Virus record (IMG/VR): IMGVR_UViG_3300028833_000053
Source of the DNA: a virus
Lineage: Duplodnaviria; Caudoviricetes
Strand: one strand, 5' to 3'
DNA length: 64,000 nt
In this document: positions 1 through 64,000 of the stretch, one piece after another
Layout: each line of letters begins with the position of its first letter
Position numbering within the stretch: the first letter of the stretch is position 1
The notes under the pieces: generated by a model
What the model was told of the DNA's origin: nothing
Databases searched by the model: none
The model's input: the letters and a program-made list of their open reading frames with translations, nothing else
Made by a program: the position numbers and the translations under genes

Positions 1-11
1 TTTACCGTTCC

Positions 12-524
12 TTGCCAACCTACAACGTGCAGCTTGAAGACCTTGATGGGCGGGAGCCAACGCATTCACAGGGGAATGGGGAACACAAGGACACCAACCG
101 CTGCTATGGGAAGATAAACAGGAAGTTCCGCCATCCCGAAGAGGGGGCAACGGAAGTGAACCGCTGCTATGGGACAGTAAAGAGGTTTACAACCTATGGC
201 GTGGAGGGCAAGAAATACCCAGGTTCCATATTGAAGTTCCAACGTCCTCATTGTTCCGGCAACCACCCAACCGAGAAGTCCGTTGACCTTTGCCGCTGGC
301 TTGTGAGAACATACACCAATCCGGGAGAGACCGTGCTTGACGCGACAATGGGCTCCGGTACAACCATAGTAGCCGCAGCCTTGGAAGGACGCAACGCCAT
401 TGGAATTGAACTTGAGCCTAAATACTACAATGTTGCGGTTCAAAGGACTTCCGGCTTTACAAATTCATTCATAGAACCTATAATTAAACAGGAAGAACAG
501 GAGACCCAAGATGACAGTAAATGA
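12..524 (+). CDS. Site-specific DNA methyltransferase (N4C/N6A family), C-terminal part; 5' end probably outside the window
   Basis: HPTEKSVDLCRWLVRTYTNPGETVLDATMGSGTT...GIELEPKYY matches the typical beta-class N4/N6 MTase C-terminus. Confidence 0.85.
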   Translation: MPTYNVQLEDLDGREPTHSQGNGEHKDTNRCYGKINRKFRHPEEGATEVNRCYGTVKRFTTYGVEGKKYPGSILKFQRPHCSGNHPTEKSVDLCRWLVRTYTNPGETVLDATMGSGTTIVAAALEGRNAIGIELEPKYYNVAVQRTSGFTNSFIEPIIKQEEQETQDDSK

Positions 525-855
525 ACTCATTGAGAAACTGAAGGAATACGGTGACGAAAAGACCCGTGACCTGGCAACTGTGAGGATTCTCAACCGCGAT
601 GGTGGGGTAATCGACGATCACATTGACGCATTTGACGTGAAGTTTGGAATCAAGAGCGTTGACATTCCCCTTGACGTGTAGACCTACACGCCGGCGGAAG
701 TGGATTGTGGCGATGACTGGTCCGCATGGGACGAGGATTATGACGGGTATTATGACGAGGACTGGGAAGAGTATGACGATGAAGAGGAAGAGGAAGCGGG
801 CGAAGATGAAGAGGACTATGGCTGGGGCGACGATGAAGAATCATGGAAACCATAA
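511..855 (+). CDS. Hypothetical protein (114 aa) with a highly acidic tail; one in-frame TAG at 679-681
   Basis: ATG at 511 overlaps the MTase end. MTVNELIEKLKEY...PLDV(TAG)TYTPAEVDCGDDWSAWDEDYDGYYDEDWEEYDDEEEEE... ends at TAA 855. Confidence 0.7.
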
Positions 856-884
856 TTGAATTTCTTTCATGTGTTGACGCAACA

Positions 885-914
885 AATGCCACCTTTCAAC
901 GGGTGGCTTTTTCT
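885..914 (+). terminator. Intrinsic terminator
   Basis: GCCACC-tttcaac-GGGTGGC hairpin followed by a T-run. Confidence 0.65.
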
Positions 915-926
915 TTGCAAGGGGTA

Positions 927-955
927 TTGACTTTACACGTCCAATATGATATACT
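927..955 (+). promoter_or_regulatory. Sigma70-like promoter
   Basis: TTGACT-N17-TATACT with TG extended -10, upstream of the sigma factor gene. Confidence 0.75.
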
Positions 956-982
956 GACAGTGAACAAAGGAGAACTGTTTCT

Positions 983-1747
983 ATGAAAAGCGTTATCGAG
1001 GTGTATTCTGACATAGCCGCCGCCAATCCCCCGTGGACTGACGCGGAGGAGAAGGCTTTTATCCAAAGTTGTCTTACGCGCACTGGCAAGTGGAAGCGCA
1101 AGGAACATTTTGTGACCGAAGCCATGAAGCACAATCTTGGACTTGTGTTCAAGTACGTGAACAAGTTGTCGTTCAAGAAGGACGAGGACGTTGTTCAACG
1201 CGCAGTCATTGCAATGGTTGAGGCGTTGCGCAAGTTCGACCCGTCCAAGGGTCACAAAATCTCAACGTGGATAACCAATCCAATCCGCTGGTCAATTTTC
1301 CATTCGCAACATGCCTATTCCAAGGAAGGGGACATTGCCGACGAAATTTCCGCGCTCAACCACAAGTATGGCTTGAAGATGAGCATCGTTTCCATTGACG
1401 CGGAGCTGGGAACAAACTCCGACGAGGACTCCGAGACTTTGGGCAATATCATTTCAACTGGAAACGTCAATCCCGACTATGTTCTTGCCCGTGGCATCAA
1501 GACCATTGAAGAGGAAAAGCAGGAGGCCGACTTGAAGAATGGCGTTGAGAACATGCTTGCCCAGCTTCCGAAGTATCTCAACAAGAAGGAAATGGTTGTG
1601 ATACGCGGACTTCTTGGGGGAAACACCATGACCGAGATTTCTGTGAAGATGAAGCTGAGCCGTATGCGCATCTCGCAAATCTCCGCGAACGCCTTTGAGA
1701 AGATTCGCCGTTCGCCAATGGCACGTCAACTCAGGAAACTCATCTGA
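983..1747 (+). CDS. Phage-encoded sigma70-family RNA polymerase sigma factor
   Basis: Region 2 NLGLVFKYVNKL...ALRKFDPSKGHKISTWITNPIRWSI; region 4 HTH TMTEISVKMKLSRMRISQISANAFEKIR. Confidence 0.85.
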   Translation: MKSVIEVYSDIAAANPPWTDAEEKAFIQSCLTRTGKWKRKEHFVTEAMKHNLGLVFKYVNKLSFKKDEDVVQRAVIAMVEALRKFDPSKGHKISTWITNPIRWSIFHSQHAYSKEGDIADEISALNHKYGLKMSIVSIDAELGTNSDEDSETLGNIISTGNVNPDYVLARGIKTIEEEKQEADLKNGVENMLAQLPKYLNKKEMVVIRGLLGGNTMTEISVKMKLSRMRISQISANAFEKIRRSPMARQLRKLI

Positions 1748-2625
1748 TGAGCAAGAACAAATTTGACCTCAAGTATCTTGGCAAACTCCGAAACCGGGTT
1801 CCTTTCCGTCCCGAAGAGGGCGAGGATGGAATTGGTGGCATCCCCATTGACTGGTATGAATTCAATTTGCTTTACCACAGCAGGCGGCCGGTCATTGTGG
1901 AATGTCCCTATTACTGCTGGGGTTTGGGCGACAATCTCATGTCCCTCTATGGGGCGTTGAGGATGTCCCTTGAATGGAGGACGTTGGGTGTTTTCGCCGC
2001 TTCCGCGGACGCCTATGGCTTGCTTTCCGACAAACTGTACAACTTCCTTGTTGCGAAATCCAAGTGGCGTCCGAAGGGCAAGCGAATGGCGTTGGTGAGG
2101 AAGCGCGAGGAATTCAACGTTGCCATGGCCGATGATTGGGTTTTCTACGTCAACTTCTCCGACACGTTCAACTATCCCGGACTTGAGGACTTGCCATCCT
2201 CGACCCTTGCCACTCTGACCTTGATGAACGAGACGAATGGCTTCAAGGACTGGCAAGGCGCGATTGCAAGGGAAATGCGGTGGTATGGAGACACCGTTCC
2301 AAACATGCACAAGATTGTGGTTCTTTGGGATAACAAGTATCCCGAGAAGTTGAATGAAATCAAGCAGAGGTATGGAAAGCAGTTCGTGTTCATAGAGTAT
2401 GGCAAGGAAAAGGCTTTCGTCAATGATTGGTTCAAGGAGAACGATACCATGCTTGACCCGTTGTTCGACATCCGCTTGATGGAGCCTGGAATGGATATGA
2501 GGAAAGTCCTGCTTTACGCAGCCACCAACTACCTCTACAAGTTCCGCGAGTGGGCAAGAATCAATCCCGAACTTCTTGAAAAGTCTTTCAGAAAAGACGA
2601 GATAAAGGACTTGATGGGAAAGTGA
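1747..2625 (+). CDS. Hypothetical protein
   Basis: 292-aa ORF coupled to the sigma gene (TGATG). Confidence 0.7.
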   Translation: MSKNKFDLKYLGKLRNRVPFRPEEGEDGIGGIPIDWYEFNLLYHSRRPVIVECPYYCWGLGDNLMSLYGALRMSLEWRTLGVFAASADAYGLLSDKLYNFLVAKSKWRPKGKRMALVRKREEFNVAMADDWVFYVNFSDTFNYPGLEDLPSSTLATLTLMNETNGFKDWQGAIAREMRWYGDTVPNMHKIVVLWDNKYPEKLNEIKQRYGKQFVFIEYGKEKAFVNDWFKENDTMLDPLFDIRLMEPGMDMRKVLLYAATNYLYKFREWARINPELLEKSFRKDEIKDLMGK

Positions 2626-2996
2626 GAATACCAGTTCCAAAGTACCTCTACCATAGGACTTCCAACGAGGCTTATGGTTTGATATTGCGCGATGGCAGGA
2701 TAAAGTCAACCGGAACGCCGGCGTCTTGCACCAGATACCAGGAATGGAAGTTTGACAAGAAGGGAAACGACAAGTGGCATTGCGTTTTCCTTGGCGATTC
2801 CGTGGACTTCACAACGGGAATGACGTGGGGTGGGGATGTTGTGTTGAAGATTCGCACAAAGAACTTGAAGGGGAAGAAGTTGGACATGGATCACAACGTC
2901 AGCAAGTGGGACTATGGGCGCAGTTTCAGCTACTATGGCGACATCCCGATTTCCGAAATCGTTGAAACCATCATTGACAAATGGCATTACTTGTGA
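2622..2996 (+). CDS. Small ADP-ribosyltransferase-fold-like protein
   Basis: LYHRT...ILRDGRI...VFL...VVLKI...YYGDIP pattern; similar to 25664-25978. Confidence 0.45.
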   Translation: MRIPVPKYLYHRTSNEAYGLILRDGRIKSTGTPASCTRYQEWKFDKKGNDKWHCVFLGDSVDFTTGMTWGGDVVLKIRTKNLKGKKLDMDHNVSKWDYGRSFSYYGDIPISEIVETIIDKWHYL

Positions 2997-3010
2997 TATA
3001 CTGGTAAATA
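2974..3010 (+). promoter_or_regulatory. Sigma70-like promoter directly followed by the GTAAATA motif
   Basis: TTGACA(2974)-N17-TATACT(2997); GTAAATA at 3004-3010. Confidence 0.65.
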
Positions 3011-3015
3011 GAGTT

Positions 3016-3543
3016 ATGAAAATTGAAGTGTACAGCTTGAACAAGATTCTCAAGGTCGCGGACCGTGAGAAGGGGTGCAACATTCTCTCAATCAGAGATC
3101 CCTATGCAGGGGACGATGGCACGACGGACGCGAAACATGCGTGTCTTGACAGGAGAATCGCAAGGAATGGAATCAACGCCAAGATTGTCTATTTCGACGA
3201 CATAGACCCGTACCGTTTCTATCATGACATGGAGCATCCTTTCATCAAGGCGAAGTTCGTGGATGGAACGCATCAGCCCACGTTTTTCAACGCGCAGATT
3301 GCCGGCGAGATAATGCACTGGGTGATGGACTTGTGGAAGAAAGACCACAACTGCACCATCAAGATTCATTGTTGGGCGGGCCGTTCTCGGTCGCAGGCCG
3401 TTGGCTATTGGCTGAACATGTACTTTAACCTCATGTTGGAGCGCAACATTGAGGACTACATGGCGAACAACGCCGTCAACGTGACGGAGAAGATTCACTT
3501 CAATTGCGAGGTGCTGCGCGTGTTCACGTCAACTTTTGGATGA
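3016..3543 (+). CDS. Protein tyrosine/dual-specificity phosphatase-like protein
   Basis: CX5R loop IHCWAGRSRS; upstream FDD motif. Confidence 0.75.
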   Translation: MKIEVYSLNKILKVADREKGCNILSIRDPYAGDDGTTDAKHACLDRRIARNGINAKIVYFDDIDPYRFYHDMEHPFIKAKFVDGTHQPTFFNAQIAGEIMHWVMDLWKKDHNCTIKIHCWAGRSRSQAVGYWLNMYFNLMLERNIEDYMANNAVNVTEKIHFNCEVLRVFTSTFG

Positions 3544-6225
3544 CGAGCCGCTTGAGCTGGAGGACGATGAGGAACTTCCCCCGCCACCTTCCTGCCCTCC
3601 CGTTCCAAATTTCATCATGCTCTCGAAGTTTGCAAGGGACTTAACCAACTTGTCAAACTTGTTGCAGGCGCACTTCACCGGTATGCACTTCGGCTCAACG
3701 TGGTTCTCGGAAAGGGACAGGTGATTCCAAGGCTTGAGTTCCGTTATGTCAATGCCGCCTTGGCAAAGTTCAGCGGCAAGGCAAGTTTCATTTGCTTCCG
3801 ACTGTACGCTTGAACCCATGTTCATTTGGTCTTCGTTGGAATACTTGTTTGGTTGAAGTTCGTGCAAGGCAATCTCCTCATCGTACTCCTTCTTGTTCTT
3901 CATGTTGTTCACGTCGGAATAGATGCCATACGCCTCTTCAACCTTCTTGAGCAGTTTGTGGTTCTTCTCGCGCAGTTCGTTTATCTCGCATAGTTGGGCA
4001 TCGTTACAGCAGTTTCCATTCAACGATGGGTCTGCCATGACCGCTGAAATGGCAGCTTGCTTTATTCCAATTGCTTCAACCGCCGCGCACATCCACTGGC
4101 AAAGTTCCTTCACGAAAGGTCTGTAGTTCTCCGAGAGGAACGCTATGTTCTCCACCTTGTAGCACACGCAAATGGGCTTTAGCAGGTCGCAAAGGTGTCC
4201 GGGGCAGGTGAAGTGACCTATCAAGTCGCATGTGTCGAAGTTGTACGAGTCATAGCCGGTGCTTGCTGCCGTTTCACTGATAAGGGTTTGGTCAACAACA
4301 ACTGGACTCCAAGGCGAACAAGAACTCATTACAATAGCACCCATTGGGATTTGGTGGGTGTGGTCGTGTTCCGTTGTCACCGGAACTTCCTGCAAACGCC
4401 ACCAGTTGTCCGGGCAACTTATGATCCCATCCGTTCCACCGCCATGGTGTTCAACCTCTATTCTCCACAGTCTTGTCAAGAACTCCCTTTCCCAACAGTC
4501 ATACACTTCCGTCCATGCGTCCAACATGGAATCCTCAAATGCGTTTATGCTGTCAATTGCCATTTGACACCAAGTTGGAAGTTCTATTGTCGGGCCTTTT
4601 TCTCCGTACTCCCAAAGTTGGTTGAACATAGAGTCAAGAATGTTCTTTCCTTTCTTCGGCAACAGAGCCTGGTTCACCATTACGTCCATCACGCCCTGTT
4701 GGATTACGCACTTGAAGGCCGTTATGTGCTTCTTGAGTTTCTTCGGGCACATTCTTGTGTGGGTGATGGAACAGTGCCACCCTGGGTTCTCGTGGTCGCC
4801 TTTCTAGTCCTCTATGAGTTCGTTCATTATGTCCAACGCGCCATAGACCGGATTGGCAAGAGTGTCTATGTTGCACCATATCAAGGGGAACGGTCCAGGC
4901 CCGGAAGGGCATACGCATCTGCATTGCTTCATCGTGTCAAGGGACTTTTCCCTCAATTCTTGGAACAGCTTTTTCACGCAACTCAACTTGTTCGTAAGGG
5001 TGAATTTCTCAACGGCATCCTCCTTTGGCGCAATATACGTTGTACCTTCCTTCTTGTGGTTTTCCACACCCGTGTCGGTTACGCCAAGTTTCTTTCCCAT
5101 TTGGGAGTCTATTATCTTGGAAGTGAAAATCTTTTCCTTGTCTTGAGCCGCGTCTTGCTCTATCGTTTCCTTCACGTTGAGGAACTTTGAGATTGTCTGT
5201 GACACCGCGTCCTTGTTCATCAACCTGTCAATCACGCCCTCCAGCAAATCCACTTTGCGAATCATCGTCTCGATTGCGATTGGCTGCATGGGGAATTCGC
5301 AATAGGTTCCGAGTTTCATCATTTCAACCATTTCGCCCGTGAGACCGGGAACCCAATAGTCCTTGCAGTAGCGTTTGGTGCAAGAGTCCGGTCCGCGCTT
5401 GATGAACCAGTTGTTCGCCCAATCCTTCAATGCACGTCCAGTCCAAAACACGTTTGTTTGGAACGTCTCTTTGCAATCTTGGTTGGGGATGGAAAGAAGT
5501 TTGTCGTAGGAGTTGTTGTCAACCACAGTGTAGAGGTGTTCCATTCGCAGGATGTTTGCCTTGTACTGGTCAAGCGCCGCAAGCACCACGTTCTTGTCCT
5601 TTTCGTAGTGTTGCACCCAGCCTTCCGGGGCGAAGAACCTTGGATTGGTTGTTTCGGGATCGTAGATCTTCCCTTCAAGTTTTAGGAAGTCACGGCACGT
5701 CTTCTCCATCGTGATGAGATCGTCCTGTGGGGTGAACTGATCTGCAACGTTGTCGCGTTGCGTGATGGGGCAAGAGCTCTGTTTTGGAATGGCACGATAC
5801 ACGGTGAATATCTTTTTGCACATGGAGTTGACGGAATCATCAACGTCCTGCATTCCAACTTCACCAAGATCGGTGTCGGGATTTGTTCCACCCGGATATT
5901 CAGCTGCACTGTCCCCATTGGCAGAGCCGCCGCCGCAACTGCCGCCTTTTTTCTTTTGTTGTTCCTCTTCTTTGTCCTTGCCGTCTTCACCACTGCTTTC
6001 AGTCATTTGGGACAACTGGTCGAGTATGGCATCCTCTGCCTTGTCCCCTGCCCAAGAACCTACTTTTTCCCCGATATATCCTCCAACCATGCTTCCTATC
6101 GGACCGCCATATGCCGCACCAATGGATTCACCTGCCGCTTTTCCAGCTTTACCCCCTATTTGTGAACCCATCTGCCCTCTTTCAACTGGCGTGTTTTCAA
6201 TGAGATTTTCTTTCAATTCTTCCAT
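3529..6225 (-). CDS. Large Cys-rich hypothetical protein (898 aa) with an N-terminal glycine zipper; one in-frame TAG at 4804-4806
   Basis: ORFs 4804-6225 and 3529-4752 share a frame and are separated only by TAG plus 17 open codons; GTAAATA on the minus strand at 6250-6256. Confidence 0.75.
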
Positions 6226-6291
6226 CGTTAAACGTTCCTTCCATTGTGGTATTTACCATTTATCCCAAATATGGTATACTGTATATGAGCC

Positions 6292-7413
6292 ATGAAAAGC
6301 GAACGATACGGCATAGAGCATAGATACATAGATTCAATTCAATGTCCGGTGGACTTGGATGCCCTCGTAATGTCGAAGGACTGCACGCCGAAGTTCATTG
6401 AGGAGAACTTGAACATAGGCGACGACATAATGTGGGATGCCATTCGCCTTTCAACATGCAACTATTGGCTTTTGAAGTTGGACGTGTTGAAGGAGTTTTC
6501 GCCAAGGTTCCGGAAGCGCATATACAAGTCGTTGCCGGCGTTCAGTCGGATGATTCGCGTGTACTTCTATATCCAGGCTATGACGAGCAACGAAAAGGAG
6601 TTGAAGGACGAGCTGCTGGATTGGGAGAACGAACATGGCATCACCGATTCCAACTTGAACCTGTACAACCCCTTGAACAACTTGAGCAACAACTTGAAGG
6701 TGTGGGACTTGAAGGTGTTGGCCGGGCAGTTGACCTTGCGCAAGTACCTTCTTGACCGCATAAAGGCGTTTCTTGACAAGAACGACAAGTCTCAGGTTGA
6801 TTTCAGCAGTTCGCTGTATTTGACCGAGTTGTTGAATCCAAAGTTCTTCAGCCAGTTGTCGGAGGCAGAGCACATAGTCCTTCTTGGCAACCTTGAAAAC
6901 TACTTCACCGTTGTTGAGAAGTTCGCAAAGAAGGGCTTGACTTTGCGTACAACCTACAGTCCGCATCATGAGTTCAATCCACCGCAGCATTTGTTGAAGC
7001 ACGTTCTATCTGGGGAGTTCCCCTACACCAACCGCGTGAAGATGATTGCTTGGAGGCAGTTGTGCAAGGAAGTTGACAGGCAGATGAACGCCTTTACAAC
7101 GTCCTCTGGTGTGTTCAAGATATTCAACGGCGACAAGATGGAGAAGCAGTTTGAGCCGATGTTGAAGCGGTTGAACGATGCCGGCTACAGTTATGTCAAT
7201 CTGGCGGAGTGGCTGGACAACGCCGAGGGGGTGTTTGAGTCATTTGAACTTGACTGCACTTTGCACAACCTTTCGGCGACCGACTACATTCTTCCGATAT
7301 TGTCAAAAAAGGACTACTACAAGATGGCGGATGGTTTGGTGAATTTTCAGGATGATGAAACAAGGAATATGCTGTTCAAGGAAGTCTCCGAAAGTATGGA
7401 ATCTTTCCGATGA
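6292..7413 (+). CDS. Hypothetical protein
   Basis: 373-aa ORF preceded by a TGGTATACT -10 element. Confidence 0.7.
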   Translation: MKSERYGIEHRYIDSIQCPVDLDALVMSKDCTPKFIEENLNIGDDIMWDAIRLSTCNYWLLKLDVLKEFSPRFRKRIYKSLPAFSRMIRVYFYIQAMTSNEKELKDELLDWENEHGITDSNLNLYNPLNNLSNNLKVWDLKVLAGQLTLRKYLLDRIKAFLDKNDKSQVDFSSSLYLTELLNPKFFSQLSEAEHIVLLGNLENYFTVVEKFAKKGLTLRTTYSPHHEFNPPQHLLKHVLSGEFPYTNRVKMIAWRQLCKEVDRQMNAFTTSSGVFKIFNGDKMEKQFEPMLKRLNDAGYSYVNLAEWLDNAEGVFESFELDCTLHNLSATDYILPILSKKDYYKMADGLVNFQDDETRNMLFKEVSESMESFR

Positions 7414-7451
7414 TGGTAAATAGAGAATGACAATTGAAGGTGAGTAAAAAC

Positions 7452-8042
7452 ATGAGCAAGTATTTTGACAAACTGTTGAAGATGAACGAGAGCCTTGACA
7501 AGGAACTCAAGAACAAGGGATTGGTAAAGGAAGGAGATGATGATGCCCAGGTTCCAGTTCCTGCAGATTCATTGACGGATGACCAAAAGAAGGGCATTTT
7601 GTCCGACACGTTGAAGGACGCGGGCTTGGAAGTTGACCAGAAGGTTGTGGATGAGTTGGTCAAGAACCCAGAGGAAATGGCTGGCGTTCAGAAGATTTTG
7701 GGGGATGAGCAGAAGAACGAAAGTGCCGAAGAGTTGGGGGATATTTCCGAGGAAGTTGTGATTCGCATGGATGACGATGACCTTGACATGCACGGCTATG
7801 TTTCCACTAGGGGTGGAAAGGAACTTGTACTTACGGACAACATGGAAGAGGCGCAGAAGTTTCAACATGAAGAACTTGGTCAAAACCGGATTGAAGCCAT
7901 CTGCAACAAGTTCCATTACGATCCAAGCACGTTCAAGACGGTATCGGTTGATCCAAGGGCGGATGAGCCTTATGAAGACGACGAATCCGAGCAATGGATA
8001 AGTCTGAATCCCCTTGACCCTACTGCCACCACCATTGGATAA
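7452..8042 (+). CDS. Acidic hypothetical protein, possibly virion-associated
   Basis: Preceded by GTAAATA (7416); followed by a hairpin terminator near 8068-8094. Confidence 0.6.
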   Translation: MSKYFDKLLKMNESLDKELKNKGLVKEGDDDAQVPVPADSLTDDQKKGILSDTLKDAGLEVDQKVVDELVKNPEEMAGVQKILGDEQKNESAEELGDISEEVVIRMDDDDLDMHGYVSTRGGKELVLTDNMEEAQKFQHEELGQNRIEAICNKFHYDPSTFKTVSVDPRADEPYEDDESEQWISLNPLDPTATTIG

Positions 8043-8154
8043 ACCGTTGAGATAACAATGCAAAATTGCGGCATCCGTGAGGGTGCCGTTTTTGCTATAT
8101 ATGGAACTGTCCTCAAAAAATGGTAAATAGCAGCATAACTGAAAATGTGACATA

Positions 8155-11100
8155 ATGGCTCAACCAAGGACACAAGATAACCAAAAGGTATTTCAATCGG
8201 CGACATAGAACTTCAAGTCCTTTGTCGGTGCGGTTGACAATGTGTCGTCGTCAAAGAACATCAGTGAAATCTACGACAACATGACAAAGTTGTTTGACGT
8301 TTTCACCCAAGGTGCTTTGACGGGTCAGGGCGCAAACTCCGAGATTTTGCTGCGAACTGTCTACCGTTCCTTGTCGGATGACTTCCTGAAGATAATCCAG
8401 GACACGGACGCCGTTGAAAAGATAGTGGAACTCATAAAGAGCAAGCAGGAAAGCATAGACCCTGAGCAGGTTGACCAGGCTATGGTTTCCGAGACCACGA
8501 AGAAGGTTGTCACGAAGACGCTTGACCCATACGAGTGCGATCCAATGTCCGTGGTGTTGGATTTCGTTGACGAGCTTCAAACGGCAATTCTTCAAGTCAA
8601 GCTCAACCTCTCGCGTGAATACGAGAGGAAGAAGCTGGCTTATGCGAAATCCTATGAGGGACAACAGGAAGATCTTGACCGCCTCAATCAGGAATACACC
8701 GAGCAGGACGAGGCTATGGTGGAAGTCCTTGAACAGATGTCCGAGGACGAGGAGACTTGGAAAGAGGATTCGCTTGAGAAGTTGGAGAAGTTGCTTGAGA
8801 CGTTCAATGAGATTGGCAAGGGCAAGGATTCCAACTATGAGTTGTTGCAGGGTGTTGACAAAACCCTGTCCACCGACAAGCAGATTCAGCAATTCTTGAA
8901 GGAGAAGCCACCGAAGTTCTCTCCGAAGAAAACGCTTGATGCCATAAAGGGTGTTGGGCAGTTGAAGAGCAAGCCGGACGTCACAACCGTTGAGAGCAAG
9001 ACCCAAACCAAGACCGTTGTGAAGTCCACGCAAACGGAAATCAAGAACACGGTTGTGGTGAAGGAAAAGGCGAAGAAAGACGGAAAGAAAGTTCCATAGC
9101 CGAAGGTTCCTGAAAAACCAGTTGCGAAGGACGAGAAGAAAAAGGAAACGCCTGTAAAGGAAAAGACACCCGAAACGCCGACTCCGGTGAAGAAGGATGA
9201 GGCAAAGACGCAGACCCCACAGGTTCCGGAGAAAACTCCAGAACCCATTGGCAAGAAGGGTCCGCCACCAATCCAGCAGGAAAAGATAAAGGTTGCTCCG
9301 CCTCCACCATTGCCGGTAGTTCCACCTCAAATCGAGAAAGAAGAAAAGCCGAACGAGGATGAAAAGGCTAAAAAGCCCATTATGGAAAAACCCATAATGG
9401 AGAAGCCCATTATTCAAAAGCCGGTAATGGGAAAGCCGATAATAGAAAAGGCGGTTGACGAAAAACCCAAGGTTGAGAAACCAACTCTGGAAAAGGCAAC
9501 GAAGGAAAAGCCGACAATTGAGAAACCAAAGGTTGAACCAGTATAGGTATAGAAGCCAACCTTGGAGAAGCCAATGGTCGAGAAGCCGACGGTTGAAAAG
9601 CCCGTCGAGCAAAAGCCAATTGTTGAAAAGCCTGTAGTTGAAAAACCCAAAGAGGGAAAGACCACGGTTGAGAAGCCCAAGGTTGAAAAACCTAAAGTTG
9701 AGAAGCCAATTACAGAAAAACCCGTTGTTGCCAAGCCAATTGTTGAAAAGCCAAAGGTTGAGAAGCCGACATTTGAGAAGCCAAAGGACGAGAAGCCTGT
9801 AGTTGAGAAGCCCGTTCAACAAAAGCCGAAAGTCGAGAAGCCTCTTGTTGCGAAGCCGGTGGAGAAGAAGCCTTTGATAGGCAAGCCGTTGGTGAAGAAG
9901 CCCATTTTGGAAAAGCCGACGGAAGGGAAGCCCATTGTCCAAAAGCCATTGGTCAGGAAGCCTCTCATACAAAAGCCTGTTCTGTCAAAACCAGTTCTTG
10001 GAAAGCCGACAATGGGGAAGCCCATTTTCCAGAAGCCAATCACGCAAAAGCCCCTTCTTCAGAAGCCAATAGTTGAGAAGCCCATAAAGAAGAAGCCGTT
10101 GTTGGAAAAGCCGAAGGTTGAAAAGGCGAAGGTGGCGAAGCCGAAAATTGAAAAGGTCAAGTCAAAGGCCGCAAAAAAGGCTCCTGCCAAAATAGTCAAA
10201 AAGGCTGCAAATGCCGTTCCAAAGTCCCCAATGGGGAAAAAGACGCCCGACCCGAAATTGGCGCAAAAGAACTTTGCAAAGGAGTTGGACAAGACCTTGA
10301 ACGCCGGAAAAGTTCAAGAGCAGAAGTACACCAAGCAGTTGGATGTAATAGAGAAGTTTTTGGCAAAGGACGAGAAAGACGATAAGCAAAAGCACGCCGA
10401 GGATGCAAAGCAGCACAAAGAAGATGACATCATCTTCAAGAAGATGCAGGAGAAGGAAAAGAAGGTAAATGCTGCGAAGGACAAGGCCGAAAAAGAAAAG
10501 CGGGACGAGGAGAGGAAAAAGCAAGCCGCAAAGAAGAAGGAGGCGCCGAAGGCCGTCAAGGCGCAACCCAAACCCGCGTCGGCTCTTGGAAAGAAACCCG
10601 CTCCAGAGAAGCCAAAGGACACCAAGCTCAAGGTGAAGCCCAATGCGGGAATGTGTACGTGCCCGATATGCGGTTCGCAACACCTTCCTGGAATGCACTC
10701 ACATGGCGGGAAGAAAAAGGGTGCAATGCCAATGCCGATTCCCGTTCCAATGGGGAAGGGAAAGCAGGGCAAGTTGGCGCAACCCGCAATTCCATTGAAT
10801 CCACTTGGAGGTGACTAGTCCGAGGGTGGAATTCCACAGGACAAGATTGTGTCCACCCTTGGCACAATCCACGACAACTTGGGCAAGACGATGAACAACA
10901 AGAAGTTCAAGAACTCCTTCATGCTCAACTACAAGCCGATTCAAAAGGGCGTGAAGAAGCAACTTGACAAGGTTGGTTCGGACGAGAAAACCATCAGCCA
11001 GGACTTGGCGGAAACAGAGAAGGGCATCAAGAAGTTGAAGAACAAGAAGAAGGGCAGCTTCCTTTCGAGGTTGATGAACGGCGGCATAACCGGACTCATA

Positions 11101-14100
11101 TTCAAGGTCATAGGTGGATTGATTCTCATTGCCCTTGCAAGAATCGCGTTGAAGAAGTGGAAGGAGGCGTATATGCCTCCGACCGACGGCTCCACGATGA
11201 CCATATTCGGATTCCAGATTCCCGGATGGGACACCATAAAGGCAATTGGAATAGGCATATACAATTTCGTCACCGTGGGATTGATGAACCACTATGACAG
11301 ACTCAAGTTGTTCTTTGGAAACCTTCACAACCAACTTTTCGGCAAGAAGGGGGCAATACGAAGCATGGCGCAGGTTCGCCACATATTGCGCAGAATAGTT
11401 TGGGCGTGGATTATCGGACAGACGAAGAAGGCCGCGCGCGGCCTTTGCGACTGGCTGCTTGACATCTTGGCAGTCCCCTTGAACGCCTTGGCTCCTGGCG
11501 CGGGGCTTGTGTTGAAGTTCCTCATCAAGCTCCTCCCGGAAATATACTCGTTCATCACCACCCAGATAATGCTCTTGTGGAGCAAGAACAAGCGCGATGC
11601 GGAAGAGGCCGAAACCGCGGAAGCCGAAAGCATTGGAATGGCCGTCAATTCGGGAACAACCACGGCGATGAGCATGATAAGTTCCCAGCTCAAGGGTTTG
11701 TCCTCTGGGGTGAAGCCATTCAAGAACCAGGCGGCGAACCTACCCGGTCTTGAAACTCAAAAGGGTCCGAAAGGAAGGGGCCCGAAGAAGATGGCCATAA
11801 TGCGCCGCTTCCCAATCAAGTATTACAAGTCCTTTGACAAGGCGAAGAAGATGCAGAACAAGAAGTTTGAGTCTGACATGGAGGAGAACAAGCAGAAGGA
11901 CGAGAAGCGCATAAACGGCGGGGACGTTCTCATCAGCCAGATCGTCGAGGACACGTCAAAGATAAACCAGGCGGTTGACGAATTTACTGGAAGTATTGGA
12001 ACGTGGATCCATAGTTGGGACAATGAGAAAGTTGCGAAAATAAGGAAGTATGCCCCGAAAGAATATGAAGATGCAGACAATCGGGTGTTGGCAGATAAGT
12101 GGAAATGGGATAAAGAATTCAAATAGAAGGTAATTCATAATTACACGTCGTCGATTAGTCAGGAGATATACAAGAGAACCATAGTGGTGGAGCTGAACAA
12201 GGTTTCCGCGTACATGAACGCGCTTGGAAAGTCCTAGAGATTCAAGAACGTGAAAGGTCCGCTGTATGATCCAGTCAAAGGGTGGAATCCTGGATACAGG
12301 GTGTATGCCTCCGATTTGAAGACGGCGATTCCATTCAATCCGCTTGAAAAGATACACAGCAAGGCCGACATTCCAATTGGCGAGCCTGCGAAGGCCGAAG
12401 CCGATTCAATTGGTTGGATGCCCTTCAAGTGGATTTCCAATGGAGTTCCCGTGAACGTGCATCCTATAAACTGGGAATTGGCTAGGGCGAACGCCATATG
12501 GAACTTGTATAACTGGTTGATGAAGAACCGTTTTCAGAACAATTTGAACAATTGGAACACAACCAACATTGAAGATTTCAAGAAAGCCATTCTTCCAGAC
12601 GTGTTTGCCGACTGGAGAAGCTGGAACCAGCCTGTTGGTGATCACAGAAGCGAAGCCACATGGGGCAAGGCATATCCGCCAGAGACATATCAATATGGCG
12701 ATCAATTCGTACGGTTCATAAATGCTTTCCGCGCTGGCAAGATAGATCATGGGAACAACAATCTTGACACCGCGATGAAATTGAGAGACCCGACGTATCT
12801 TGAAAAAATGTTCGACAAGATGCACAAGAAGTTGGGCGACTATGGCACTGCGGCGGTTTCCGGCGCTGCCATAGGTGGTGCTGTCGGTGGTGCGGTTGGA
12901 GCCGTTGCTGGTGCGGCAATAGGTACCGCAGCGGTTGGTGTGTACAAGGGCGCAAAGTGGGTTGGACAGAAGATGGACGACTTGCAACGCGCTTTGTCCT
13001 ACGACCAAGATCCAGACGGAGAGGAGGAAGAATAGACGGAAGAAGTGGAGGAAGAGCAAAGCAGCGTTCCTCTCATAGGTTGGTTGATAAACGGCGTCAA
13101 GAAAGTTGTCAAGGTCATCAAGAAAATCGTCAAGAAGGTGAGCCGCAAGGTCGCAGCCCTCAACCGAATCAAGGAATGGCGCGGCAAGACCTATTTTGGG
13201 GTTAACTATGGTGACATCCGCGATTTCATGATTGACACTGGCGTTTTGCAGTTGTTCAGTCAGGGATAGATCATCAAGCCAGTCCAAAAGACGATTCCTC
13301 TTCTGGACAAGCTCATTGACATGAAGGTGATAGGGAAGGGGTCAAGCGTGGAGGATGGCAACTCGATGCATTCTCTCATGGAGGCTTTCTTCGCATACAA
13401 CCGCATTGAGGGATATGACTGGAAGAAAATGCAAAATGACGAGAGGGCGCAGGCTGCTTTCGCCCAGTCCCTTTTGGAATATCTCGCCTTGAAGGTCATT
13501 CCTCAGTGGAACATAGTTGAAAAGCTCCTTTCAAACGACGTTACGAAGAAAACCGACGAAACCAAAAAGGCGATGGATGAAGGTGTGCAGGTTCTTGCAA
13601 ACTTGCTTTCATTCAAGGGCATAATGGAACACCTTTCAAAGCATCTCCGATTCCCCAACATGAAGGTCAAGGTCATAGACTTCTCCAATGCAAGGGACGA
13701 TCACGACAGGGAGTTGCTTGAACAGTTCAGAAAAGACCAGGGAATTCCCAACAGCGATGAAAAGAACCAAATACTTGCACAGTGGCAAGGCGTTTGGTCG
13801 AAGATTCCAAGCATGAACGATGAGGAGCTTCAAGGCAGCTTGGATAACTTGAAGAAACTCATTGGGGTTGCGGCATTTGAAGCGAAGTACACCGGAGAGT
13901 TCACTTACGAGAAGCAGTTGCGCAAGTTCTACACCGCCATGATAAAGGAGAAGGACGAGCGTTTGAAAGCACAGGCCGCAGGTGACAAGATTGTTCAGAA
14001 GCCGGGTGGGATAGAGCGCGTCATGGAAGGTCCGCCGCCGAAGACCATGTTGGAAATGGAGGAAGAACGCAAGGCAAAGGAAGCCGAGGAAGCAAGAAAA

Positions 14101-14598
14101 GCGGCGGAAGAAGAAGAGAAGCGCAAAGCCGAAGAGGAAAAGAGGCTGCAAGAGGAGGCGAAACGCCAAGAGGAATTGAAAATTGCCCAGGCGAAGATTG
14201 CCGCCATGGAAGCCATCAAGAAGCAGGAGCAGAACTACGAGAACATCTTGGAGAAGATGGTGCAAGACCCATCAACGGTGACTGATGAGGAATTGAAGTC
14301 ACTTGGTGAAGACGTGAAGAACTTGAAGCAGGAAGCAGAAAACAGGATTGCACAACTGCCAAGAGAGGAAAGGGAAATGAAGCTGGCGTTGATTCGCGGC
14401 GACAAGCTTTCTGAAAAGACCTTCGCCGAGTTGAAGGAAACCGCAGTGGGGTTGAGTGGAAGTCTACAAGCCTACATCTAGGAAGTGAACCAAATTCCAG
14501 TTGGCTCTATAATGGCAATATAGGAAACGCCAGGAACGCCAACAGAAAGCAAGATATAGTTGCAAGACTCCGACAATGTGGATATGGGCGACGAATAA
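8155..14598 (+). CDS. Giant 2147-aa protein with KPxxE pentapeptide repeats, hydrophobic segments and coiled coils; 12 in-frame TAGs; possible tape-measure or ejection-type virion protein
   Basis: Seven listed ORFs (8242, 9187, 9562, 10849, 12250, 13045, 13321) lie in one frame. The only breaks are TAG at 8206, 9097, 9544, 9550, 10816, 12124, 12235, 13033, 13267, 14479, 14521 and 14557. ATG at 8155, TAA at 14596. Confidence 0.85.
9370..10160 (+). repeat. Degenerate 15-nt (5-aa) tandem repeat encoding KP-x-x-(E/Q/G/K)
   Basis: KPIME KPIME KPIIQ KPVMG KPIIE ... KPKVE KPTFE ... KPLIQ KPVLS, roughly 50 units. Confidence 0.9.
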
Positions 14599-14629
14599 AA
14601 AGACTTGGTTGGATAAGCCAAGTCTTTTT
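14598..14629 (+). terminator. Intrinsic terminator next to a TATAAT element upstream of the tRNA
   Basis: AAAAGACTTGG-loop-CCAAGTCTTTTT; TATAAT at 14632. Confidence 0.75.
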
Positions 14630-14654
14630 AGTATAATTGAATGTGACGATTTAA

Positions 14655-14685
14655 TGCCCTATAGTGTAACAGCAGCACAGGGCAA
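14655..14685 (+). pseudogene. tRNA remnant (acceptor stem plus D-arm only), tRNA-Gln-like
   Basis: TGCCCT-ATA-GTGT-AACAGCA-GCAC-AGGGCA-A; its D-stem GTGT/GCAC is identical to that of the adjacent tRNA. Confidence 0.45.
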
Positions 14686-14691
14686 ATTGAA

Positions 14692-14781
14692 TGAGCAGTG
14701 GTGTACGGCTTGCACAGACGGTCTCTAAAACCGTGGCTTCTGAAGCGAACGGACTGGGTTCGACTCCCAGCTGCTCAACCA
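14692..14781 (+). tRNA. Amber suppressor tRNA, anticodon CUA, probably Gln-accepting, with a long variable arm
   Basis: Acceptor TGAGCAG/CTGCTCA plus A-CCA; D-stem GTGT/GCAC; anticodon arm ACGGT-CTCTAAA-ACCGT (CTA at 14725-14727); T-arm CTGGG-TTCGACT-CCCAG. Confidence 0.9.
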
Positions 14782-14795
14782 ATTTGGAGACTGAC

Positions 14796-15083
14796 ATGGA
14801 AAAGAAAATTGACTTTGAGTTATTGACTGTAATTGACGAATCCATTGGTGATTCGGCAAGTTATGTTGATGCACTGGACAAGGTTATCAAGTGGGAGAAG
14901 GAGAATCGTGGATTGAAGGGATTCCATGTTTCCGCGCCTCTTGACGTGATGTGCGGAACAAGGAAAGTGGAAGACCCCGAAAAGGAAGCCGAGGAAATGG
15001 CGAGGGGTGTTCTGTTGATGCATCGCGCAGGGGCGTTGGGGAAATGGAAGGAAATCTCAGGTGACGAATTGGAGAGGATGTAA
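14796..15083 (+). CDS. Hypothetical protein
   Basis: GGAG RBS then ATG (MEKKIDF...) just after the tRNA. Confidence 0.6.
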   Translation: MEKKIDFELLTVIDESIGDSASYVDALDKVIKWEKENRGLKGFHVSAPLDVMCGTRKVEDPEKEAEEMARGVLLMHRAGALGKWKEISGDELERM

Positions 15084-15337
15084 AAATGTTTAATTTGTTC
15101 TATTGGGGTTTGTTTGGAAGTCATTTGGAAGAGGAATGGGAGCGCGAACATCCTGAGGAATCCGCGGAGCAGAAATACATTGAACAGCGTTGGGAACTTC
15201 AGGCGCAGTTGAGGAAATACCCAAATGCCAGAACCACAATCCGGATGCTTGACAAAGAGAACTACCGCACGTATGTTAGGCGAATGCTGGAGATTGGCGG
15301 TTCAAGGTCGATAAAGCAGTTTGAGGATATTTGAGAT

Positions 15338-15406
15338 ATGAGACGTGTGTTTGTAATAAGAAAGGATTTGCATCTGAAGCCCGGCAAGATGGGCGCGATG
15401 GATTGA
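15338..15406 (+). pseudogene. Truncated original 5' end of the peptidyl-tRNA hydrolase gene
   Basis: MRRVFVIRKDLHLKPGKMGAMD* versus MRRVIIIRKDLHLKAGKLAAM at 16665. Confidence 0.8.
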
Positions 15407-15554
15407 TTTTGTAGTAAAAACTACACAGGACAGATTGACTCTAATCAATTTTGGCTAGGTTTGCATAACGCCTAGCCATTACTGTTTTAGACTAAAATGG
15501 TAAATACTTATAAACTTGTTAGAGCAAGGTTATAAAAATAAAGGTAATTAAGTT

Positions 15555-16655
15555 ATGCATCGTTATACTCAAGAAGAATTATAGTCTATATTTTAGGACT
15601 AGAAATTGGGTGAGGAAATAATTCCTCATATTAAAAACAATAAGATAGATATTGTTTTGTGGAATCAACGATATAAGCAACAATGGAAATAGATTTAGAG
15701 ACAGATGAAGAAGGGTTTATTGTGTCCGGTTTGTGGCACAATACTATTTAAGTTTTATGAGAAACATTTAGCACAGCATAATCTTACTGTAAAATAGTTA
15801 TATGATTAGGTATATGGTATAACTGAATCACCCAAATGCCCTGTGTGTGGAGAAGCAACAGAGTTTGTTAAGAACAAATGGTTTTATCGTAAATTTTGTT
15901 GTAATGCTCATTAGTGCAGAATTATAAATGAGACTGACGGATTGAGGAACGGATGGACTATTGAAGATATTAGAAATCATAATTCCATGATAATAGAACG
16001 TGGAAGAAAAGTATGCGATATAGTCAATAAAAAATATGGAAGTCAGTTTTCAATAAAATTAACTGATGAATAGCGTCTTAATAGAGGGTTAATAAATGAT
16101 GATGACTATTAGGAGTGGCAGACATAGTAGAAGTTAAAAAAATCAGAAGCCGGAAAACTTGGAGGGAAAAAATATTCTTCGTTATATGGATATAAATTAT
16201 TGAAGACATGGGGTTACAAAACGAAAATATTTTTGACTGAAAATAAATGGTTCATGCTTGAATCTTAGTAGGAATTGTTTCATTTATTGAAACGTGTATT
16301 TATCGACGGAGATAAGATTGAAACTATGAGTAATGCAATATTTTTAGAGAATACGACTAATTTATTTTCTGGAACAAGTGCTTTTACGGATTTGGTTATA
16401 GATAATAATGGAATAAAAACAAATTATGAAGTTCATTGTATAGATGATGAAGACACTATAAAAAGAAAACGATATTGTTCTGAATTAAATGGATATGAAT
16501 TTGTATTGGAAGATATTACTTTATACACATATCCGAATGGAAAATACATTGACCAATTAAGATAGTTTATAAATGTAGATGAAATTTATGAAAAGTTGAA
16601 ATATGAAAATAAATGTGGTAATGTATTTGTATTGAACTTATATGATTATGTATAA
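15555..16655 (+). CDS. Putative free-standing homing endonuclease (zinc fingers plus PD-(D/E)xK-like C-terminus), 366 aa, 15 in-frame TAGs
   Basis: Read codon by codon, with no TAA/TGA from ATG 15555 to TAA 16653. CPVCG twice, YRKFCC, ES(Q)(Q)E...FTDLVI...YEVH. AT-rich; GTAAATA at 15500. Confidence 0.7.
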
Positions 16656-16664
16656 TTATTCAAT

Positions 16665-17243
16665 ATGAGAAGGGTTATCATAATACGTAAAGATTTACAC
16701 CTCAAAGCTGGTAAATTAGCTGCTATGTGTATGCACTGTGCAGAGGCATATTGGACTAACTTGATGAAGTCATCCGTTGTCATTGACAACGAGTTCATGA
16801 CTTTGCCCGCATGGGAGAACTATGGAAATGGAAAAGTGGGACCGGCCCTCTACAAGCACCCAGGACTTTACAAGTTGTCTGAAGAGGCTTACAACCGTGG
16901 GGAGAAGTCCTTCACCACAACGAGGGAAAACGCCCGTAAGTCCGTGACGGTCACGATGGAGATTCCAAAGGACATTTGGGAAGGGTATGTAAACGACATC
17001 TTCACAAAGACAATTTGCGAAGCACGCAACTTGAACAACTTGAAAACGAAGATTGAGCCGGTTGTGCAGGAACTTGGATTGGTTGAGGGGATTGATTGGG
17101 GCTACATCAACGATTGCTGCAAGACGGACTTGACGCCCGAGAACGAGGATGGCACTTGCACGATTGGTGCGTGGTTCAAGCCATTGCCTGACGAAGACGC
17201 ATTCAAGATTAGCAAGAAGTTCAAGCTTTACAGGGATGATTGA
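16665..17243 (+). CDS. pth2: Peptidyl-tRNA hydrolase, PTH2 family
   Basis: VIIIRKDL-LKAGKLAAMCMH N-terminal motif; FTKTIC; I-D...TDL...GTCTIGAWFKP; C-terminal KFKLY. Confidence 0.8.
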   Translation: MRRVIIIRKDLHLKAGKLAAMCMHCAEAYWTNLMKSSVVIDNEFMTLPAWENYGNGKVGPALYKHPGLYKLSEEAYNRGEKSFTTTRENARKSVTVTMEIPKDIWEGYVNDIFTKTICEARNLNNLKTKIEPVVQELGLVEGIDWGYINDCCKTDLTPENEDGTCTIGAWFKPLPDEDAFKISKKFKLYRDD

Positions 17244-17264
17244 TTCCTGTATAATTGGACTATT

Positions 17265-17585
17265 ATGAAAAATATTCTTTTAGTTGCCGCCATTATGTTT
17301 CTTGGAATGGTCAAGGCGGAGACCAACATAAAGCCATCGGACACCAATGACCTTCATGTTATCATGGTGTCGAAATCCCAGTGGACAGACATCAAGAACA
17401 ACGTTGACACGAATGGGTTCTGCAGAATTCCAGACCAACATGCGGCCATCGTGATTACAAATGGTCTGCCTGATGTTGAACTGGTTGTGCCGATGCTGCG
17501 TCCAATTGGAAGGGGAGCGGATAGAAATCCCTACTACAACTATCGGAAACAGGAACCACTTCCATATGTGGGTCAATTATATTGA
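17265..17585 (+). CDS. Secreted hypothetical protein
   Basis: Signal peptide MKNILLVAAIMFLGMVKA. Confidence 0.6.
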   Translation: MKNILLVAAIMFLGMVKAETNIKPSDTNDLHVIMVSKSQWTDIKNNVDTNGFCRIPDQHAAIVITNGLPDVELVVPMLRPIGRGADRNPYYNYRKQEPLPYVGQLY

Positions 17586-17602
17586 TGTAATGGAGAGAAT
17601 AA

Positions 17603-18244
17603 ATGAAAAAATTGGTATACATTGTTTTTGCATTCTTTGCGCTGGTATTTGATGCAAATGCCATCAGTTTGAACTGTATGAAAATGCGTAGTATAAATTC
17701 TGGCGGTAGCTCTAATCAGAAGGGAATTTTCAAGGATTGTTTTTCAAGGCACTTTTACGAAATCAAAATTTCCAATGTCTCCCCAGAGGAATCTCAAAAA
17801 ACATATTCGTTGCGTGTTCTTCCATTCCTTAAGGTGTGTAAAGGTGGTTTTGCATTTCCATATTTTCCTGGGATAGTTGAATACACAGATATAAAATTTG
17901 ATTCAAAGAAAAGTTTTACGTGTGTTTATTATTCGCCTTTGACTAAATGGACAAAGGATACTTGGCCCGGAGTTTCTGGGGACTGGTCTAAAGGTCTTGT
18001 CAACTACACAATTGCAGTGGAACTCATTGAATCTGACAAAGACACTCCAGTTAGGTTTTGGACAAATAGTGGAATGTCGTTTATTAGAGGGGCGAAGTCC
18101 TTTGAAGATGGCAAGTCCAAATTAAAGAGAAAATACATTGAGTGGCTTGAAAATGAAATTGATTCAAAAGTCAAGGAGTCTTCATATTGGGATGAGGATG
18201 CCAGAATAGAAGCGGGTGATTGGAAGTCCAAGAATGCAGAATAA
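17603..18244 (+). CDS. Secreted hypothetical protein
   Basis: Signal peptide MKKLVYIVFAFFALVFDANA. Confidence 0.65.
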   Translation: MKKLVYIVFAFFALVFDANAISLNCMKMRSINSGGSSNQKGIFKDCFSRHFYEIKISNVSPEESQKTYSLRVLPFLKVCKGGFAFPYFPGIVEYTDIKFDSKKSFTCVYYSPLTKWTKDTWPGVSGDWSKGLVNYTIAVELIESDKDTPVRFWTNSGMSFIRGAKSFEDGKSKLKRKYIEWLENEIDSKVKESSYWDEDARIEAGDWKSKNAE

Positions 18245-18363
18245 ACTACATTCAGATTCCGAAAATGAATCACCGTGATTGGTTGAAGTGGGGATTGGGG
18301 CTGAAGAAATTGTAAATATTTTTTCAGTTGCTTGGAGGATATTGTGAAATGCGCATTGGAATC

Positions 18364-18987
18364 ATGAAGAAAATAGTTACGGCTCTGCTATGCTTCGCTT
18401 TCCTCAGTGGAAGCGGGGATGTATTATTGTGGACAGTCGATGGAGATGCAACAGTTGATGGGGGGGGGGAATCATCTGTATATGCCCTTTTGTCGCCTGT
18501 ACCTGACGATGATTTGCATAATCCAGCAGCAAGGGTAAAGATAAGCGGTGGCGGTTTATCTTCTCCGATATATCTTGACAACTATTCTTTTCCAGATGAA
18601 GATGCAGATACAATGGAATTGGATGTTGGTGGTGGAGAATTTGGTGTTTGGGTAGGAGACATAGGTGGCTATTATGGTGTAAAGCTTCAACAATCTCATG
18701 TTCCAACTGAACTTGCGATGGAAGTATTATATTCAATTGAACTTGGTAGAATGGATTGGGATGACGATACATATATGTCTGGGGCGTTTCAAGTTTTGGC
18801 TGAATCTGACAAATATACATATGAACAAGTTAGGCAGCATATGTATCCAACGTTTGATTTGTATCCACCAGTTACTGACTGGAAGCCAATGAGGTATTAT
18901 ACTACGCCAGAACCTTCATCCGCCCTTCTTTGTATAATTGGTTTTGGAATGTTAATGCTTAAAAGGAAATCACATGAAGCCCGATGA
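18364..18987 (+). CDS. PEP-CTERM sorting-domain protein
   Basis: N-terminal signal peptide; C-terminus TPEPSSALLCIIGFGMLMLKRK (PEP, TM helix, basic tail). Confidence 0.85.
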   Translation: MKKIVTALLCFAFLSGSGDVLLWTVDGDATVDGGGESSVYALLSPVPDDDLHNPAARVKISGGGLSSPIYLDNYSFPDEDADTMELDVGGGEFGVWVGDIGGYYGVKLQQSHVPTELAMEVLYSIELGRMDWDDDTYMSGAFQVLAESDKYTYEQVRQHMYPTFDLYPPVTDWKPMRYYTTPEPSSALLCIIGFGMLMLKRKSHEAR

Positions 18988-19319
18988 CAAGTTGAATTGG
19001 AAGCCGATTGACAACGGCAAGACGGAAGAGCCCGTGAATGAGAAATATGAAGAAGAGGATGACGAGTTCATTCCCTCCACGAACAAACGTGATTGGGTTG
19101 CCGTGGACAATATTTGAGGGAGATTTCCATGGGCAGAATAAAGTTCAGGTACAATGACGAGAACAAGATGGAACAGGTCATCGAGTACAACACCAACAGC
19201 GTGATGGATGCGTTGAAGAAGTTTGAGAATGACTTTTACGAGGACAAGGCATATCCGCCAAACTCCGACTCTCCAATGATAACGCACATGGACGTGCTTG
19301 ACAAGAACTGCAAGATTTC

Positions 19320-19718
19320 ATGAAACTGTACACGTCATATTTCGCAAAGGTAAAGCCCTTGCAAGAAGCGGGACACAACAACTTGGTTTGCGTTGCAGGA
19401 TATGCCCCAAAGTTCTTCTATGACACGCCACACGCCAAGTTTTATCCCGACCTTGCCCCCAAAAGGTGCTGGTGGAGAGTATGGCACGACAAGTTCAAGG
19501 ACAACCCAAGTTCCCCGGAGTCTATTGAGTGGTACACGAAAATGTACGTCGAGACCGTGCTTTCCAAATTGAATCCAACAAACGTGGTTGGGGAATTGGG
19601 TGATGGCGCAGTCATGCTTTGCTACGAGAAACCTGGTGATTTTTGCCACCGCCACATCATAGCGAGGTGGCTATCCCAAAACCTTGGCATATCTGTTGAA
19701 GAAGTCAATTTCAGTTGA
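19320..19718 (+). CDS. DUF488-like protein
   Basis: LYTSYF...LAP...MLCYEKPGDFCHRHIIARWL. Confidence 0.7.
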   Translation: MKLYTSYFAKVKPLQEAGHNNLVCVAGYAPKFFYDTPHAKFYPDLAPKRCWWRVWHDKFKDNPSSPESIEWYTKMYVETVLSKLNPTNVVGELGDGAVMLCYEKPGDFCHRHIIARWLSQNLGISVEEVNFS

Positions 19719-19760
19719 TTTTTCTTTAATTATAAACTTCTGTAATTTCATCAAACCCCA

Positions 19761-19790
19761 TTGACATACGATGGGGGTTTGTGCTATACT
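19761..19790 (+). promoter_or_regulatory. Sigma70-like promoter inside an inverted repeat
   Basis: TTGACA-N18-TATACT; AAACCCCAT...ATGGGGGTTT flanks the -35. Confidence 0.65.
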
Positions 19791-20205
19791 GTATGCGTGA
19801 TGAAGAAAAAGGCTTTTACAAATCCGAGGGGCATACCCTACTCCAACGATGTTGCTTGCAACCCAGCTCTGTTACATTGGCACAAGAGCGGCTACAAGAA
19901 CATCTATTCGGTGCATATCAAGTACCGCATCCCAAGAACGGACGTTGATGGCATAACGACATTCAAGGACAAGGTTTTCAAGCTGGACTATGGGAAGCAT
20001 CATCTTGCCATGCTCCGCTACAACATAGAGTCAAGCACTTCCACAACTCCGCAGAAGTGGTTGCTTGACGAGATTCAGATTTTGGTGCAGACCTACCACA
20101 ACACCAAGATGGTGCATGAGGAATCCCTTTGCCGTAGGGGCTTTGGAACTCAGGCAAGGTGGGAGGGAAAGTATCCGAGGAACCGAGTGGCGGAGGAACT
20201 GGACG

Positions 20206-21147
20206 ATGAGTAAGAAGAGCAAGAAGCGCAATGGCGAGAAGTACATCAAGTGCGTCGAGACCATACCCCCGGAGGAATATGAGAAGATTCCCATTTTCCA
20301 GAGCATCATGCAGCTCTACCATGAATACAAGCCCCAACATTGCAAGGGCGATGACTTGAACTTCGTGTTCCAATTTGGCAATGACGTGAAGGAGCATGAG
20401 TTCCGCGAGATTTGCTGCAGTCCAAATGTTTTCAAGGACAGTTGGAGTTATGCCACCGTCTTGATGGGGGTGAAGTTGATTTACTCCGATGGGACGTGGG
20501 AGTATGGCTTCAAGTATTGGAAAGAGAGGGGCATTGTCCAACGCAAGAATTCCGTCCTTCGTTCCCTGTACACCCTCTCAGGTGTCATAAACGAGGAAAG
20601 AAAGGTCTTGGAGGACTGCATGGGATATGACGGCGACACCAGGATTCCTGCGTGGATTCAAGCCATGATTCCCATGTACAACGAGCGCATACGCGATGGT
20701 GTGCAGAACAAGGACAAGTCCATTGAGACGGATGACTACACCCTTTCAGATTTCGCCAAACTGTGCGACACAATTGATTCAAGTTTCGTCACCGAGAACG
20801 CGAAGTACCAGGAAGTTGAGTTGAAAACGGGCAATGTGAAGATGCCCATTGGTCTGTCCTTCAACAAGCAGGACTGGTGGGTTCCGCTCACAACAACTTG
20901 GAAGGACAAGATTTGCATCAACGAATGGGGGGAGGCTTCCACTATGATTGACCATACGCAGGTTATGGTGAACGCCTACCGCTACCTTAAGTCAATTTAC
21001 GTTGACCGCGAGACGCATCGGCGAGTCTATAGCGTGTTTCCCCTGTCGGACCTTTTTTCCATCAGGAAGCGCATTTGGGGAGAAAAGGGGCGCGAGTTTG
21101 AGGAAGTTTGGAACAACCTTGACCAGGCCGTAGCGGGGAATCTGTGA
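20206..21147 (+). CDS. Hypothetical protein, paralog of the next gene
   Basis: Shares YxDGTxEY, RYLKS and EVWNxLD with 21144-22028. Confidence 0.7.
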   Translation: MSKKSKKRNGEKYIKCVETIPPEEYEKIPIFQSIMQLYHEYKPQHCKGDDLNFVFQFGNDVKEHEFREICCSPNVFKDSWSYATVLMGVKLIYSDGTWEYGFKYWKERGIVQRKNSVLRSLYTLSGVINEERKVLEDCMGYDGDTRIPAWIQAMIPMYNERIRDGVQNKDKSIETDDYTLSDFAKLCDTIDSSFVTENAKYQEVELKTGNVKMPIGLSFNKQDWWVPLTTTWKDKICINEWGEASTMIDHTQVMVNAYRYLKSIYVDRETHRRVYSVFPLSDLFSIRKRIWGEKGREFEEVWNNLDQAVAGNL

Positions 21148-22028
21148 TGGCGAAGTTCAAATCCATAGCGCATATCAAGGACATAGACCTTGGGCATGAG
21201 TTCAAGTCGCCCTTGATGAACAGCATCGTCGAGAAGGTTGGCTGCCGGGACAATGCAACTCAATTCACTTTCCGTTTCATGGAGGATGGAGAGTTCGTGG
21301 AGCGGGTGGTACGCAGTTTCCACACCTATCCTCAGTATCTCCCATGGGCTACCAGACGTTTTGGAACTTGCGATATGATGTCTCCCGTCATAATCCAATA
21401 CAAGGATGGCACCGAGGAATACGCCTTGAAGGAAACCTACAAGCGGAAAATCTACAAAAAGCCCAAGTTGGTGTCTGCATACATACACGATGGTCTGTGG
21501 AACGGCATGATGAATAAGTGGGTGAATCCACAGTCTGTTTATTGCGACTCATATCCTGTTCCAGAGGTTATGGAGAAAATGTCGCGTTGGAATGAGAGGG
21601 TTGAACGTGCCATGGTAAGTGGGGATGACCCAGCCATAGAGGGACGTACTGGCTGCTCTTATGAATTGCTCAAAACCATGAGCTGGTGGATGCTGGCGGA
21701 TTCCCGTGGCAGGGGAACGGGATGCATTGAGTATGACACGAAGAACCCCGATCCATTTTGTAAAGTACGGGTTGAAAGGCGCAGATACCTCGGCGCTCCG
21801 AAGGAAAACCACCTTTGGGACGGTTACCCTCCCGTGTTCACGACGATGATACGGAGACGTTATTTGAAGTCATTTTACAGGGAGGTTGTGGAGGAGAAGC
21901 AGGCTATTAGGCTTCACCACATAGACGATCTTCTGAACGTGGAGATTGGTGGACGCTATCAGGAGGAGGAACCGCTGGAGGTCTGGAATTCCCTTGATGC
22001 CACCATACACGAGGGTGTTTACGAATGA
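21144..22028 (+). CDS. Hypothetical protein, paralog of the previous gene
   Basis: YKDGTEEY, RYLKSFY, EVWNSLD. Confidence 0.7.
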   Translation: MMAKFKSIAHIKDIDLGHEFKSPLMNSIVEKVGCRDNATQFTFRFMEDGEFVERVVRSFHTYPQYLPWATRRFGTCDMMSPVIIQYKDGTEEYALKETYKRKIYKKPKLVSAYIHDGLWNGMMNKWVNPQSVYCDSYPVPEVMEKMSRWNERVERAMVSGDDPAIEGRTGCSYELLKTMSWWMLADSRGRGTGCIEYDTKNPDPFCKVRVERRRYLGAPKENHLWDGYPPVFTTMIRRRYLKSFYREVVEEKQAIRLHHIDDLLNVEIGGRYQEEEPLEVWNSLDATIHEGVYE

Positions 22029-22769
22029 GCCAAAAACTGGTATACTGTATTGGATAAACCATCAAGGAGAAAGAAAAGGCATGAAATTGTTTGACGAGTT
22101 CAAGGTTCAGAAGCCGGAAAGCCAATCCGAACACTACGAACTGTACGTGGAGGGTGATTGGAACGATGCCGACTACGTGAACAGGAAGGAGAGAATCGAG
22201 AAGGATGTCCTTGAGAACGATGACTACCTTCTCTACTTCATTTCCTACATTTCCACATGGAGTGGGTGCAGGTGGGGCGCAGAGGACAAGAGGTTCAACG
22301 AGACGGATGACTGGAAGAAGTTCTTCGAGGATTCCGACATCGGATGGGATTACCTGCCAAGCGGATATGATTGCTCCATCCACACGGTGACCAAGGTGAA
22401 ACTTGAATTCGTCTCCGGAACAACCCGCTACCCGGTCAGCGTCCCAAGTTGGGGTTGTTTGTTCAAGGGCAAGGACGACAAGGAAAAGAAAGTGCTTGAA
22501 GCGAAAGAGAAGGACGAAAATGGAGAATACTGAAATGGAAGACGAGAAGATAACTTCTCCCATCAAGGCTATACGAGCCAAGTGTCTGGATTGTTGCTGC
22601 GACCAGCGCGATGAGGTGAAACTTTGCCCCGCAACAACGTGTCCCCTGTGGCCGTTCCGAATGGGCAAGAACCCCAACCGTTCGCGCAACATGACGGACG
22701 AGCAGCGTCAGGCCGCCAAGGAGCGTCTGGCAAAGGCAAGGGCCGCCAAGAAAAATTCTTGATACCCTC

Positions 22770-22798
22770 TTGACATCCGAACCAAGGTTTGATATACT
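22770..22798 (+). promoter_or_regulatory. Sigma70-like promoter
   Basis: TTGACA-N17-TATACT, TG extended. Confidence 0.75.
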
Positions 22799-22829
22799 GA
22801 TTGCGTTTTGAAAAACAACCAATAGGAGA

Positions 22830-23582
22830 ATGAAACCAATGGACGAAATCTGGAAATCCGCACCAGTCCTGTGCGAGTTGAAGCGGAGTTCAACTCCGCG
22901 AATCAGCAAAGTGCCGTGCGACAAGGCAACAGCTCTTGTTGAGAAGTGCTTTGACTACAAGTTCACCGGCGAGTCAAAGGTGTTTCCCTTTGAGGTTCCG
23001 AAGGAGTTGCTTGACCTGGATGTGAACATCATCCAAATCTACGGTCCCTCCGGCGCTGGCAAGTCCACTTTCCTCACTGCCTTCCAGAAGGCCGGCTGGC
23101 ATTTCCCCAAGAGGGAGTATGACAATTCCAAGTCAATCATTTCCAACTTCATTGAGAATCCCAAGGCCGGGTCGAGGGCGTTCAACGCAGTTGGTCTGCG
23201 TTCCAAGCCGCTTTGGTGCAAGCCGCGCAACGTCTTGTCCACCGGCGAGGGCTTCCGCGCCGACATGGCGTTGAACCTTGAATCAAACGTCATGATTGAC
23301 GAGTACACCTCCGTTATCAACCGCGAGGTTGCCAAGTCCGCTTCCTTCAGCATTGGGAAGCACGTCCGCAAGATGGGGTACAAGAACGTCATCCTTTGTG
23401 GTTGCCACAAGGACATTGTGGAGTACCTGAAGCCCGACATCCTTGTTGACCTTGAGACCGAGAAAGTCTATGACTTGCGAGGGTTCAGCCTGGGAAAAAC
23501 ATCGACCTCTCCTTCGAGCAAATTGAGGGCGCGGAGCGGAAGCGAGAGGTCTGGAAAATTTTTGCTCCGCATCACTATTTGA
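22830..23582 (+). CDS. ABC-type P-loop ATPase (0-frame part of a predicted ATPase-GNAT fusion)
   Basis: Walker A GPSGAGKST, signature LSTGE, Walker B VMIDEYTS, CH switch. Confidence 0.85.
   Translation: MKPMDEIWKSAPVLCELKRSSTPRISKVPCDKATALVEKCFDYKFTGESKVFPFEVPKELLDLDVNIIQIYGPSGAGKSTFLTAFQKAGWHFPKREYDNSKSIISNFIENPKAGSRAFNAVGLRSKPLWCKPRNVLSTGEGFRADMALNLESNVMIDEYTSVINREVAKSASFSIGKHVRKMGYKNVILCGCHKDIVEYLKPDILVDLETEKVYDLRGFSLGKTSTSPSSKLRARSGSERSGKFLLRITI
23492..23551 (+). promoter_or_regulatory. Predicted -1 programmed ribosomal frameshift site
   Basis: In-frame slippery heptamer G_GGA_AAA (23492-23498), 5-nt spacer, then stem GACCTCTC(23504)/GAGAGGTC(23544). Confidence 0.7.
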
Positions 23583-24265
23583 GCCACGGAATCAACCTTG
23601 GCGCGGATTGCTGGGTGTTGAAATGGGGTGATGCCCTTGTTGGGTTCTGTGCGGTCCGCGTCCACCCTTCGGGAACCATGAACTTCGCACGTTCCATCCA
23701 CAGGCTTGTCATTCTCCCCGACTTCCAGGGGCTGGGCGTTGGAACCCGTTTCCTTGAGGAGATTTGCAAGATCTACGTCAACCGTGGAATCAAGGTGCAT
23801 ATCCGCACGGCGCACGAAAGCCTGGGCATCCACATGGGACACACTCCCACATGGAGGGCAACGGGCAGGAATGGAAAGCAGGGCGCGATTTCCAATGGCA
23901 AGATCAACGGCAAGAACCAGAACATGTACATCGTGAACTCCACAAGGTATTCATACGAGTACATGGGCGAGGATTGGGCGTTGCCCCACAAGGAAATTGT
24001 TGTGGATTCGCTTTCCAACATCGACATCAACGAGATGCGCAAGATGCTTGTGGAGTTGAAGAAGCACAACTACGTCACGGTGGTGCATAGCCGTGTGCGT
24101 GAAACCACAGCGTTGAACAAGCTGTGTTGCGAACTTGGAATCCGCACCGAGCTGCTTTACCTCAACAACCACGAGAAATCCGTGTTGAATGGAAAGCACC
24201 GTGGGAAGATGAAGCTTGTTTCGCTGAAGCCTGGGCATAAGCCCGTCTACAGGAAGGTGGCGTGA
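23498..24265 (+). CDS. GNAT-family acetyltransferase (-1 frame), probably fused to the upstream ATPase
   Basis: Frame is open from 23474 with no ATG before WKIFAPHHYLSH; acetyl-CoA motif RLVILPDFQGLGVG. Confidence 0.8.
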   Translation, partial: NIDLSFEQIEGAERKREVWKIFAPHHYLSHGINLGADCWVLKWGDALVGFCAVRVHPSGTMNFARSIHRLVILPDFQGLGVGTRFLEEICKIYVNRGIKVHIRTAHESLGIHMGHTPTWRATGRNGKQGAISNGKINGKNQNMYIVNSTRYSYEYMGEDWALPHKEIVVDSLSNIDINEMRKMLVELKKHNYVTVVHSRVRETTALNKLCCELGIRTELLYLNNHEKSVLNGKHRGKMKLVSLKPGHKPVYRKVA

Positions 24266-24887
24266 TGCCATGCAGGTGTGGGAATTAACTGCCGACCTTA
24301 CACATCATCCATTGACTGAACCAGGAAAGAACTTCAGTGGGAAAACCGAGGTGAAAGTCGTTGTTGGGGAAAATGACTTGCCGATTGTCGAGTCAAAGTA
24401 TTCTCCCGAAAATGACACGTTGTATTTGATAGCAAAGGTGGTGTAAAAGATGATGACCATAAAAGACGCAAAGAAAATTCTTGACGAGTTCGACGACAAC
24501 TACAACATGCCCGTACTGGGCAGGTTGTTTGAGGACTACAACCCCTATCTTGTGTCGGACGATTTCTACCTCTTCATGCGGGACATGAACTCCAAGGACT
24601 TAACCCTTGCGGAAATTTATGGTCATCTTGCCAACCTTGGTGACACGCAGGACGATCTTGGTCCGCATTTCATCCACAACCTTTGGGTGTTGATTGAGGC
24701 TCTGCAGAAACTTGATGAGAGGAAAGGAGACAGCAAATGACATTGGCCGCAGTTATCGTTTGGACAATTGGCGATATACTCGCTTTGGGCATTCTTGCCG
24801 TAATTGCGTTGCTCCTGGTTTGCTGCCTTGTCAAGGAACTTGCTTGCAGTGCGTGGAACAAGATAAAGGGAATGTTTGGGAGGGACA

Positions 24888-25376
24888 ATGAAAGTTCTGT
24901 TTCTTGACATAGACGGGGTTCTCAATTGCATGTGTCCTGCGCCTTTGCAGGACAACAACGATTGGATTGACCTTGACGAGTGGCGTTACGGGTTCAATCC
25001 AGATCTTGTGGCGAGGCTCCGCTATGTCATTGCGAACACGGACTGCAAGATTGTCATATCCTCATCGTGGAGACACCACGTCAACTATGCCCCATACCGG
25101 CCCGACATGAACTGGCGTGACGTGTTGGCTGAAAAGTTGAGGCGCACAAGGGATGAAATCATCGTCGGCGAGACCCCATCCGATCCAAAGGGTCAGAGGG
25201 GAAGGGAAATAGCGGAGTGGCTCAAGACGCATGAGGTTGAAACGTTTTGCGTTGTTGACGATGAAGTGGTTGACATTCTTCCATACATTGAAAATGCCAA
25301 TGTTGTCAAGACGGACATGACAATCGGCTTGACAATTGAGGATGCAAGGCGTATAATAAATGTGTTGAACAGATAA
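24888..25376 (+). CDS. HAD-superfamily protein (RNA-repair 'Swiss Army Knife' type)
   Basis: VLFLDIDGVLN, IVISSSWR, RGREIAEWL, VVDDE. Confidence 0.8.
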   Translation: MKVLFLDIDGVLNCMCPAPLQDNNDWIDLDEWRYGFNPDLVARLRYVIANTDCKIVISSSWRHHVNYAPYRPDMNWRDVLAEKLRRTRDEIIVGETPSDPKGQRGREIAEWLKTHEVETFCVVDDEVVDILPYIENANVVKTDMTIGLTIEDARRIINVLNR

Positions 25377-25663
25377 GAAAGACAAAGGAGACACAGAATG
25401 AAAACTGAATTGCCGAAGGTTGAGAGAATGACAGACCGCGAGAAGAAGGTGGTTGAATGGGCGTTCAACTTCGCACATTCCATTGTGGCGGGCGACTTCG
25501 GTCTGCCCAGTCCCATGTGCTATACCATGAACAACCTACAGGACGCCGTACATGCCTTGGCGGACGAACGTGGAATGACTGTTGAAGATGGATGCTCCAC
25601 GGACTACCTTGCGTTCAACCGAGGGTATTGGGATGGTGTTGAGGAAAGGTTGAGGGGAAAGAA

Positions 25664-25978
25664 ATGAAACTCTATCACGTCACCAATCCAGAGAACGTAG
25701 ATTCCATTTTGAAGAATGGTTTGTTGCGTTGCCATGGGGATCATAAATCCTCTTTCATCTGCTTGTCGGAAGATCCAGACAGTTGGATTCACGAAGGGCT
25801 TGTCTTACTGGAGGTTGACGTTGATGGGTTGAAATGCAGAATGACAACTTGGAAGTATGATCAAGAGTACCCGATTGACGAGGTTTGTGTTTGGGGTGAC
25901 ATTCTCCCGGAGAGAATAAAGGCAGTGAATTTGGAGAACAAAAATGACAAGACAGGAAGCGAACAGGCAGATAGTTGA
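25664..25978 (+). CDS. Small ART-fold-like protein
   Basis: LYHVT...SILKNGL...ICLS...LLEVD...GDILPERI. Confidence 0.5.
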   Translation: MKLYHVTNPENVDSILKNGLLRCHGDHKSSFICLSEDPDSWIHEGLVLLEVDVDGLKCRMTTWKYDQEYPIDEVCVWGDILPERIKAVNLENKNDKTGSEQADS

Positions 25979-26783
25979 GGCTATCAAGGACATGGTTGAA
26001 CTTTATCCCGACATGAGGTTTCACCAACTTCTTCAGAACATGGGGGTTGAGCAACCTGTGATTGACCAGTGGTACGAGGAATCGGATGAGACTTTGTGCA
26101 ACATGAAGAAAGGGATGAAGCTATGAGCGAGAAAATTGAACTGGAAAAGACGATAGTGAGAATGGGTGCGTCCCCGTGTTTTGGCATCATCCACTATAAC
26201 GAGGACAATGACACCAATGAATACTTCGCGGGGTTTTTCAATGAAGTGGAGTGCATTGGGACGGAGGAAGAGTGCCAGTGCTGGGAAATGGAGGAATGGG
26301 TGGACAACCAGGACGTCGCCCTTTTCTTCTCCACGCCAGACGAGGCAAAGGCATGGCTTGCGAACATTGATGAGGAAAAGCAGCCCAACTGCAAAATCAT
26401 GTTGTATGGGTATTGCGAAAAGCCAGGATTTGACGGTTGCCACTATTTTCCGTTGAAGGAGTTCAAGGTATGACGAATTTTCAGCCATTCAAGGACAAGA
26501 TTTGGGAGACCGCCCGTGATGGGGACAAGTCCGAGTTTGACCGTGCCTGCGAAGACCTAATGAAGAAGGCCGTTGAAGATTTATTCAGAGTTGGGTGGAA
26601 CATCTATCCCCAGAAGATTGAGGATGTCTATGAACTTCTGGACAACGTGGCCGAGTGGTCTCACGAAAGGTGGAAAGAAGCCATGGAGTGCGGTGACGCT
26701 CCCTATGAGGACGTTTCACCCGGTGAGGGGTTTCTGCTAGTCAAGAAGGTGATTCAGGAAGCCATCGGTGGCAAGAAAGAGGA

Positions 26784-27425
26784 ATGAGCAGGTTTTGGGT
26801 ATATTTCAAGCGGATATTCAACATCCAGATTCAGGAGAACCAGGGCTTTCTCCTGTTTTCTTCTGCAATTTCCGGTTTGATATACACCTATTCCAATCCA
26901 CCCATAGTCAAGGAAATCATATCCAAGCTGCCGGCCCAGTACATTTCGTTTGAGGGTGCGTGGTTCTGCATGTCCGCTCTCGTCATTGGCGCGATATGGA
27001 AGAACAAGACAAGGGAATTCGCCATGAAGTTCTTTACATGGCTTGCATTGACGGAATCCCTTGGAAGTTTTCTTCTTTCAATCTACCTTGTGTTCGTCAG
27101 CTACAACGTGTGGGTGTTTGCAATTTTGACTTTGCTTTACGCCAGCATTGTCACCACGTTCATCGGCAAGTGCATAATGATGTTCCAGTCAAAGTTGTGG
27201 AACGGCAAGGAGAGGGAAATGTACGACAACACCGCGTCCATATTCAGAAACGGTGTTGCGATGGTTGGATTTGCCCTTGCCATAATAGCCATGCCATCCT
27301 TGAACAATGCGATTCTGCTATGGGGAATTGGATGCGTGTTCGACGACATCGGGTGGATAATAGTGTATAATAGAACTAGGGAGAGATTGATTGAACTGGG
27401 AGTGAATGAAGATGAGTCAGCTTAA
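26784..27425 (+). CDS. Multi-pass membrane protein
   Basis: About 6 hydrophobic segments. Confidence 0.65.
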   Translation: MSRFWVYFKRIFNIQIQENQGFLLFSSAISGLIYTYSNPPIVKEIISKLPAQYISFEGAWFCMSALVIGAIWKNKTREFAMKFFTWLALTESLGSFLLSIYLVFVSYNVWVFAILTLLYASIVTTFIGKCIMMFQSKLWNGKEREMYDNTASIFRNGVAMVGFALAIIAMPSLNNAILLWGIGCVFDDIGWIIVYNRTRERLIELGVNEDESA

Positions 27426-28389
27426 GATTAAAGACGGGATTTTGTGCGTCAAGGATTTCAACAAGACCAACAAGAAAATGGAAACGGGTGACGATGGAAT
27501 AGTCTACTGCAACTACATTCCAATGACGCTTTCGGAAGAGGAATGGAAGAAGCGAGAGAGGGAGTTCCGAGCCAACAAGACCTATGCGAAGGTTTCCTTG
27601 CAGCACCCAAATCCCAGATACCGTGGGAAGCGCGGAATCATCTGGGAGACATACTTTCTCAATGGGAACGAGCAGTGTCTGCTTGAAATCGAGACGGTGA
27701 ACACAGTTAGCGAAGATGGATTTTCCACCTTGGTTGGTGTAGTGTATCCAAATGGCTACAACAAGATTTGGTTCCCGAAAGCCATACTGGAGAATTTCGA
27801 GAAGTACGATGAAAATGGAGACTTGGTGAAATGAACGTAGGTGAATTGAAAGAGGCGTTGAAGGTCGCGCCCGACGATATGCTTGTCAAGGTGTGCGTGA
27901 ACACTCCAGCGGGCTGGATTTGTCCAGATGGGTGCGCGATTGGCGTAAAGGCCGTCCATCATGGAATTGACTGGCATACGCACGAAATTTTGATTGTACC
28001 TGAATTCATGCTGGACATCCACGATGTTGAGGCTTGGGGAAAACCCGTGAAGGAGGAAGGTTGAACATGGAAACGGACTATGCGTACTACCAGGTCATGC
28101 GAAGCAGGAACAACGGTGACTTTTGGTCTAACTTGACTTCCGGGCAGGAATTGGATTGGGATGCGGCCAATTACTTTATGGACAAGGAACGGGAGAAGCA
28201 TCCATCCGACTGGTTGAGGTTGGTGAAGGTTCAAGCGACAACCATCAGGGACTACACGGGCAACGAGAAGAAGAAAAAGGACGTGTTCATGAATGGCATG
28301 ACCGCAGAGGAATACATCCGGAAAATCGAGGAAGCCCACGAAATCTCAAAGGGAAGCCAGTTGCGCTTTAAGTAAGAAAGGAAACTGAA

Positions 28390-28710
28390 ATGAATATTGA
28401 ATGGAAAGACGTTAAGGGAATCGTGTACGATCAGATGATTGAGTACATGAAGATGTTTTTGTATGAACAGAATTGCCCTGAGACTTGGAACCAGATAAGC
28501 GCGGGCTTGCATTGCATTGTTGCGACCTACAAGAAGAATGGAATCATTGCCGACTATATCGTGAAGTGCGATGACACGATTAACACCAATGAGGTGATTG
28601 ACAACAACGAGTTCCATTGCGTTTTGGGGTGGAAGGTCAATGCCACCGACGAGTTCACTCTTGTGAATTTTGTACTTTCCCCTGGTGGAATTTACGTAAA
28701 CGTCATTTGA
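28390..28710 (+). CDS. Stand-alone protein resembling the tail sheath C-terminal domain
   Basis: FLYEQNCPETWNQI...GIIADYIVKCDDTINTNEVIDNNEF. Confidence 0.55.
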   Translation: MNIEWKDVKGIVYDQMIEYMKMFLYEQNCPETWNQISAGLHCIVATYKKNGIIADYIVKCDDTINTNEVIDNNEFHCVLGWKVNATDEFTLVNFVLSPGGIYVNVI

Positions 28711-29000
28711 GGTTCAGAACATGACAATGTGTCTTTGGGCATTGGGGTCCGTTCTATACGTTGCTGTCGCAGTGATGTGCTTCAGGTTCTTGCGTAAGAC
28801 GAAGCAGCACATTTCGGAGAGCAAGCATTATCGCCGTCATCCCGAACAAATGGAGGAATTTGGTGGAACAATCACCGACGTGGTTGTTTCCGCCCTCTGG
28901 CCGCTTCAGGTAATCGGCTTTTTGTTCTATGGAATGAAGGGGTGAACCCTGTACAAATTTGGGCGAAACTGGTATAATATGGGTGGAGAACATTTAAGAC

Positions 29001-30125
29001 ATGACTATTATCAGCAAGTACATTGACCCAGGGACAAAGAACCTTGCGATTGGCGAGGAAGATTGGACGGCGCTGAACGCGCAGTACGACAAGGATTTCA
29101 TAAAGGCTCAGATGATTGAGGAAATCCTTGGTGGCAACGTCAGGTTTCCCCACAACGACATAACCATTGAGGACGCCGCTGATGCGTTCCGCAAGTTGAT
29201 TGACTACAAGTGCCGGGATTTCCAAATCGGTCAGGTTATGACAAGGTACGAGTACCGCTATCCAATCGGCGACAAGTTCCTTGTTGACAGCACGGTTGGA
29301 AACGATGCCTCAAACTTCTTCCAGCAGGAGGCGCGTTCTTGGGCAAGTGGCCACGGAGACCCTTGTCCTCAGGACGTGTGGAAAAGCGAGAGGTACTTGA
29401 ACTCCGCCTTGAAGCCATTGTGGACGTTGAAGATGAAGAAGATAAACATGCACTCGTTCCATTCGGCGATTGCATTGAGAAGGTATTGGGCATCCCAGTT
29501 CCGTCCCGCTATGGCGAAGTCAATCTACGAGAAGTTCAACGCGGTTGACGTGCTTGACTTCAGCAGCGGTTGGGGTGACAGGCTTTGTGGATTTTACTCT
29601 TGCCAGAACACGCGCTCCTACATTGGCATCGACCCAAACAAGGCGGTCTATGACCAGTACTTCAAGCAGGTTGACTTGTACAAGACCATAATGCCCAACA
29701 AGACAACGACTTTCTACAATGCGCCCGCCGAGGAAGTCATACTTGAACCCGAAATCGTGGACACAGTTTTCACCTCACCGCCGTATTTCTGCGCCGAGAC
29801 CTATACTCAGGACGACACTCAGTCTTGGGTGAGATACAAGGAGCGCAACGATTGGCTCAAGGGCTTCATGTTCCCTACGTTGAACAACGTGTGGCGGGCG
29901 TTGAAGCCGGGTGGACATCTCATAGTGAACATTTCGGACGTCCACCGCAAGGGCAAGGTTCAACAGATTTGCGACCCGATGAACGAATACATCCGCGTCA
30001 TTCTCCACGGAACTCTGGTGGATTCGTTTGGGATGAAACTTGGTCAACGTCCGGCGTCTGGCGCGTACAAGGGAAAGACCGGCACTTGCGTGGAGCCGAT
30101 TTGGGCGTGGAGGAAAGAGGCTTGA
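29001..30125 (+). CDS. SAM-dependent DNA methyltransferase (amino-MTase type)
   Basis: VLDFSSGWGDRL, YIGIDPN, FTSPPYF, LKPGG. Confidence 0.85.
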   Translation: MTIISKYIDPGTKNLAIGEEDWTALNAQYDKDFIKAQMIEEILGGNVRFPHNDITIEDAADAFRKLIDYKCRDFQIGQVMTRYEYRYPIGDKFLVDSTVGNDASNFFQQEARSWASGHGDPCPQDVWKSERYLNSALKPLWTLKMKKINMHSFHSAIALRRYWASQFRPAMAKSIYEKFNAVDVLDFSSGWGDRLCGFYSCQNTRSYIGIDPNKAVYDQYFKQVDLYKTIMPNKTTTFYNAPAEEVILEPEIVDTVFTSPPYFCAETYTQDDTQSWVRYKERNDWLKGFMFPTLNNVWRALKPGGHLIVNISDVHRKGKVQQICDPMNEYIRVILHGTLVDSFGMKLGQRPASGAYKGKTGTCVEPIWAWRKEA

Positions 30126-30126
30126 T

Positions 30127-31554
30127 ATGACATATTTGGAACAACACAGAGACGAGATATTCAAGAAGTACGACAAGGAAACCTTGCTACGGGACGTTTG
30201 GAACTACAAGAACGGCAAGGGAAGGTTGACGAAGTTCATCAACCAGTTCTTTGAGGAGTGCATATTCAACTGCAAGGACAACCGATGCAAGTTGACGCCG
30301 ATGGAGGCTTTGCAGAACGATGAGGTGATGGCGAAAATCATTGGCGCGTTTGCGAAGAACCCAAAGCTCTACTATGGGACGGAAGTTGCGAACGTGAAGA
30401 AGTCGTTGTCTGTTTCAGGAATCGGTGCAAGGAAAGTTGCGAACTTCTGCCCAAGGAACGCAAGGACAATCTACAATAAATACTTTGACGATATACGTGG
30501 ATTGAACATCCTTGACACTTCAAGCGGCTTTGGAAGCAGAATGCTCGCCGCCACGTTGAATGGCGCAAACTACTTTGGATTCGATCCCAATCCCGAACTT
30601 CACGAAAAGTTGAAGGAGTGTTACAGCTTCTTGGTGGAGAACAAGGAAGTGCCAGAGGGTCAGGTGTGCAAGTTGTATTGCAAGGGAAGCGAGGAACATG
30701 TTCCCGAACTTGACGGCAAGATGGACTTGTCCTTCACCAGCCCCCCGTATTTCAACCATGAGACCTATGCTTCTGATTCCGGAACTTCCACAACCAACTA
30801 CAACAACTATGATGGTTGGCTGTATGAATTCGTTGTTCCAACATTGTTGAACACCTACAAGTACCTCAAGATTGGGGGACTTGCGATGATCAACATCAAG
30901 AACATGGTGTCAAGGGGAAAGAAGCCGCTTTACGATGACTTCATGCGCGTGTTCCAGATGATAGAGGGATTCGAGTACGTTGAAACCTTCACGATGGAAC
31001 ATCAGCACAAGAGGACGCTCAAAGAGGGCATGAACTACGTTGGATTCCAGGAACCAGTGATGGTTTACAAGAAGGTTGCTGAGTGCGAGAACGATCCCAA
31101 CAAGATTGTGGAAATGTTGAAGTCTGGCATACAAGGCGTTGTGCGAATGAAGAAAGAGGATACGCCAAAGGAGCTTCACGTTGTCTCAGTTTGGCGGGAG
31201 GATGCAACCCCAGCGCCCCAGCCAAAGGTTGAAGTTGTGGAAACACCCGTAGAAGTGAAGGAAAATGAGCCACCCAAGCCAAAATATGAAATTATCGTGG
31301 ATTCCCTTGACAACATAGACCCAAGGGCGTTTGCGAAGTTGATGCTTGAATTGAAGGACAAGGTGGATTTGTCAATAGTTCATGGGGACAATTCCACGGA
31401 TGACGTTGTGGTGAAGCTGTGCAATGGACTTGGATTCAAGTTGAAGGAGCTTTACAATTCCGACGAAAAACTCTATACTGAATATGTAGGAAAGAAGAAA
31501 CTGGTGAGTTGCCAAGCTGGGCAGAAGCCGGTGTTTGAAGTCATAGAGGTATAA
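30127..31554 (+). CDS. Second SAM-dependent DNA methyltransferase with an extra C-terminal domain
   Basis: ILDTSSGFGSRM, YFGFDPN, FTSPPYF; C-terminal ~90 aa similar to the GNAT C-terminus. Confidence 0.85.
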   Translation: MTYLEQHRDEIFKKYDKETLLRDVWNYKNGKGRLTKFINQFFEECIFNCKDNRCKLTPMEALQNDEVMAKIIGAFAKNPKLYYGTEVANVKKSLSVSGIGARKVANFCPRNARTIYNKYFDDIRGLNILDTSSGFGSRMLAATLNGANYFGFDPNPELHEKLKECYSFLVENKEVPEGQVCKLYCKGSEEHVPELDGKMDLSFTSPPYFNHETYASDSGTSTTNYNNYDGWLYEFVVPTLLNTYKYLKIGGLAMINIKNMVSRGKKPLYDDFMRVFQMIEGFEYVETFTMEHQHKRTLKEGMNYVGFQEPVMVYKKVAECENDPNKIVEMLKSGIQGVVRMKKEDTPKELHVVSVWREDATPAPQPKVEVVETPVEVKENEPPKPKYEIIVDSLDNIDPRAFAKLMLELKDKVDLSIVHGDNSTDDVVVKLCNGLGFKLKELYNSDEKLYTEYVGKKKLVSCQAGQKPVFEVIEV

Positions 31555-31555
31555 G

Positions 31556-32194
31556 ATGGAGTCTAACGTAGAAGGTAGCAACTTTGGTGAGAAGTCAACG
31601 TTTGTGGACTTGCCCGAGAACGACATTGGAAGTTCCGATCAGTTCATTGGAAACTTCCTTGCCGAGCCCGGTGATTTGTCCAACATCGTCAAGAGCAAGA
31701 TTTGGGTGACGTCCGACACCCATTTCCACCACAGGAACATTCTCATCTACGAGGCCGCTTCCCGTCCTTGGTCGGACCGTGACCAAATGGACAGAGCCAT
31801 GATTCAGCGTTGGAACGAGAGGGTTGGACCGAATGACGTTGTTTTCCATCTTGGGGACTTTTCGTTCGGGTCAAAGGGACGTGTGCGTGACATCGTGTCG
31901 AAATTGAAAGGAAAGATTTTCCTTCTTCTTGGAAACCATGACAGGGAGCAATGGGATTGGAATTGGCTTGACCTTGGCTTTGACCGTGTGTTCAAGCATC
32001 CTTTCCTCATGGATGGCAAGTTCATCTTCTCACATGAGCCTTTGGGTGAGATTCCAGAGGGCAAGGTGAACATCTACGGCCACGTCCATGGAAGCAAGTA
32101 TTACAACACGAAGGACGACAACAGGCTTTGCGCTTGCGTGGAGCGTTGGGATTGCGCTCCAATTGAGTATGAACACATCAAGAGCTTGTTCTGA
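31556..32194 (+). CDS. Calcineurin-like metallophosphoesterase
   Basis: SDTHF, HLGDF, LGNHD, SHEP, GHVH. Confidence 0.9.
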   Translation: MESNVEGSNFGEKSTFVDLPENDIGSSDQFIGNFLAEPGDLSNIVKSKIWVTSDTHFHHRNILIYEAASRPWSDRDQMDRAMIQRWNERVGPNDVVFHLGDFSFGSKGRVRDIVSKLKGKIFLLLGNHDREQWDWNWLDLGFDRVFKHPFLMDGKFIFSHEPLGEIPEGKVNIYGHVHGSKYYNTKDDNRLCACVERWDCAPIEYEHIKSLF

Positions 32195-32212
32195 AGTCGT
32201 ATAATTGACTGT

Positions 32213-32611
32213 ATGACATTGGAAGAACTTGACGCAGCACTTGAAAAGACTGGACTTGACTTGACCAATCCACCCGACATGGAAGCCAGGAACCAAGTTC
32301 TTGCCTTGCATGGGCAGAGCATATTGAAATCAAAATAGGTTCGTTGCGAGAGGTGTTGGTATAGGGAAAATGGGAGATGTTTCCCCGGGTGCAGGTATTA
32401 TGACTTGCCATCAGATCCTGTGGAAGTCAGCAAGCAATACTTGGCATCCCCAAATGACATAAGTGTATTCTCCTTCTTGTGTCAGTTCATGATTCCTGTG
32501 TATGAACAGGTGACTGGAAACAAGGGTACAATGAAGGAAATAACGAAGCATTTTATGAAGATGTGGAAGAAGAAGAAGAAGAAAAAGAATAGTGTGGGTA
32601 AAGGGTTATAA
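32213..32611 (+). CDS. Hypothetical Cys-containing protein with a poly-Lys tail; one in-frame TAG
   Basis: ATG 32213 is in frame with ORF 32405, with a single TAG at 32336 between them. Confidence 0.65.
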
Positions 32612-32773
32612 AATAAATTCAGTTTAGCTTTGATTTTTACATTTTTTGGCGTAAATATTATCTATAACTGAACGGACTTTACACATACGACCAAAAAGTT
32701 GTATAATACAGGATATGTTCAAGGCGATGGGGAGTTCCCATCAACTAAACAAACAAAGAAGAGGAAAAAGAAA

Positions 32774-33487
32774 ATGAAGAAACTAATGACATTGGCATGT
32801 TGCGCAATGCTTGCACTGGCCGGTTTTGCCGGAGGTGCGTCCGCTACGCCATGCTGCGGATTCACTGGCGAGTCTTCTTGCCAGATTTGGTTCAAGGGTT
32901 CCGCAAACGGTAAGATCTCAACTGGCGTTGCCAATCAGTCCTACAAGACTGTCAAGGCACTTCAGGTCAAGAGCGTTCAGCTTGTGATTGCCGACGATGG
33001 TTCTAACGTCGTGGCTCAGGTTGTTCTCTCTGGCAAGAAGAAGGGAGTTGAGAACTTCACGAAGACTCTGGATTGCACCGAGTTGAAGTGGAACGTGTTC
33101 GGAAAGAACATCAACAGCACGAAGAAGGAAGTTTCCCTTGAGAGCGAGATTTTCTTCCAGGCTGAGGATGATTATGGAACGACCCAGGTGAGTGGCGTTC
33201 TGTTCGGCACGGTAAAGGCGAAGAAGACTGGCTCTGGTTGCAGCCCATGTGGTGAGACAATCACGGCCAAGTACACGCCTGGAACGTTCAAGGGCAAGTA
33301 TGTTGGTTTTGCACCAGCTACTGGTTGCGCTTGCGCCGCTGAAGGTACCGCCGCCCTTGGCGAGGGTACTTGCTCCGACACGAGCTGCTTGACCTTTGTT
33401 GAGCAGACCGACGACAAGCAGGAGTATTTCTGCGGAGACGTGACGCTCAAGTTCGACTCCAAGAACTCCGGCTACAAGGCCCGCTAA
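32774..33487 (+). CDS. Secreted Cys-rich protein
   Basis: Signal peptide MKKLMTLACCAMLALAGFA; followed by a terminator at 33521-33553. Confidence 0.75.
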   Translation: MKKLMTLACCAMLALAGFAGGASATPCCGFTGESSCQIWFKGSANGKISTGVANQSYKTVKALQVKSVQLVIADDGSNVVAQVVLSGKKKGVENFTKTLDCTELKWNVFGKNINSTKKEVSLESEIFFQAEDDYGTTQVSGVLFGTVKAKKTGSGCSPCGETITAKYTPGTFKGKYVGFAPATGCACAAEGTAALGEGTCSDTSCLTFVEQTDDKQEYFCGDVTLKFDSKNSGYKAR

Positions 33488-33972
33488 ACGAAACACACGT
33501 TTAGTTTCTTGAACATATGAAGGTGAGGTGAAGAACCTCACCTTTACTTTTTTTGTTGGATGAGGTATAATATACAGAGAAAGGTTTATTGATATGACAC
33601 AAATGTTTTTAGCATTGCTTGACCATCCTTGGATATTCGCGTTCTTGGTTCTTTGCGTCTTGGCGTTCATCCGAATGACATACGATTTCATTCTTCGTCT
33701 GTTTGGGAAGAAGGGGTTTGAGAACAAGACTGATGAACATTGGGTGGGAACAATTAACGATGCTCCACCTCCGCCCCCGGAGCCTGCAAAGGTGCCGAAT
33801 CCCCCAACGCCACCGGATGACGTGTTGGAGGCGGAAGAGGATTTGCCTTGCAAGGACTTTAAGGACGAAGATGATTATGTTTATCGGGACGGCAATCTTG
33901 GCATCTCGTCATGGACTACGGACTTCAAGCCCGTAGAGGAAGTAAAGAAAGAAAAAGAAGGAGTGCATTGAA

Positions 33973-34509
33973 ATGGGATATGACGTTTCAGCATACGTTG
34001 AGAAGAAGAACAAGGAAACCGGAAAGTGGGATCTTGTAACTCCCCAGGCCGTGTCGGCAAGGTTGAAGTACATTTTTGACGACTACAACAAGTTTCCCCA
34101 GGTGAAGTGGGACGATCTTTCCGATGGAATGAAGGGAATGTACAAGCAGGAGAAGGACGACACCACTGGCGAGGCGCGTTGCTACACCAACTTCTATGTC
34201 ACCACCCTTCAGGAACTTGAGGACAAGACTTCTGACAAGATCAACGATTGCTTCACAAGGTTGAACATGGTGGTAAAGGCTTTGGGTTGCGAACGTGTGT
34301 TTTCGGACGAGGGTGATGAGCTTGAGCCTTGGGGGGATGATGAGAAGAAGGACAAGCTGACATTTCCCATCAACAAGCAGCTTATTGAGGACTTGCAGTA
34401 TGGGTATGAGAACATGCGCCAAATCGGCCAAAGGGAGGCGTTTGATCTATTCATCAGCGAGTATATCCACTATGACGGCGAATATCGCATAATCTTTACG
34501 GTTTCGTGA
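33973..34509 (+). CDS. Hypothetical phage protein
   Basis: RBS plus 178-aa ORF (MGYDVSAYVEKK...W). Confidence 0.6.
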   Translation: MGYDVSAYVEKKNKETGKWDLVTPQAVSARLKYIFDDYNKFPQVKWDDLSDGMKGMYKQEKDDTTGEARCYTNFYVTTLQELEDKTSDKINDCFTRLNMVVKALGCERVFSDEGDELEPWGDDEKKDKLTFPINKQLIEDLQYGYENMRQIGQREAFDLFISEYIHYDGEYRIIFTVS

Positions 34510-36338
34510 GTTATGGTTGGTAAAATGAATTGAAAATAATGTCCCAGGGGTCATTGACTTCAGGGACGTTTTTTGATATACTGTTGGTGTTGAAGGAAAC
34601 AAGGAGTTAATGATGAAAAACCCTGAATACAAGCCCAATTGCGAAAAGGCAATCTTGACAGTCAACTACCCTCTGGGGTTGACCCGTACGTATTCTCATT
34701 ATGCTTGGAACCGTTTGACCGCGGCTCTTTGGGCTATGTACAAGTCAATGTCAATTCTTCTTCGTTTTCCTCTGCGCAAGACCCATTGGGTCCGCACGGG
34801 ACTTGAAATCCGTCCTTGCAACGCAATTTATCTGTAAAGGAGAACCATCATGATCAAGTTCATCCTTACCGCTGAGAAGGAAGACGATCTCATCAACCTT
34901 TTGGTCAACACGGCGTCTGTTGATGTTCAGCGCGTGAAGTGGAACGTCAACAGCATTACGCGCTCCGACGAGGACGCCCACTGCGAATCCGACTGGGATC
35001 TGCACGATCTTGTGAAAGCTGGAAAGTTCCATGAGGTTGACAACGCCATTATGAGCGGAGACGTACCAGTTGGCGGCCTTGTTGTGGTGTGCGATGTTGA
35101 CACCAACCCCATCTGGGGATACGTTTGCGGCAATGGCAACTCTTGGTACAAGGTGTATCTCTGCCCTGAAATCGTCAAGGCGATACTGCACATAGTCCAT
35201 CCCACCGCCCGCTATTTCGTGATTGGAACTCACACGGCACATGCGTTCAACACCAAGACCGACGTTGGCATGTGGCTTGAGGAGGGATTCAACGCCTGCG
35301 AGGGTTCTGAGCAGCGCCGCTACGCCTCCATGATGAACCAACTTGACTCTGGCAAGATGTTCCTTGACTACGATGCCTAATTGGAAAGGAGAAGATGAAA
35401 ATGAAGACGAAAACCTATAATGTCTATGCCGACCCAAGCCATGCGTGGGTGAAGGTGAAGATTGCCGAATTGGACAAGTTGGGCATTTCAAGGTACATTT
35501 CTGAGTTTTCCTATGCGCGTGGGAACTATGCCTATCTGGAGGAAGACCAGGACGCAAGCACCCTCATTGATGAACTTGAGAGACGAGGAATTGAGCCAAA
35601 GTTCAAGTTCCACCACACGGACAAGCAGTCCAAGATTCGCAACTACATGAGTTTCACAAGAAGGTGAGTCTAAATGAAAAACCTGGTGAAGTGGTTCAAA
35701 GGTCTGTTTTCTCGGAAGTGCGTTTCGCATGAACATGACACGCGCAAGATGAACAAGTATCTGGTATTATGGCGGACGAAAGACACCGGTTACTATGCAA
35801 ACGAGTCCCGTGTATGGGCGGCTTGCGAAGAGGACATTCCCGATATTTTGCGGAAGTTCTTCAAGCTGAAGAAGAACGAAAAATTCACAGAGTTTCGGGT
35901 TCTTAAGAAAATTCGTCCACTTTGATTGGGAAAGGAACAACAGAAAATGAAAACTTGTTCTTGGGGGCATCCCGCCCTTACCGAGAAGCAGGTGATTGCG
36001 ATTGCAGAGAACATGATTCCGGTGAAGCTGCGCCCATACTATGTAGGGATTGACGCAATGCGCCAGACATTGGATGAACCTTGGACGGAGTGGAACACAG
36101 ACATCATCCTCTACTTCAAGTACCCTGTTGCTGGGGGTCTGTCTGACGAACGTTACGCCCATTCAGACCTATACAACCTCAAGGAGGATTTGGATTCGCT
36201 TTACATTGACGAGGATTCCAGTGACGAACTGCTTGAGGAATATGACGAAGAGCATGACGGCATGCCCGTCAAGGAAATCAAGCCATTGCGAAAGTCCGTC
36301 AAGTGGCACAAGCCCGGATATGAGGGAGAAAATTGCTG

Positions 36339-37307
36339 ATGGGATGTACAGTTCCAAAACCACCAAAGTTCAAATCCATTTACGTTCCGGAAACCAATTT
36401 TCCAGTGACGCCGAGACTACCCCATGACATAGCCTTGCCTACGTGGGTTGAGGTTCCAGAAAACTACTATGTTGCGTCATGCAGAATGCAAACTTACAGG
36501 AACAGCTATGCCGTGGTTGTGGTGTTTTGGGGAAAGCCAAACAGCTTAAAAGAATGGGATCGTGGCTATGCGAAGGTGTATGTTTACGATGACGATAAAA
36601 TGCGACCATTTCCCCAAATGAAGGGGATTATACAGGAGATACGCAAGCGCAAGTTGAACTACTCAAGTAAAAGCTTTTATGAGATTTCCGAAGATGGTGA
36701 AATACGCGAGAGCATAACAAAGGACATCCCATCCAACGATACCTTGCGCGAAGTGGCCGTTCTTATGATGGAATTGCATGAACGTTGGCGCGACTATCCC
36801 AACATTGACAATTTTGACATGGTTGAGAAGTTGGAGAAGGCCAAGGACTCCATACGCCGGATGAACGATGAGGAGACATACGGCTATACGAAAAACCGAA
36901 TAGAGAAAATCAGAGCGTCAATCAAGGAAGAACAGGAGCAAATTTCCCAAATTGAACGCGGCTTGAATTCAATGTACGAAGAGGCAGCAGATGCCATGAA
37001 CCTTCTTGAGGAAAATGGCATTGACCCAAACCACTTTGACGATAAGCCGGAAGAGGAAGTGAAGCCAACAGTTGAGCAGCTTCAGCACATGGTTGACTGC
37101 CTTAACAACAGGCTTGGGGGAATGCCTGGAGATTCCATCAGGTACATTGGAATTGCGGACATCAAGAAGTTGGGAAATGGCAGCACCATTGTCCAACCAA
37201 TGAACATAACCGCCAACCCAGAAGCTGGAGACATAGTGCTTGACCCCAAAACTGGACATACCGCCATGCTTGACAGTTATGGCAATTGGCAAGTTGTTTC
37301 CTCTTGA
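36339..37307 (+). CDS. Coiled-coil hypothetical protein, paralog 1
   Basis: Shares YEEAADAMNLLEExG with the next gene. Confidence 0.7.
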   Translation: MGCTVPKPPKFKSIYVPETNFPVTPRLPHDIALPTWVEVPENYYVASCRMQTYRNSYAVVVVFWGKPNSLKEWDRGYAKVYVYDDDKMRPFPQMKGIIQEIRKRKLNYSSKSFYEISEDGEIRESITKDIPSNDTLREVAVLMMELHERWRDYPNIDNFDMVEKLEKAKDSIRRMNDEETYGYTKNRIEKIRASIKEEQEQISQIERGLNSMYEEAADAMNLLEENGIDPNHFDDKPEEEVKPTVEQLQHMVDCLNNRLGGMPGDSIRYIGIADIKKLGNGSTIVQPMNITANPEAGDIVLDPKTGHTAMLDSYGNWQVVSS

Positions 37308-37337
37308 CAAAAAAGTGGATTTGACGTATAATGTAGT

Positions 37338-38333
37338 ATGAGCATAAGAAAACCATCACACACAACCTATCATCTGCCGAGGGAGTGGACTGCCTCGGTT
37401 CCAACCGGTTGGAGCAATGCCTCAAACTGGGCAACACGGGCGTGGGCTTCCGCGGACGCCGACTATGACTGCACCGGAAGCCGTTTTAGTGTGACAAAGC
37501 AATTTTCTGTTCCCCTTCCAGATTGGACGAAGAAGTACGAGGGGTTCAAGGAATCTGCGTTCAGCTTTGGAGGCAATCCAAAACTCGTTGTCATCCAGTA
37601 TGATCCCACAACTACGTTGGGTGTTGGGTTTGCCGTCCTTCATCTTGTTGATCCAAGCACCGATGAGCGGCTTCCCATGATGGATTCAATCTACAAAGTG
37701 GTTTCGGAGACATACAAGGGAAGTGGGCGAAAGGAATACAGTCTGTCCGAGGACGGCATTGTGCGTGGTCCGTTTGGAATTCCTGACATTTCCGCAATCA
37801 CTGCCATTATGGAGGATATGACGTCCGTGTACTATGAGTGGAAGGATTTTCCCAACGAGACTGAATATTCTGTGGTTAGGCAGTTGAACGAAGCCAAGAA
37901 GAAGATAAAGAAGATGCAGTCCGAGGTTGGACTCAAGACCATAGAGACCAGGATTTCGGACAGACGCAACATGATTCAAGAGGCTCAGAACGAAATAGCC
38001 GAGCTTGAAAAGAAGTTGAACACAATCTACGAAGAGGCAGCGGACGCCATGAACCTTCTTGAGGAACATGGCGTGAAGGTTGACGATCCCGAGAAATGGG
38101 AAGATAACAATAAGTTTCCTGACTGTGAAGTAACAATCCCGTATGACCCATCTGCCCTTATAACTCTCAATACACCAGGTGATCAGCATATCTACAAGTT
38201 GTGTGATGAGGATATAAACGCAGCTGGGCGCACTTGGAGCAAGGAAGAAATACAGGATATTATAAACGAGTCTCTGGCAAGCTGCGCATATAATTCAATT
38301 GGGACAAGTTCAAGTTCGTCCAGTGGGAGTTAA
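37338..38333 (+). CDS. Coiled-coil hypothetical protein, paralog 2
   Basis: Own promoter TTGACA(37304)-N17-TATAAT; YEEAADAMNLLEEHG. Confidence 0.7.
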   Translation: MSIRKPSHTTYHLPREWTASVPTGWSNASNWATRAWASADADYDCTGSRFSVTKQFSVPLPDWTKKYEGFKESAFSFGGNPKLVVIQYDPTTTLGVGFAVLHLVDPSTDERLPMMDSIYKVVSETYKGSGRKEYSLSEDGIVRGPFGIPDISAITAIMEDMTSVYYEWKDFPNETEYSVVRQLNEAKKKIKKMQSEVGLKTIETRISDRRNMIQEAQNEIAELEKKLNTIYEEAADAMNLLEEHGVKVDDPEKWEDNNKFPDCEVTIPYDPSALITLNTPGDQHIYKLCDEDINAAGRTWSKEEIQDIINESLASCAYNSIGTSSSSSSGS

Positions 38334-38560
38334 TGTGAAAAAGACATTGAAGAAGTTATTGAAGACCGAGTGGGATTTCATGCTTTCAACGGGACCGTTG
38401 AAGGTCATGTCCGCGTATTTCGACGCTGTTGCGATAAATGGCCGACAGGTTGGAAGCAAGGCAAATTCTTATGTGGATTTCCTTGAGAACATGTGGTATG
38501 AGGAATACGCATGGGTTGAAGTGAAAAGAACGATTTATGTATGATAAAGAGGTATAAAAT

Positions 38561-39604
38561 ATGGAAGTTATAACTGGAAAATTGTGGTTTGAACCATGTT
38601 GTCCTAAATGTGGAAAGACAATTGATATTGAACGAGGAGAAAGCGGACTTTACGCCAGGTGCGGGAAATGCAACAACGAATGGTCTGCATCTTCATTTGG
38701 AGACTTACTTGACGAGCAGAAATGGCTTGAACAGTTCAACCCCGAAAAAACCGAACAAGAATAGACAGAAGAGCCTGAAGAGGGACACGAAGGTAAAAAG
38801 GTTATGGGTACGGTTACAATTCAGAATCACACTACGTTGAATCCAATCACGCTGATAGGCGAGGAGGCCGGCATTTGCTGGGGAGCAGATACAACAGACG
38901 AGGCGAAGAACTACAAGCGGGGAGTGGATTGCATCAAGTCGGACCATGGACGCGCAATGGAGTTTCCCCAGATTTACCTTGTCCTTGAAGGTTGGTCTGC
39001 GAAGGTCATCCGAGAGTTCTACACGCACATTGGCGGCGCCCCGACAAGACTTCAGGCAAGCACAAGGTACATTGACTACTCAAACGGATTCTATTCCGTC
39101 ACGCCACCTTCGGTTGAGAACAACCCGGATGCACTGGCGGCGTGGAACGAGTTCATGCAGACTGTCGCGCCGAAGATTGAGCAGTTGAAGAAACTGGGAA
39201 TCCCGAACGAGGATGCAACCAACGTCCTTCCACTTTCCTACATGACGAAGGTTGTTGTGCGCACGAATCTCCGCAATCTCATCGACATGTGCCACCAGCG
39301 TCTTTGCACAAGGGCGTATTGGGAATTCAGGCAGTTGATGAAGGAGATTCTTTGGCAGTTGGAGAACTATTCCGACGAATGGGAGGACTTGGTTCACGAC
39401 CTCAAGGTGTTCAAGCCCAAGTGCGAGTTGCTTGGCTACTGCCCCGAGAAAAGGGGTTGTGGGAAGAAGGGTAAACGTACCGAAGAGGGTAAATGTACAG
39501 ACGAGGTACAAAAGCCATTGGATTTCATTTGGAATGGAGAAACGCAAACAAAGGTAGTGTCAAGGGATGAACGCTACGATTAGAAGAAAGTGGACAAGGC
39601 GTGA
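38561..39604 (+). CDS. thyX: Flavin-dependent thymidylate synthase (core 38804-39583), with an in-frame upstream zinc ribbon joined via TAG and a short TAG read-through tail
   Basis: DHGRAMEF, REFYTH...RLQASTRYID, VLPL, TNLRNL, RLCTRAYWEFR; TAG at 38762 and 39581; TGA at 39602. Confidence 0.85.
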
Positions 39605-39799
39605 TGATGGATTGGAACGTTAAATGGGCGATGGATTCCGAAAAGGGGCAGTTGTCTGGTGAGGAAATTGTCTCCGGTGTAAAGGTTGTTGACGCAATCA
39701 ACGCCTTTCTCCGCAACAGGGAAAACAGATCCAAGAGAATCATCGGCATAAACGCAATCCAGGAAAAACCAATCAGAAAGAGAAGGAGAATCAGGGACT

Positions 39800-40280
39800 A
39801 TGAAAGCAACTATTGATGGCATAACATATGAGGGAACAGAAGAGGAAATCCGCCGTATTGTGGAGAATCCGCCGCACAGACCTCCAGTGCAAATCAATTA
39901 TTGGGACGAGTGGGGAAGGAACATTCCGAGACCGCCAATATATTCCCCAACCGAAGATCCATACAGAGGGGGATATCCGATTGTGATGTGTTCAATCATG
40001 TAATGGGAGAAAGAAAGAAATGAGAGTTACTATTGACGGCATAACATATGAGGGTACGCCCTCTGAGATTAGGAACATTGTGGAGAATCCACCCAAGGTG
40101 AATGACCAACACATTGACTGCCCCGACAACGACAATTGGAACTATCCACACCACAGTCCCAACCTCCCGGGTTTTGGTTCTGGACTGACGTGGTGGGACT
40201 CTCCTGGAATTCAGAGGAACTGGGACGGTTCTCCGAAGGTGACTTGCTGTGCAGCTCTGCCCTCCAACATGTTGTACTGA
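39800..40280 (+). repeat. Two tandem paralogous small genes (39800-40003, 40020-40280)
   Basis: TIDGITYEGTxxEIRxIVENPP in both, with near-identical DNA. Confidence 0.8.
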
Positions 40281-40293
40281 CAAGGGGGTGGTT

Positions 40294-40662
40294 ATGACTT
40301 GGCAGGTTATACTGGTATTGATGCTATTGGGACATCTTGTTGCGGACTACACGTTGCAAGGTTGGTTGGCAGATGGCAAGCAGAAGAAGTGGTGGCAAAA
40401 TTGCTTCAAGGGAATTGTACCGGAAAAATACAAGAGGGATTATTGGGCCGCGCTTTATTGTCACGCCCTCTATTGGAGCATTTTCATATGCGCACCGTTC
40501 TACGCATCACCATATTTCATTGTGGCAATCGCTGTCAACACACTGGCACACGCCATCATAGACAACGAAAAGGCCAATGTGATGAGCATAAATCTGATTC
40601 AAGACCAGTTGCTTCATCTTGTGCAGATACTCTTGACCTTTGGAATAATGATGGTACTTTAA
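40294..40662 (+). CDS. DUF3307-like membrane protein
   Basis: GHLVADYTLQ...HAIID...QDQLLH. Confidence 0.7.
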   Translation: MTWQVILVLMLLGHLVADYTLQGWLADGKQKKWWQNCFKGIVPEKYKRDYWAALYCHALYWSIFICAPFYASPYFIVAIAVNTLAHAIIDNEKANVMSINLIQDQLLHLVQILLTFGIMMVL

Positions 40663-40674
40663 GGAGAAAACGCA

Positions 40675-40968
40675 ATGGCAGATGACAATGAGAAACCCGG
40701 ATTGCCGGACTACAACTTTGAAGCGCAGAAGCTGGTTGTGGACTATGTGAAGGAGCATCTTGACAAGTCCGATCCATACGTGCAGTTTGACGTGTATGTT
40801 GTGTGGCAGTGCTGCATACTTGGAAACCGGAAGTGGTTGATTTCAACTTCGCTTCCAGATGGTATGTACTATGAAGTGACATACGATTTCAACAAAGGCT
40901 GCTACTACTTGGACGCATACAAGAAGTTTGAGAACCGCTGCATCTGGTGCAGTGAAATACGTAAATGA
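40675..40968 (+). CDS. Conserved phage protein (DUF6275-like)
   Basis: VYVVW...LISTSLPDGMYYEVTY...YLDAYKKFEN. Confidence 0.65.
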   Translation: MADDNEKPGLPDYNFEAQKLVVDYVKEHLDKSDPYVQFDVYVVWQCCILGNRKWLISTSLPDGMYYEVTYDFNKGCYYLDAYKKFENRCIWCSEIRK

Positions 40969-41165
40969 AGAGCAAGGGAATAGCCATATTTCTTGCCCTC
41001 ATTTTTGGGGGTTTGGGCTTTCACAAGTTCTATCTTGGGAGGCCGTTCCAGGGGTTGTTGTATTTCTTCTTTGCAGAGACTGGCATACCTTCCATAATAG
41101 GGTTGTTTGAGGGAATACGATATTGCTTTATGACCGACAATGAATTCTACTGCGAATATGGCTGA
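40965..41165 (+). CDS. TM2-domain protein
   Basis: KSKGIAIFLALIFGGLGFHKFYLG. Confidence 0.85.
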   Translation: MKSKGIAIFLALIFGGLGFHKFYLGRPFQGLLYFFFAETGIPSIIGLFEGIRYCFMTDNEFYCEYG

Positions 41166-41429
41166 GTTACTGAAGGGTACTTGACATCGGGTACCTTTTT
41201 GTGGTATACTGTATGCGTATGGAGAAAAAAGCAGATACAAGTCTTGATGTTTTTGACGTGGTGGGCATTGTGCTTGTCACCCTCAAGATAATTGGCGTTG
41301 AGCCTGTGGTCGGTTGGTCATGGTGGCTTGTTCTTGCGCCGTGGTGGATTTACATTGGTGCGCTTGCCGTCATGGCGTTGCTTGCGTCATGTGTGAAGTC
41401 CGACAACAAAGAAAAGGAAGAAAACTGAA

Positions 41430-42194
41430 ATGAACCTTGGAATACCAGATTGTTGCCCCGTGTGTGGGGGAAAGCTTGAAGTCCTTGAAAGCAAGGATGG
41501 AATCAAGAACCTCTTTTGCGTGAACGAGAAATGCCCTTCACGGTTCAACGAGCAGGTCTCCGCGTTCTGCGAAAGGCTTGGCATCATGGGCGTGTCAAAC
41601 ACAACCCTTGAGAATTGGGGCATCAAGACCATACAGGACATTGTTGGATTTACCCCAAATCCGGCATACAAGTCCGAGGTGAAGTTCTCGGAGGAACTTG
41701 ACAAGAAGATGTGGACTGCAAGCAAGGAGAGCATTTTCGTTGCATTGTCTGCGCTTGTCTATGGCGTTGGACGCAGAGAAATGAAGAAGTTCTGGGACAA
41801 CTACGCCCCAACTTGTCTGCATGGCAACATTTCAATTTCCGACCCATCTGTGAAGGAGCAGGCAATCCTTGACAACCTCGATGTTGTTGGAGAGGCGTTT
41901 GATTCCATCGTGCAGAATTCCAAGTACAAGGAACCGGTTGTGGTTGAGACATCCAAGGTTGAATCCACGAAGGGAAGCATCTGCTTCACAGGCAAGTTGG
42001 AGACAATGACCCGTTCCGTTGCACAGGAAAAGGCGAGGAATCTGGGCTATGAGATTGCAGAGTCCGTGGCGAAGGGTCTGGGAACTTTGGTTGTTGCTGA
42101 CGCCGGGTTGAAGGGAGAGCCATCGTCAAAGTTGAAGAAGGCTCAGAAACTCGGAATCAGGATAATGAGTGAGTCAGAGTTCAACGCCCTGTAA
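41430..42194 (+). CDS. ligA: NAD-dependent DNA ligase, C-terminal half (zinc finger, HhH, BRCT)
   Basis: CPVCG...FCVNEKCP; ICFTGKLETMTRS...SSKLKKAQKLGIRIMSESEF. Confidence 0.85.
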   Translation: MNLGIPDCCPVCGGKLEVLESKDGIKNLFCVNEKCPSRFNEQVSAFCERLGIMGVSNTTLENWGIKTIQDIVGFTPNPAYKSEVKFSEELDKKMWTASKESIFVALSALVYGVGRREMKKFWDNYAPTCLHGNISISDPSVKEQAILDNLDVVGEAFDSIVQNSKYKEPVVVETSKVESTKGSICFTGKLETMTRSVAQEKARNLGYEIAESVAKGLGTLVVADAGLKGEPSSKLKKAQKLGIRIMSESEFNAL

Positions 42195-43568
42195 AGGAGA
42201 GCAAGACATGTACGGAGACAGGAACACAATCAAGGACAAGTTGCCGAGCTGGTGGAGATATGGCGACCCGCTCTACTACTGCGAAGAGGACGACACCCTT
42301 TGGACTTCCCAGGCCGAAGTGTCGATCCATTGGCATGACATCCGCATCAAGAACGTCGTGAATCTTCTCTACAAGGCGCGGAACGAGGCTGCCGAACATC
42401 TGGCCGGAATGAACAGATGCAAGAGCATGTATCCAGTATACCAGAAGGAGATTGACAGAGCCAACGAACGTCTCAAGGTGCTTATGGCTTCAAGGGATTG
42501 GCGCGAGACGAACGCTTCACATGCCGAAAAGAGGCGCGAGGTGGTGACTCTTCAGTACAAAAGGTACGAGTGGCTTGACAAGCTCCACAATGAGCAGAAG
42601 GTGTTTGCTCAGCTGAAGGTGGCGTACAAGATGGCGAAGGAGGCTGTTGCTGACTTTGAGAAGATGCTCAAGGATTATCAGACCAAAAGGGATGCCGCAA
42701 GGGAACGCTGCAAGGCGCAGGAAGCCGAGAAGAACAAGGAGAAGTAAGAAATGAAAACATTTATGGTATTCATTGGAATAGTTGCGGTGTTCATCGCAAT
42801 CCTTGTTGTCAGTCTGAACGTTGAGAAGCGCAACGCCATACGGGACTACAATGGTGGATTCCACAGAGAGTGCGGAGGAAAGTGGGATTTGTATTCTGCC
42901 GCTCATGTGTGGAATTCTGGAACGGTCTACTACTACAAGTGCTTGAAGTGCGGTGAGAAGTTCTCCACACGATTCGCAGACTTAAAGGATGGGAAGAAGT
43001 GAAATGCACACATACATGAAGAAGAGCCCGGTCTACTACGCCGTTTCCATTCAGGGATTCCATAACAAGTTTGGCTGGTATCTTTGTAATGAAACGGAAG
43101 TCGAGTTGGTGGAGTTTGCAAAGATGGTCAATGCTTCCTGGGCTTGGAACATGAAAACGGGGGTTCTTTCATTCAAGGACAAGTCGGAGGGGGTAAAGCT
43201 CAACAGACCCGAACATGTCAAGATTGGGGATGTTGTTGTTGCCTATAACGATTGGGAGAAATGGCGCGTTGATGTTTGGACTTCCGAGGATTTTGAGAAG
43301 AAGTTTATCAAGCTTGAACGAATGGGAAACTGACAATGGCTACGAAGAAAACTCAGACGATAACCGAGGTCAAGGACTTCAATGGAACACCCGTCCATGT
43401 TGGGGACTTGGTTGTGTATATCGCAAAGACCTATTGCACGGCCAACCTTGCATTTGGAAAAGTGTCTGCCCTTTCAAGGGTCTTTGGTCAGGATTGCGTG
43501 GTCATCAAGCGCGATGGCTGCGATTGGGTAGAGGCAAAGCCAACGTCCAGAAGCATATACAAGGTGGG

Positions 43569-43597
43569 TTGACAAACAGAAAGAATTATGATATACT
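43569..43597 (+). promoter_or_regulatory. Sigma70-like promoter
   Basis: TTGACA-N17-TATACT. Confidence 0.75.
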
Positions 43598-43618
43598 ATA
43601 GGTGAAAGGACACAATTT

Positions 43619-44716
43619 ATGGATTCAATGTTGAAAGCGAGAATTGCATCTGCGAACTCCGCGTATAGGCGCGGCGAACCTGTCATGTCAGACCAGGAGT
43701 ATGACGACCTTCTTGATGATTTCAGGAAAACCGTCACTCCAGAGCAGTATGAGGATTTCATTTCCGGGTTGAACGAAGGTGTCGTTGAACTGGATGATGG
43801 CAAGGTCAAGCATCCCTACATTATGGGGTCGTTGGAGAAGCTGAAGTACGAGGAGCCCGAAACCGTCAAGAAGTGGATTAAGGAGAATATCGTTGGGAAA
43901 ATGTCAGTGTCCGCGAAGGTTGATGGCATTTCCTCACGCGCCGAATATCGCAACGGCAAGCTCGTCTCCCTCACCACGCGAGGTGACGGCTACATGGGAA
44001 TGGATATCACCTCCAAGGCGAAATACGTCAAGGGGCTTCCATCTGAGATTCCCTATGGCGTGTGGGACAATTTCACGGGTTCCATCCGCGGCGAGCTTGT
44101 CATCATGCGCGAGGACTTCGAGAGCATCAAGGACAAGTACGCCAATCCACGCAACGCTTGCGCCGGCATCATGAACCGCAAGGACGGCGACAGGAAGTTC
44201 AACGAGTCAGAGGCAAGGCTTGTGTCCTTTGTCCCCTACACCGTTCTTGGGAACCAGTATGCCAAGGAAGAGCAGTTTGGTTTCCTTGAGGATGTTGGAT
44301 TCAACGTGGCATGGAACGTTCTCATTGACAAGAGCGGCATTGACGACACCATCGTTGATTGGCTTTTCAAGACGGCCCAGGACGAGCTTCCCTATGAAAC
44401 TGATGGACTTGTGATTTGCGATTCCGAATGGAGGAACGAGGACAAGTACCGTCCCGATGGATGCAAGGCGTTCAAGATCAATCAGAGCGCGGGCATCACG
44501 AAAATCATCGGCTTTGACTGGGGTACGCCCAGTGCGAATGGCAAGTTCACGCCAGTTGCCCTTCTTGAGCCAATTCAGCTCGCCGGTACGACAGTGAAGC
44601 GCGTGACCTGCAACAACATCACATGGATTGAGAAGATGGGCATTGAGATTGGCAAGACCGTCAAGGTTTGCAAGCGAGGAGAAATCATACCTGCTATTGA
44701 AGAAGTGTTGGATTAA
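43619..44716 (+). CDS. ligA: NAD-dependent DNA ligase, N-terminal half (adenylation plus OB domains)
   Basis: MSDQEYD, MGSLEK, KVDG, TRGDG, RGE, NPRNACAG, DGLV, AFK, TPVALLEPI, RGEIIP. Confidence 0.9.
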   Translation: MDSMLKARIASANSAYRRGEPVMSDQEYDDLLDDFRKTVTPEQYEDFISGLNEGVVELDDGKVKHPYIMGSLEKLKYEEPETVKKWIKENIVGKMSVSAKVDGISSRAEYRNGKLVSLTTRGDGYMGMDITSKAKYVKGLPSEIPYGVWDNFTGSIRGELVIMREDFESIKDKYANPRNACAGIMNRKDGDRKFNESEARLVSFVPYTVLGNQYAKEEQFGFLEDVGFNVAWNVLIDKSGIDDTIVDWLFKTAQDELPYETDGLVICDSEWRNEDKYRPDGCKAFKINQSAGITKIIGFDWGTPSANGKFTPVALLEPIQLAGTTVKRVTCNNITWIEKMGIEIGKTVKVCKRGEIIPAIEEVLD

Positions 44717-44738
44717 AAACAAATAATATGGTATTTGA

Positions 44739-44769
44739 TAAAACCGAGTGAATATTCACTCGGTTTTAT
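44739..44769. terminator. Palindromic terminator-like hairpin
   Basis: TAAAACCGAGTGAAT/ATTCACTCGGTTTTA perfect inverted repeat. Confidence 0.7.
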
Positions 44770-44861
44770 TTTGTATAATTGTAAATAGTAAAGAACGAGG
44801 TTGGATGAAACTCGGAATCTCAACCAACCTCTAACCACAAACAATAATCGAGGTATTGAAT

Positions 44862-45998
44862 ATGGCTAATAAAAATTATACTCATTTCACAGGATAGGAA
44901 TTACTGGATGCGGTAGACTGCATATTTGCAAACACAAATAGAAGACTTCCAGCTACAATAAAGAAATACAATCCTGACTTGCTTTTAGAAATTGAACGCA
45001 GAACACAGTTTCTTAATGCGTTCTATGAGCAACGAAAAAGCAATGTTCCAATTGGTGCAAGACTATTTTGCATTGAACACAATTTGAATTCACAACCAAT
45101 ATGTCAAAACCAAAATTGTCCAAATCATAGTCCAGTTGAATGGAGACATGCAACACAATCGTTTGCTCCACATTGTTCTTGCAGTTGCGCTCAATCAGAC
45201 CCACAAGTTAAAAATCAAATAGAAAAAACCAATGTAGCAAAATATGGCAGTAAAAATGTATTTCAATCTGAAGTGATAAAGAATCGGATACTGAATACTA
45301 TGCGAAACAAATATAATGTGGATAATCCTTCTCAATCTTCAGAAATACAAAAGAAGAAAATTGAAACCTTTATCAAACATTACAACACAACACATCCATT
45401 AAAATGTAAATCAATAAAAGATAAGGTACGAGCAACAAACGAGGAACGTTATGGTGGTCCGGCTCCCATGTGTGATAAAAGTGTTCAGAGAAAAATGGAG
45501 AAAACATGTGAATTTCGCTATGGTGGTATAGGATTTGCATCAGAAGAATTGGCGAAAAAGTCTATTGAGACAACAGTAAAGATATATGGTAAAACACCAA
45601 TTGAATTGGGGCATGAAGCGGCGAAAATAATATCTAAGTCGAAATCCGAAATTGAACTTGACAACTATGTATCTACTATTTGCAATTGTGAAATTGAATT
45701 TAATTGTCGCACAATACTTAAGAATGACCGAGAACTTGACATCTACATTCCATCAAAGAATCTGGCTATTGAATTCAATGGCGACTATTGGCATATGAAT
45801 CCACGATTATATGACGAGAGTTATTACAATTCACAGTCTCAATGTACGGCAAAGGAGAAGTGGGAATATGATAAACTGAAACAGGAAGAATGCCAATCTC
45901 TCGGAATCAAGTTGATTGTTGTATGGGAATATGACTGGATTCATTCTCGAACTGATGTTGAAAACATGCTGCGTACTGAATTTACAAAATCCAGATAA
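44862..45998 (+). CDS. Putative homing endonuclease (Vsr/DUF559-like PD-(D/E)xK C-terminus, KYG repeats); TAG at codon 12
   Basis: ATG 44862 after GAGG RBS, TAG 44895; ELDIYIPSKNLAIEFNGDYWH...GIKLIVVWEYDW; AT-rich; GTAAATA at 44781. Confidence 0.8.
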
Positions 45999-46357
45999 TG
46001 TGGTATAATATGACAAAGGAGAATTTGAACAGATGAGCAAGCCAACAAAGACACAGATTCATTTGACATTGGAAGCCAAGCAGGTAGTCAATCTTGCCGT
46101 TGGACATTCAGATGTTCACGATGTCGTATGGGTGAGGAATTACAAGAAGGGTAGAAACCCAATGCAATTTCCCAAGTTCGGACAATGGAAGACCTTTGAC
46201 GAAATAAAAAAGTCTCTGAAGCAGGAGATTGAGAAGAGGTTTCCGAAGGACGCATTTCCCTTCAAGCAGCCAGAAGGCAAAATCACATTGTATCGCCGAA
46301 ACGAGGAGGACAAGGAATATCTCTGGGACATGGGAGACTTTGACGTGGAGTGAAATT

Positions 46358-47003
46358 ATGGCCGAGAAGAGAAAGAAGCACAAGAAGGTGAAGGTCTACG
46401 AGTGCAAGCACTTCAAGTCAGACTCTGACGATTTCAGCAGGTGGATTCATTGCAGGAACCGCGACCTCCCCTGGAATCAGTGCATTTGCGAAAACGTCTA
46501 CGCCAGAAAACTTTGCCCTTGCTTCAAACGCGGTGCTCTTCTTGGCGAGTTCGACAGACTTCCTGAAATCAACACTGATGAGTGGAAGGAGAAATTTGCC
46601 AATGAGTTCAAGTCCGTGATAAAGGAACTTGAATGGGAAATTGAGGACAAGCAGGAAACTCTGGATATCTTGAAGAAAAGGATGGAGAAGTATGGCTGAC
46701 CTGGGAAACAAGGTTGACATTTACGAATGCGCCCATTTCGAGTACGAGTACGATGACTTTGGAAAGTATTGCTGGTGTCATTGCCCCGAAAGCGGACATA
46801 GGGAATGCCCCAGTGAGAAAATCTACGCAATGCAGTTCTGCCCCTGCTTCAAGAAGGGTGAACGCAGGGGCGCATGGGAACCTGACCCCTATGAACTGGA
46901 ATACGCGGAGAGGTTCAAGAAGAGGATGAACAGAGAATCCATTGAAAGGGAAATGAAGGAACGTGCCATGTTGCACTATCTGAAGGAGAAATACGAGCCA
47001 TGA
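46358..47003 (+). repeat. Two tandem paralogous Cys-rich genes (46358-46699, 46692-47003)
   Basis: VxxYECxHF...WxHC...YAxxxCPCFKxG in both. Confidence 0.7.
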
Positions 47004-48022
47004 GCAAATTGAAGTACAGAGACATGAGGACAAAGTGCGAATTATTCTACCTGGACAACCCCGAATTCGCGGAAGAGCCGTGGAAGCATCCCGACCCTTC
47101 CATTCATGTTGTCGAGGTGTTCAAGGTTCATTCGTTCAACGAGGCAATTGAGTACACGAAGAACTACAATCTTCAGCACTCCGACCACAGGTATTTCTGG
47201 AGACACAAGCATGAAAAGGGCGACTATGGCTTGTGGCACGAGGATGGCGTTTGCAGTTGGGGATTGTCCGACGTTGACAACTACTTCGTTGACAAGATAG
47301 CGAAGGAACGCATCAAGCTGCGGGAATTGGATAGCAGCAAGATGTTGTATGAAGATGAATACAACGCGAAGAAGGATGCCATTCTTGAAAGGGTTGGACG
47401 TATCCGCAGAAGGTCAAGGAACAAAGTCATACGTTTCTTCGTGAAGTCCGGCATGGCGATTTCCGACTGGTGCGGATGGTATTTGAAGGACAAGTGGATT
47501 GAGAAGCACAAGGACCGCAAGTGGAAGCGCGAACGTCTGGCGTATTGGAAGAAGAACAAGCATGACATCCAGGAGAGCTGGAATCTTGAACTGCATCTTC
47601 TTGGGGACTTGAAGTGGAACTTGAAGCGTCTGAATGAAGAGGGCTACGGCATAAACTCCGAGTTCATTCGGGACATCGTTATGGAAGACCACAAGGACGA
47701 ACCTGATTTTGACTACACCAAGTTCATGGAGAAGTTCTGGATGGGTGGTTCCGTTGGTGACGTTGAGGACCGTGCGATTCAACGTCAGAAAGAAACTTAC
47801 GAGCGCATTTGCCATTTGGTTGACCTCTACACTTTCTACTACAACTCCGAGGTTGATGGCGAGGAAGTGAACGAAAAGACACGCACCGATGATATGAGGG
47901 AAATCTACATCCCCGAGACCTATGACATGATTGACTACATGGCTATGTCCGAAAAGGGCAAGGAAGCCTGGAACGAGATTTGGGACTTGGTGAAGAGGTA
48001 CGGACAGCAGATGAACGATTAA
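47000..48022 (+). CDS. Hypothetical protein
   Basis: 340-aa coupled ORF. Confidence 0.7.
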   Translation: MSKLKYRDMRTKCELFYLDNPEFAEEPWKHPDPSIHVVEVFKVHSFNEAIEYTKNYNLQHSDHRYFWRHKHEKGDYGLWHEDGVCSWGLSDVDNYFVDKIAKERIKLRELDSSKMLYEDEYNAKKDAILERVGRIRRRSRNKVIRFFVKSGMAISDWCGWYLKDKWIEKHKDRKWKRERLAYWKKNKHDIQESWNLELHLLGDLKWNLKRLNEEGYGINSEFIRDIVMEDHKDEPDFDYTKFMEKFWMGGSVGDVEDRAIQRQKETYERICHLVDLYTFYYNSEVDGEEVNEKTRTDDMREIYIPETYDMIDYMAMSEKGKEAWNEIWDLVKRYGQQMND

Positions 48023-48036
48023 TGGTAAATATCCGT

Positions 48037-48324
48037 ATGATTTCATACGAATATGTACCGCACAACATCTGCACCCAACTCATAAAGCTGGTGATAGACG
48101 ATTCCAACGACACCGTGAATTCAATTTACATTCTTGGTGGTTGTCATGGTAATTTGACCGCGATAATGAGGATGATGAAGGGAAAGTCCGTACAGGAGTG
48201 CATAAATTGCTTTCAGGGAATAATCTGTGGCCGCAGGGGAACTTCTTGTCCAGACCAGATAGCAAAGGCTTTGGAACTGTATGTGAAAGGACAATGCGAA
48301 AATGGAAAAAGATATGAAGGATAA
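48037..48324 (+). CDS. TSCPD-domain protein (TIGR03905-like, ribonucleotide reductase-associated)
   Basis: GGCHGNL...GIICGRRGTSCPDQIAKAL. Confidence 0.85.
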   Translation: MISYEYVPHNICTQLIKLVIDDSNDTVNSIYILGGCHGNLTAIMRMMKGKSVQECINCFQGIICGRRGTSCPDQIAKALELYVKGQCENGKRYEG

Positions 48325-48694
48325 CAAGGACATTCGGAAAGACGCGGAAAAACTTTCTAAACTCATAGGTTTGACTGTTGTTTCCAAGGAAGAGTGCTGG
48401 GACGAGACGCGCAAGATGTTTCGTAAGTTCTATTCTATCAAGGGGATTTCGTGCGTGGAACTTGAAATAGAGCCAAGGCCGCACATATATCTGAAGTTCA
48501 CGGATGGAACTGGACGTATCATATGCTCATTGGGGGAGTTTGAGAAATACACCGCGAAAATAGACGAATACGGTTCCATTCTTGAATACCTTACATGTGT
48601 GGGCTTTTCCACGCTTGACCTTTGATTTCTTCCCTTAAATTGTAAATATTACCAATGAAAGAACACATCCAGATTTTTCAGGGGTAATATCGCA

Positions 48695-49663
48695 ATGGAA
48701 GAAGATTTGACATCAAAGACAATTGGCTATGTGGTTCCGCCTTACGTGCAACCACCTCCACCGCCACCTCCTCCACTACCGCCGCTACCACCTCCGCCAC
48801 CACCGGCTTTCGTATAGGGGTGGATAACGTACATCAACTCGTACATGGACATACGTCTGAAGCAGATGTATGACAAAATAGCGCGTGGTTATTTCATAAT
48901 CGACGAGGCGAGCTTTGACCAGATGAGGGTCAATGACATCATTCTTGGCGGCAAGAGCCTGCGGGCAATAATACAGAAGTTGCTTGGTATGCAGCCGTTG
49001 CCACCACCTCCGGCACCTCCGCCACCTGCCCCAATACCTGTTCCTGTGCCACCTCCACCAGTTCCGGTGCCATATCTTCCAATTGCACCGGTGCCGCCAC
49101 CTCCATATGCTGCATATCCTTATGCACCACCTCCGGGGATGGATATTGATGGCTTGATTGCGTATTTCAACCAGTACGTTCAGGACGTTGGAAAGAAAAT
49201 TTACGAAAAGCTGAAGAGCTACGAAAAGACCCCACATACGCATATCTGGTTGAAGGACAGGTCAACGGCGCACATCCACGAGCTTATTGTTGAGAATGGC
49301 GTTATCAAGACCAATGACCTTGGTGAGATTAATTGCGATGATGATTGCACTTGCACTGATTGCGATTGCTCTTGCAGGCACAAGGAGCGTGACGACGTTG
49401 CGTTCAACCGTCTCTTGATGACCGACAGGTTGACAAAGAACGTATACGAGATATTCGTGGACAACGGTGTTCTTATGACAAACTTGTTCAGGGGAGATTA
49501 GGAAGATTCTTCTGGAAGTGGATTGATTGATTCTACGGATGGAAACATAATAGATTCAATTGACGATCAACAGCCTTGCTCGCATCGTCCTCATCCACCA
49601 CCGTATCCTCCTTTCCCTCCGCCTCCTCCACCGCACCCACATCATCACCATCATAAACAGTGA
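48695..49663 (+). CDS. Polyproline-rich protein (322 aa), two in-frame TAGs
   Basis: ATG 48695; TAG at 48815 and 49499; TGA at 49661; three poly-Pro tracts and a His-rich end. Confidence 0.75.
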
Positions 49664-49674
49664 GGTGAAACACA

Positions 49675-51114
49675 ATGGAAGGATATACTGACACAAGGGT
49701 ATTCGGCTATTATGGACAGCCTTATGCGTACATTCCCGTACCGTAGCCACCGGTGCCACCACCTGTGGCTCCGCCTCCCCCTCCTCCCCCGCCGCCGCCA
49801 CCGCCTCCATACATATATCCATATGCGCCGCCGCCCGAGGTGAAGCAGCACGAAGAACCAGATCCACCAATAGGAAGTGTGCCTTTGTTTTCGTTCTCCG
49901 TCATTTCGGATGTGCATTTGAACGATGAGACGGATGAATCGGGTTGCGATGACTTGAAGCATTTGTTCTACTTGCTTGGGCAAAGGAATTATCTTGACGA
50001 TTTCAACCTCAAGTACATTTGCTGTTGCGGTGACATTGGAAACAACGAAGACCACGAGTTTCCAACGTTTCAACGCATTGTGAAAAAACACTGCCCGATA
50101 GAGTCCGACAAGGTGTTTTCTTGTGCAGGCAATTACGATTAGGAATTGACCGCGGCACAATGGAAAGAGCAAATGTACGATGCAAGTTTGCATGAGAAAG
50201 TCACGTCCGACAAGAACTTCTCGTTTACGGAAGACAATTTCGTGTTCGCGTTCATGTCTTTGGCTACGCAAGAGGACACTTTGTCCGACGTTCCTGAAAG
50301 GAAATGCTATTTGGATGACGTGAACACGCATACAAGGGAATGGTTGACGGAAGTTGTTGAAAGCGCAAAGGGCAAGACCTTGTTTCTGTTCATGCACTAT
50401 CCTCTTGTCAACCGTCAGTGTGCGGACACCACCCAAGTTGATGTTCCCGTGTATGATTGGACAAGTGGAAGGTTTGACAGCCAAAGAATGAACGTTGCTT
50501 CAACTGCGGTTCCCTATGCGGGTTCCTTGGATCGTTGGTCTCTCCAAGAAGTGCCATTGCATTTTGGCTATGGCTTCCACACGCCTGTTGGAATTCAAGA
50601 CTACAGCATAAAGTCTGAATCAGAGTAGATAATTGAAATTTTGGACAGGCACGAAGAAGGAAAGACTTTCGTGTTCAGTGGACATTCTCATCTTGTGTTC
50701 CAAACGGAAAAGTACGATTACTTCAGTGCAACGGGGTATCCAAACTTCAACGTTGCTGCAATACCCGACACCAACATCGTTACGATACACGTTCCGGCGT
50801 TGAATCACCCAAGAATGTTGGCTGTAACCGATCCCGGAAACATAGCTGGATGGGATACGGTATCACCAGCTTCCCCCTATCGTCAACCTAGCCAGTCTTG
50901 GATAGTGACGGTATATGATGACAAGCTTGTTTTGAATGGGTTTGAATCCAATCTTAACCACGACAAGAAGTATGGGGATTTGCTGACTGACTACACCTAT
51001 ACCTTGAACTTGAATGATTATGTCACGCGGGATGAATAGCCCGGCGACGATGATGAAGGTGGTCATGGTGGAGATTCAGAAGTTGAACACTGGATTAGGA
51101 CACCCAAGAAGTGA
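49675..51114 (+). CDS. Metallophosphoesterase with an N-terminal polyproline tract (479 aa), four in-frame TAGs
   Basis: Motifs SDVH, CGDI, GNYD, MHYP and SGHSH fall in three standard-code fragments; TAGs at 49744, 50140, 50626 and 51037. Confidence 0.85.
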
Positions 51115-51159
51115 AAATAAAACAACCTTCCCAATCACGGGAAGGTTTGTTCATTTCTG

Positions 51160-51360
51160 TCATTTCAATTTCCAATCATCCCAGATGTAGGTTGAACTGT
51201 CTTGAAACCATTGGACGTTTATATTGATGTTGGTGCTTTGTGAAATCTGAACCACGTTTGTTTTCGTGTGGTTGGGTTCGGGCGTTGGTTCATCAGTTGG
51301 CAAGCAGGAAATCCCGCTAAACATCAAGACAATTGACGTGACAAGTATTTTCCAGTTCAT
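51160..51360 (-). CDS. Small exported, lipoprotein-like protein
   Basis: MNWKILVTSIVLMFSGISC; minus-strand GTAAATA at 51390-51396. Confidence 0.5.
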   Translation of the reverse strand: MNWKILVTSIVLMFSGISCLPTDEPTPEPNHTKTNVVQISQSTNININVQWFQDSSTYIWDDWKLK

Positions 51361-51463
51361 GTTGTGTGTTCCTCGTTGCGTGTGTATGTTATTTACCATT
51401 TGGTTTTTTGTTTGGAACATGGTAAATAATAGCAAATTGGGAATACAATGACGGTGCGAGGAT

Positions 51464-51760
51464 ATGGCAAAGTTCACTAAAAGAGAATCAGAAGAGGAAG
51501 AGGACGAGAAGGCAAAATCCCTTCGTTGCTTTGAGAATCAGCCAAACATCAACATGGTGATTCCCTGGCTTTACGAGATTAGCAAGTCCATGTCAAGTTC
51601 AAGAGACAGTGATGATGATGACGACAAGGCAAAGTCCTTGAAGTGCTTTGAAAACCAACCGAACATCAACATGGTGATTCCGTGGGTGTATCAAATATAC
51701 AAGTCCGTGAAATCTGGTGGTGGCTCAGGTGGAGAGACGATAGAATGGGATGAGGATTAA
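51464..51760 (+). CDS. Small protein made of two ~40-aa internal repeats
   Basis: KAKSL(R/K)CFENQPNINMVIPW(L/V)YxIxKS twice. Confidence 0.75.
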   Translation: MAKFTKRESEEEEDEKAKSLRCFENQPNINMVIPWLYEISKSMSSSRDSDDDDDKAKSLKCFENQPNINMVIPWVYQIYKSVKSGGGSGGETIEWDED

Positions 51761-51764
51761 GAAT

Positions 51765-52154
51765 ATGGGAACAAAAGTCACGTTCAAGATAGTTTCTTCG
51801 GGAAATCCATTTGTTTTTTCTACCAAGAAAAACGATTTGGTTCCTGATTATAAGGATGGTCAGATAATTTTCGTGGAAGATTAGTGCAAGATATACCTTG
51901 ACTTCCACGATGAGCGCAAGTGCTATACCCCAGACGTTCCTGTTTCATCCGGTGGATTGCGTTATCTGGGTATATTTGACGATGGATTTGATCAAGATGA
52001 TGAAACTACATGGAAAATTGGTGGAGACAGTGTTTCACCCAATGAAAATGACATGGCAGTTTATGGCAACAAGGAGTTCATGTACCGCAAGGGCGAGGAT
52101 GGGAAGTTTGGTTGGTTTGAAATCGGTGACGAAGACGCTCCTGTGTGGAATTGA
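51765..52154 (+). CDS. Putative tail-fibre-associated small protein; one in-frame TAG
   Basis: ATG 51765; DGQIIFVED(TAG)CKIYLDF; continues into ORF 51957. Confidence 0.65.
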
Positions 52155-52271
52155 TTGTGGTTTTTGGGGGATTTATTGTAAATATGACACAGGATTGAAT
52201 TTTCCCGTTAGACTGTGTGTCTTATGGGATTTGCAAATCAAATAACACACAAACAAAGAGGTAAAAGAATA

Positions 52272-53534
52272 ATGGCACAACAAATTAAATTCTATGCTAC
52301 AACTTCTGCGTCCTATGATGCTCTTGTGGCTAGTGAATCAGTGAATGGTGCTGGCATATATTTCGTCGAAGGGGGCGAACTCTACAAGGGAACTTCACGT
52401 TTCGGTCTTGGACGAGTTACACTTGCCAGTTCCACCGCGGGGGTTGTAAACCCAGCTCGTGGTGATATTGTTGTCACTGGCTCCGGCGCTGGTTGGGTCT
52501 TTGACGGAACCAATTGGCAGAGCATTGGCGGTGACATTGGCACAATCACAAGTGCTTGGCAGTCTGACATTTCCGCAGCGGTTGAGGCTCTCGTTTCAAC
52601 CTTCACAACCGGTGACGCAGAGGGTCAGGTGAAGCTTGGTGATACCAATGCAACCGTCAATGGATGGTCTGATTTGGTTGGCAGCGTTTCTACAAATGCG
52701 ACAACTATTGCAAGTGTTTCTGAAAGGGTTACAGCCATTGAGAACATCGTGGATGCTTCTACCAACACGGTGACGGCAACTACGGGTTCCTTCTCCAACT
52801 TGAGCGTAGATTCTGCAACGTTCAATGCAACCACGGTTTCCGCTGGAACGCTTACTGTTGGTGGAAGCGACATCAGTGACCTGATTTCCGCTGGTGCAGA
52901 TGCAAGGATTTCTGCTGCCAAGTTGAGTGGTACTATTTCCACTTCTGACGGCGCGGGCCTTGTCAATGAAGGACAGGTTGTGAATTATGTTTCCGCCCAG
53001 CTTCAGAGTTTTGACAACGCGATGCACTTCAAGGGAGCTGGTACGTCCCTTCCTGCAAGCGCGGAGGCAGGTGACGTATATGTATTCACTGCCAACGCAA
53101 CAGACGAGTCTGGCTACAAGGCTGGACAAGAAGTTGTTTACACGGGTTCCGCCTGGGAAGTCATTGGCGACCAGAACACCTATGCAGTCGCGGCAACAGT
53201 TGACGCTTCTTGGTCAACCCTTGGAACTGCTGCGTTTGTAAACACGGCTGACACGGTTACGGCAGATGCCACCACGCTTCCTACATGCAGCGCAGTTGCG
53301 TCTTATGTTTCAAGCGAAATCGCTTCTGCAATCGGAGCCCTCGCAGGTTCTTCAAGTGACTCCGATAAGGGCGTTGCAGTTGAGGTTGTCACAGCCGACG
53401 GTGAGGTTTCTACCGTTGACGTGACGGTAACTCTTGACACCACGCTCAGTGCAAACGATAACAACGCTCCAACCACAAAGGCAGTCTACGATGCCCTTTG
53501 CTGGCTTGACGCTTCTGGTTCTGTCATCAGCTAA
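52272..53534 (+). CDS. Putative fibre or structural protein, Ala/Ser/Thr/Gly-rich
   Basis: GIYFVEGGELYKG; AMHFKG...GDVY...WEVIGD modules typical of phage fibres; GTAAATA at 52178. Confidence 0.6.
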   Translation: MAQQIKFYATTSASYDALVASESVNGAGIYFVEGGELYKGTSRFGLGRVTLASSTAGVVNPARGDIVVTGSGAGWVFDGTNWQSIGGDIGTITSAWQSDISAAVEALVSTFTTGDAEGQVKLGDTNATVNGWSDLVGSVSTNATTIASVSERVTAIENIVDASTNTVTATTGSFSNLSVDSATFNATTVSAGTLTVGGSDISDLISAGADARISAAKLSGTISTSDGAGLVNEGQVVNYVSAQLQSFDNAMHFKGAGTSLPASAEAGDVYVFTANATDESGYKAGQEVVYTGSAWEVIGDQNTYAVAATVDASWSTLGTAAFVNTADTVTADATTLPTCSAVASYVSSEIASAIGALAGSSSDSDKGVAVEVVTADGEVSTVDVTVTLDTTLSANDNNAPTTKAVYDALCWLDASGSVIS

Positions 53535-53648
53535 TGAAACGACAAAGAGATAGCAATATCTCTCTTCACACAATGGTGTTCGGGGATTTCTCCGAACATC
53601 ATTTGTTTTTAGTATAATTGTCATAGTATATAAAGCAAAGGAAAATCC

Positions 53649-54701
53649 ATGGCAACCAAGAAAAAGACTACCGCTACGAAGAAAACCACAACTTCAAGGA
53701 AAAAGAAGTCAACAGCAAAGGCAAAGAAACTCCAAATTCTAGTTCCACAGTACAAGGAAACTGAGGAAGTGTTGAAGTCGCTTCTTGATTCAATCGCGCT
53801 TCAACAGGGCATTGATTTCAAGGACGTGGGCGTTATCATCGTGAATGACGGCTACCCGAAGTCAAAGCTTTCCGACGAATTCATCAAGTCCTATCCTTTC
53901 CAGATTGACTACTATATGGAAGAGCACCGTGGGGTTTCGGGCACTAGAAACTCCTGTCTTGATCACGCCACTGCGGATTATGTCATGTTCTGCGATGCGG
54001 ACGACATGTTCTTTTCCATGGTTGGATTGAACGTGATGATGGTGGAAATGGACAAGGGTTTCAACTCCCTCACCACGAAGTTCTATGAGGAAGTTCTGCG
54101 TGGAGACAAGTTCTGGTTCACGGAGCACAAGCAAGACAGAACGTTCGTCCATGGAAAGTTCCACAAGAGGCAATATCTCATTGACAAGAACATCCGCTTC
54201 AACGATTCCCTTATGGTGCATGAGGATTCCTATTTCAACTACATGGCTACAACCTTGGCAGACGACCCCAATACCATAAAGTATTCCGACGTGCCAATCT
54301 ACCTTTGGAAGTGGCGTGACGAGTCCGTTTGCAGGCATGACCCATTGTACATGCAGAAGACCTACAAGAACTATCTTGATTCTGTCACCGCGCTTGTAGA
54401 GCAATTGATTGTAAGGGGGAAACTGGACAACGCAAAGATTCTCATCTGCACACAGATGTTCGACACCTACTATCTGATGAACACGCCAAGCTGGTTGAAG
54501 CAAGACAACCAAGAATATCGCATTGACACGGAGAGGAGATTCAAGGCGTTTTACGAGAAGTACGCTTGCATATTTGACAACGTGGAGAAACCCTTGAAGA
54601 TGAACATTTCCAATCAGGTCCGAGCCAACAAGATAAAGGCCGGCATGGAACTTGAAAACCAGACGTTTGAGCAATGGATTGACTACATCAAGGGTCTGTA
54701 A
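53649..54701 (+). CDS. Glycosyltransferase family 2
   Basis: ILVPQY, IIVNDG, GVSGTRN, FCDADD, HED. Confidence 0.9.
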   Translation: MATKKKTTATKKTTTSRKKKSTAKAKKLQILVPQYKETEEVLKSLLDSIALQQGIDFKDVGVIIVNDGYPKSKLSDEFIKSYPFQIDYYMEEHRGVSGTRNSCLDHATADYVMFCDADDMFFSMVGLNVMMVEMDKGFNSLTTKFYEEVLRGDKFWFTEHKQDRTFVHGKFHKRQYLIDKNIRFNDSLMVHEDSYFNYMATTLADDPNTIKYSDVPIYLWKWRDESVCRHDPLYMQKTYKNYLDSVTALVEQLIVRGKLDNAKILICTQMFDTYYLMNTPSWLKQDNQEYRIDTERRFKAFYEKYACIFDNVEKPLKMNISNQVRANKIKAGMELENQTFEQWIDYIKGL

Positions 54702-55023
54702 AATACATATCGTAGCGTGGAAAGTGAAGATGGGAATGTGAGTTTCCCATCTTTATTTTTATTTCAATTTGTGGTATAATGTATCTGGACTATATTGAAA
54801 GGACATATGCAATGAGCAATTCGACAAAAGTTTCCGTGGGTGGAACAAGTTTCACGAACCTTCTTTTCCTGGTTTTTCTTGTGTTGAAACTGACGAAGGT
54901 TATTGACTGGAGTTGGTGGTGGGTGACCGCTCCGCTTTGGATTCCATTCAGCCTGATTCTGGTTTTTCTGATTTTGGTTGCTATTGCTTCATCTTCTTCA
55001 GGAAGAAGATGGTAAATACCATC

Positions 55024-55668
55024 ATGGAAATTGTGAAGAAGATAAAGGACAAGTTGTATTAGTTGTGGGCGAAGTTCCTCACGTACTTTGGGAAGATAAA
55101 GATATTGAGCTTCAATTTCTTTCCCGTGCTTGTATATGATCCCGATCCATTTCAGGTTACTGGATATGACATCACCGAGATAATGAAGTTGATAAAGCCG
55201 GGTGACGTTCTCATACGCGGCTACAACAAGTACCTTGACGGGAAGTTCATTCCAGACGAGAGGGGGTATTCACACGCAGGGCTTTACATTGGGGGAAACG
55301 AGGTCATACATTCAGTTGCACCGAAGGTTTGCATTACGCACCTCATAGATTTCTGCGAAGCAGACCGCATAATGGTGTTGCGTCCGATTTGCGGACAAGA
55401 CGAAGCCATAACGATAGCGAAGAGCAAGATTGACGTTCCCTATGACTTTGACTTCAAGTCCGACATAGGGAAGTTGTACTGCTTTGAACTTATAGCCAAT
55501 TGCTATCCACAGGCGAACATACAGACATACACACTGAAGAAACTGTTTGGTATAATTAAGAGAAAGTGCTACATAGCGAAGTCGATATACCTGAATCCGT
55601 ACTTTGACATTGTATTTGAAAGGAACGTCAAGAATGAAACTGGAGCAAGATGTTTGTGGGAAAATTGA
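55024..55668 (+). CDS. Permuted papain-like NlpC/P60 (YiiX/YebB-like) hydrolase; TAG at codon 13
   Basis: KPGDVLI, YSHAGLY, PYDFDF, LYCFELIANCY; ATG 55024, TAG 55060. Confidence 0.8.
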
Positions 55669-57139
55669 GAACGCCCCCACGTTGCTGGAGAAAGTCAAGA
55701 TTTTATTGAACGAAGCTCATATGTCTGACGTGGTATATGAGACAAAGGAAACCGACAGTTCCAAGGTTCAAGACATTGCGTTGATTCAGTGTTTTTACGG
55801 AACCGACATCCGAAGGATAAGGGCAACAACACAGGCAATTGAATTCAACTTGCACATGACAAGCAAACCATCATCTTGGGTTTTCGTTGAATGTCAAACA
55901 AAGAAGTCCGAATGCGCCTTTACTTGGTTGAAGAAGTATGGCATCAAGCATGTGTTTGTTCCAATGAAAGCGAACAGCAAGGGAATCATGCTCAAGAACC
56001 CCTTATGGAACATTGGGGCTATGAATTGCAAGGAGCAGAAGTTGTGTTTCGTTGACAGTGACGTTGTGTTGTGCAACTCCGATTGGGTGGAAAAGACGGC
56101 CCGGGAATTCGAGTCAGGCTATGACGTTCTTTCCTTGGCATCGCATCAATACTACCAATCGGATGATTCTTGCAAGTTGTATGAAACCATTGGGTACAAG
56201 TGGAAGAACAAGTCAACGGTTGAAAACGGACATTGTGGATTCACCCTTGGAATCACGCGAGGTCTTTTTGAGAAGATTGGGAAGTTTGATCCAACGTTGA
56301 TACTTGCGGACATTGACACGTTCCACAAGATAATAGGGGACAAGTATTTCAAGCCTTTCCAGAAATGGTGGTTTCCAACCAATCCCACGTTAGTAAACAG
56401 GGGATTCAACTGTCAATTCGGGTATGTTGACAACATTGCCTGTCATGTTTGGCATGGTGATTGTGAATCAAAGTATGATGACATAACCACGTTGTTGCGA
56501 AAATGTGGCATGAAAGACATCCTTGACTGTCTTGACAATTGCAAATTGCCGACATGGAACATTTCAACGTCAAGAAATATGGCACTAAAAAACGTCATGT
56601 TGCGGTATCAAAAATATATGTCATTGGATGAAGAGACACGAAATGGAAAGTCCTTTGATATGATGGGGGAATACTATTCTGAATTGGAGAACTTATCTGG
56701 AAAAATAGATGATGCTCATCCGTTGATTATATGCACCGTGGTTGAAGATGGATTCAATGTCAAGTTGACGGATTTTCTTGAGTTTAAGCAACATGTGGAA
56801 AAGGAATTTTCCCATTCCAAATTGAAACCCCAGGTTTTGTTCTTTACCGACTGTGATGAATTTGATTTTGCATCTGTTGAAGTGAATATAGTTCCTATAC
56901 AAAGTGGACTCTCAGAAAATGAATACATTGAATTCATAATGGGTAATGCACAGATATATCCAAAAAATGCCATATTGTACTATATTCCATTTGATTTGCA
57001 AAAGTTCAATGTAAAATTGGGGATTCCAAGCCAGAAGATGGAATTTTATGATGGAACTATTCTCATTCCAACATCAACAAATACTTCAATACAAAACAAT
57101 AAGAAATCAAGAAAACTTATGAAGTTGATTTCCAAATAA
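55634..57139 (+). CDS. Glycosyltransferase-like protein (GT-A fold)
   Basis: KNPLWNIG, FVDSDV (DxD), GKFD, HVWHG. Confidence 0.6.
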   Translation: MKLEQDVCGKIENAPTLLEKVKILLNEAHMSDVVYETKETDSSKVQDIALIQCFYGTDIRRIRATTQAIEFNLHMTSKPSSWVFVECQTKKSECAFTWLKKYGIKHVFVPMKANSKGIMLKNPLWNIGAMNCKEQKLCFVDSDVVLCNSDWVEKTAREFESGYDVLSLASHQYYQSDDSCKLYETIGYKWKNKSTVENGHCGFTLGITRGLFEKIGKFDPTLILADIDTFHKIIGDKYFKPFQKWWFPTNPTLVNRGFNCQFGYVDNIACHVWHGDCESKYDDITTLLRKCGMKDILDCLDNCKLPTWNISTSRNMALKNVMLRYQKYMSLDEETRNGKSFDMMGEYYSELENLSGKIDDAHPLIICTVVEDGFNVKLTDFLEFKQHVEKEFSHSKLKPQVLFFTDCDEFDFASVEVNIVPIQSGLSENEYIEFIMGNAQIYPKNAILYYIPFDLQKFNVKLGIPSQKMEFYDGTILIPTSTNTSIQNNKKSRKLMKLISK

Positions 57140-57210
57140 CCCAAATATGCTTGTGCCTTTATTTGTCTTTTTTGGTAAATAATGTATATTAGGCGAATGA
57201 GACACATAGA

Positions 57211-57759
57211 ATGGGCAATTTCTATATAAAAACATTGAATGTAACTGGAAACAGGCTGTTTTCCAATGAGAAAAATCCATTGGACATTCCTCCGTTGCCA
57301 GAGCCAGAGAAGGTTTAGATTCCTGAAGCCAAACCATAGAGGTTGTCTATCGTATGGTGGAGGCATCCAAAGGACGAGCCGAAGGATTGGAAGGAACTGA
57401 AAAGCATTCCACCACCGCCCTGGGCGCCGCCGCCACCACCTCCTCCCATTCCTCCACCTACACCGGCTCCGACTCCTCCGCCAAAACCACCTACACCATA
57501 TAGTCCATATTCCGACCCGGATACGGACAAGCCTGGTGTCATTCCATACATAAGGCCGATCAAGGGTGTTTTGCAGCGTGGCACTATTCATTGTGTTTGG
57601 ATTAAGGGCAAGAAGCCACCACCCCCTCCACCTCCGCCAATTCCACCACCACCATTCCCGGTTCCCCCTCCTCCGCCAGGACAATCCATTCCTTTGGTGA
57701 ATCCAATGCAGCAATGGGGACAATATATGTACTAGGCGTTTCCAAATCAACCACGTTGA
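57211..57759 (+). CDS. Polyproline-rich protein (182 aa), three in-frame TAGs
   Basis: ATG 57211; TAG at 57316, 57337 and 57733; TGA at 57757; GTAAATA at 57175. Confidence 0.7.
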
Positions 57760-57790
57760 TTTGTGTAAATACTTGAAAGGAATCTGAACA

Positions 57791-58438
57791 GTGGTTAACT
57801 ACTTTTACATATCGGACGTACATTTTGGCTATCAGACAGACACAAATCCCATAAGGCGGACGTCCTATCAACTTACTTTCTCGCATTACAAGTTGAACGG
57901 TCCAAAGGACTATGACAACAGATTGACAAACAACTGGAACGCCATAGTGAAACCAACGGACCATGTTTTCATTCTTGGGGACATTTCCTGCTACGACACG
58001 AAAACCACGGTGAACTTGTTGAAGAACTTGAAGGGGCAGAAGCACCTCATATTGGGAAACCACGATTATCAGTTCCTTCACGATAATGACTTCCGCGGCC
58101 AGTTCGTTGAAATCAAGAACTACAAGGAGCAGAACATTGGGGATGGCGTGAGACTTATTCTCACTCATTATCCATTTTATACGTGGAATGGACGTTACAA
58201 AGGCAATCCAATGTTCTACGGTCACGTCCACAATACCTGGGAATATGACTCCTTCAAACAGTGCCAGGAAGCCCTGTACAAGTCATAGAACGAAAACTAT
58301 CCCTTGAACTCCTTGAACGTTGGCAGCATGATGCCTTGGATGAATATGACGCCGAGGAGCTTCCAATTCTGCATGAATGAAATGCAGAAGCAGCAAGACG
58401 AAGAAATTAGGCAGTTTCACATCTAGGGAATGAAATGA
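57791..58438 (+). CDS. Metallophosphoesterase; two in-frame TAGs near the C-terminus
   Basis: SDVHFG, LGD, GNHD, THYP, GHVH; the family-like NVGSMMPWMNMTP segment lies after TAG 58286. Confidence 0.85.
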
Positions 58439-58861
58439 GGTATAATTGTTGTGAAGGAAACTTTGCAACATGACACAAGTACCATATCTTGAGGAAATCA
58501 TATCCTCCGTACCAAACCGAACCTATCGCCGTTTCAGAAAGCCAAAGGATGAAGTAATTTTCGTTGACTTGGACAAGGCAATCGCGGCGCGTCCATACAA
58601 GGGCAACACGGTGTCTTCCGGAAACGATGGACATGAATATGAGAAAACGGAAGAACTCATTGACATATACTATCCAGGTGGGGTTGTCATAACAACACTA
58701 TACACTGGATCGATAAGGGGTTTCTGGTTCACCAACAACAAGTCAATCAGTCTTGACCAATACCACGATGCAACACGCAGCTTGGGCAATAACTACAGGC
58801 AGTTGCCACACAACACCAACGACTCCGACCAAAGCGGTCTCATTTGAAAGGATATACATTT

Positions 58862-59683
58862 ATGGAATTGAACGAGAGAGAGAAGAACATCGTAAACCTC
58901 ATCAACCAATTGTCGGAAGCTGCTTCCGACGAGGCAACTACCCAAGATGCCATTGACAGGATTTTAGGGAACATCAAGCAGGAAACGGCTTCTGACATAA
59001 GGCATCAGATGGAAAACGTTGACAAACTCCCAGAACGTCCGAAGATTCCAATACCGGATGTCGGCCACACAAACGACTTGGCGAACATCATAGCGAACGA
59101 TCAAAAGAGAATGGCAGAGGCTATGGCGCACCAGCATACCCACGCCACGCCAAGGAGTCCGCTTATATTCACGCGCATAAGGGAGGTAAAGGCGCCGGTG
59201 AAAGCGCATCCAACCGACGCGGGAATAGACTTCTTCGTTCCAGATGCAAAGGCTTGGACTGACGAATACAAGTCAATGGTCAGGACATACTCCAAGAACC
59301 CGGACAACCAGGATCTTGTGTTCATAGGCGTGAATGGCGTTGAGGTTGCTCCGGGTGCGCACGTTGCAATTCCATCTGGCATCAAGACAATCATTCCACC
59401 AGGTTTGGCTATGATGATGGTGAACAAGTCTGGGGTTGCTACCAAGATGAAACTTGATCACTCCGCTTGTCTCATTGACTCGGAGTACCGTGATGAACTC
59501 ATTTTCTGCTTCTTCAACAACAATCAGGACAGAGTTTTGATTGAACCTGGAATGAAAATCACCCAGGGGCTTATAGTGCCCGTCATAAATCTTGGAATTC
59601 AGGAAGTTTTGAATCGAGTTTATGAAGATATGGGCAAGCAATCCGACCGGGGTGGCGGTTTTGGCTCATCTGGACAAAAGTAA
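58862..59683 (+). CDS. dut: Trimeric dUTPase with an N-terminal extension
   Basis: DAGIDF, NKSGVA, LIDSEYR, KITQ, RGGGFGSSG. Confidence 0.9.
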   Translation: MELNEREKNIVNLINQLSEAASDEATTQDAIDRILGNIKQETASDIRHQMENVDKLPERPKIPIPDVGHTNDLANIIANDQKRMAEAMAHQHTHATPRSPLIFTRIREVKAPVKAHPTDAGIDFFVPDAKAWTDEYKSMVRTYSKNPDNQDLVFIGVNGVEVAPGAHVAIPSGIKTIIPPGLAMMMVNKSGVATKMKLDHSACLIDSEYRDELIFCFFNNNQDRVLIEPGMKITQGLIVPVINLGIQEVLNRVYEDMGKQSDRGGGFGSSGQK

Positions 59684-61042
59684 ACTTTTAGACAAAAATG
59701 AAATAATTTCTCAAACCCCCTTGCTTTTCTGACGGCAATATGATATACTGTTGGTGTCAAGGGAAAACAAGGAGTAGAGAAAATGACGAGAAAAGAGTTG
59801 GTTGATTTGTTGGTTGCCAACTACGCCGAGGATGACGAGGTGTATGTTCGCTATCTTGACGACCAAGGAGAGTGCGTTGACAAGGTGAAGGGCGTTGATG
59901 ACGTGATCCAGACCTACTGCAACGGACACTATGAGGTTCGTGGCGCGAATGGCGAATGGGAGAAACTGAAGGATGGCGATTCTTTGTGGAATTACACGAC
60001 AGACAACTCCAGATATGTTACTGACCACAAGTATGACAGGACGCGCAAGTGCATTGTGGTTTGATTAAGTCAAGGAGTTGAGTGCAATGGACATCCGCAA
60101 GCATCGTTTCGTACCAAACTTCTCCACCGCAACCCGCGTGATTGTGGACAAGAAGCGCAAGCAGAAGTCCCGCAAGTTTCTGAACAATCCCAAGAACTGG
60201 AGGTGAAGACAATGGATGACAATGACAATGAAATACCAATCCCCCGTACTGTGGGGGAAATGATTGAGTTCCTTCAGAAGTTTCCGAAGGACCGCACACT
60301 TGACATCTACTATGTGGAACACGACGATGGCGGAGATTACGAAACTTCCGCATATTTCATGGAGTTTCAGGAACTCACGGACTATGGTTCGCTTGAACTC
60401 ACCATCAAGTAAAGAAGGAGAAGAGAAAATGAAAACCAATGGATTCATTACCCGCAAGTTTGGCCGTCTGGAGTGCGACCGCAAGATGCTTGAAATGCGT
60501 CTGCGTTGCATTGACGAGACCATCGAGGAACTGCTTAAGGAGGCAATCAGCCTTGCACGTCTCAAGAAGCGTTGCAAGCGCAATCTCACCAAGGTGAACG
60601 AGAACCTGTCCAAGCTGGCTCCGCGCCTCAAATGCGAGGAAGTTGTGGCCGAGAAGGTGCTTTCCCTTCCCGGACTTGAAGTGTCAACCGAAGGACTGGC
60701 AGAGTTGTTTTGAGAAAGGAGATTGAAAAATGCCGATGATAAGTGAAGAGGACAAGATGAAGTTGCTTGAGGAAATCAGCGACATGACCTTTGTTGCGAG
60801 GTGGCTTGACAAGCGCATTGGCATGGAGTGCAACGCCAAGTGCAAGGAACTTCTCAACAAGACCCGTGATTACGTCAAGACCTCCATTGAAGTGCATTGG
60901 GCAGACATAAAGAACTTGACCTGAAAAAATCTGAAATTTTTTCGGAAAAGACTTTACAAGTCCCGTTGTATGACGTATAATAAAGTATGATTTGGAAGAC
61001 CCAATGATGGGGAATCCTATAACAAAGAAAGAAGAAAACAAA

Positions 61043-61303
61043 ATGAAGAAGACCATGAAGAAGTCCACGAAGTCCATCACCGCGCCCAAGGCCGTTCTCG
61101 TGAAGCCGACCGCCTCCTACACGAAGGATGAGGTCCGTTCCATCCTGCAGCTTTCCAAGGGCACCGCCCTCACGCGCCGTCCTGGCATGAATGGCCGTGG
61201 CAAGATTCCTGGCACCGCCGTCATCGCTTACCTTGAGAGCGCGAAGCGCGTCAAGGCTGGCCGCCGTTATGCGTCCGGCACGGTCACGGTTGTTGCCCGC
61301 TAA
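61043..61303 (+). CDS. Small basic protein, possibly DNA-binding
   Basis: Lys/Arg-rich; own promoter TTTACA-N17-TATAAT and downstream hairpins. Confidence 0.55.
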   Translation: MKKTMKKSTKSITAPKAVLVKPTASYTKDEVRSILQLSKGTALTRRPGMNGRGKIPGTAVIAYLESAKRVKAGRRYASGTVTVVAR

Positions 61304-61429
61304 TCTAAAGTTCCCTTGACCTCCATTTATTATTGAGGGAACGAGGTGGCTCCGAGTGGAGTCACCTTTTGTTTTACATATTGCGTACTTTGTTGTATAA
61401 TGTGGTATAACCAGAGGAAACATTTTATC

Positions 61430-62461
61430 ATGGAACAGACAACAAAGAAACGTGGCAAGAAGCCGAACAACGCAAATTCCAGAATGTACGTCAACGTCAA
61501 CCGTCAGAAGAAGGGGTATAAGGACAAGTACAAGGTTGAGACGGACAACGCGCTGCGCAAGTTCAAGGCAGATATGGGAAAGCCGGAAGACTATGAATTG
61601 ACGGAGCAAGAATGGCGCAGGTTCTTCACGACAATTTTGATTCCACTTGACCGCGAACGCGAAGTTAAGATGATTGACATGTTCAGAAGCGACCGCCCCC
61701 AGTTGAACAACCTTCTCATTCTACATAACGCCAAGGCCGGGGAAAACCTTGCCGAAGTCTATTTCAAGAAGTACCTCAAGAACTGCCCTACAAAGTGGTA
61801 TGATCTTGAGGACTTCAAGCAGTTGGCGAACGAGGGACTGGCAATAGCCGCAAAGAAGTTCGACCTTGACTACAAGAACCGCTTTCTGACATATGCAACG
61901 TGGTGGATATTGAACAAGGTGAGAAAGCCATACCAGGACAAGGGCGCAATGCTTACGCATACTTCCCTCTCCGCGCCAGCAGATTCATCGGACGACACCA
62001 ACCAAACAACCGTTGAGGACATTTTGGCACCCGACAAGATTATGCCTGGGTGGGAATCCTCCAGTGATGGGGATGACAACTCAAACCCATTGGACGTTCT
62101 TGAACGCAGGGATTCGGAGGAGAACCACAACCTCTACGCAGCCATAAAGACTTTGAAGCCAAACACATTGGAAACATTGGACAAAAACAAGGCAAGGCAA
62201 ATGATGGACTACCTTGTGTCCATCGTGGAGCAAAACGAAAACTCCTATGACAACAAGCAGATTTTCCTATATCTGTTCAGAAAGATATTCAACAAGTGTT
62301 CCACCATCTTCAAGGACTCCGAACCCCAAAGCAGAATAACGTCCTATGTGTCGGAAGCGGCCAAATCCAAGGCCGAACTGTTGAAGCGGTTGAACATGGA
62401 TGAGAAGCAATATGAGATTGCCTGCCAGAGATTGACAAGGGGTGGCTACAATGGCGTATAA
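61430..62461 (+). CDS. Second sigma-factor-like protein (region 2 recognisable)
   Basis: LILHN...LEDFKQLANEGLAIAAKKFDLDYKNRFLTYATWWI. Confidence 0.75.
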   Translation: MEQTTKKRGKKPNNANSRMYVNVNRQKKGYKDKYKVETDNALRKFKADMGKPEDYELTEQEWRRFFTTILIPLDREREVKMIDMFRSDRPQLNNLLILHNAKAGENLAEVYFKKYLKNCPTKWYDLEDFKQLANEGLAIAAKKFDLDYKNRFLTYATWWILNKVRKPYQDKGAMLTHTSLSAPADSSDDTNQTTVEDILAPDKIMPGWESSSDGDDNSNPLDVLERRDSEENHNLYAAIKTLKPNTLETLDKNKARQMMDYLVSIVEQNENSYDNKQIFLYLFRKIFNKCSTIFKDSEPQSRITSYVSEAAKSKAELLKRLNMDEKQYEIACQRLTRGGYNGV

Positions 62462-62786
62462 GAAAAAGTCTGATGGTTCAACAAAACCCAGTCTTGACCT
62501 CTTCATGATTCTGGGAAACATTCTCGTTGACAAGGACGAGAGGATATATGAAAGCCACGTCCAAAACGAACTGTTCCAGTCCGTGTTCTCAACTTTCATG
62601 GTGGTGCGCTATCTTTCCATGAACTCAAACCCCAATGTACGGAAGATTGCCCTTGACTATCTGCCTATGTTGGAAAAGGTGGCGGACAAGCCAGAAATGG
62701 TGTATAAACTTCTGCTTAAGGTTGTGCCAAAGACCTACAACCGGTTCACGCCATACATTAAGTCCGGATTTCCAAGGGCGAACTAA
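62451..62786 (+). CDS. Possible T4 gp62-like clamp loader small subunit
   Basis: FSTFMVVRYLSM...YKLLLKVVPK...FTPYIK pattern and size. Confidence 0.45.
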   Translation: MAYKKKSDGSTKPSLDLFMILGNILVDKDERIYESHVQNELFQSVFSTFMVVRYLSMNSNPNVRKIALDYLPMLEKVADKPEMVYKLLLKVVPKTYNRFTPYIKSGFPRAN

Positions 62787-62803
62787 TATGTTGTATAATG
62801 TAA

Positions 62804-64000
62804 TTGAACTACGCAACAATTGGAGGTAGTTGCGATTCAGTTTGGTTCTTTATGAACAAACTGCTCTACCCGAAGTTCCTTCGGTGATAAAAATGTCCTT
62901 CAAGTTTTGTGCAGCGTTTTGGTCACGGTTGTGTTCCTTGCCGCACTTTGGACATAGCCATGTTCTATCTGATATAGTCAAGTCCCTATTGACATACCCA
63001 CAAACATTGCATGTCTTTGACGAGGCAAACCACTTGTCCGCCTCCATTACTATCTTCCCATGTTCTTCGGCCTTGGCTTTCAACCGTTGAACAAAGGTGT
63101 ACCAACCCAAGTCATAAACAGACTTGCCATGATTGGATTTATCTGGTGTGTTTTTTCTTTCGATCCATTTCTTGAACTTCGCCATGTCCTTCAATGATAG
63201 AGATTCAACAACTATGACATCATTTCCTTTCACCAATTCAGTTGAGGTTTTTTCTATGAAGTCTTTGCGCTTATTCTTGATATGTTCGTGAATACGAGCA
63301 ATTCTCATTCTGAGTTTTTCTTTCAATGACTTGTTTTTTACCGTAGATATTTTTCTCTAAAGTTCAGAAAGTTTCTTCTCATAGGCTCTATAATTTCTAT
63401 CGTATTGGGGTGAATTTCCTTCGTCATCTACGAAGAAGTTTGTTAAGGACATATCCAGACCCTTGACTTTTAAGTTTGGTTTATTGACATCCTTTTGAGT
63501 TTTAGTTGTAATAGCATCTTCGTACAAGATTGAGACATAATACTTCATAGATGGTGTTCTGGAAAAAGTCATGCTATGTATTTTTATGTTTTTAACAACA
63601 CGATTATCTCTGAAAGTTATCCAACCCAGTTTTGGTGCTTTGACTTTCCTTTTATCAAAATCTATTTTCAAGTTATTGTGGTTGCAAACAGTACGATATG
63701 AATTCTTAGCAAACTTTTTCTTGAATTTTGGAAATCCTTTTTCTGAGATTGGTACTTTGGGGTCTTTACATTTTCTCCAAAAATTTTCATATGCTACTCC
63801 AAGATTCATTCGCGTTTGTTGAAGTGCAACAGAATCCACTTCTTTCAAGAATATGTTTTCTTCCTTTAGTTGTTTTTCAGTTTTGTACTTATATTCGTAA
63901 AGTTCTCTCGGGGTGTTCTTTAGTTTTACATATACATCTTTTCTTTCTGAAAGCATAGTGTTGTATAAAAATCTGCAACATCCGAATGTTTTGTCCAATA
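62804..64000 (-). mobile_element. IS200/IS605-family element, right part; left end outside the window
   Basis: tnpB followed on the minus strand by hairpin CGCAAC...GTTGCG and TAGTTCAA, like an IS605 right end. Confidence 0.7.
62850..63998 (-). CDS. tnpB: TnpB RNA-guided endonuclease, 5' truncated by the window; one in-frame TAG at 63357-63359
   Basis: FGCCRFLYN, GFPKFKK, RuvC GLDM / VVESL / RDQNAA, zinc finger SKTCNVCG...CPKCG; the two ORFs are in one frame. Confidence 0.9.

Follow-up and report, generated by a model that had tools for sequence, protein, structure and literature searches.

Code-15 phages, in which TAG encodes glutamine, include Lak phages, crAss-like phages and the clades of Borges et al. 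(preprint 10.1101/2021.08.26.457843). Jumbo phages that use code 15 but are neither Lak nor crAss have already been published (PMC13037316; Borges et al.), and TAG-to-Gln decoding has proteomic proof in crAss-like phages (PMC9523058). In the jumbo phage set of PMC13037316, for which a 10% coding-density gain was required, a T4-type portal gene is split by TAG and a suppressor tRNA(CUA) was present in only approximately 60% of the genomes. Upstream of their lysis cassette, Jade phages carry a "code change module" made up of a suppressor tRNA, TrpRS and RF1 (Borges et al.).

The window analyzed here (64,000 nucleotides) is part of a complete 433,895-bp genome of a T4-like jumbo phage (T4-like gp23, gp20 and gp55; 47% GC), for which we found no host signal. 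The phage has in common with code-15 phages (Lak, crAss-like, Borges et al. clades) the apparent reading of TAG as Gln, TAA and TGA as stops, a phage-encoded tRNA(CUA), the lack of a phage GlnRS (host charging being presumed), the bias of recoded codons to late or structural genes, and close relatives without a detectable suppressor tRNA. With the jumbo phages of PMC13037316 it shares a genome above 200 kb, animal-gut-type habitats and TAG recoding. In contrast to the code-15 phages, it is T4-like and its GC content is 47%, whereas recoding by the published route begins from low-GC genomes; TGA is its most frequent stop codon (287/443 genes); and it lacks the RF2 gene that some Lak and Agate phages have.

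TAG is a sense codon genome-wide

TAG is read through across the whole genome, and genes terminate only at UAA or UGA. The preliminary description of the window had proposed a genome-wide TAG stop-to-sense reassignment, which was borne out over the entire 434 kb, beyond the window. Each of the 14 frames on its list stays open across TAG and stops at TAA or TGA (Table 1); the frames are real, but four of them start at slightly different positions from those first given (44856, 51717, 54913 and 57151 being preferred). When a confident 40-codon coding stretch upstream of a stop was taken as the starting point, coding potential ran straight on beyond the stop in 63% of the 127 TAG cases, compared with 11% of the 131 TAA cases and 11% of the 304 TGA cases. 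Single stops splitting same-frame coding segments were TAG in 81 instances, TGA in 22 and TAA in 13. Score-based gene calling with TAG as sense gave the best score and the fewest genes (443 genes, score 45107; code 11, 552 genes, score 44484), and the score dropped when TGA or TAA was made sense. Coding density, suggested earlier as a means of comparing the two codes, was approximately 3 points higher with TAG as sense (crude caller).

The TAG-sense models contain 277 in-frame TAGs, which occur in every 20-kb bin, and UAG represents approximately 7% of all Gln codons. Use of TAG is nevertheless non-uniform: 118 of the 443 genes carry it, compared with 166 ± 9 expected under an even spread. Essential genes are among the carriers (portal, late sigma factor). 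Two related phage genomes, G001 (complete, with direct terminal repeats and a CheckV completeness of 100%) and G002, were used for codon and protein alignment. Both gave the same read-through signal (TAG, 6.4% and 6.6% of Gln codons), and protein alignments to them contained more than 100 internal TAGs vs. 4 TAAs and 6 TGAs.

Pfam domains span the TAGs of TnpB and of the 57791 metallophosphatase, and tblastn alignments to related phages also cross TAGs; in ThyX (codons 68 and 341, outside the Thy1 domain) and the C92 amidase the TAGs fall outside the Pfam match. As had been noted, the catalytic motif of TnpB needs read-through, its TAG lying between the RuvC Asp and Glu, and the motifs of the 49675 phosphoesterase (DVH/GD/GNYD, a middle His motif and GHSH) are distributed over three different TAG-delimited pieces. 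The TAG of the 3529-6225 ORF, whose PHROG matches (tail or tape-measure proteins) are weak, lies within its alignments to G001 and G002. Codon 166 of the 57791 metallophosphatase is TAG in all three genomes.

Table 1 Features of the window
Feature	Position	Strand	Remarks
ORF, 114 aa, 1 in-frame TAG, ends TAA	511..855	+	coding score 0.63
ORF, 898 aa, 1 TAG (codon 474), ends TGA	3529..6225	-	
Giant gene, 2147 aa, 12 TAGs, ends TAA	8155..14598	+	GTAAATA at 8123
Sigma70-like promoter match (TGGATA, 16 nt, TATAAT) with GTATAATTGA	14610..14640	+	consensus match only
Suppressor tRNA(CUA), 90 nt	14692..14781	+	ARAGORN; 80.5 bits vs. family model
Variable arm of tRNA(CUA), hairpin	14735..14753	+	
Two small TAG-free ORFs (95, 82 aa)	14796..15334	+	in G002, absent from G001
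Relic copy of first ~22 codons of PTH2 gene, then stop	15338..15424	+	
Mobile ORF, 366 aa, AT-rich (29% GC)	15555..16655	+	GTAAATA at 15500
PTH2-type peptidyl-tRNA hydrolase, TAG-free	16665..17243	+	PF01981, E 2.4e-10; GTATAAT at 16650
ORF, 132 aa, 1 TAG	32213..32611	+	
ThyX with N-terminal Zn-ribbon, 347 aa, 2 TAGs	38561..39604	+	
Homing endonuclease (phrog_3339, DUF7487), 1 TAG	44856..45998	+	AT-rich island; GTAAATA at 44781
ORF, 322 aa, 2 TAGs	48695..49663	+	
Metallophosphatase-like ORF, 479 aa, 4 TAGs	49675..51114	+	
ORF, 1-2 TAGs by start chosen (1 from 51765)	51717..52154	+	
C92 (YaeF/YiiX-type) amidase ORF, 1 TAG	54913..55668	+	
AT-rich ORF, 3-4 TAGs (3 from 57211), without family match	57151..57759	+	
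Metallophosphatase, 215 aa, 2 TAGs	57791..58438	+	
TnpB, 1 TAG (codon 214), N-terminus beyond window edge	62850..63998	-	

Glutamine as the amino acid read at TAG

Sequence comparisons support Gln as the amino acid fitting TAG, and four independent lines favor this assignment, which had been proposed from the window. Among 132 TAG columns aligned to G001 and G002, the partners were Gln in 48, Lys in 25 and Glu in 8. The empirical likelihood at these columns placed Gln first by 97 units (74 at stricter local identity), and the CAA:CAG ratio was the same as at Gln-Gln columns. In the reverse test, 1.3-1.9% of CAG and CAA codons in the phage stood opposite a TAG of the relatives, compared with 0.4% or less for every other codon. 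The TAG at codon 214 of TnpB aligns to a Gln of ISDra2 TnpB (PDB 8bf8/8exa), in agreement with the earlier argument from this protein, and TAG127 of the gp55-like sigma factor aligns to a Gln of T4 gp55 (PDB 7d7c). Within the family of the mobile 15-TAG ORF, represented by eight sequences, only TAG, CAA or CAG occurs at the invariant columns 48, 50, 174, 193 and 244. In the giant gene, TAG columns 1361 and 1705 are CAG or CAA in both relatives. Its xEKP/xQKP repeats, rated extensin-like by Pfam, do include the V-TAG-KP unit reported previously; they are mostly xEKP and leave Gln and Glu unseparated, as was stated at the time.

A suppressor tRNA with a second Gln-type loop

The phage encodes one tRNA with the anticodon CUA (CTA at 14725-14727), which was overlooked in the first survey although it is the most informative feature of the window. 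It has a U1-A72 pair, A73, an encoded CCA, a compact D-arm and a long variable arm. The U1-A72 pair is also found in the phage's own tRNA-Gln, and the body and D-arm are closest to tRNA-Gln among 96 tRNAs. ARAGORN labels it tRNA-Pyl; in Rfam it falls below threshold, the top match being the tRNA-Sec model (33.6 bits vs. 47). In an ortholog with the same synteny (L154), the acceptor, anticodon and T stems all contain compensatory changes.

The 19-nt variable region has a 7-nt loop, TTCTGAA (14738-14744), that is a copy of the Gln (CUG) anticodon loop. In 23 of the 31 phage tRNA(CUA)s that have a long arm, the variable arm contains a Gln-type anticodon loop, with the consensus CUCUGAA or CUUUGAA (UUCUGAA in this tRNA). 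The stem covaries (pair 51-61, CG 9 and GC 9; pair 50-62, UA 11 and GC 4, plus others); in this particular tRNA, the family register gives a stem of only 2 bp (GC/GC), the alternative being TTC/GAA. Long arms are also present on the Arg, Thr and Asn tRNAs of the phage, and no other long-arm tRNA of the genome contained a copy of its own anticodon loop. Across the family, it is the loop sequence of the arm that is conserved rather than the arm length. We found no paper describing a tRNA with a Gln anticodon loop in its variable arm. The loop might serve as a glutamine identity signal that offsets the G36-to-A change in the true anticodon; this role is only a conjecture because the variable arm of an L-shaped tRNA lies away from the anticodon-binding site of GlnRS.

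Amber suppressors of the supE (glnV44) type are tRNA-Gln(CUG) mutated to CUA. The phage tRNA resembles them in its tRNA-Gln body, its CUA anticodon and the likely insertion of Gln at UAG, and position 36 is the sole difference between its anticodon loop (CUCUAAA) and that of Gln (CUCUGAA). Unlike supE, with its ordinary short variable loop, it displays an intact Gln-type anticodon loop on a structured arm. With allo-tRNAs and tRNA-Sec-like tRNAs (PMC5389517) it shares the long variable arm, the compact D-arm, the tRNA-Sec Rfam match and occurrence in phages; in contrast to these tRNAs, its acceptor/T stems fit the canonical 7/5, not 8/4 or 9/3, and Gln rather than Ser or Ala is the residue that fits its decoding.

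No RF-1 family or GlnRS/GluRS gene was found in the phage, G001 or G002. Because the phage lacks its own GlnRS/GluRS, the glutamine-charging enzyme of the host would load tRNA(CUA), and because it lacks a release factor gene, the charged tRNA would compete with host release factor 1.

Promoter classes and neighborhood of the tRNA gene

The GTATAATTGA promoter match lies approximately 55 nt upstream of tRNA(CUA), and an identical GTATAATTGA precedes the orthologous tRNA in L154; host RNA polymerase would transcribe the tRNA from this sigma70-like promoter. TAG was 2.9-times more frequent in genes behind late-type GTAAATA elements than in those behind sigma70-like GTATAAT elements (2.98 vs. 1.03 per 1000 codons; P = 5e-4). 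Genes of the GTATAAT class are depleted in TAG, yet 6 of 45 have it. Timing was assigned to these classes by analogy with the consensus sequences of T4 and sigma70. By that analogy, suppression probably has the further effect of gating late genes, a role suggested for other phages with recoding, because TAG is approximately three times denser behind GTAAATA and the gp55-like late sigma factor gene contains three TAGs (codons 24, 127 and 149).

As in the Jade module, the suppressor tRNA stands among standard-code-compatible genes and beside a translation-related gene, here the TAG-free PTH2, the two being each preceded by a GTATAAT element. Unlike in that module, there is no synthetase or release factor, the link of PTH2 to recoding is only positional, and tRNA(CUA) and PTH2 are separated by an inserted mobile nuclease gene rich in TAG. 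This mobile ORF has 15 TAGs vs. 9 CAA/CAG codons; it carries two Zn motifs of the CPxCG type and probably encodes a PD-(D/E)XK nuclease domain. The PTH2 relic marks the insertion of the ORF; the same relic is found upstream of homologs of the ORF in four other sequences (L151, L155, L156 and L157).

Alternative explanations

The tRNA might be accessory, carried on a variable insertion, with TAG read as Gln mainly by a decoder shared with tRNA-less relatives (a host-encoded or co-infecting suppressor, or an unrecognized RNA). The complete G001 uses TAG equally (269 in-frame TAGs), and neither ARAGORN, a pattern scan nor a covariance model detected tRNA(CUA) in it, so the tRNA may not be the sole decoding route, or may not be essential. 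Moreover, G001 has only approximately 190 nt where the phage holds the tRNA, the small ORFs and the mobile ORF, the tRNA lies approximately 90 kb from the main tRNA cluster, and published surveys found suppressor tRNAs in only 40-60% of phages with recoding (10.1101/2021.08.26.457843; PMC13037316). However, tRNA(CUA) is well formed, belongs to a widespread family under selection and is conserved in L154 in the same synteny with compensatory changes, and it is simplest that a genome with 277 sense TAGs and a matching tRNA uses that tRNA. We therefore regard an accessory role as rather unlikely.

A reading of TAG as Lys, or ambiguously as Gln and Lys, is much less probable still. CUA-anticodon tRNAs are reportedly mischarged by GlnRS or LysRS in E. 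coli (work of Normanly et al.). Lys is the second most common partner of TAG, above the expectation for a Gln codon (approximately 19% vs. 8-9%); several TAGs of the window are opposite AAG in both relatives; and at column 114 of the mobile-ORF family, six sequences have Lys and two have TAG. The excess may be attributed to the very abundant AAG, which is one mutation from TAG and 3.5-times more common than CAG in the phage genome. Pure Lys is 74-97 log-likelihood units worse than Gln in the codon alignments to the two relatives, CAA is a frequent partner although two mutations away, and both the invariant family columns and the conserved Gln positions with which TAG aligns in TnpB and gp55 speak against Lys. 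The 90-nt length, the 19-nt variable region, the tRNA-Sec match and the tRNA-Pyl label could instead suggest Ser, Leu or Tyr (class II, allo-tRNA-like) or pyrrolysine, and long-armed allo-tRNAs insert Ser in E. coli (PMC5389517). These residues are highly improbable: Ser, Leu and Tyr are far below Gln at TAG columns (Ser, -500; Gln, -313), the tRNA fits a standard 7/5 cloverleaf with U1-A72 and A73, not the G73 of tRNA-Ser, and the long arm, being present on Arg, Thr and Asn tRNAs, is no class-II mark in this genome. The variable loop of tRNA-Pyl has 3 nt and no long arm, which counts against pyrrolysine. The absence of any reassignment (a decaying genome with nonsense mutations, errors of assembly, or programmed read-through at a few sites) has next to no probability, nothing favoring it beyond the mere presence of in-frame stops. 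It is refuted by coding potential past TAG, the TAG-sense gene models and the codon alignments: TAG alone is affected, at 277 sites in 118 genes including portal and late sigma factor, the signal recurs in two related genomes, and all three genomes share one conserved TAG codon.

Implications

We consider it very probable that UAG means Gln in this 434-kb T4-like jumbo phage, decoded by its own tRNA(CUA) and with likely gating of late genes. The recoding itself belongs to an already published kind, that of code-15 jumbo phages; the unusual part is the phage's own TAG-reading tRNA, with a spare Gln anticodon loop in its extra arm. With a coding-density gain of approximately 3 points and TAG at approximately 7% of Gln codons, such genomes could escape the 10% criterion of PMC13037316.

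Genome and relatives

The window lies on the minus strand, at positions 361268-425267, of a single contig of 433,895 bp (G000; 46.6% GC, 36 tRNA genes). Given its 127-bp terminal overlap, its T4-type major capsid protein (Pfam Gp23, E 3e-72) and portal (E 4e-65), its family B DNA polymerase and its gp55-like late sigma factor, G000 is a complete genome of a T4-like jumbo phage. Two related IMG/VR contigs were reached via ThyX and both were used whole: G001 (414,060 bp, with direct terminal repeats and judged complete) and G002 (201,557 bp, partial). A megablast search with 25 kb of the window gave no match to GenBank phages, and no relative of the TnpB of the window was found among the bacterial genomes scanned for a hint of the host.

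Read-through of TAG

A preliminary description had claimed genome-wide reassignment of TAG from stop to sense, probably to Gln. All 14 frames that it listed were open through TAG and ended at TAA or TGA. The two motif claims were also borne out: a TAG sits between the RuvC Asp and Glu of TnpB, and the catalytic motifs of the phosphoesterase at 49675 are spread over three TAG-delimited pieces. Coding under the two codes was compared with a codon-usage model trained on long ORFs; this took the place of greedy longest-ORF density, which was dropped as a test of the code because the removal of any stop codon lengthens ORFs. Treating TAG as sense gave the best gene models (443 genes, total score 45107, compared with 552 genes and 44484 under code 11), and the total coding score fell when TGA or TAA was made sense.

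In-frame TAGs were found within conserved protein-coding genes of G000, with the coding signal continuing beyond them. After a confident coding stretch of 40 codons, the signal ran directly past TAG in 63% of cases (n = 127), compared with 11% for TAA (n = 131) and 11% for TGA (n = 304). A single TAG separated coding segments of the same frame in 81 instances, TGA in 22 and TAA in 13, and only 4-6 TAA or TGA codons fell inside alignments to relatives. The TAG-sense models contained 277 in-frame TAGs in 118 of the 443 genes, with every 20-kb bin of G000 represented, and TAG made up 7.1% of the presumptive Gln codons. TAA and TGA have kept their role as stops, and TAG is dispensable as a terminator. 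Near-terminal TAGs, a few of which may be relic stops, were present at ≤15 codons from the stop in 24 genes and at ≤3 codons in nine; no stop of a relative was exactly on such a column, and several were 1-2 codons away. In a metallophosphatase gene of the window, the TAG at codon 166 was conserved in all three genomes, in a highly conserved context.

Amino acid at TAG

The residue inserted at TAG is probably Gln, a reading supported by four independent tests that agree. In the first, every protein, translated with X for TAG, was aligned to G001 and G002 by tblastn, the aligned codons were read, and the empirical substitution profile of each amino acid was drawn from the same alignments. Opposite TAG, the 132 well-aligned columns had Gln (48), Lys (25), Glu (8), scattered others and 15 TAGs, and Gln was ahead of Lys, the runner-up, by 97 log-likelihood units (74 at stricter local identity). 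The proportion of CAA to CAG at these columns was that of ordinary Gln-Gln columns; since CAA is two mutations from TAG and still occurred in its usual proportion to CAG, mutational proximity is not the cause of the Gln partners. The excess of Lys would favor decoding of TAG as Lys, or mixed decoding, which we regard as a minor alternative: AAG is one mutation from TAG and 3.5-times more common than CAG in G000, and in our opinion this abundance and this proximity account for the excess. The reverse comparison also pointed to Gln, with TAGs of the relatives aligned to CAG or CAA of G000 at 1.3-1.9% per codon and to any other codon at ≤0.4%.

Alignment of homologs at TAG columns, the check named with the original claim, gave Gln as the best residue, and single positions agreed. 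TAG214 of TnpB (KKLSEL-TAG-RKIS) aligned with a Gln of the solved ISDra2 TnpB, as had been guessed, and NPFAYFT-TAG-ICW of the gp55-like sigma factor was aligned to NPHAYITQACF of T4 gp55 (PDB 7d7c). In the family of an AT-rich ORF with 15 TAGs (the 15-TAG ORF), columns 48, 50, 174, 193 and 244 were fully conserved at the codon level in eight sequences, with only TAG, CAA or CAG present. Paralogs within the genome had diverged too far to identify the amino acid; ThyX was uninformative (no PDB match, TAGs outside the Thy1 domain), and the sole aligned TAG of the portal fell in a column that varies and is Leu in T4 gp20. One TAG column did not fit Gln: codon 3 of the peptidyl-tRNA hydrolase (PTH2) gene of contig L155 is TAG (MR-TAG-V), and all others have Arg.

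A tRNA with anticodon CUA

A tRNA gene with anticodon CTA, missed in the preliminary description, lies a short way downstream of the terminator-like hairpin of the giant gene. This 90-nt tRNA(CUA) has a compact D-arm, a variable region of 19 nt, a U1-A72 pair, A73 and an encoded CCA; the 7-bp acceptor stem and the 5-bp T stem are fully paired, and the anticodon stem has 5 bp. The general Rfam threshold misses it, the best match being tRNA-Sec (33.6 bits, 47 required). An ortholog in L154, a short gut-metagenome contig, differs by compensatory changes in each of three stems (acceptor, anticodon and T) and shares the arm, the upstream GTATAATTGA and the gene order, from the end of the giant gene through the tRNA to the TAG-rich ORF.

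Several features of the molecule are those of tRNA-Gln. A weak or mismatched 1-72 pair, a trait of bacterial tRNA-Gln, is present; U1-A72 also occurs in both tRNA-Gln genes of G000, and within the tRNA(CUA) family the pair was UA in nine, AU in three, CG in two and mismatched in eight. With the variable arm removed, the body and D-arm were nearest to tRNA-Gln(UUG) among 96 tRNAs of the three genomes. The discriminator differs, being A73, whereas E. coli tRNA-Gln has G73. The long arm had suggested a class II tRNA (Ser, Leu or Tyr), which was rejected since long arms also occur on Arg, Thr and Asn tRNAs of G000; Ser, Leu and Tyr as the residue at TAG were excluded by the TAG-column data. ARAGORN assigns the label 'Pyl' to any CTA anticodon. 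tRNA-Pyl has a 3-nt variable loop, a 6-bp anticodon stem and a small D-loop, and was rejected given the 19-nt variable region and 5-bp anticodon stem found here. An allo-tRNA or tRNA-Sec-like molecule was rejected on the 7/5 layout and on a score below tRNA-Sec gathering; those molecules have an 8/4 or 9/3 acceptor/T-stem layout (PMC5389517).

A Gln anticodon loop in the variable arm

The 7-nt loop of the variable arm of tRNA(CUA) is TTCTGAA, on a weak stem of 2-3 bp. IMG/VR was searched with the exact anticodon stem-loop, which returned many contigs; 80 loci were fetched, and ARAGORN found 76 tRNA(CUA) genes in 66 of them. An arm hairpin with a 7-nt loop of the Gln type was present in 23 of the 31 tRNA(CUA)s with a long variable arm. 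These 23 share the form Y-U-(C/U)UG-A-A: CUCUGAA was the most frequent loop (14), followed by CUUUGAA (3) and UUCUGAA (2, including that of the window), the rest being near variants. Gln tRNAs that carry the anticodon CUG or UUG have such a loop, and the anticodon loop of the tRNA-Gln(CUG) of G000 itself is exactly CUCUGAA. The stem covaried (pair 51-61 was CG in nine and GC in nine; pair 50-62 was UA in 11, GC in four and others), and the loop was conserved. The other long-arm tRNAs of G000 carried generic arm hairpins (e.g., a GAAA tetraloop), and none of them had a copy of its own anticodon loop. A literature search of incomplete coverage found no description of an anticodon-loop copy in a variable arm.

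Some tRNA(CUA)s with the same anticodon stem-loop (L037, L083, L095, L099 and L101) had class II (Ser/Leu/Tyr-like) bodies without the Gln loop copy, that of L101 resembling tRNA-Ser with G73; in these phages TAG may carry another meaning. Long structured variable arms were also seen on normally short tRNAs of G000, namely Arg-TCT (89 nt), Thr-GGT/CGT/TGT (83-91 nt) and Asn-GTT (88 nt), outside the window, with similar oddities in G001 and G002. A 97-nt tRNA-like gene of G000 has an odd anticodon loop.

Positions of the features discussed, in window coordinates unless another sequence is named
Feature	Position	Sequence	Remark
Sigma-factor-like gene	983-1747		Sigma70 regions 2 and 4; phrog_351
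Giant gene	8155-14598		First in module; terminator-like hairpin next
Promoter-like site GTATAATTGA	14610-14640		Between terminator-like hairpin and tRNA(CUA)
tRNA(CUA)	14692-14781		Followed by two small ORFs
Variable-arm loop of tRNA(CUA)	14738-14744		
PTH2 relic	15338-15424		First ~22 codons; upstream of 15-TAG ORF
15-TAG ORF	15555-16655		AT-rich; between PTH2 relic and intact PTH2
PTH2-type peptidyl-tRNA hydrolase gene, intact	16665-17243		PF01981, E 2.4e-10
AT-rich island	about 15318-16917		GC below 0.34
AT-rich island	about 44718-45817		GC below 0.34
AT-rich island	about 56568-57317		GC below 0.34
Metallophosphatase gene	57791-58438		
Sigma-factor-like gene	61346-62461		Sigma70 regions 2 and 4; phrog_351
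tRNAs with long variable arms	245657-323588	G000	
tRNA-like gene, 97 nt	316584-316680	G000	
TAG at codon 3 of PTH2	1333-1341	L155	

The module at the tRNA

The 15-TAG ORF is flanked by a relic and an intact copy of PTH2, and this arrangement recurs in L151, L155, L156 and L157, giving five contigs in all, with relics of the first 17-22 codons; the recurrence indicates that the ORF was inserted at the 5′ end of PTH2. For a mobile nuclease gene, it is unusual to leave the 5′ end of its target duplicated on insertion. The GC content of the ORF is 29%, compared with 47% for the genome; its 366 codons contain no TAA or TGA (14-45 in the other five frames), and 15 of its 24 Gln codons are TAG. Six full-length homologs were also TAG-recoded at the DNA level. 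No Pfam or PHROG family matched. The Foldseek matches of its AlphaFold model (pLDDT 75) were weak and all to PD-(D/E)XK nucleases (best TnsA, E 6e-3), a hint that the product may be such a nuclease. The ORF looks like a mobile nuclease gene that would be expressible only where UAG is decoded.

G000 contains 15 islands with GC below 0.34, which coincide with homing-endonuclease-like or orphan ORFs carrying TAGs; this suggests that a population of mobile genes has adapted to code 15. In the giant protein (2147 aa), residues about 400-680 form a long run of 4-residue xEKP/xQKP repeats, matched by Pfam as extensin-like, a low-complexity region that could mislead family searches.

TAG distribution and promoter classes

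TAG use was clumped, with 118 genes carrying TAG compared with 166 ± 9 expected under a uniform spread. Two upstream motifs were enriched: GTAAATA, before 63 genes (13-fold), resembles the T4 late promoter TATAAATA, and GTATAAT, before 49 genes (11-fold), resembles the sigma70 -10 element. Per 1000 codons, TAG occurred 2.98 times in genes directly behind GTAAATA and 1.03 times in genes directly behind GTATAAT (ratio 2.9, P = 5e-4). Within the window, GTAAATA was upstream of the TAG-bearing ORFs at 8155, 15555, 44856, 48695, 55024, 57211 and 57791, and GTATAAT was upstream of tRNA(CUA) and PTH2. Codons 24, 127 and 149 of the gp55-like sigma factor gene, which lies outside the window, are TAG, and the portal gene contains four TAGs. 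Two sigma-factor-like genes of the window are TAG-free. The two promoter classes may differ in expression timing, by analogy with the T4 late and sigma70 motifs. In a published model, early genes compatible with the standard code set up suppression and recoded late genes then follow (Borges et al., 10.1101/2021.08.26.457843); the TAG distribution and the promoter classes fit this model.

Machinery absent from the phages

No class I release factor and no GlnRS or GluRS was encoded in G000, G001 or the partial G002, so the phages must depend on the host both for charging and for competition with RF1. Recoding in G001 is as extensive as in G000, with 269 in-frame TAGs (6.4% of Gln codons). ARAGORN (at default and at relaxed settings), a pattern scan and a family covariance model found no tRNA(CUA) in G001, and it was also absent from G002, a partial genome; G001 has about 190 nt where G000 has the tRNA block. 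The CTA 'tRNAs' reported by relaxed ARAGORN in G001 and G002 were false positives, located inside a conserved coding ORF and folding poorly. A suppressor is detectable in only 40-60% of recoded phages (10.1101/2021.08.26.457843; PMC13037316), and G001 matches these surveys. Given its absence from G001, tRNA(CUA) may not be essential in G000.

Discussion

Recoding of TAG to Gln occurs in Lak, crAss-like and many other gut phages, with proteomic confirmation (PMC9523058), and a catalog of jumbo phages includes it too, its worked example being a T4-type portal (PMC13037316). G000 is a well-supported case of this established recoding and not a new kind of code. It differs from known recoded phages in having no release factor or synthetase genes, in its two-armed suppressor tRNA and in having an equally recoded sister without a suppressor tRNA. 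The GC content of G000 is ordinary, in contrast to the low GC from which recoding sets out in the published route. Its modest TAG load (7% of Gln codons) might be missed by a criterion of a 10% gain in coding density.

The tRNA, its arm and the adjacent genes can be read together, tentatively and with some doubt on our part. The spare loop would be a working identity element that lets a host enzyme, one that charges glutamine or handles tRNA-Gln, accept the stop-reading tRNA; together with the adjacent PTH2, the tRNA would form a portable code-switch module spreading among T4-like jumbo phages, and the mobile nuclease gene (4% TAG codons) would have come to depend on it.

Annotation under the standard code breaks approximately a quarter of the genes of G000, including those for the portal, the late sigma factor, giant virion proteins, TnpB and several enzymes, and the functional reading of this 434-kb genome therefore depends on code 15. 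The suppressor tRNA offers a concrete and testable idea on how host synthetases come to charge stop-reading tRNAs with glutamine, a question left open by the literature, and it may serve as a natural scaffold for amber suppression. The picture of recoding is widened by a T4-like phage with ordinary GC and a modest TAG load, a kind of genome that density-based screens may miss, and by its complete sister G001, equally recoded with no suppressor tRNA.

Follow-up and report, generated by a model that had tools for sequence, protein, structure and literature searches.

The window, which comprises the whole 64,000-nucleotide stretch of DNA analysed here, belongs to the 434-kb genome of a T4-related, TAG-recoded phage and contains 16 copies of the heptamer GTAAATA, whereas shuffled sequences average 3.84 copies and never exceed 9. 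All 16 copies reported by the first-pass annotation are exact in coordinate and strand, and a full scan adds none. Every box is followed, in the right orientation, by a start codon, as had been claimed, at a gap of 5 to ~110 nt (~150 nt for the box at 32651), and 15 of the 16 are intergenic according to our own gene calls, the exception being 55012. The boxes and the genes that they head are as follows:

3004-3010, plus strand: GTAAATA box, 5 nt 5' of ATG 3016, 175-aa gene with no TAG; an E1 promoter (2974-3002) lies immediately 5'
6250-6256, minus strand: GTAAATA box heading the 898-aa gene 3529-6225(-), one TAG, weak tape-measure/tail-lysin PHROG match
7416-7422, plus strand: GTAAATA box heading 7452-8042, 196 aa, no TAG
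8123-8129, plus strand: GTAAATA box heading a proline-rich-repeat gene of 2118-2147 aa, 8155 or 8242 to 14598, 11-12 TAGs
15500-15506, plus strand: GTAAATA box heading the 366-aa ORF 15555-16655, 15 TAGs
18312-18318, plus strand: GTAAATA box, 30 nt 5' of ATG 18349, 212 aa, GGAGG ribosome-binding site, no TAG
32651-32657, plus strand: GTAAATA box, ~150 nt 5' of 32807-33487 (no TAG), with a GTATAAT box at 32701-32707 in between
44781-44787, plus strand: GTAAATA box fused with a GTATAAT box (GTATAATTGTAAATAG), heading the HNH homing-endonuclease gene 44856-45998, one TAG
48025-48031, plus strand: GTAAATA box, 5 nt 5' of ATG 48037, 95 aa, no TAG
48642-48648, plus strand: GTAAATA box heading 48695-49663 (two TAGs) and 49675-51114 (four TAGs)
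51390-51396, minus strand: GTAAATA box, back-to-back with that at 51422, heading 51160-51360(-), 66 aa, no TAG
51422-51428, plus strand: GTAAATA box, back-to-back with that at 51390, heading 51464-51760 (no TAG) and 51765-52154 (one TAG)
52178-52184, plus strand: GTAAATA box heading 52272-53534, 420 aa, no TAG
55012-55018, plus strand: GTAAATA box, 5 nt 5' of the better start ATG 55024, 214-aa C92-type amidase, one TAG
57175-57181, plus strand: GTAAATA box heading 57211-57759, 182 aa, three TAGs
57765-57771, plus strand: GTAAATA box heading the phosphoesterase gene 57791-58438, two TAGs

In-frame TAG occurs in the genes or operons behind nine of these boxes, the number originally counted (6250(-), 8123, 15500, 44781, 48642, 51422, 55012, 57175, and 57765), and with curated starts 42 of the 45 sense TAGs in the window lie behind the 16 boxes. 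Three TAG-containing exceptions had been named, of which 511-855 (one TAG) and thyX at 38561-39604 (two TAGs) stand, but that at 32213 does not, being called here as a shorter TAG-free gene, 32489-32611. PHROGs and Pfam assign no function to most of the box-headed genes in the window, and the 2118-aa protein has no match among GenBank phages; since the window genes mostly lack an assignable function, lateness is established instead through T4 orthologues across the genome.

The comparison set comprises the phage under study (G000) and two complete genomes, G001 and G002, which are relatives and not independent replicates. Genome-wide, GTAAATA occurs 128 times, and 113 copies are intergenic according to a simple coding-potential caller of our own, which also underlies the TAG counts; the box is thus concentrated outside coding sequences, with intergenic DNA accounting for 13.7% of the genome. 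The 113 intergenic copies point toward a nearby start codon, and GTAAATA ranks first among all 7-mers for intergenic enrichment (p about 7e-82). Their logo carries information from -6 to +6, with a weak A/T patch from -17 to -14 and no -35 box, giving the full form AAT[G/T]GTAAATA; the proposed usual context, T or TG before the box, is borne out by the 113 sites, 89 of which have T at -2 and 99 of which have G or T at -1. One-mismatch variants are rare. Orthologues keep the box in 85% (G002) and 80% (G001) of cases, with flanks down to 20-45% identity. The box at 15500 and its ORF, 15555-16655, lie inside a 1.3-kb AT-rich insertion that is missing from G002. The spacing GTAAATA-N5-ATG had suggested leaderless late mRNAs, a candidate that was rejected: the peak is only modest, and the relatives show it at N8 or N4 instead.

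The promoters of the phage fall into three sequence-defined classes, including (i) E1, a strong sigma-70 consensus, TTGACW-N14-TGnTATACT, found before small early genes and the gene for one of the phage sigma factors; (ii) M, GTATAATTG, heading replication genes, the suppressor tRNA(CUA) and the gp55 gene; and (iii) L, GTAAATA, heading virion and packaging genes together with many genes without known function. The first-pass annotation had placed the long, almost TAG-free gene runs behind TTGACA-N17-TATACT promoters. Such promoters do exist, but most of the long TAG-free run lies behind GTATAAT(TG), a class that had not been separated. A sequence scan locates the former at:

927-955, 2974-3002, 22770-22798, 34554-34582, 41181-41210, and 43569-43597: TTGACA-N17-TATACT-type promoters

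Comparison with T4 proteins by phmmer discloses the nature of the L units. All ten T4 late orthologues detected, comprising gp4, gp13, gp15, gp17, gp18 (two copies), gp20, gp21, gp23, and gp25, lie in L units, whereas 10 of 12 early or middle, replication-type orthologues lie in M units, the exceptions being nrdG, directly behind GTAAATA, and gp39, which carries all three boxes. A gp55 homologue, the counterpart of the T4 late sigma factor, is encoded outside the window at G000:174288-174932, with matches to T4 gp55 (phmmer, E 1.9e-7), PDB 7d7c_F (E 1.8e-5), and phrog_234 (E 2.5e-21). Judged from these sequence features, GTAAATA is very probably the late promoter of this phage, acting as a -10-only element of the T4 late type, in agreement with the earlier suggestion of a variant late promoter.

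TAG is read as glutamine, of which it is a minor and fast-changing codon: at the aligned positions the relatives mostly have CAG, CAA, or TAG, and it also aligns with a glutamine of T4 gp55. The sole TAG-reading tRNA of the whole genome lies in the window, behind an M-class promoter:

14600-14640, plus strand: terminator hairpin, then AGTATAATTG, with a -10 at 14632-14637; M-class promoter 5' of the suppressor tRNA
14692-14781, plus strand: tRNA with anticodon CUA, 90 nt, long extra arm, U1-A72 first pair, encoded CCA end

The same layout of hairpin and M promoter precedes the tRNA in G001 and G002, with the GTATAATTG type in all three genomes. The long extra arm had suggested insertion of Tyr, Ser, or Leu, which is ruled out by the codon alignments; at the gathering score, Rfam reports no family in the window, this tRNA included. 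A naive longest-ORF test of genetic codes was discarded, because the longest ORFs, obtained with TGA as sense, were an off-frame artefact; the code was therefore derived from the coding-potential caller, the tRNA, and the alignments. Filling gaps with long ORFs of negative coding score likewise produced mostly spurious genes, which were excluded from the statistics.

The density of TAG follows the promoter classes. TAGs per 1000 codons in E, M, and L genes amount to 1.20, 0.81, and 3.12 in G000, 0.27, 0.56, and 3.94 in G001, and 0.26, 0.78, and 3.23 in G002, a per-codon ratio of 3.4-8.6 for L versus the other classes. The proposed association of motif and TAG content is upheld by a permutation over transcription units (p <= 5e-5) and by a length-adjusted odds ratio of ~6 (logit z = 6.2); with conserved genes and interior codons only, the TAG rate ratio behind the box is 7.5 (Fisher p 2e-9). 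Interior TAGs outside GTAAATA units number 29 of 182. Within the late units, ~52% of the genes are TAG-free, including those for the major capsid protein, the larger sheath paralogue, the prohead protease, and gp13, and the most abundant virion proteins, capsid and sheath, contain 0-1 TAG.

The gp55 gene itself is preceded by GTATAAT(T), an M-class promoter, and contains one to three TAGs near its start, at least one falling within codons 24-33 in six of six genomes, at an exact codon that differs among them. Its leader also contains a conserved GTAAATA box in antisense orientation. The tRNA(CUA) and gp55 genes are thus both M-class, and the latter has TAGs, which places the code switch upstream of the transcription switch: judged from sequence, the former probably gates the latter in series and does not form a second, parallel lock.

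These observations are best accommodated by a three-tier scheme, which we consider probable, with GTAAATA as late promoter, TAG tolerated behind it, and a code switch that gates the transcription switch. The most likely reader of GTAAATA would be the host RNA polymerase carrying the phage gp55-type late sigma, and only for the L genes would translation follow the accumulation of the suppressor tRNA, so that TAG would be purged from E1 and M genes and tolerated in L genes. Prior production of the TAG-reading tRNA and of the late sigma probably explains why TAG is concentrated behind the box. A more tentative extension, possible but somewhat doubtful, sees the code change as the timer of late transcription, in which (i) the M promoter would supply both the tRNA and the gp55 mRNA; (ii) translation of gp55 past codons 24-33 would await the tRNA; and (iii) the antisense box in the leader would then allow the late holoenzyme to silence the gp55 promoter or interfere with it, resulting in an amber-gated sigma cascade with feedback.

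The strongest alternative, which we regard as rather unlikely, holds that the pattern is a pure by-product, TAG drifting in wherever translation follows the suppressor tRNA, with the TAGs of late genes and gp55 having no regulatory role. Fast turnover is consistent with it: only 18-22% of TAGs at retained glutamine sites are still TAG in the relatives, and the sites concerned are slightly less conserved, a glutamine-type codon being kept at 37-40% of TAG sites versus 46-56% of CAG/CAA sites. The gp55 TAGs, moreover, lie within a Gln/Arg-rich, low-complexity stretch in which codons shift. Nevertheless, gp55 is an outlier among non-late genes, holding three of the eight interior TAGs found among 127 conserved E/M genes where ~0.06 would be expected at the class rate, and the persistence of a TAG in codons 24-33 of all six genomes, despite codon change, argues against drift.

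A second alternative, two independently selected locks per late gene, with promoter and in-frame TAG together ensuring that leaky transcription yields no protein, is improbable. It would account for the 3-8-fold rise in TAG density seen behind the box in all three genomes. A is the next base after 0.41-0.51 of TAGs but after 0.32-0.34 of CAG/CAA codons, and since, according to classic work on amber context, an A directly after the codon favours read-through, this enrichment suggests codons tuned for reading. TAGs are also slightly over-represented in the initial fifth of late genes, which points the same way, although over-long start calls may contribute to it. Against this stand the large TAG-free fraction of late-unit genes, the low retention of TAG in the relatives, and the dependence of gp55 on the suppressor, by which the locks are not independent. 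With half of the late genes TAG-free and ~20% TAG retention, most late-gene TAGs seem to be tolerated and not to have been selected as locks. The idea of two locks on late expression put forward in the first-pass annotation therefore survives in its components, the late promoter and the TAG association, but not in its arrangement, the locks being probably serial and not parallel, given that both the suppressor tRNA and gp55 genes are M-class and that gp55 depends on TAG read-through.

It is quite improbable that the reader of GTAAATA is not gp55 but one or other of the two sigma-70-family factors of the phage, or that the box is no promoter but, for example, a processing or binding site. Both genes are real:

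983-1747, plus strand: sigma-70-family factor, regions 2 and 4, no TAG, behind the E1 promoter 927-955 (TTGACT-N17-TATACT, TG extension)
61346-62461, plus strand: second sigma-70-family factor, region 2 detected, no TAG, behind TTTACA-N17-GTATAAT

The lack of a detected gp33 or gp45 partner for gp55 also speaks for such a reader. T4 gp33 without its first 11 residues, a small and fast-evolving protein, gives no phmmer match even at E 10, and neither PF02916, PF09116, nor phmmer finds a gp45 clamp, so that activation may not proceed as in T4; phmmer does detect a gp44 clamp-loader homologue, which makes a divergent clamp likely. However, both factors have a region 2 that most resembles that of primary and RpoS-type sigmas, whose -10 boxes are of the TATAAT type, and region 4 in one of them calls for a -35 box absent from the motif. 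The box is one base off the T4 late promoter, and a gp55 homologue is encoded. A non-promoter role is at odds with the strand orientation, the position before start codons, and the back-to-back pairs at divergent units, all of which fit a promoter. Finally, it is extremely improbable that base composition, gene length, or gene calling created the association artificially: late genes are indeed longer (mean 396 versus 169 codons), off-frame TAG is 1.3-fold commoner in them than in other classes, and the caller is home-made, but the per-codon ratio of 3.4-8.6 and the length-adjusted test hold, the effect grows when restricted to conserved genes and interior codons, and it is repeated in two other complete genomes.

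T4 late transcription relies on the late sigma gp55 with gp33 and the gp45 clamp (PMC2988020, PMC1524935), and the T4 late promoter is TATAAATA at -13 to -6, with the variant CTAAATA in phage Aeh1 (PMC1524935). The phage studied here shares the single short A/T-rich -10-type box, without a -35, before late-gene orthologues, the gp55 homologue, and an identical TAAATA core. It differs in the base before TAAATA, which is G here, A in T4, and C in Aeh1, in that TATAAATA itself occurs only four times in the genome, in having no detectable gp33 or gp45 homologue, and in a sigma gene with in-frame stops that need read-through. GTAAATA has no relevant precedent as a phage promoter in the literature searched.

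In gut phages, including Lak, crAss-like, and other clades, stop-codon recoding with a bias toward late, structural, and lysis genes has been described, together with a model of a standard-code early phase followed by a recoded late phase (Borges et al., bioRxiv 10.1101/2021.08.26.457843). As in those phages, TAG encodes glutamine, the phage has its own suppressor tRNA, the code-change gene lies outside the recoded set, and recoded codons are concentrated in late genes. In contrast to that work, in which the words promoter and sigma factor occur zero times each, the TAG classes here correspond to three promoter classes defined by sequence, recoding extends to the late sigma gene, and no release factor is encoded. 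Release factor 2 is encoded by some Lak and Agate phages but is not universal; the PF00472 profile has no match in this genome. The Mgcod study describes block-wise dual coding in crAss-like phages, with parts of the genome compatible with the standard code and others requiring the reassigned one (bioRxiv 10.1101/2022.06.29.495998); in contrast to such contiguous blocks, the two sets are interleaved here along the genome and defined by the promoter of each unit.

The late-biased recoding model is already in the literature, and variants of the T4 late promoter have been documented; the increment is the promoter link. The published timing idea rests on gene function alone, whereas here the recoded and unrecoded sets are predictable from three promoter classes, and the definite order of a code-changing tRNA and a programme-changing sigma factor turns a general hypothesis into specific tests. 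GTAAATA also serves annotation in this clade of uncultured megaphages from rumen and gut, marking late units whose genes need calling with code 15.

The window corresponds to G000:361268-425267 (minus strand); the phage record G000 is complete, has direct terminal repeats, and spans 433,895 bp. With TAG treated as a sense codon, our own gene calling yielded 497 genes, 100 of which carry 249 in-frame TAGs, and ARAGORN reports 36 tRNAs. The phmmer comparison with T4 proteins recovered orthologues of virion/packaging type (gp23, gp20, gp17, two copies of gp18, gp21, gp13, gp15, gp4, and gp25), together with gp43, gp41, gp61, gp44, gp46/47, uvsX, uvsW, dda, gp39, nrdG, and the late sigma factor gp55; this set, from gp23 to gp55, points to a distant relative of T4. 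Two complete relatives, G001 (414 kb) and G002 (418 kb), encode proteins with a median identity of 62-65% to those of G000.

The 16 GTAAATA copies listed for the window by the first-pass annotation are exact in coordinate and strand, against a mean of 3.84 and a maximum of 9 in shuffled windows. With curated starts, nine of the 16 boxes head a TAG-bearing gene or operon, as that annotation had stated, and 42 of the 45 sense TAGs of the window lie behind them. Genome-wide, 113 of the 128 copies are intergenic, in 13.7% of the DNA, so the box is not equally common in coding sequences; it is the top 7-mer of the genome by intergenic enrichment (binomial p about 7e-82). Nearly all intergenic boxes face a start codon, at distances from a few nt up to about 100 nt, with about 18 back-to-back pairs in divergent intergenic regions read off the site list. 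The logo reads AAT[G/T]GTAAATA and has a -17 to -14 patch of weak A/T preference but no -35 element, and one-mismatch variants are rare in the genome. The T4 late promoter is TATAAATA at -13 to -6, with CTAAATA as the Aeh1 variant (Nolan et al., PMC1524935); TATAAATA has just four copies in G000, and a full-text literature search for GTAAATA as a phage promoter returned nothing relevant.

The box is conserved: orthologues of directly boxed G000 genes are also directly boxed in 85% (G002) and 80% (G001) of cases, over a background of 21-25%, while the flanks have decayed to 20-45% identity except for the adjacent bases and an A/T patch at -16/-15. Three short standard-code contigs, with terminases 30-32% identical, carry TATAAATA in place of GTAAATA, which hints that the G variant is peculiar to this lineage. 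At window 3004, 48025, and 55012 exactly 5 nt separate the box from the ATG, without a ribosome-binding site; if the T4 start rule (about 6 nt past the box) holds, these late mRNAs would be leaderless. Genome-wide this N5 peak is modest, and in the relatives it is displaced to N8. There are four copies of a fused double box, GTATAATTGTAAATAG:
Window 44773-44787: precedes the HNH homing-endonuclease gene 44856-45998
Window-oriented 107,673; 134,487 (minus); 190,364 (minus): followed by stretches without a confident gene call

The TTGACA-type and GTAAATA elements distinguished by the first-pass annotation both exist, but the predicted promoter classes number three: (i) the putative early class E1, TTGACW-N14-TGnTATACT followed by conserved GTAGGTGTTCTGAG, with about 25 copies; (ii) the putative middle class M, GTATAATTG, whose -35 is no more than a weak TTTAC and whose core GTATAATT has about 51 intergenic copies; and (iii) the probable late class L, the GTAAATA box. 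Behind E1 stand series of small genes of unknown function, as well as one sigma-70-family gene of the phage (window 983-1747). It is a near-identical long element, with a GC-rich stretch upstream and the transcribed leader GTAGGTGTTCTGAG downstream:
Window 927-955, 22770-22798, 34554-34582, and 41181-41210: E1 promoters, with about 20 more genome-wide

All ten T4 late-gene orthologues lie in L units and 10 of the 12 early/middle orthologues in M units, the exceptions being nrdG, in an L unit, and gp39, with all three boxes. It is mainly this placement that argues for GTAAATA as the late class; the box-headed genes of the window are mostly left without an assigned function by family searches. 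Promoter class agrees in almost all ortholog pairs.

TAG use follows these classes in all three genomes.
TAGs per 1000 codons by promoter class
G000: E1 1.20; M 0.81; L 3.12
G001: E1 0.27; M 0.56; L 3.94
G002: E1 0.26; M 0.78; L 3.23

Among first genes behind E1 promoters, the TAG counts of the three genomes are 0, 1, and 0. The proposed association of TAG with the box holds in a permutation over transcription units (p <= 5e-5), and when gene length enters a logistic model the odds ratio is about 6 (z = 6.2). Off-frame TAG differs merely 1.3-fold between classes, and therefore base composition does not explain the contrast. For interior codons of genes with orthologues in both relatives, the L ratio reaches 7.5 (Fisher p 2e-9); the box heads 56% of codons and 153 of the 182 interior TAGs. 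In all three genomes the few TAGs of early/middle genes cluster at both gene ends, 11 of 48 in G000 lying within 10 codons of the called stop. Some of them may be genuine stops or result from misplaced start calls, and the actual class contrast is therefore probably larger; some early genes may still terminate at TAG and would then acquire a short tail once suppression starts. Of the earlier two-lock model, late promoter plus TAG dependence, the late-type box and its TAG association stand. A separate lock on each gene is unlikely: no TAG occurs in half of the genes in late units, among them those for the major capsid, the large sheath paralogue, and the prohead protease.

A predicted late protein of 2147 aa (window 8155-14598) has 12 TAGs in its gene and an extended region of proline-rich repeats, matching Pfam Extensin_1 and HC2 at residues 436-662, with no phage family match and nothing among GenBank phages. 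A 1.3-kb AT-rich segment with a GTAAATA box (window 15401-16739), missing from G002, encodes a 366-aa ORF (15555-16655) that contains two CPVCG zinc-knuckle motifs and whose 15 TAGs amount to about 13 times the density seen in late genes; the ORF has no family match and probably represents a mobile gene whose source is recoded more heavily.

In the relatives, the positions of G000 TAGs are mostly occupied by CAG, CAA, or TAG, followed by Glu, Lys, and Asp codons, and one gp55 TAG aligns to a Gln of T4 gp55. These alignments show that TAG is read as Gln, despite an odd tRNA. Tyr, Ser, and Leu are ruled out, the TAGs not being aligned with their codons. At retained Gln sites, just 18-22% of TAGs are kept as TAG in a relative. 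Across the late genes of the genome, A follows 41-51% of sense TAGs versus 32-34% of CAG/CAA codons, and C is depleted; such a context favours read-through of amber codons.

The sole G000 tRNA with anticodon CUA (ARAGORN; window 14692-14781), missed by Rfam at gathering score, has 90 nt, a long extra arm, and a U1-A72 first pair. The long arm is a type II shape, as in Ser, Leu, and Tyr tRNAs, and U1-A72 is a feature of bacterial tRNA-Gln. At one syntenic spot, the CUA RNAs of the three relatives are quite different:
G001 about 297,880-298,000: non-canonical stem-loop without a canonical T-loop, behind GTATAATTG, not called by ARAGORN
G002 268,611-268,687: CUA site

Upstream of the suppressor tRNA lie a terminator and then AGTATAATTG, an arrangement shared by G002. 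Three TAGs lie in the gp55 gene (G000:174288-174932), and a promoter of its own, GTATAATTG, stands about 85-95 nt upstream; all six genomes examined share the promoter type and carry one to three TAGs within codons 24-33, at partly differing codons. This gene holds three of the eight interior TAGs of 127 conserved early/middle genes. Because tRNA(CUA) and the TAG-bearing gp55 both stand behind M-type promoters, the code switch would lie upstream of the transcription switch. A literature search turned up no recoded phage with amber codons in a sigma factor gene, and no homologues of gp33, gp45, or a release factor were found in the genome. In the model proposed by Borges et al. (bioRxiv 10.1101/2021.08.26.457843), recoding sets the timing of late and lysis genes, and the genes that change the code are switched on first; promoters and sigma factors go unmentioned in their text, whereas here TAG use is mapped to promoter classes.

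The window encodes two further sigma factors:
983-1747: sigma-70-family factor in which regions 2 and 4 are present, behind a promoter of the early consensus type
61346-62461: sigma-70-family factor behind TTTACA-N17-GTATAAT

Region 2 of both is closest to primary and RpoS-type sigmas, and judged by sequence they appear to suit TATAAT-type boxes better than GTAAATA; both are candidates for reading the GTATAATTG class, found ahead of replication genes, the suppressor tRNA, and gp55. In all six genomes an antisense GTAAATA lies in the gp55 leader, about 25 nt downstream of the -10 of the gp55 promoter:
G000:174933-175060; L071-L075 around position 9,900-10,000: antisense box by gp55

It aims back through the gp55 promoter, with no gene ahead for 2.6 kb, and may interfere with gp55 transcription in the late phase.

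Follow-up and report, generated by a model that had tools for sequence, protein, structure and literature searches.

Reassignment of TAG to glutamine and of TGA to tryptophan is already established in phages. In the available portions of the papers on code 15 phages (crAss-like, Lak and others; 10.1101/2021.08.26.457843, PMC9523058, PMC10879173), these phages resemble the one analysed here: they carry their own tRNA(CUA), read in-frame TAG as Gln and encode no synthetase, charging being presumably by the host. Unlike the present tRNA, however, the suppressors in those portions are described with neither a long variable arm nor an anticodon-like arm. The same portions state that the charging of suppressor tRNAs is unexplained (10.1101/2021.08.26.457843), and by the field's own account there, how anticodon-dependent host enzymes charge phage suppressors is an open question. 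The theta-ribozyme paper, in its available part, predicts isotypes and leaves variable arms unmentioned. The present tRNA has no theta ribozyme: its CCA is encoded and the next ORF begins 15 nt downstream.

Two E. coli amber suppressors share the CUA anticodon: supE, a tRNA-Gln, and su7, a tRNA-Trp that is charged with Gln. Both insert Gln because GlnRS reads U35 together with a weak 1:72 pair (PMC9976931). Recognition by the E. coli enzyme depends on the acceptor end together with U35 and G36, and losses can reach 1e5-fold; U1:A72 is, in addition, a mark of tRNA-Gln for GluRS2 and for the amidotransferases (PMC9976931). With the anticodon CUA, a suppressor retains U35 but not G36; with UCA, it lacks C34 of tRNA-Trp. 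Variable loops of 4-5 nt and G73 are found in supE and su7; the tRNA described here differs in its A73, in an additional base at position 26 and in its 19-nt arm.

The window, a stretch of 64,000 nucleotides from virus record IMGVR_UViG_3300028833_000053, belongs to a genome that forms a single contig of 433,895 bp. The contig ends overlap by 127 bp, and the genome is circular or terminally redundant. It encodes a T4-type TerL, a gp23 capsid protein, tail sheaths, a gp55-like sigma factor, DNA polymerase B and NrdD, and is therefore that of a jumbo myovirus-like phage; GC content is ~47% in this 434-kb T4-like genome. No match to GenBank phages came from a megablast search with 20 kb of the window. 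Two sister phages, G001 and G002, were found as complete genomes in IMG/VR (414 and 418 kb), with TerL proteins 83-86% identical. There are 36 tRNA genes, 34 of them in one cluster. The tRNA at positions 14692-14781 of the plus strand lies alone ~87 kb away and is the only tRNA(CUA) among the 36; ARAGORN reported it as the single tRNA within the window, with anticodon CTA.

This gene of 90 nt, with an encoded CCA, is identified as an amber suppressor tRNA(CUA) by its sequence, ARAGORN, its fold and family covariation. The acceptor stem, TGAGCAG/CTGCTCA, has the pairs U1:A72, G2:C71 and A3:U70 and is followed by T8 and G9. A linker of two bases, AG, joins the D arm (GTGT-ACGGCTT-GCAC) to the anticodon arm (ACGGT-CTCTAAA-ACCGT). 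The anticodon loop CUCUAAA (14723-14729, plus strand), found from sequence and by ARAGORN, holds the anticodon CUA at 14725-14727 and is invariant in 20 of 20 members of the family described below. The 19-nt variable region, G-GCTT-CTG-AAGC-GAACGGA (14735-14753, plus strand), was delimited from the sequence and the family alignment. It contains the hairpin GC-UUCUGAA-GC, or alternatively GCUU-CUG-AAGC (14736-14746, plus strand), which resembles a tRNA-Gln anticodon loop and is followed by the conserved 7-nt tail GAACGGA. The T arm is CTGGG-TTCGACT-CCCAG, and the discriminator A precedes the encoded CCA.

The minimum-free-energy fold is a five-armed cloverleaf. Features of an elongator tRNA are present throughout: a 7-bp acceptor stem, a D arm with GG, a 5-bp anticodon stem with a 7-nt loop of the form Y-U-NNN-R-N, a 5-bp T stem and a TTCRA loop. 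The structural details of the original prediction (cloverleaf, CUA, CCA, U1:A72, G2:C71, A73, the 19-nt variable region and the 2-nt linker) were all correct by sequence and fold. An alternative centroid fold, in which the 3' strand of the anticodon stem pairs with the tail GAACGGA, was rejected because the tail is constant across the family while the anticodon stem changes. Against Rfam, clan CL00001 included, the tRNA fell below the gathering score for every family; the best sub-threshold match was tRNA-Sec RF01852, which scored 33.6 bits, the threshold being 47. The low score arises from the extra arm and the linker base. The label Pyl given by ARAGORN is a consequence of the anticodon alone.

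Of the E. coli GlnRS identity set, U1:A72, G2:C71, G10:C25, U35 and A37 are present, and G3:C70 (here A3:U70), G73 (A73) and G36 (A36) are absent. The variable-arm loop alone offers an equivalent of G36. A73 is also the discriminator of the phage's own tRNA-Gln(CUG), which has the anticodon loop CUCUGAA; the two tRNAs have in common U1:A72, G2:C71, A73, the loop C-U-CUN-A-A and the T loop TTCGACT. The suppressor is 70-75% identical to many of the resident tRNAs, among which tRNA-Gln is no closer than many others. On these identities it was rejected as a recent copy of a resident tRNA, and it does not derive from the phage's own tRNA-Gln.

Translation with TAG as a sense codon fuses six same-frame pieces into one ORF of 2147 codons directly upstream of the tRNA (8155-14598, plus strand), a suppressor client with 12 in-frame TAGs. 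Read in the same way, a low-GC ORF further downstream (15555-16655, plus strand) has 15 TAGs in 366 codons. Genome-wide, a codon-usage gene caller gave 428 genes, with 284 in-frame TAGs distributed over 115 of them, and long open segments joined by a single stop were 5-10 times commoner per TAG than per TGA or TAA. Recoding of TGA was also considered. Reading TGA as sense does lengthen ORFs, but the TGA trinucleotide outnumbers TAG 3.6-fold and the merges per site are 5-10 times lower; TGA was treated as a stop. The first and last tenth of the gene models are somewhat richer in in-frame TAGs than the rest, so some of them would lie outside true coding regions or at leaky ends. The genes for DNA polymerase, NrdD, helicase, a gyrase-like protein, chaperonin and the gp23 capsid are free of TAG; TerL, one sheath paralogue, giant proteins and the gp55-like late sigma factor (three TAGs) contain it. 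Use of TAG is not simply late, as the gp23 capsid gene is TAG-free too.

To assign a residue to TAG, all gene products, with TAG translated as X, were compared with the two sister genomes by tblastn. Only ungapped, locally conserved columns were used, and candidate residues were scored with a substitution table from the same alignments. There were 69 informative sites for one sister and 73 for the other; TAG aligned to Gln at 31 and 32 of them, respectively (CAG 25 + 23, CAA 6 + 9), and to a sister TAG at 12 and 6 sites. The log-likelihood for Gln was -154, the next best residues being Glu (-242) or Lys (-220). In the reverse direction, in-frame stops of the sisters aligned mostly to Gln of the phage (28 and 29). 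The signal does not merely reflect mutational neighbourhood, because CAA is two mutations away from TAG. Outside the clade, a TAG occupies the Gln position of T4 gp55 in 'nphayitQacf' (PDB 7d7c_F). Position 110 of TerL, also a TAG, aligns to a variable Ser in T4 gp17 and gives no residue information, and Pfam identified few conserved domains in 30 TAG-bearing proteins.

Alignment to Ser occurred once in G001 and four times in G002, to Tyr once in G001 and to Trp never. The log-likelihood for Ser (-259 in G002, -277 in G001) was more than 100 units below that for Gln, and Leu, Tyr and Trp were outside the six best-ranked residues for either sister. As judged from these alignments, TAG is a Gln codon in this phage, and tRNA(CUA) is very probably the Gln-inserting amber suppressor. 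The original prediction of an amber suppressor with Gln-like acceptor features is upheld to that extent: the sequence is that of a working-looking tRNA, and Leu, Tyr and Ser, the residues it had named as conflicting with it, are excluded by the alignments.

The same prediction had treated the long variable arm as a mark of Ser, Leu or Tyr tRNAs on a hybrid body. Four other tRNAs of the phage, Thr(CGU), Thr(UGU), Arg(UCU) and Asn(GUU), have base-paired variable arms and are 88-91 nt long, while all four Leu tRNAs are short-armed. In G002 the counterparts of the long-armed Thr, Arg and Asn tRNAs are of normal length. Arm length is therefore not predictive of amino-acid class here, and, with TAG aligning to Gln, the hybrid reading does not hold. 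The long arm is not accompanied by the Ser, Leu or Tyr decoding of class II. The 7/5 branch and 4-bp D stem differ from the 13- or 12-bp branch and 6-bp D stem of tRNA-Sec and allo-tRNAs, and the 19-nt variable region and 5-bp anticodon stem from the 3-nt loop, 6-bp stem and small D loop of tRNA-Pyl.

A further suggestion, that the unusual tRNA body might need a phage synthetase, found no support. Profile searches of the genome, positive in control genomes, detected no PF00749 (GlnRS/GluRS), PF02934 (GatB), PF00587 (class II core) or PF00579 (Trp/TyrRS); PF00472 (RF1/RF2) was likewise absent. A dedicated phage synthetase of a known family is unlikely. With no recognisable phage enzyme, charging would be by a host enzyme or by something unrecognisable. 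The charging enzyme would be either GlnRS of the host or its GluRS together with an amidotransferase.

A sigma-70-like promoter, TGGATA-16 nt-TATAAT (14610-14637, plus strand; 10 of 12 matches), precedes the tRNA and partly overlaps the terminator hairpin of the giant gene upstream. Its core, GTATAATTGAA, is conserved at the same locus in G001 and G002, where it again follows the giant gene and is followed by a tRNA(CUA). A TATAAT element before the tRNA had been noted in the original prediction, and with it the suggestion that the suppressor could be made before the TAG-containing genes are needed. This fits the locus: the promoter is of host type and kept in the sisters, and the gp55-like late sigma gene carries three TAGs. 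Because that gene contains in-frame TAGs, the suppressor must act before late transcription. A GTATAAT motif was also tried as a marker of 'early' genes; it was set aside, being only weakly associated with TAG-free downstream genes (79% vs 73%).

The three sisters differ in the tRNA itself, the long-armed form being present at this locus only in the phage described here. In G002 the tRNA(CUA) is short-looped, measures 74 nt and has G73 and a mismatch, A1.A72; in G001 it has the T loop GUGGCAAA, and ARAGORN misses the gene. Between promoter and tRNA, a TGCCC...GGGCA mini-helix enclosing a GTGT...GCAC D-arm (14656-14686, plus strand), read from the sequence as a tRNA remnant, is similar to the tRNA(CUA) resident in G001 over the 5' half of the latter. 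This mini-helix may well be the scar of a tRNA replacement, left by a G001-type tRNA. A 95-aa ORF starts 15 nt after the tRNA (14796-15083, plus strand), has a homologous stretch downstream of the tRNA in G002 and is probably co-transcribed with tRNA(CUA). Beyond the ORF with 15 TAGs lies a TAG-free gene for a PTH2-type peptidyl-tRNA hydrolase (16665-17243, plus strand; PF01981, 41.1 bits, cut-off 23). In G001, an ORF with a PTH2-like translated start, as judged by eye, lies directly after the tRNA terminator.

Relatives of the long-armed tRNA were sought in IMG/VR contigs with a pattern in which the anticodon loop, the spacing and the T loop were the only fixed elements; two members were added later. 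In all, the family numbers at least 20 distinct long-arm tRNA(CUA) sequences, among which 8 different acceptor stems occur. In the 20-member alignment, 94.4% of cells in the cloverleaf were paired and 17 of 26 pairs showed compensatory changes; none of 500 shuffles scored as high, and slid controls gave 33-47%. The 1:72 pair may be U:A, A:U, G.U, U.U or C:G and the discriminator G, A or U, one subfamily having C1:G72 and U73. Such freedom in the acceptor stem and discriminator fits an identity that is carried elsewhere. Most family contigs have long ORFs with many in-frame TAGs, and TAG in the contigs other than that of the phage again fitted Gln best (log-likelihood -123 vs -143 for Lys, N = 46). 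Protein similarity between the flanks of the family loci and the phage was nearly absent: of 21 loci, 2 gave the sole matches, two weak HSPs at 35-53% identity. It would seem that the family has spread horizontally and here took the place of an earlier tRNA(CUA) in the conserved promoter-tRNA-pth2 locus. A scan of bacterial genomes gave, among the matches listed, only Sec-like and class-II-like tRNA(CUA) and hence no clue to the host.

Within the family, the variable arm was conserved in its loop and variable in its stem. The outer pair, 50:60, covaries (GC 14, UA 4, CG 1, UG 1) and is followed inward by a C:G pair in every member. Over its seven positions the loop reads [C/U]-U-[C/U]-U-G-A-[A/G], with U, G and A invariant; here it is UUCUGAA. 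The triplet at the centre is CUG in all aligned members except L061, which has UUG, as does the later-found L650. At the positions equivalent to 32 and 38, 11 of 20 members have C.A, the non-Watson-Crick combination usually seen at 32-38 in genuine anticodon loops. By its sequence, the variable-arm loop of the family is a copy of a tRNA-Gln anticodon loop (compare CUCUGAA of the phage tRNA-Gln(CUG)), a feature that the original prediction had missed. The Gln-type arm is short, with 2-3 firm pairs and a 7-nt loop, a point against its serving as a pseudo-anticodon.

A corresponding pattern for the anticodon UCA found 23 long-armed tRNA(UCA) genes in viral contigs. In 13 of these, an arm stem of 4-7 bp, different in each, carries a 7-9-nt loop of the form x-U-CCA-A-A, which is the anticodon loop of tRNA-Trp; the loci of these CCA-arm tRNAs have low GC, and their ORF coverage rises with TGA as sense. 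At least five of the remaining ten are of Sec type by eye (G1, GCCA end), and UCCAA occurs in none of the ten. Specificity was assessed in a set of 364 distinct long-armed tRNAs from viral loci. The motif U[CU]UGA occurred in the variable region of 19 of 21 CUA tRNAs and of 3 of 343 other long-armed tRNAs; UCCAA occurred in 13 of 23 long-armed UCA tRNAs and in 4 of 341 others. There was no crossover of the two motifs between the CUA and UCA groups. Fisher's test, with the two sequences that came from a motif-containing pattern removed, gave P = 3e-24 (CUA) and 1e-14 (UCA), values that overstate independence, as the members are related.

Other long-armed tRNAs lacked the mimic. U[CU]UGA was not found in bacterial long-armed tRNA(CUA), Geodermatophilaceae Sec-like and others, among the matches listed. 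Both motifs were absent from the Sec-type UCA tRNAs and, again among the matches listed, from the bacterial Sec-like CUA tRNAs, and ordinary class-II tRNAs carried neither. None of three long-armed UUA suppressors that were found has a mimic, nor do the arms of the long-armed Thr, Arg and Asn tRNAs of the phage.

On balance, the findings as a whole are best explained by a Gln-charged suppressor whose arm acts as a pseudo-anticodon. Host RNA polymerase would transcribe the suppressor from the sigma-70-type promoter, and a host enzyme would load it with glutamine, so that UAG is read as Gln. The ~115 TAG-containing genes, including those for the gp55-like late sigma factor, large terminase, tail sheath and giant virion proteins, could then be translated. 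The pseudo-anticodon in the arm would supply the glutamine-charging enzyme with determinants lost along with the change to CUA, G36 above all. That the arm is read by a synthetase is plausible, though we stop just short of calling it probable. The variable region points away from GlnRS in the class I complexes that are known, so an arm that reached the anticodon pocket would need a swap of hairpins or a different binding of the enzyme. More speculatively, the extra linker base and the conserved 6-7-nt tail might let the two hairpins exchange places at the junction. We also propose, tentatively, that phage suppressors have evolved a second, non-decoding anticodon arm, with CUG or UUG for UAG-to-Gln and CCA for UGA-to-Trp, and that host GlnRS or TrpRS reads this arm.

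Three other explanations were weighed. The suppressor could be an ordinary one, charged with Gln by the host enzyme solely by virtue of U35, a weak 1:72 pair and G2:C71, in the manner of E. coli supE or su7. The arm would then play no part in charging and be a neutral insertion or a scar, such as that of a duplicated anticodon arm. Long arms come and go among the Thr, Arg and Asn tRNAs of the clade, and since those arms lack the mimic, some arm insertions must have another cause. Moreover, both sisters decode TAG as Gln with a short-arm tRNA(CUA), so the arm is not essential for Gln identity, and amber suppressors are readily glutaminylated in E. coli, according to the available portions of the sources (PMC9976931; 10.1101/2021.08.26.457843). 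A neutral scar, however, should decay, yet U-YUG-A is kept across 8 acceptor-stem lineages while the stem of the arm covaries. In addition, the only variant triplet seen, UUG, is a synonymous Gln anticodon, and independent opal suppressors keep CCA, the Trp anticodon, in the same place. We therefore regard a neutral arm as rather unlikely.

Any enzyme that recognises an anticodon loop would also be drawn to a copy of it, and the arm could instead be a handle or decoy for a tRNA-targeting nuclease or defence, a tRNA-Gln loop modification enzyme or a phage protein. This widens the suggestion in the original prediction that the tRNA may evade host anticodon nucleases, on which the findings speak neither for nor against. 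The many unusual arms among the phage's tRNAs, together with its armless Leu tRNAs, would fit a general pressure from tRNA-targeting defences. But we know of no nuclease specific for tRNA-Gln or tRNA-Trp anticodons, no linked gene is common to the family contigs and the phage, and the mimic matches the amino acid needed by the reassignment in the Gln and Trp cases alike, which points to charging. A handle or decoy thus appears improbable. Least credible of all is a class-II-like or Sec/allo-type tRNA with TAG read as Ser, Leu or Tyr (or Sec or Pyl). The long variable region, an A73 that fits Leu or Tyr, tRNA-Sec as best Rfam match (33.6 bits) and the Pyl label would agree with it. That match is sub-threshold, however, and the phage has no class-II aaRS core. 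The 7/5 acceptor/T arrangement and 4-bp D stem contrast with the 8/5 or 9/4 of Sec, the 19-nt variable region contrasts with the 3 nt of Pyl, and the alignments place Ser more than 100 log-likelihood units below Gln, with Leu and Tyr outside the six best residues.

If the pseudo-anticodon explanation is true, the arm would be a new natural identity device, in which the synthetase sees one anticodon and the ribosome reads another. It would be a natural and general solution to the charging problem of codon reassignment and would account for Gln and Trp being the reassignments observed. Genetic-code engineers would gain a ready-made route to efficient suppressors. Suppressors have been found in only ~40% of recoded phages; tRNAs that score below the Rfam threshold, and suppressors such as that of G001 that ARAGORN misses, may partly explain this rate of detection.

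Many subscription journals lie outside the literature covered, within which no natural pseudo-anticodon arm was found, the only precedent being engineered (PMC7590224). In the engineered tRNAs (Mukai 2020, PMC7590224), as here, a variable-arm hairpin imitates the cognate anticodon arm on an amber suppressor. With a GUG pseudo-anticodon arm in the variable-arm position, histidylation was better with a HisRS that carried an additional, fused anticodon-binding domain, and aminoacylation and specificity were higher in E. coli reporters (PMC7590224). That case is synthetic and combines an allo-tRNA chassis with the fused HisRS (PMC7590224), whereas the present arm is natural and would serve Gln, or Trp in other phages. 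To our knowledge, there is no fused synthetase for the phage device. Class II tRNAs (Ser, Leu, Tyr) and tRNA-Sec and allo-tRNAs (PMC5389517) share with the present tRNA the five-armed cloverleaf and a base-paired variable arm. In class II arms, however, the loop varies and 0-4 bases are left unpaired 3' of the stem, whereas the arm described here has a conserved loop and a conserved tail of 6-7 nt. The acceptor/T arrangement of tRNA-Sec and allo-tRNAs is 8/5, 8/4 or 9/3; that of the present tRNA is 7/5, and it decodes Gln.

The same promoter was found to precede three different tRNA(CUA) bodies in three sister phages: the long-armed suppressor of the window (14692-14781, plus strand; complete genome G000) and the tRNA(CUA) genes of the complete phages G001 (C1 about 297905-297985, minus strand, tile L132) and G002 (C1:268611-268687). 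The G001 gene, which has a non-canonical T loop, GUGGCAAA, was undetected by ARAGORN. The leader of the window's suppressor contains a mini-helix (14656-14686) in which TGCCC...GGGCA encloses a GTGT...GCAC D arm. Judged by its sequence, this element looks like the leftover of an older tRNA(CUA), of a type still intact in G001.

Analysis of the genes downstream of the suppressor identified a 366-codon ORF (15555-16655, plus strand) with 15 in-frame TAGs, or 4% of its codons, followed by a PTH2-type peptidyl-tRNA hydrolase gene, pth2, with no TAG (16665-17243, plus strand). The ORF has a GC content of about 37% and Cys-x2-Cys pairs, with no family match; it looks like an inserted mobile gene, fully dependent on the suppressor. 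In G001, an ORF judged PTH2-like by eye from its translated start lies directly 3′ of the suppressor tRNA. This suggests that tRNA(CUA) and pth2 may form a conserved pair in this clade.

Late expression alone does not account for the recoding pattern, since the gp23-type major capsid gene (G000:C1:46134-47741) is free of TAG, while the genes for TerL (G000:C1:151526-153517) and a gp55-like late sigma factor (G000:C1:174288-174932) each carry three in-frame TAGs. A TnpB/Cas12f-like ORF with OrfB_IS605 and TNB domains (window 62850-63998, minus strand) requires one TAG to be read through. Within the gene models, TAG was over-represented in the opening and closing tenths. In the ThyX gene (window 38561-39604, plus strand), a TAG at 39583 ends the code-11 frame, and the next stop is only 7 codons further. 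For some genes, TAG may be a leaky terminus.

Outside the window, the tRNA cluster of G000 (C1:310623-323588) encodes Thr(CGU), Thr(UGU), Arg(UCU) and Asn(GUU) tRNAs with long, base-paired variable arms, and all four of its Leu tRNAs are short-armed; ARAGORN called no Tyr or Gly tRNA. Most counterparts of these tRNAs in G002 are of normal length. In a 97-nt tRNA-like gene (C1:316584-316680), the acceptor stem spans 8 bp, the anticodon loop has 6 nt and the variable arm is long; ARAGORN could not assign it an anticodon.

Bacterial 96-nt Sec-like tRNA(CUA) genes from Geodermatophilaceae (Modestobacter, Geodermatophilus and Blastococcus; L379, L392, L394 and others), which correspond to a published case of UAG encoding Sec, were used as negative controls, and the variable-arm mimic of the tRNA-Gln anticodon loop was absent from them. 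Long-armed opal-suppressor tRNA(UCA) genes were found at 13 loci on IMG/VR contigs (L262, L278, L288, L300, L310, L316, L317, L319, L323, L334, L339, L358 and L359). Reading TGA as sense gave higher ORF coverage in the low-GC contigs bearing such genes. At all 13 loci the variable arm forms a hairpin with a stem of 4-7 bp and the loop x-U-CCA-A-A, resembling the anticodon arm of tRNA-Trp.

Follow-up and report, generated by a model that had tools for sequence, protein, structure and literature searches.

A candidate homing-endonuclease cassette in the 5' part of pth2 of huge TAG-recoded phages

Intron-less homing has been described in phage T4, where promoters lie embedded in the endonuclease genes and expression is controlled by a late promoter and a hairpin (PMC2988022). 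In fungal mitochondria a terminal segment of atp6 or cob occurs twice, and endonuclease ORFs separate the working gene from the remnant (PMC6279837), and in the TGA-recoded "Agate" phages an endonuclease gene rich in the reassigned stop codon is predicted to stay untranslated until late infection (Borges et al., bioRxiv 10.1101/2021.08.26.457843). Our literature search found no phage case, and no 5'-end case, of gene-end replacement by an endonuclease. The locus considered here lies in a window of 64,000 nt (the whole stretch of DNA that was analysed) of a TAG-recoded phage whose record, at 434 kb, is complete. An initial annotation had explained it by intron-less homing, and our comparisons largely bear this out: given the empty sites in relatives, the foreign 5' end of the target gene and the lack of an intron signal, we put at roughly 85% the probability that a free-standing homing-endonuclease cassette invades the 5' part of pth2 in huge TAG-recoded phages.

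The interrupted pth2 and its uninterrupted counterparts

All four elements that the initial annotation had listed were found where it had placed them (Table 1): a 22-codon stub, an AT-rich insert of about 1.25 kb, a complete pth2 behind it, and a TATAAT at the stop of the insert's ORF. The GC content of the insert is about 29% (200-nt segments of it range from 0.22 to 0.34, and the window as a whole has about 0.47), and it holds a single ORF. The right edge of the foreign DNA is a recombination zone between about 16745 and 16785. An assembly artefact was rejected since the same layout recurs in five independent assemblies, and an intein was rejected because the stub frame stops two codons past the junction and meets many further stops.

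Table 1. Features of the pth2 locus, in window coordinates.
Feature	Position	Strand	Remarks
Suppressor tRNA, anticodon CUA	14692-14781	+	long variable arm; ARAGORN
Resident 82-aa gene	15086-15334	+	syntenic in the insert-free relatives L002 (5725-5997) and L005 (345-593), where it abuts an intact pth2 lying directly after it
Stub	15338-15406	+	22 codons and TGA; original pth2 codons 1-21 at 15338-15400, then GAT and TGA from the insert
Foreign DNA in total	15401-16745	+	made up of a spacer, the leader, the nuclease gene and the pth2 5' end that was imported; not present in L002 or L005
Insert between stub stop and new pth2	15407-16664		1258 bp
Leader three-way junction	15424-15486	+	closing stem and hairpins 15432-15451 and 15452-15478
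GTAAATA, promoter-like motif	15500-15506	+	49 nt before the nuclease start codon
Leader hairpin 3	15511-15532	+	loop 15519-15524 complementary to the hairpin 1 loop
Homing-endonuclease-like gene	15555-16655	+	366 codons, 15 in-frame TAG; TAA stop at 16653-16655; homologues 51-58% identical
TATAAT box	16651-16656	+	overlaps the nuclease stop codon and precedes the start of the new pth2 by 8 nt
Complete chimeric pth2	16665-17243	+	192 aa; imported 5' end, then resident body; PF01981

The comparison with insert-free relatives, which the initial annotation had proposed as a check, came out in its favour. The two closest relatives, L002 and L005, carry pth2 uninterrupted, with stub and gene body contiguous and with the stub as the 5' end of an intact gene; positions 14785-15400 and 16740-17279 of the window run on without a break in L002, and likewise in L005. 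Homology of the window to both stops at 15400, and its locus is about 1.33 kb longer than those without the insert. The 21 residues of the stub are all identical to the N-terminus of uninterrupted pth2 (L005, L002 and P0001-P0008), and its nucleotides match L005 at 56 of 63 positions, all seven differences being synonymous. The stub is thus not a chance match, as it equals the relatives' N-terminus residue for residue. The site is therefore polymorphic at one precise point, empty in L002 and L005 and filled in the window, L006, L007, L008 and L013. No relative was found that has the duplication without a nuclease gene, a case that the initial annotation had set against its own reading. Searches of a phage GenBank collection with 6 kb (blastn) and with pth2 (tblastn) gave no match.

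The pth2 gene downstream of the insert has its own ATG and the full length of 192 aa seen in relatives; it is 93% identical overall to P0001 and matches Pfam PF01981 (E 2.4e-10, 41.1 bits against a cut-off of 23), as do most of its 1750 homologues. Its 5' end has another history. Over nt 1-63 it agrees with the closest relative, L005, at only 41 of 63 positions, as against 54 of 63 with L004, which belongs to a remote pth2 lineage and whose gene as a whole is only about 70% identical. The likeness to L005 comes back between nt 80 and 120 and stands at 87-100% past nt ~120. The new 5' end also carries a CMHC motif present in P0040 and P0084, where the eight closest relatives have L(G/A)HL. By these block-wise identities the first ~80-120 nt of the present pth2 derive from another pth2 lineage, so the claim that the insert came with a replacement 5' end stands, and that end is foreign.

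The inserted gene and its recurrence

The initial annotation had assumed that the insert encodes an endonuclease. A nuclease-like fold and DNA-binding modules are indeed predicted, but the frame is not open under the standard code: it opens, with its start at 15555, only when TAG is taken as sense. Among its 366 codons, the Gln positions are written 15 times as TAG against nine times as CAA or CAG, and among the residues aligned to TAG columns of the nuclease family Gln is enriched 7.8-fold. A giant gene nearby is likewise conserved beyond its own TAG, at 14479. The suppressor tRNA lies 560 nt upstream of the stub (its Rfam match, to tRNA-Sec at 33.6 bits, is below the gathering score), and in L012 a homologous tRNA precedes the same kind of cassette by 6 nt. 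TAG acts as a sense codon here, read as Gln, and the 15 TAG codons in the nuclease gene require the tRNA-CUA. Gene callers miss the family, as the standard code breaks the gene into pieces. An IMG/VR scan with the protein found no relative, and BLASTP showed no similarity between it and a different endonuclease of L002; its relatives were found solely by an exhaustive HMMER search and a word-index search.

The single-sequence AF2 model of the protein reached a pLDDT of 37 and was set aside for an alignment-based model with a pLDDT of 84. The N-terminus consists of zinc-finger and zinc-ribbon modules, and residues ~218-366 are modelled as a PD-(D/E)xK-like domain with an alpha-beta-beta-beta-alpha-beta core. 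The N-terminal modules are common to proteins with HNH, endonuclease I or TnsA-like domains and also occur in a PHROG annotated as homing endonuclease. The best VIA-align match of the C-terminal domain is TnsA (Z 8.0, middling by the tool's scale; rmsd 3.5, 131 residues), followed by Vsr (5.8), I-Bth0305I (4.9) and Hjc (4.4), with an endonuclease-like protein, AF1548 and LlaBIII also present; most of the 50 structural matches listed are restriction-endonuclease-fold nucleases, and Foldseek likewise gives TnsA (E 0.02). Neither D279 nor E292 varies in a first alignment of seven sequences, in which E241 is conserved, and the AF2 model places all three on the elements that bear the catalytic residues of the PD-(D/E)xK fold, a fold that also serves the nuclease I-Ssp6803I. 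By sequence profile the domain matched nothing in Pfam, PHROG or the PDB (the PDB profile search gave weak zinc-finger matches only), and hhalign against endonuclease-I-like domains was negative (probability 0.1). Its identity as a nuclease rests on the modelled fold and the shared DNA-binding modules, and we regard the proteins as a previously unannotated nuclease-like family.

Outside the window the same arrangement recurs, mostly on short metagenome contigs. In all seven fetched contigs with close homologues (six of them distinct) the gene lies directly upstream of pth2 or of its readable part. The homologues (51-58% amino acid identity), every one of which needs TAG read as Gln, precede pth2 in L006, L007, L008, L010, L011 and L013, and probably in L012, where the contig ends at ATGAG. 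Four of the seven contigs have a stub: that of L006 breaks off behind codon 17, the other three (L007, L008, L013) behind codon 21. L010/L011 and L012 have none. The stub frame is open up to the junction in all five stub loci, that of the window included.

Mobility shows in L007 and L013, two unrelated genomes of very different GC content. Their cassettes are nearly alike (spacer 89%, leader 96% and nuclease ORF 90% identical), as are nt 1-30 of the new pth2 (100%) and, to a lesser degree, nt 31-60 (80%), while their stubs are 60% identical, the 50 nt upstream 39% and the gene past nt 60 only 37-63%. The left junction is identical on the target side and on the cassette side; random end-joining does not predict this, and annealing with the stub of a donor, or another precise mechanism, is suggested instead. 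The right boundary is a variable tract within the homologous pth2, of 30-60 nt in this pair and of 80-120 nt in the window. Divergent genomes thus hold the same element, sharply bounded and with a co-conversion tract inside the target gene, and such specificity for one site in genomes this far apart is the signature of homing.

The exchange of the motif lysine raises the question of whether the protein cuts at all. Position 294, the Lys of the D...ExK motif, is His or Arg in this family (the next helix brings a conserved R-K-(K/R)), so that the protein could be inactive or act differently; together with the lack of a sequence-profile match to any nuclease family, and with the fact that homing endonuclease genes often decay once fixed, this favours a degenerate or repurposed DNA-binding protein, or a moron, whose layout arose by illegitimate recombination and which now passes on mostly by vertical descent or general recombination. 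We judge this improbable. The frame is intact at every locus despite 7-17 TAG codons and keeps the invariant acidic residues, a near-identical cassette sits at exactly the same codon in two unrelated genomes, and all seven fetched contigs with close homologues have the gene beside the same target or its readable part.

Still less probable is a small site-specific transposon-like element whose TnsA-like nuclease cuts its own ends and inserts precisely after codon 21. TnsA as the best structural match and the identical left junction in L007 and L013 would agree with it, but the cassette has one ORF, with neither a TnsB-like transposase nor any other partner, terminal inverted repeats were not noticed (short of a dedicated repeat search), and its right boundary, rather than being fixed, varies within homologous pth2 as gene conversion produces.

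Leader, promoter-like motifs and a model of invasion

Ahead of the nuclease ORF lies a conserved structured RNA of ~150 nt. In an RNAalifold analysis of six loci, which supports its three-way junction, 14 of 32 pairs still pair after changes on both sides, and the minimum free energy has a z-score of -3.16. The complementarity between the loops of hairpins 1 and 3 (15439-15444 with 15519-15524) covaries in four classes over seven loci: cognate loop duplexes span 7-9 nt, and those between loci of differing class 3-6 nt. Loops of the leader also pair with the region around the start codon of the nuclease gene (15462-15469 with 15552-15559), as would suit a translational regulator better than a ribozyme core. 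L009, which has a distant member of the family at another site, shows the structured leader too; a search there for a stub of the LpxR-like gene downstream came up empty.

An insertion into the coding region at a highly conserved motif, as is usual for introns with homing endonucleases, the structured RNA ahead of the ORF and the five open stub frames might together suggest a self-splicing intron (group I or another ribozyme) that carries an endonuclease gene and splices the stub, as exon 1, to the gene body, and the initial annotation had called for a check of group I structure; this is the least credible of the alternatives, because Rfam yields no match to an intron, group I and II included, or to a ribozyme, either at gathering scores in the whole window or at E<=10 in 14500-17300, the downstream pth2 is complete from its own ATG, stub-less L010/L011 and L012 carry the same cassette with a self-sufficient pth2, and the leader both recurs at the other site in L009 and fits a regulator better than a ribozyme core. 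Splicing is not needed for a complete pth2 product.

Two sequence motifs may bear on expression. GTAAATA occurs 16 times in the window against 3.84 expected (none of 100 shuffles reached 16), mostly upstream of genes, several of them TAG-containing; the leaders of L006, L007, L009, L010, L012 and L013 contain its TAAATA core, in most cases preceded by the G. The TATAAT at the end of the nuclease gene has similar boxes at the same place in L006, L007, L008, L010 and L013, and others stand before further genes of the window. The initial annotation had proposed a new promoter here. What speaks for it is a TATAAT-like box at the same place in the six fetched loci whose sequence reaches into pth2, and against it stands the missing -35 match; a sigma-70 consensus scan missed the box, and its counts were not above those of shuffles. 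The box is a possible embedded promoter for the new pth2.

Taken as a homing cassette, the locus suggests the following scheme. The mobile unit would comprise four parts: the structured leader, the nuclease gene, the TATAAT-like box and the first 30-100 nt of the donor's pth2. The nuclease, a predicted zinc-finger and PD-(D/E)xK-type protein of 366 codons that can be translated only if the suppressor tRNA-CUA reads TAG as Gln, would cut a cassette-free pth2 at or near the boundary of codons 21 and 22; the initial annotation had proposed a cut in the conserved GK-xAA motif region. The right side of the break would be repaired by recombination with the donor pth2, importing the donor 5' end over a tract of variable length, whereas the left side would be joined to the cassette and the resident 5' end, not replaced, would be left as a stub of 17-21 codons with an in-frame stop at the junction or at most three codons from it. 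No stub would be left if the sequence upstream is common to donor and recipient. With its own ATG and probably its own promoter on the imported 5' end, pth2 would stay functional, and the altered 5' sequence presumably guards the new allele from re-cutting. Expression of the nuclease is probably delayed to late infection by three layers, namely the GTAAATA promoter-like motif common to the phage's TAG-containing genes, the pairing of the leader loops with the downstream hairpin loop and the start codon, and the 15 TAG codons.

It is tempting to go further and to rank the cassette with introns and inteins, as a third general solution by which a homing endonuclease resides inside a coding sequence: a self-contained gene-end-replacing element that brings its own replacement start and promoter, a covarying two-loop riboregulator and a stop-codon gating tied to the code switch, and in which the stub serves as a built-in left homology arm for annealing in synthesis-dependent repair. 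Such an arm would explain the identical junction in unrelated genomes. We offer this wider reading tentatively, and would sooner bet against it than for it.

If the homing account is right, a selfish nuclease gene can enter a conserved coding sequence without splicing machinery by supplying a replacement gene end, and so give rise to a chimeric host protein. A gene with 15 TAG codons should be silent unless the suppressor tRNA is active, so that the code switch may serve as a timer for a potentially genome-damaging enzyme and link mobile elements to recoding. The conserved leader, with its four covarying loop-loop variants, makes a compact and testable riboregulator. In annotating huge phages one should reckon with recoded mobile elements where the sequence seems to offer no more than short "orphan" ORFs and AT-rich "non-coding" islands.

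Comparison with known systems

A close likeness is to the free-standing endonucleases of T4-like phages. SegG (with gene 32), SegF, SegB and MobE too are encoded next to their target genes; such endonucleases spread by double-strand-break repair with co-conversion of the flanking target over variable lengths, the endonuclease gene may contain an embedded promoter for its downstream neighbour, and a late promoter and RNA structures that hide the translation start limit expression (PMC2988022). The locus in the window differs in that the target is interrupted within its coding sequence, with a severed 5' stub left behind, in that the nuclease is modelled with a PD-(D/E)xK-like fold where those of T4 are GIY-YIG or HNH, in that its translation depends on TAG suppression, and in that its start codon is masked by the loops of an upstream three-way junction instead of a local hairpin. 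With intron and intein endonucleases, and with the "fractured genes" that carry split inteins (PMC2677866), it would share the invasion of a conserved site in an essential-looking coding sequence whose function is kept; it would differ from them in using neither RNA nor protein splicing and in having, at the DNA level, a second copy of the severed gene end.

At the protein level, the predicted catalytic domain resembles TnsA, Vsr, Hjc and the catalytic domain of I-Bth0305I in modelled fold and in the order of secondary-structure elements, and it has, like PD-(D/E)xK nucleases, a conserved Glu on a helix, an Asp before strand 2 and a Glu on strand 3. Unlike them it shows no sequence-profile similarity, has His or Arg in place of Lys and possesses another N-terminal architecture.

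A duplicated gene end with an endonuclease ORF in between is what the fungal mitochondrial atp6 and cob loci also have, and Paquin, Laforest and Lang are said to have described, in 1994, a hybrid atp6 formed by an endonuclease-linked gene-end duplication. The fungal cases concern 3' (C-terminal) ends, LAGLIDADG or GIY-YIG enzymes and an organelle, whereas here the 5' end, with start codon and probable promoter, is concerned, in a phage. The Agate phages, finally, likewise have a homing endonuclease gene enriched in the recoded stop codon; there, however, TGA is recoded to Trp and the gene is intron-borne, while in the window TAG is recoded to Gln, at extreme density, in a free-standing gene.

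Uninterrupted relatives and the foreign 5′ end of pth2

We favour, with a probability of about 0.85, the explanation that a free-standing nuclease cassette entered the 5′ part of pth2, the peptidyl-tRNA hydrolase gene, by intron-less homing, with a cleavage step that we infer. The elements on which the initial annotation had built this reading, namely a 22-codon stub, an AT-rich insert, a complete pth2 and a TATAAT, were all found at the locus. GC content drops from ~0.47-0.50 in the flanks to 0.22-0.34 across the insert (windowed GC) and rises again ~80-100 nt inside the downstream gene, whose product belongs to the PTH2 family of peptidyl-tRNA hydrolases (PF01981, 41.1 bits; Pfam cut-off 23).

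Features of the pth2 locus
Feature	Coordinates	Strand	Basis
tRNA, anticodon CUA	14692-14781	+	tRNA prediction and Rfam
Stub ORF, 22 codons	15338-15406	+	sequence
AT-rich insert	15407-16664	+	sequence
Leader three-way junction	15424-15486	+	consensus fold of related loci
Leader hairpin 3	15511-15532	+	loop complementarity across related loci
TATAAT	16651-16656	+	sequence
Complete 192-aa pth2 ORF; first 21 residues similar to stub	16665-17243	+	sequence

The proposed comparison with insert-free relatives bears the reading out: in the related contigs L002 (418 kb, IMG/VR) and L005, a resident 82-aa gene immediately precedes an unbroken pth2 that begins with the 21 residues of the stub, the L005 protein being 93% identical to that of the window. 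Two window segments, 14785-15400 and 16740-17279, lie next to each other when aligned to L002 or to L005, and the 21 codons of the stub encode exactly the N-terminus of pth2 in both contigs and in the eight closest database proteins. Compared as DNA, stub and L005 agree at 56/63 positions, every difference being synonymous. Over its initial 63 nt, the present pth2 matches L005 at only 41/63 positions, whereas 54/63 are shared with the related locus L004, whose gene is ~70% identical overall; the encoded CMHC motif, where close relatives have L(G/A)HL, is native to distant lineages (database homologues P0040 and P0084). Judged by these alignments, the replacement 5′ end is foreign, in line with the diverged N-terminus suggested initially. 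Since identity to L005 recovers only after gene nt ~120, climbing to 87-100% per 30-nt block, the crossover back into resident DNA is placed at about 16745-16785.

The insert is judged to be neither an intron nor an intein: Rfam gave no intron or ribozyme match in the window at gathering scores and none in 14500-17300 at E<=10, the stub frame is shut two codons past the junction, the downstream gene is complete, and stub-less loci carry the same self-sufficient pth2 behind the cassette. The suggested search for group I structure left the intron-less reading standing.

A TAG-rich gene for a predicted nuclease

The source record (433,895 bp, direct terminal repeats, estimated complete) can be assigned to a huge phage, because contigs bearing pth2 relatives measure 200-430 kb. 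Under the standard code the insert contains no long ORF; with TAG read through, a single frame opens at 15555-16655 (366 codons, 15 TAG, TAA stop). TAG serves as a sense codon in this phage, on the evidence of the tRNA-CUA, the conservation of a giant gene past TAG and the enrichment of Gln at TAG columns. The giant gene (8155-14598; 2147 codons, 12 in-frame TAG) would end at 14481 under the standard code, and conservation with its L002 homologue runs past the TAG at 14479. Within the nuclease family, Gln reaches 7.8 times background among residues aligned with TAG columns, and the nuclease gene uses 15 TAG against 9 CAA and CAG codons together. The tRNA-CUAs of the window and of the related locus L012 (207-294) measure 88-90 nt, carry a long variable arm and differ in their acceptor stems; the Rfam score of the former is tRNA-Sec-like and under threshold. 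Gln, as suggested by the alignments, is an odd amino acid for tRNAs whose variable arm is long. Standard-code gene calling places a 130-aa ORF at 14691-15083, overlapping the tRNA gene; its real start is probably ~14796, since the L002 homologue begins near that internal Met.

No convincing match to the insert ORF was obtained in Pfam and PHROGs. An exhaustive HMMER search returned 33 relatives, and a profile search further full-length homologues at 51-58% identity. The N-terminal third comprises a C2H2-like finger and, after it, a Zn ribbon, modules that many other proteins fuse to HNH, endonuclease-I/TnsA-like or other PD-(D/E)xK domains, one of these proteins matching a PHROG annotated as homing endonuclease. 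Zn modules joined to varied nuclease domains are typical of free-standing homing endonucleases. In an AF2 model from a 16-sequence alignment (pLDDT 84), residues 218-366 have TnsA as top structural match (Z 8.0, rmsd 3.5, 131 residues), which Foldseek also put in first place (E 0.02); the other structures among the matches listed are mostly restriction-endonuclease-fold nucleases, and the domain matches Vsr (Z 5.8), the I-Bth0305I catalytic domain (Z 4.9), Hjc (Z 4.4), tRNA-splicing endonucleases and type I, type II and type ISP restriction nuclease domains. D279 and E292, invariant in the first seven-sequence alignment, and the conserved E241 are placed by the model on the helix and two strands that bear catalytic residues in the PD-(D/E)xK fold; the motif Lys is replaced by His in the family and by Arg in the database homologue P0123. 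We conclude that the insert protein takes a nuclease fold in the model and carries a variant motif, and regard it as a predicted nuclease.

Recurrence and mobility of the cassette

Seven contigs with close homologues were retrieved, L010 and L011 sharing one protein, and in every one of them the gene lies directly upstream of pth2 or of its readable part. The stub ends after codon 21 in L007, L008 and L013 and after codon 17 in L006. L010/L011 have no stub, the end of another gene preceding the cassette, and neither does L012, where 6 nt separate the cassette from a preceding tRNA-CUA that is homologous to the one in the window.

The strongest single result is the comparison of L007 with L013. 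Identity is 96% in the leader, 90% in the nuclease ORF, 89% in the spacer, 100% over nt 1-30 and 80% over nt 31-60 of the new pth2; it is 60% between the stubs, 39% in the 50 nt upstream and 37-63% in pth2 beyond nt 60, and the host genomes differ strongly in GC. A near-identical cassette between diverged flanks in hosts of unlike GC argues that two unrelated genomes received one cassette, each at the same codon, together with the first few dozen nt of pth2. The right edge, 30-60 nt into pth2 in L007/L013 and 80-120 nt in the window, looks like a co-conversion tract. At the left junction L007 and L013 agree exactly on either side, an identity that annealing to a donor stub during synthesis-dependent repair would fit better than random end-joining. 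Given upstream sequence common to donor and recipient, left-hand recombination would replace the entire 5′ end without leaving a stub, as the stub-less loci suggest; in its absence the resident 5′ end would be left stranded. Taken together, empty sites, foreign 5′ end, recurrent layout and mobile cassette support the homing first proposed from the sequence.

The pth2 behind the L008 cassette (1330-1739) is interrupted by an in-frame TGA close to its start and, further on, by a frame shift, reflecting either gene decay or errors of a low-coverage assembly. A distant family member in L009 (1476-3065; 464 aa, 12 TAG) precedes an LpxR-like gene instead of pth2; it has the same leader architecture with its own complementary loop pair, and no stub of the LpxR-like gene was found there. 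At the syntenic place in L002 (4019-5191), flanked by the giant gene and by the small genes that precede pth2, a different, 77-nt tRNA-CUA adjoins a different free-standing endonuclease gene (Phage_endo_I, PF05367, E 3e-8; C2H2 fingers, NUMOD3-like motif). From this arrangement, the tRNA-CUA/pth2 neighbourhood looks like a homing-endonuclease hot spot.

Leader, promoter-like boxes and comparison with known systems

The 150-nt leader is conserved and structured (MFE z-score -3.16), 14/32 pairs of its consensus fold being maintained through changes on both sides. The hairpin 1 loop is complementary to the hairpin 3 loop in every locus, with four classes of pairing sequence, including that of the distant L009 at another site; cognate duplexes span 7-9 nt, against 3-6 nt between loci of different class. 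The hairpin 2 loop is complementary to 7-15 nt across the start codon of the nuclease gene, and here too the changes match. Between three-way junction and hairpin 3 sits GTAAATA, probably a phage promoter element: the window has 16 copies, 14 on the + strand, against 3.84 expected (four-fold over-represented), mostly upstream of genes, several TAG-containing (e.g. 7416, 8123, 18312, 44781, 48642, 57175). With T4 endonuclease expression control as model (PMC2988022), read-through transcripts would fold and mask the nuclease start codon, and those initiated at GTAAATA would be free of the loops that do the masking. Nuclease synthesis would further depend on the suppressor tRNA through the 15 TAGs, a recoding dependence proposed by Borges et al. 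for a TGA-recoded intron endonuclease (bioRxiv 10.1101/2021.08.26.457843).

Where the nuclease ORF ends, 8 nt ahead of the replacement pth2 start, lies a TATAAT-type box that resembles boxes preceding other window genes and recurs in the six fetched loci reading into pth2; a consensus scan found no -35 partner for TATAAT at 16651, and the box is a possible pth2 promoter. Upstream of many + strand genes (e.g. 17250, 32199, 37327, 43590), TATAAT or (T)GATATACT boxes occur 5-40 nt from the start codon, some so near that transcripts would be almost leaderless.

What is new here is the replacement of a 5′ end within a phage gene, an unannotated PD-(D/E)xK-like endonuclease family (by predicted fold), the extreme TAG dependence and a covarying two-loop leader. 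Intron-less homing is known from T4, and the same mechanism is proposed for the present cassette; in fungal mitochondria, duplicated gene ends compensate insertions at the 3′ end (PMC6279837), whereas in the window it is the 5′ end.
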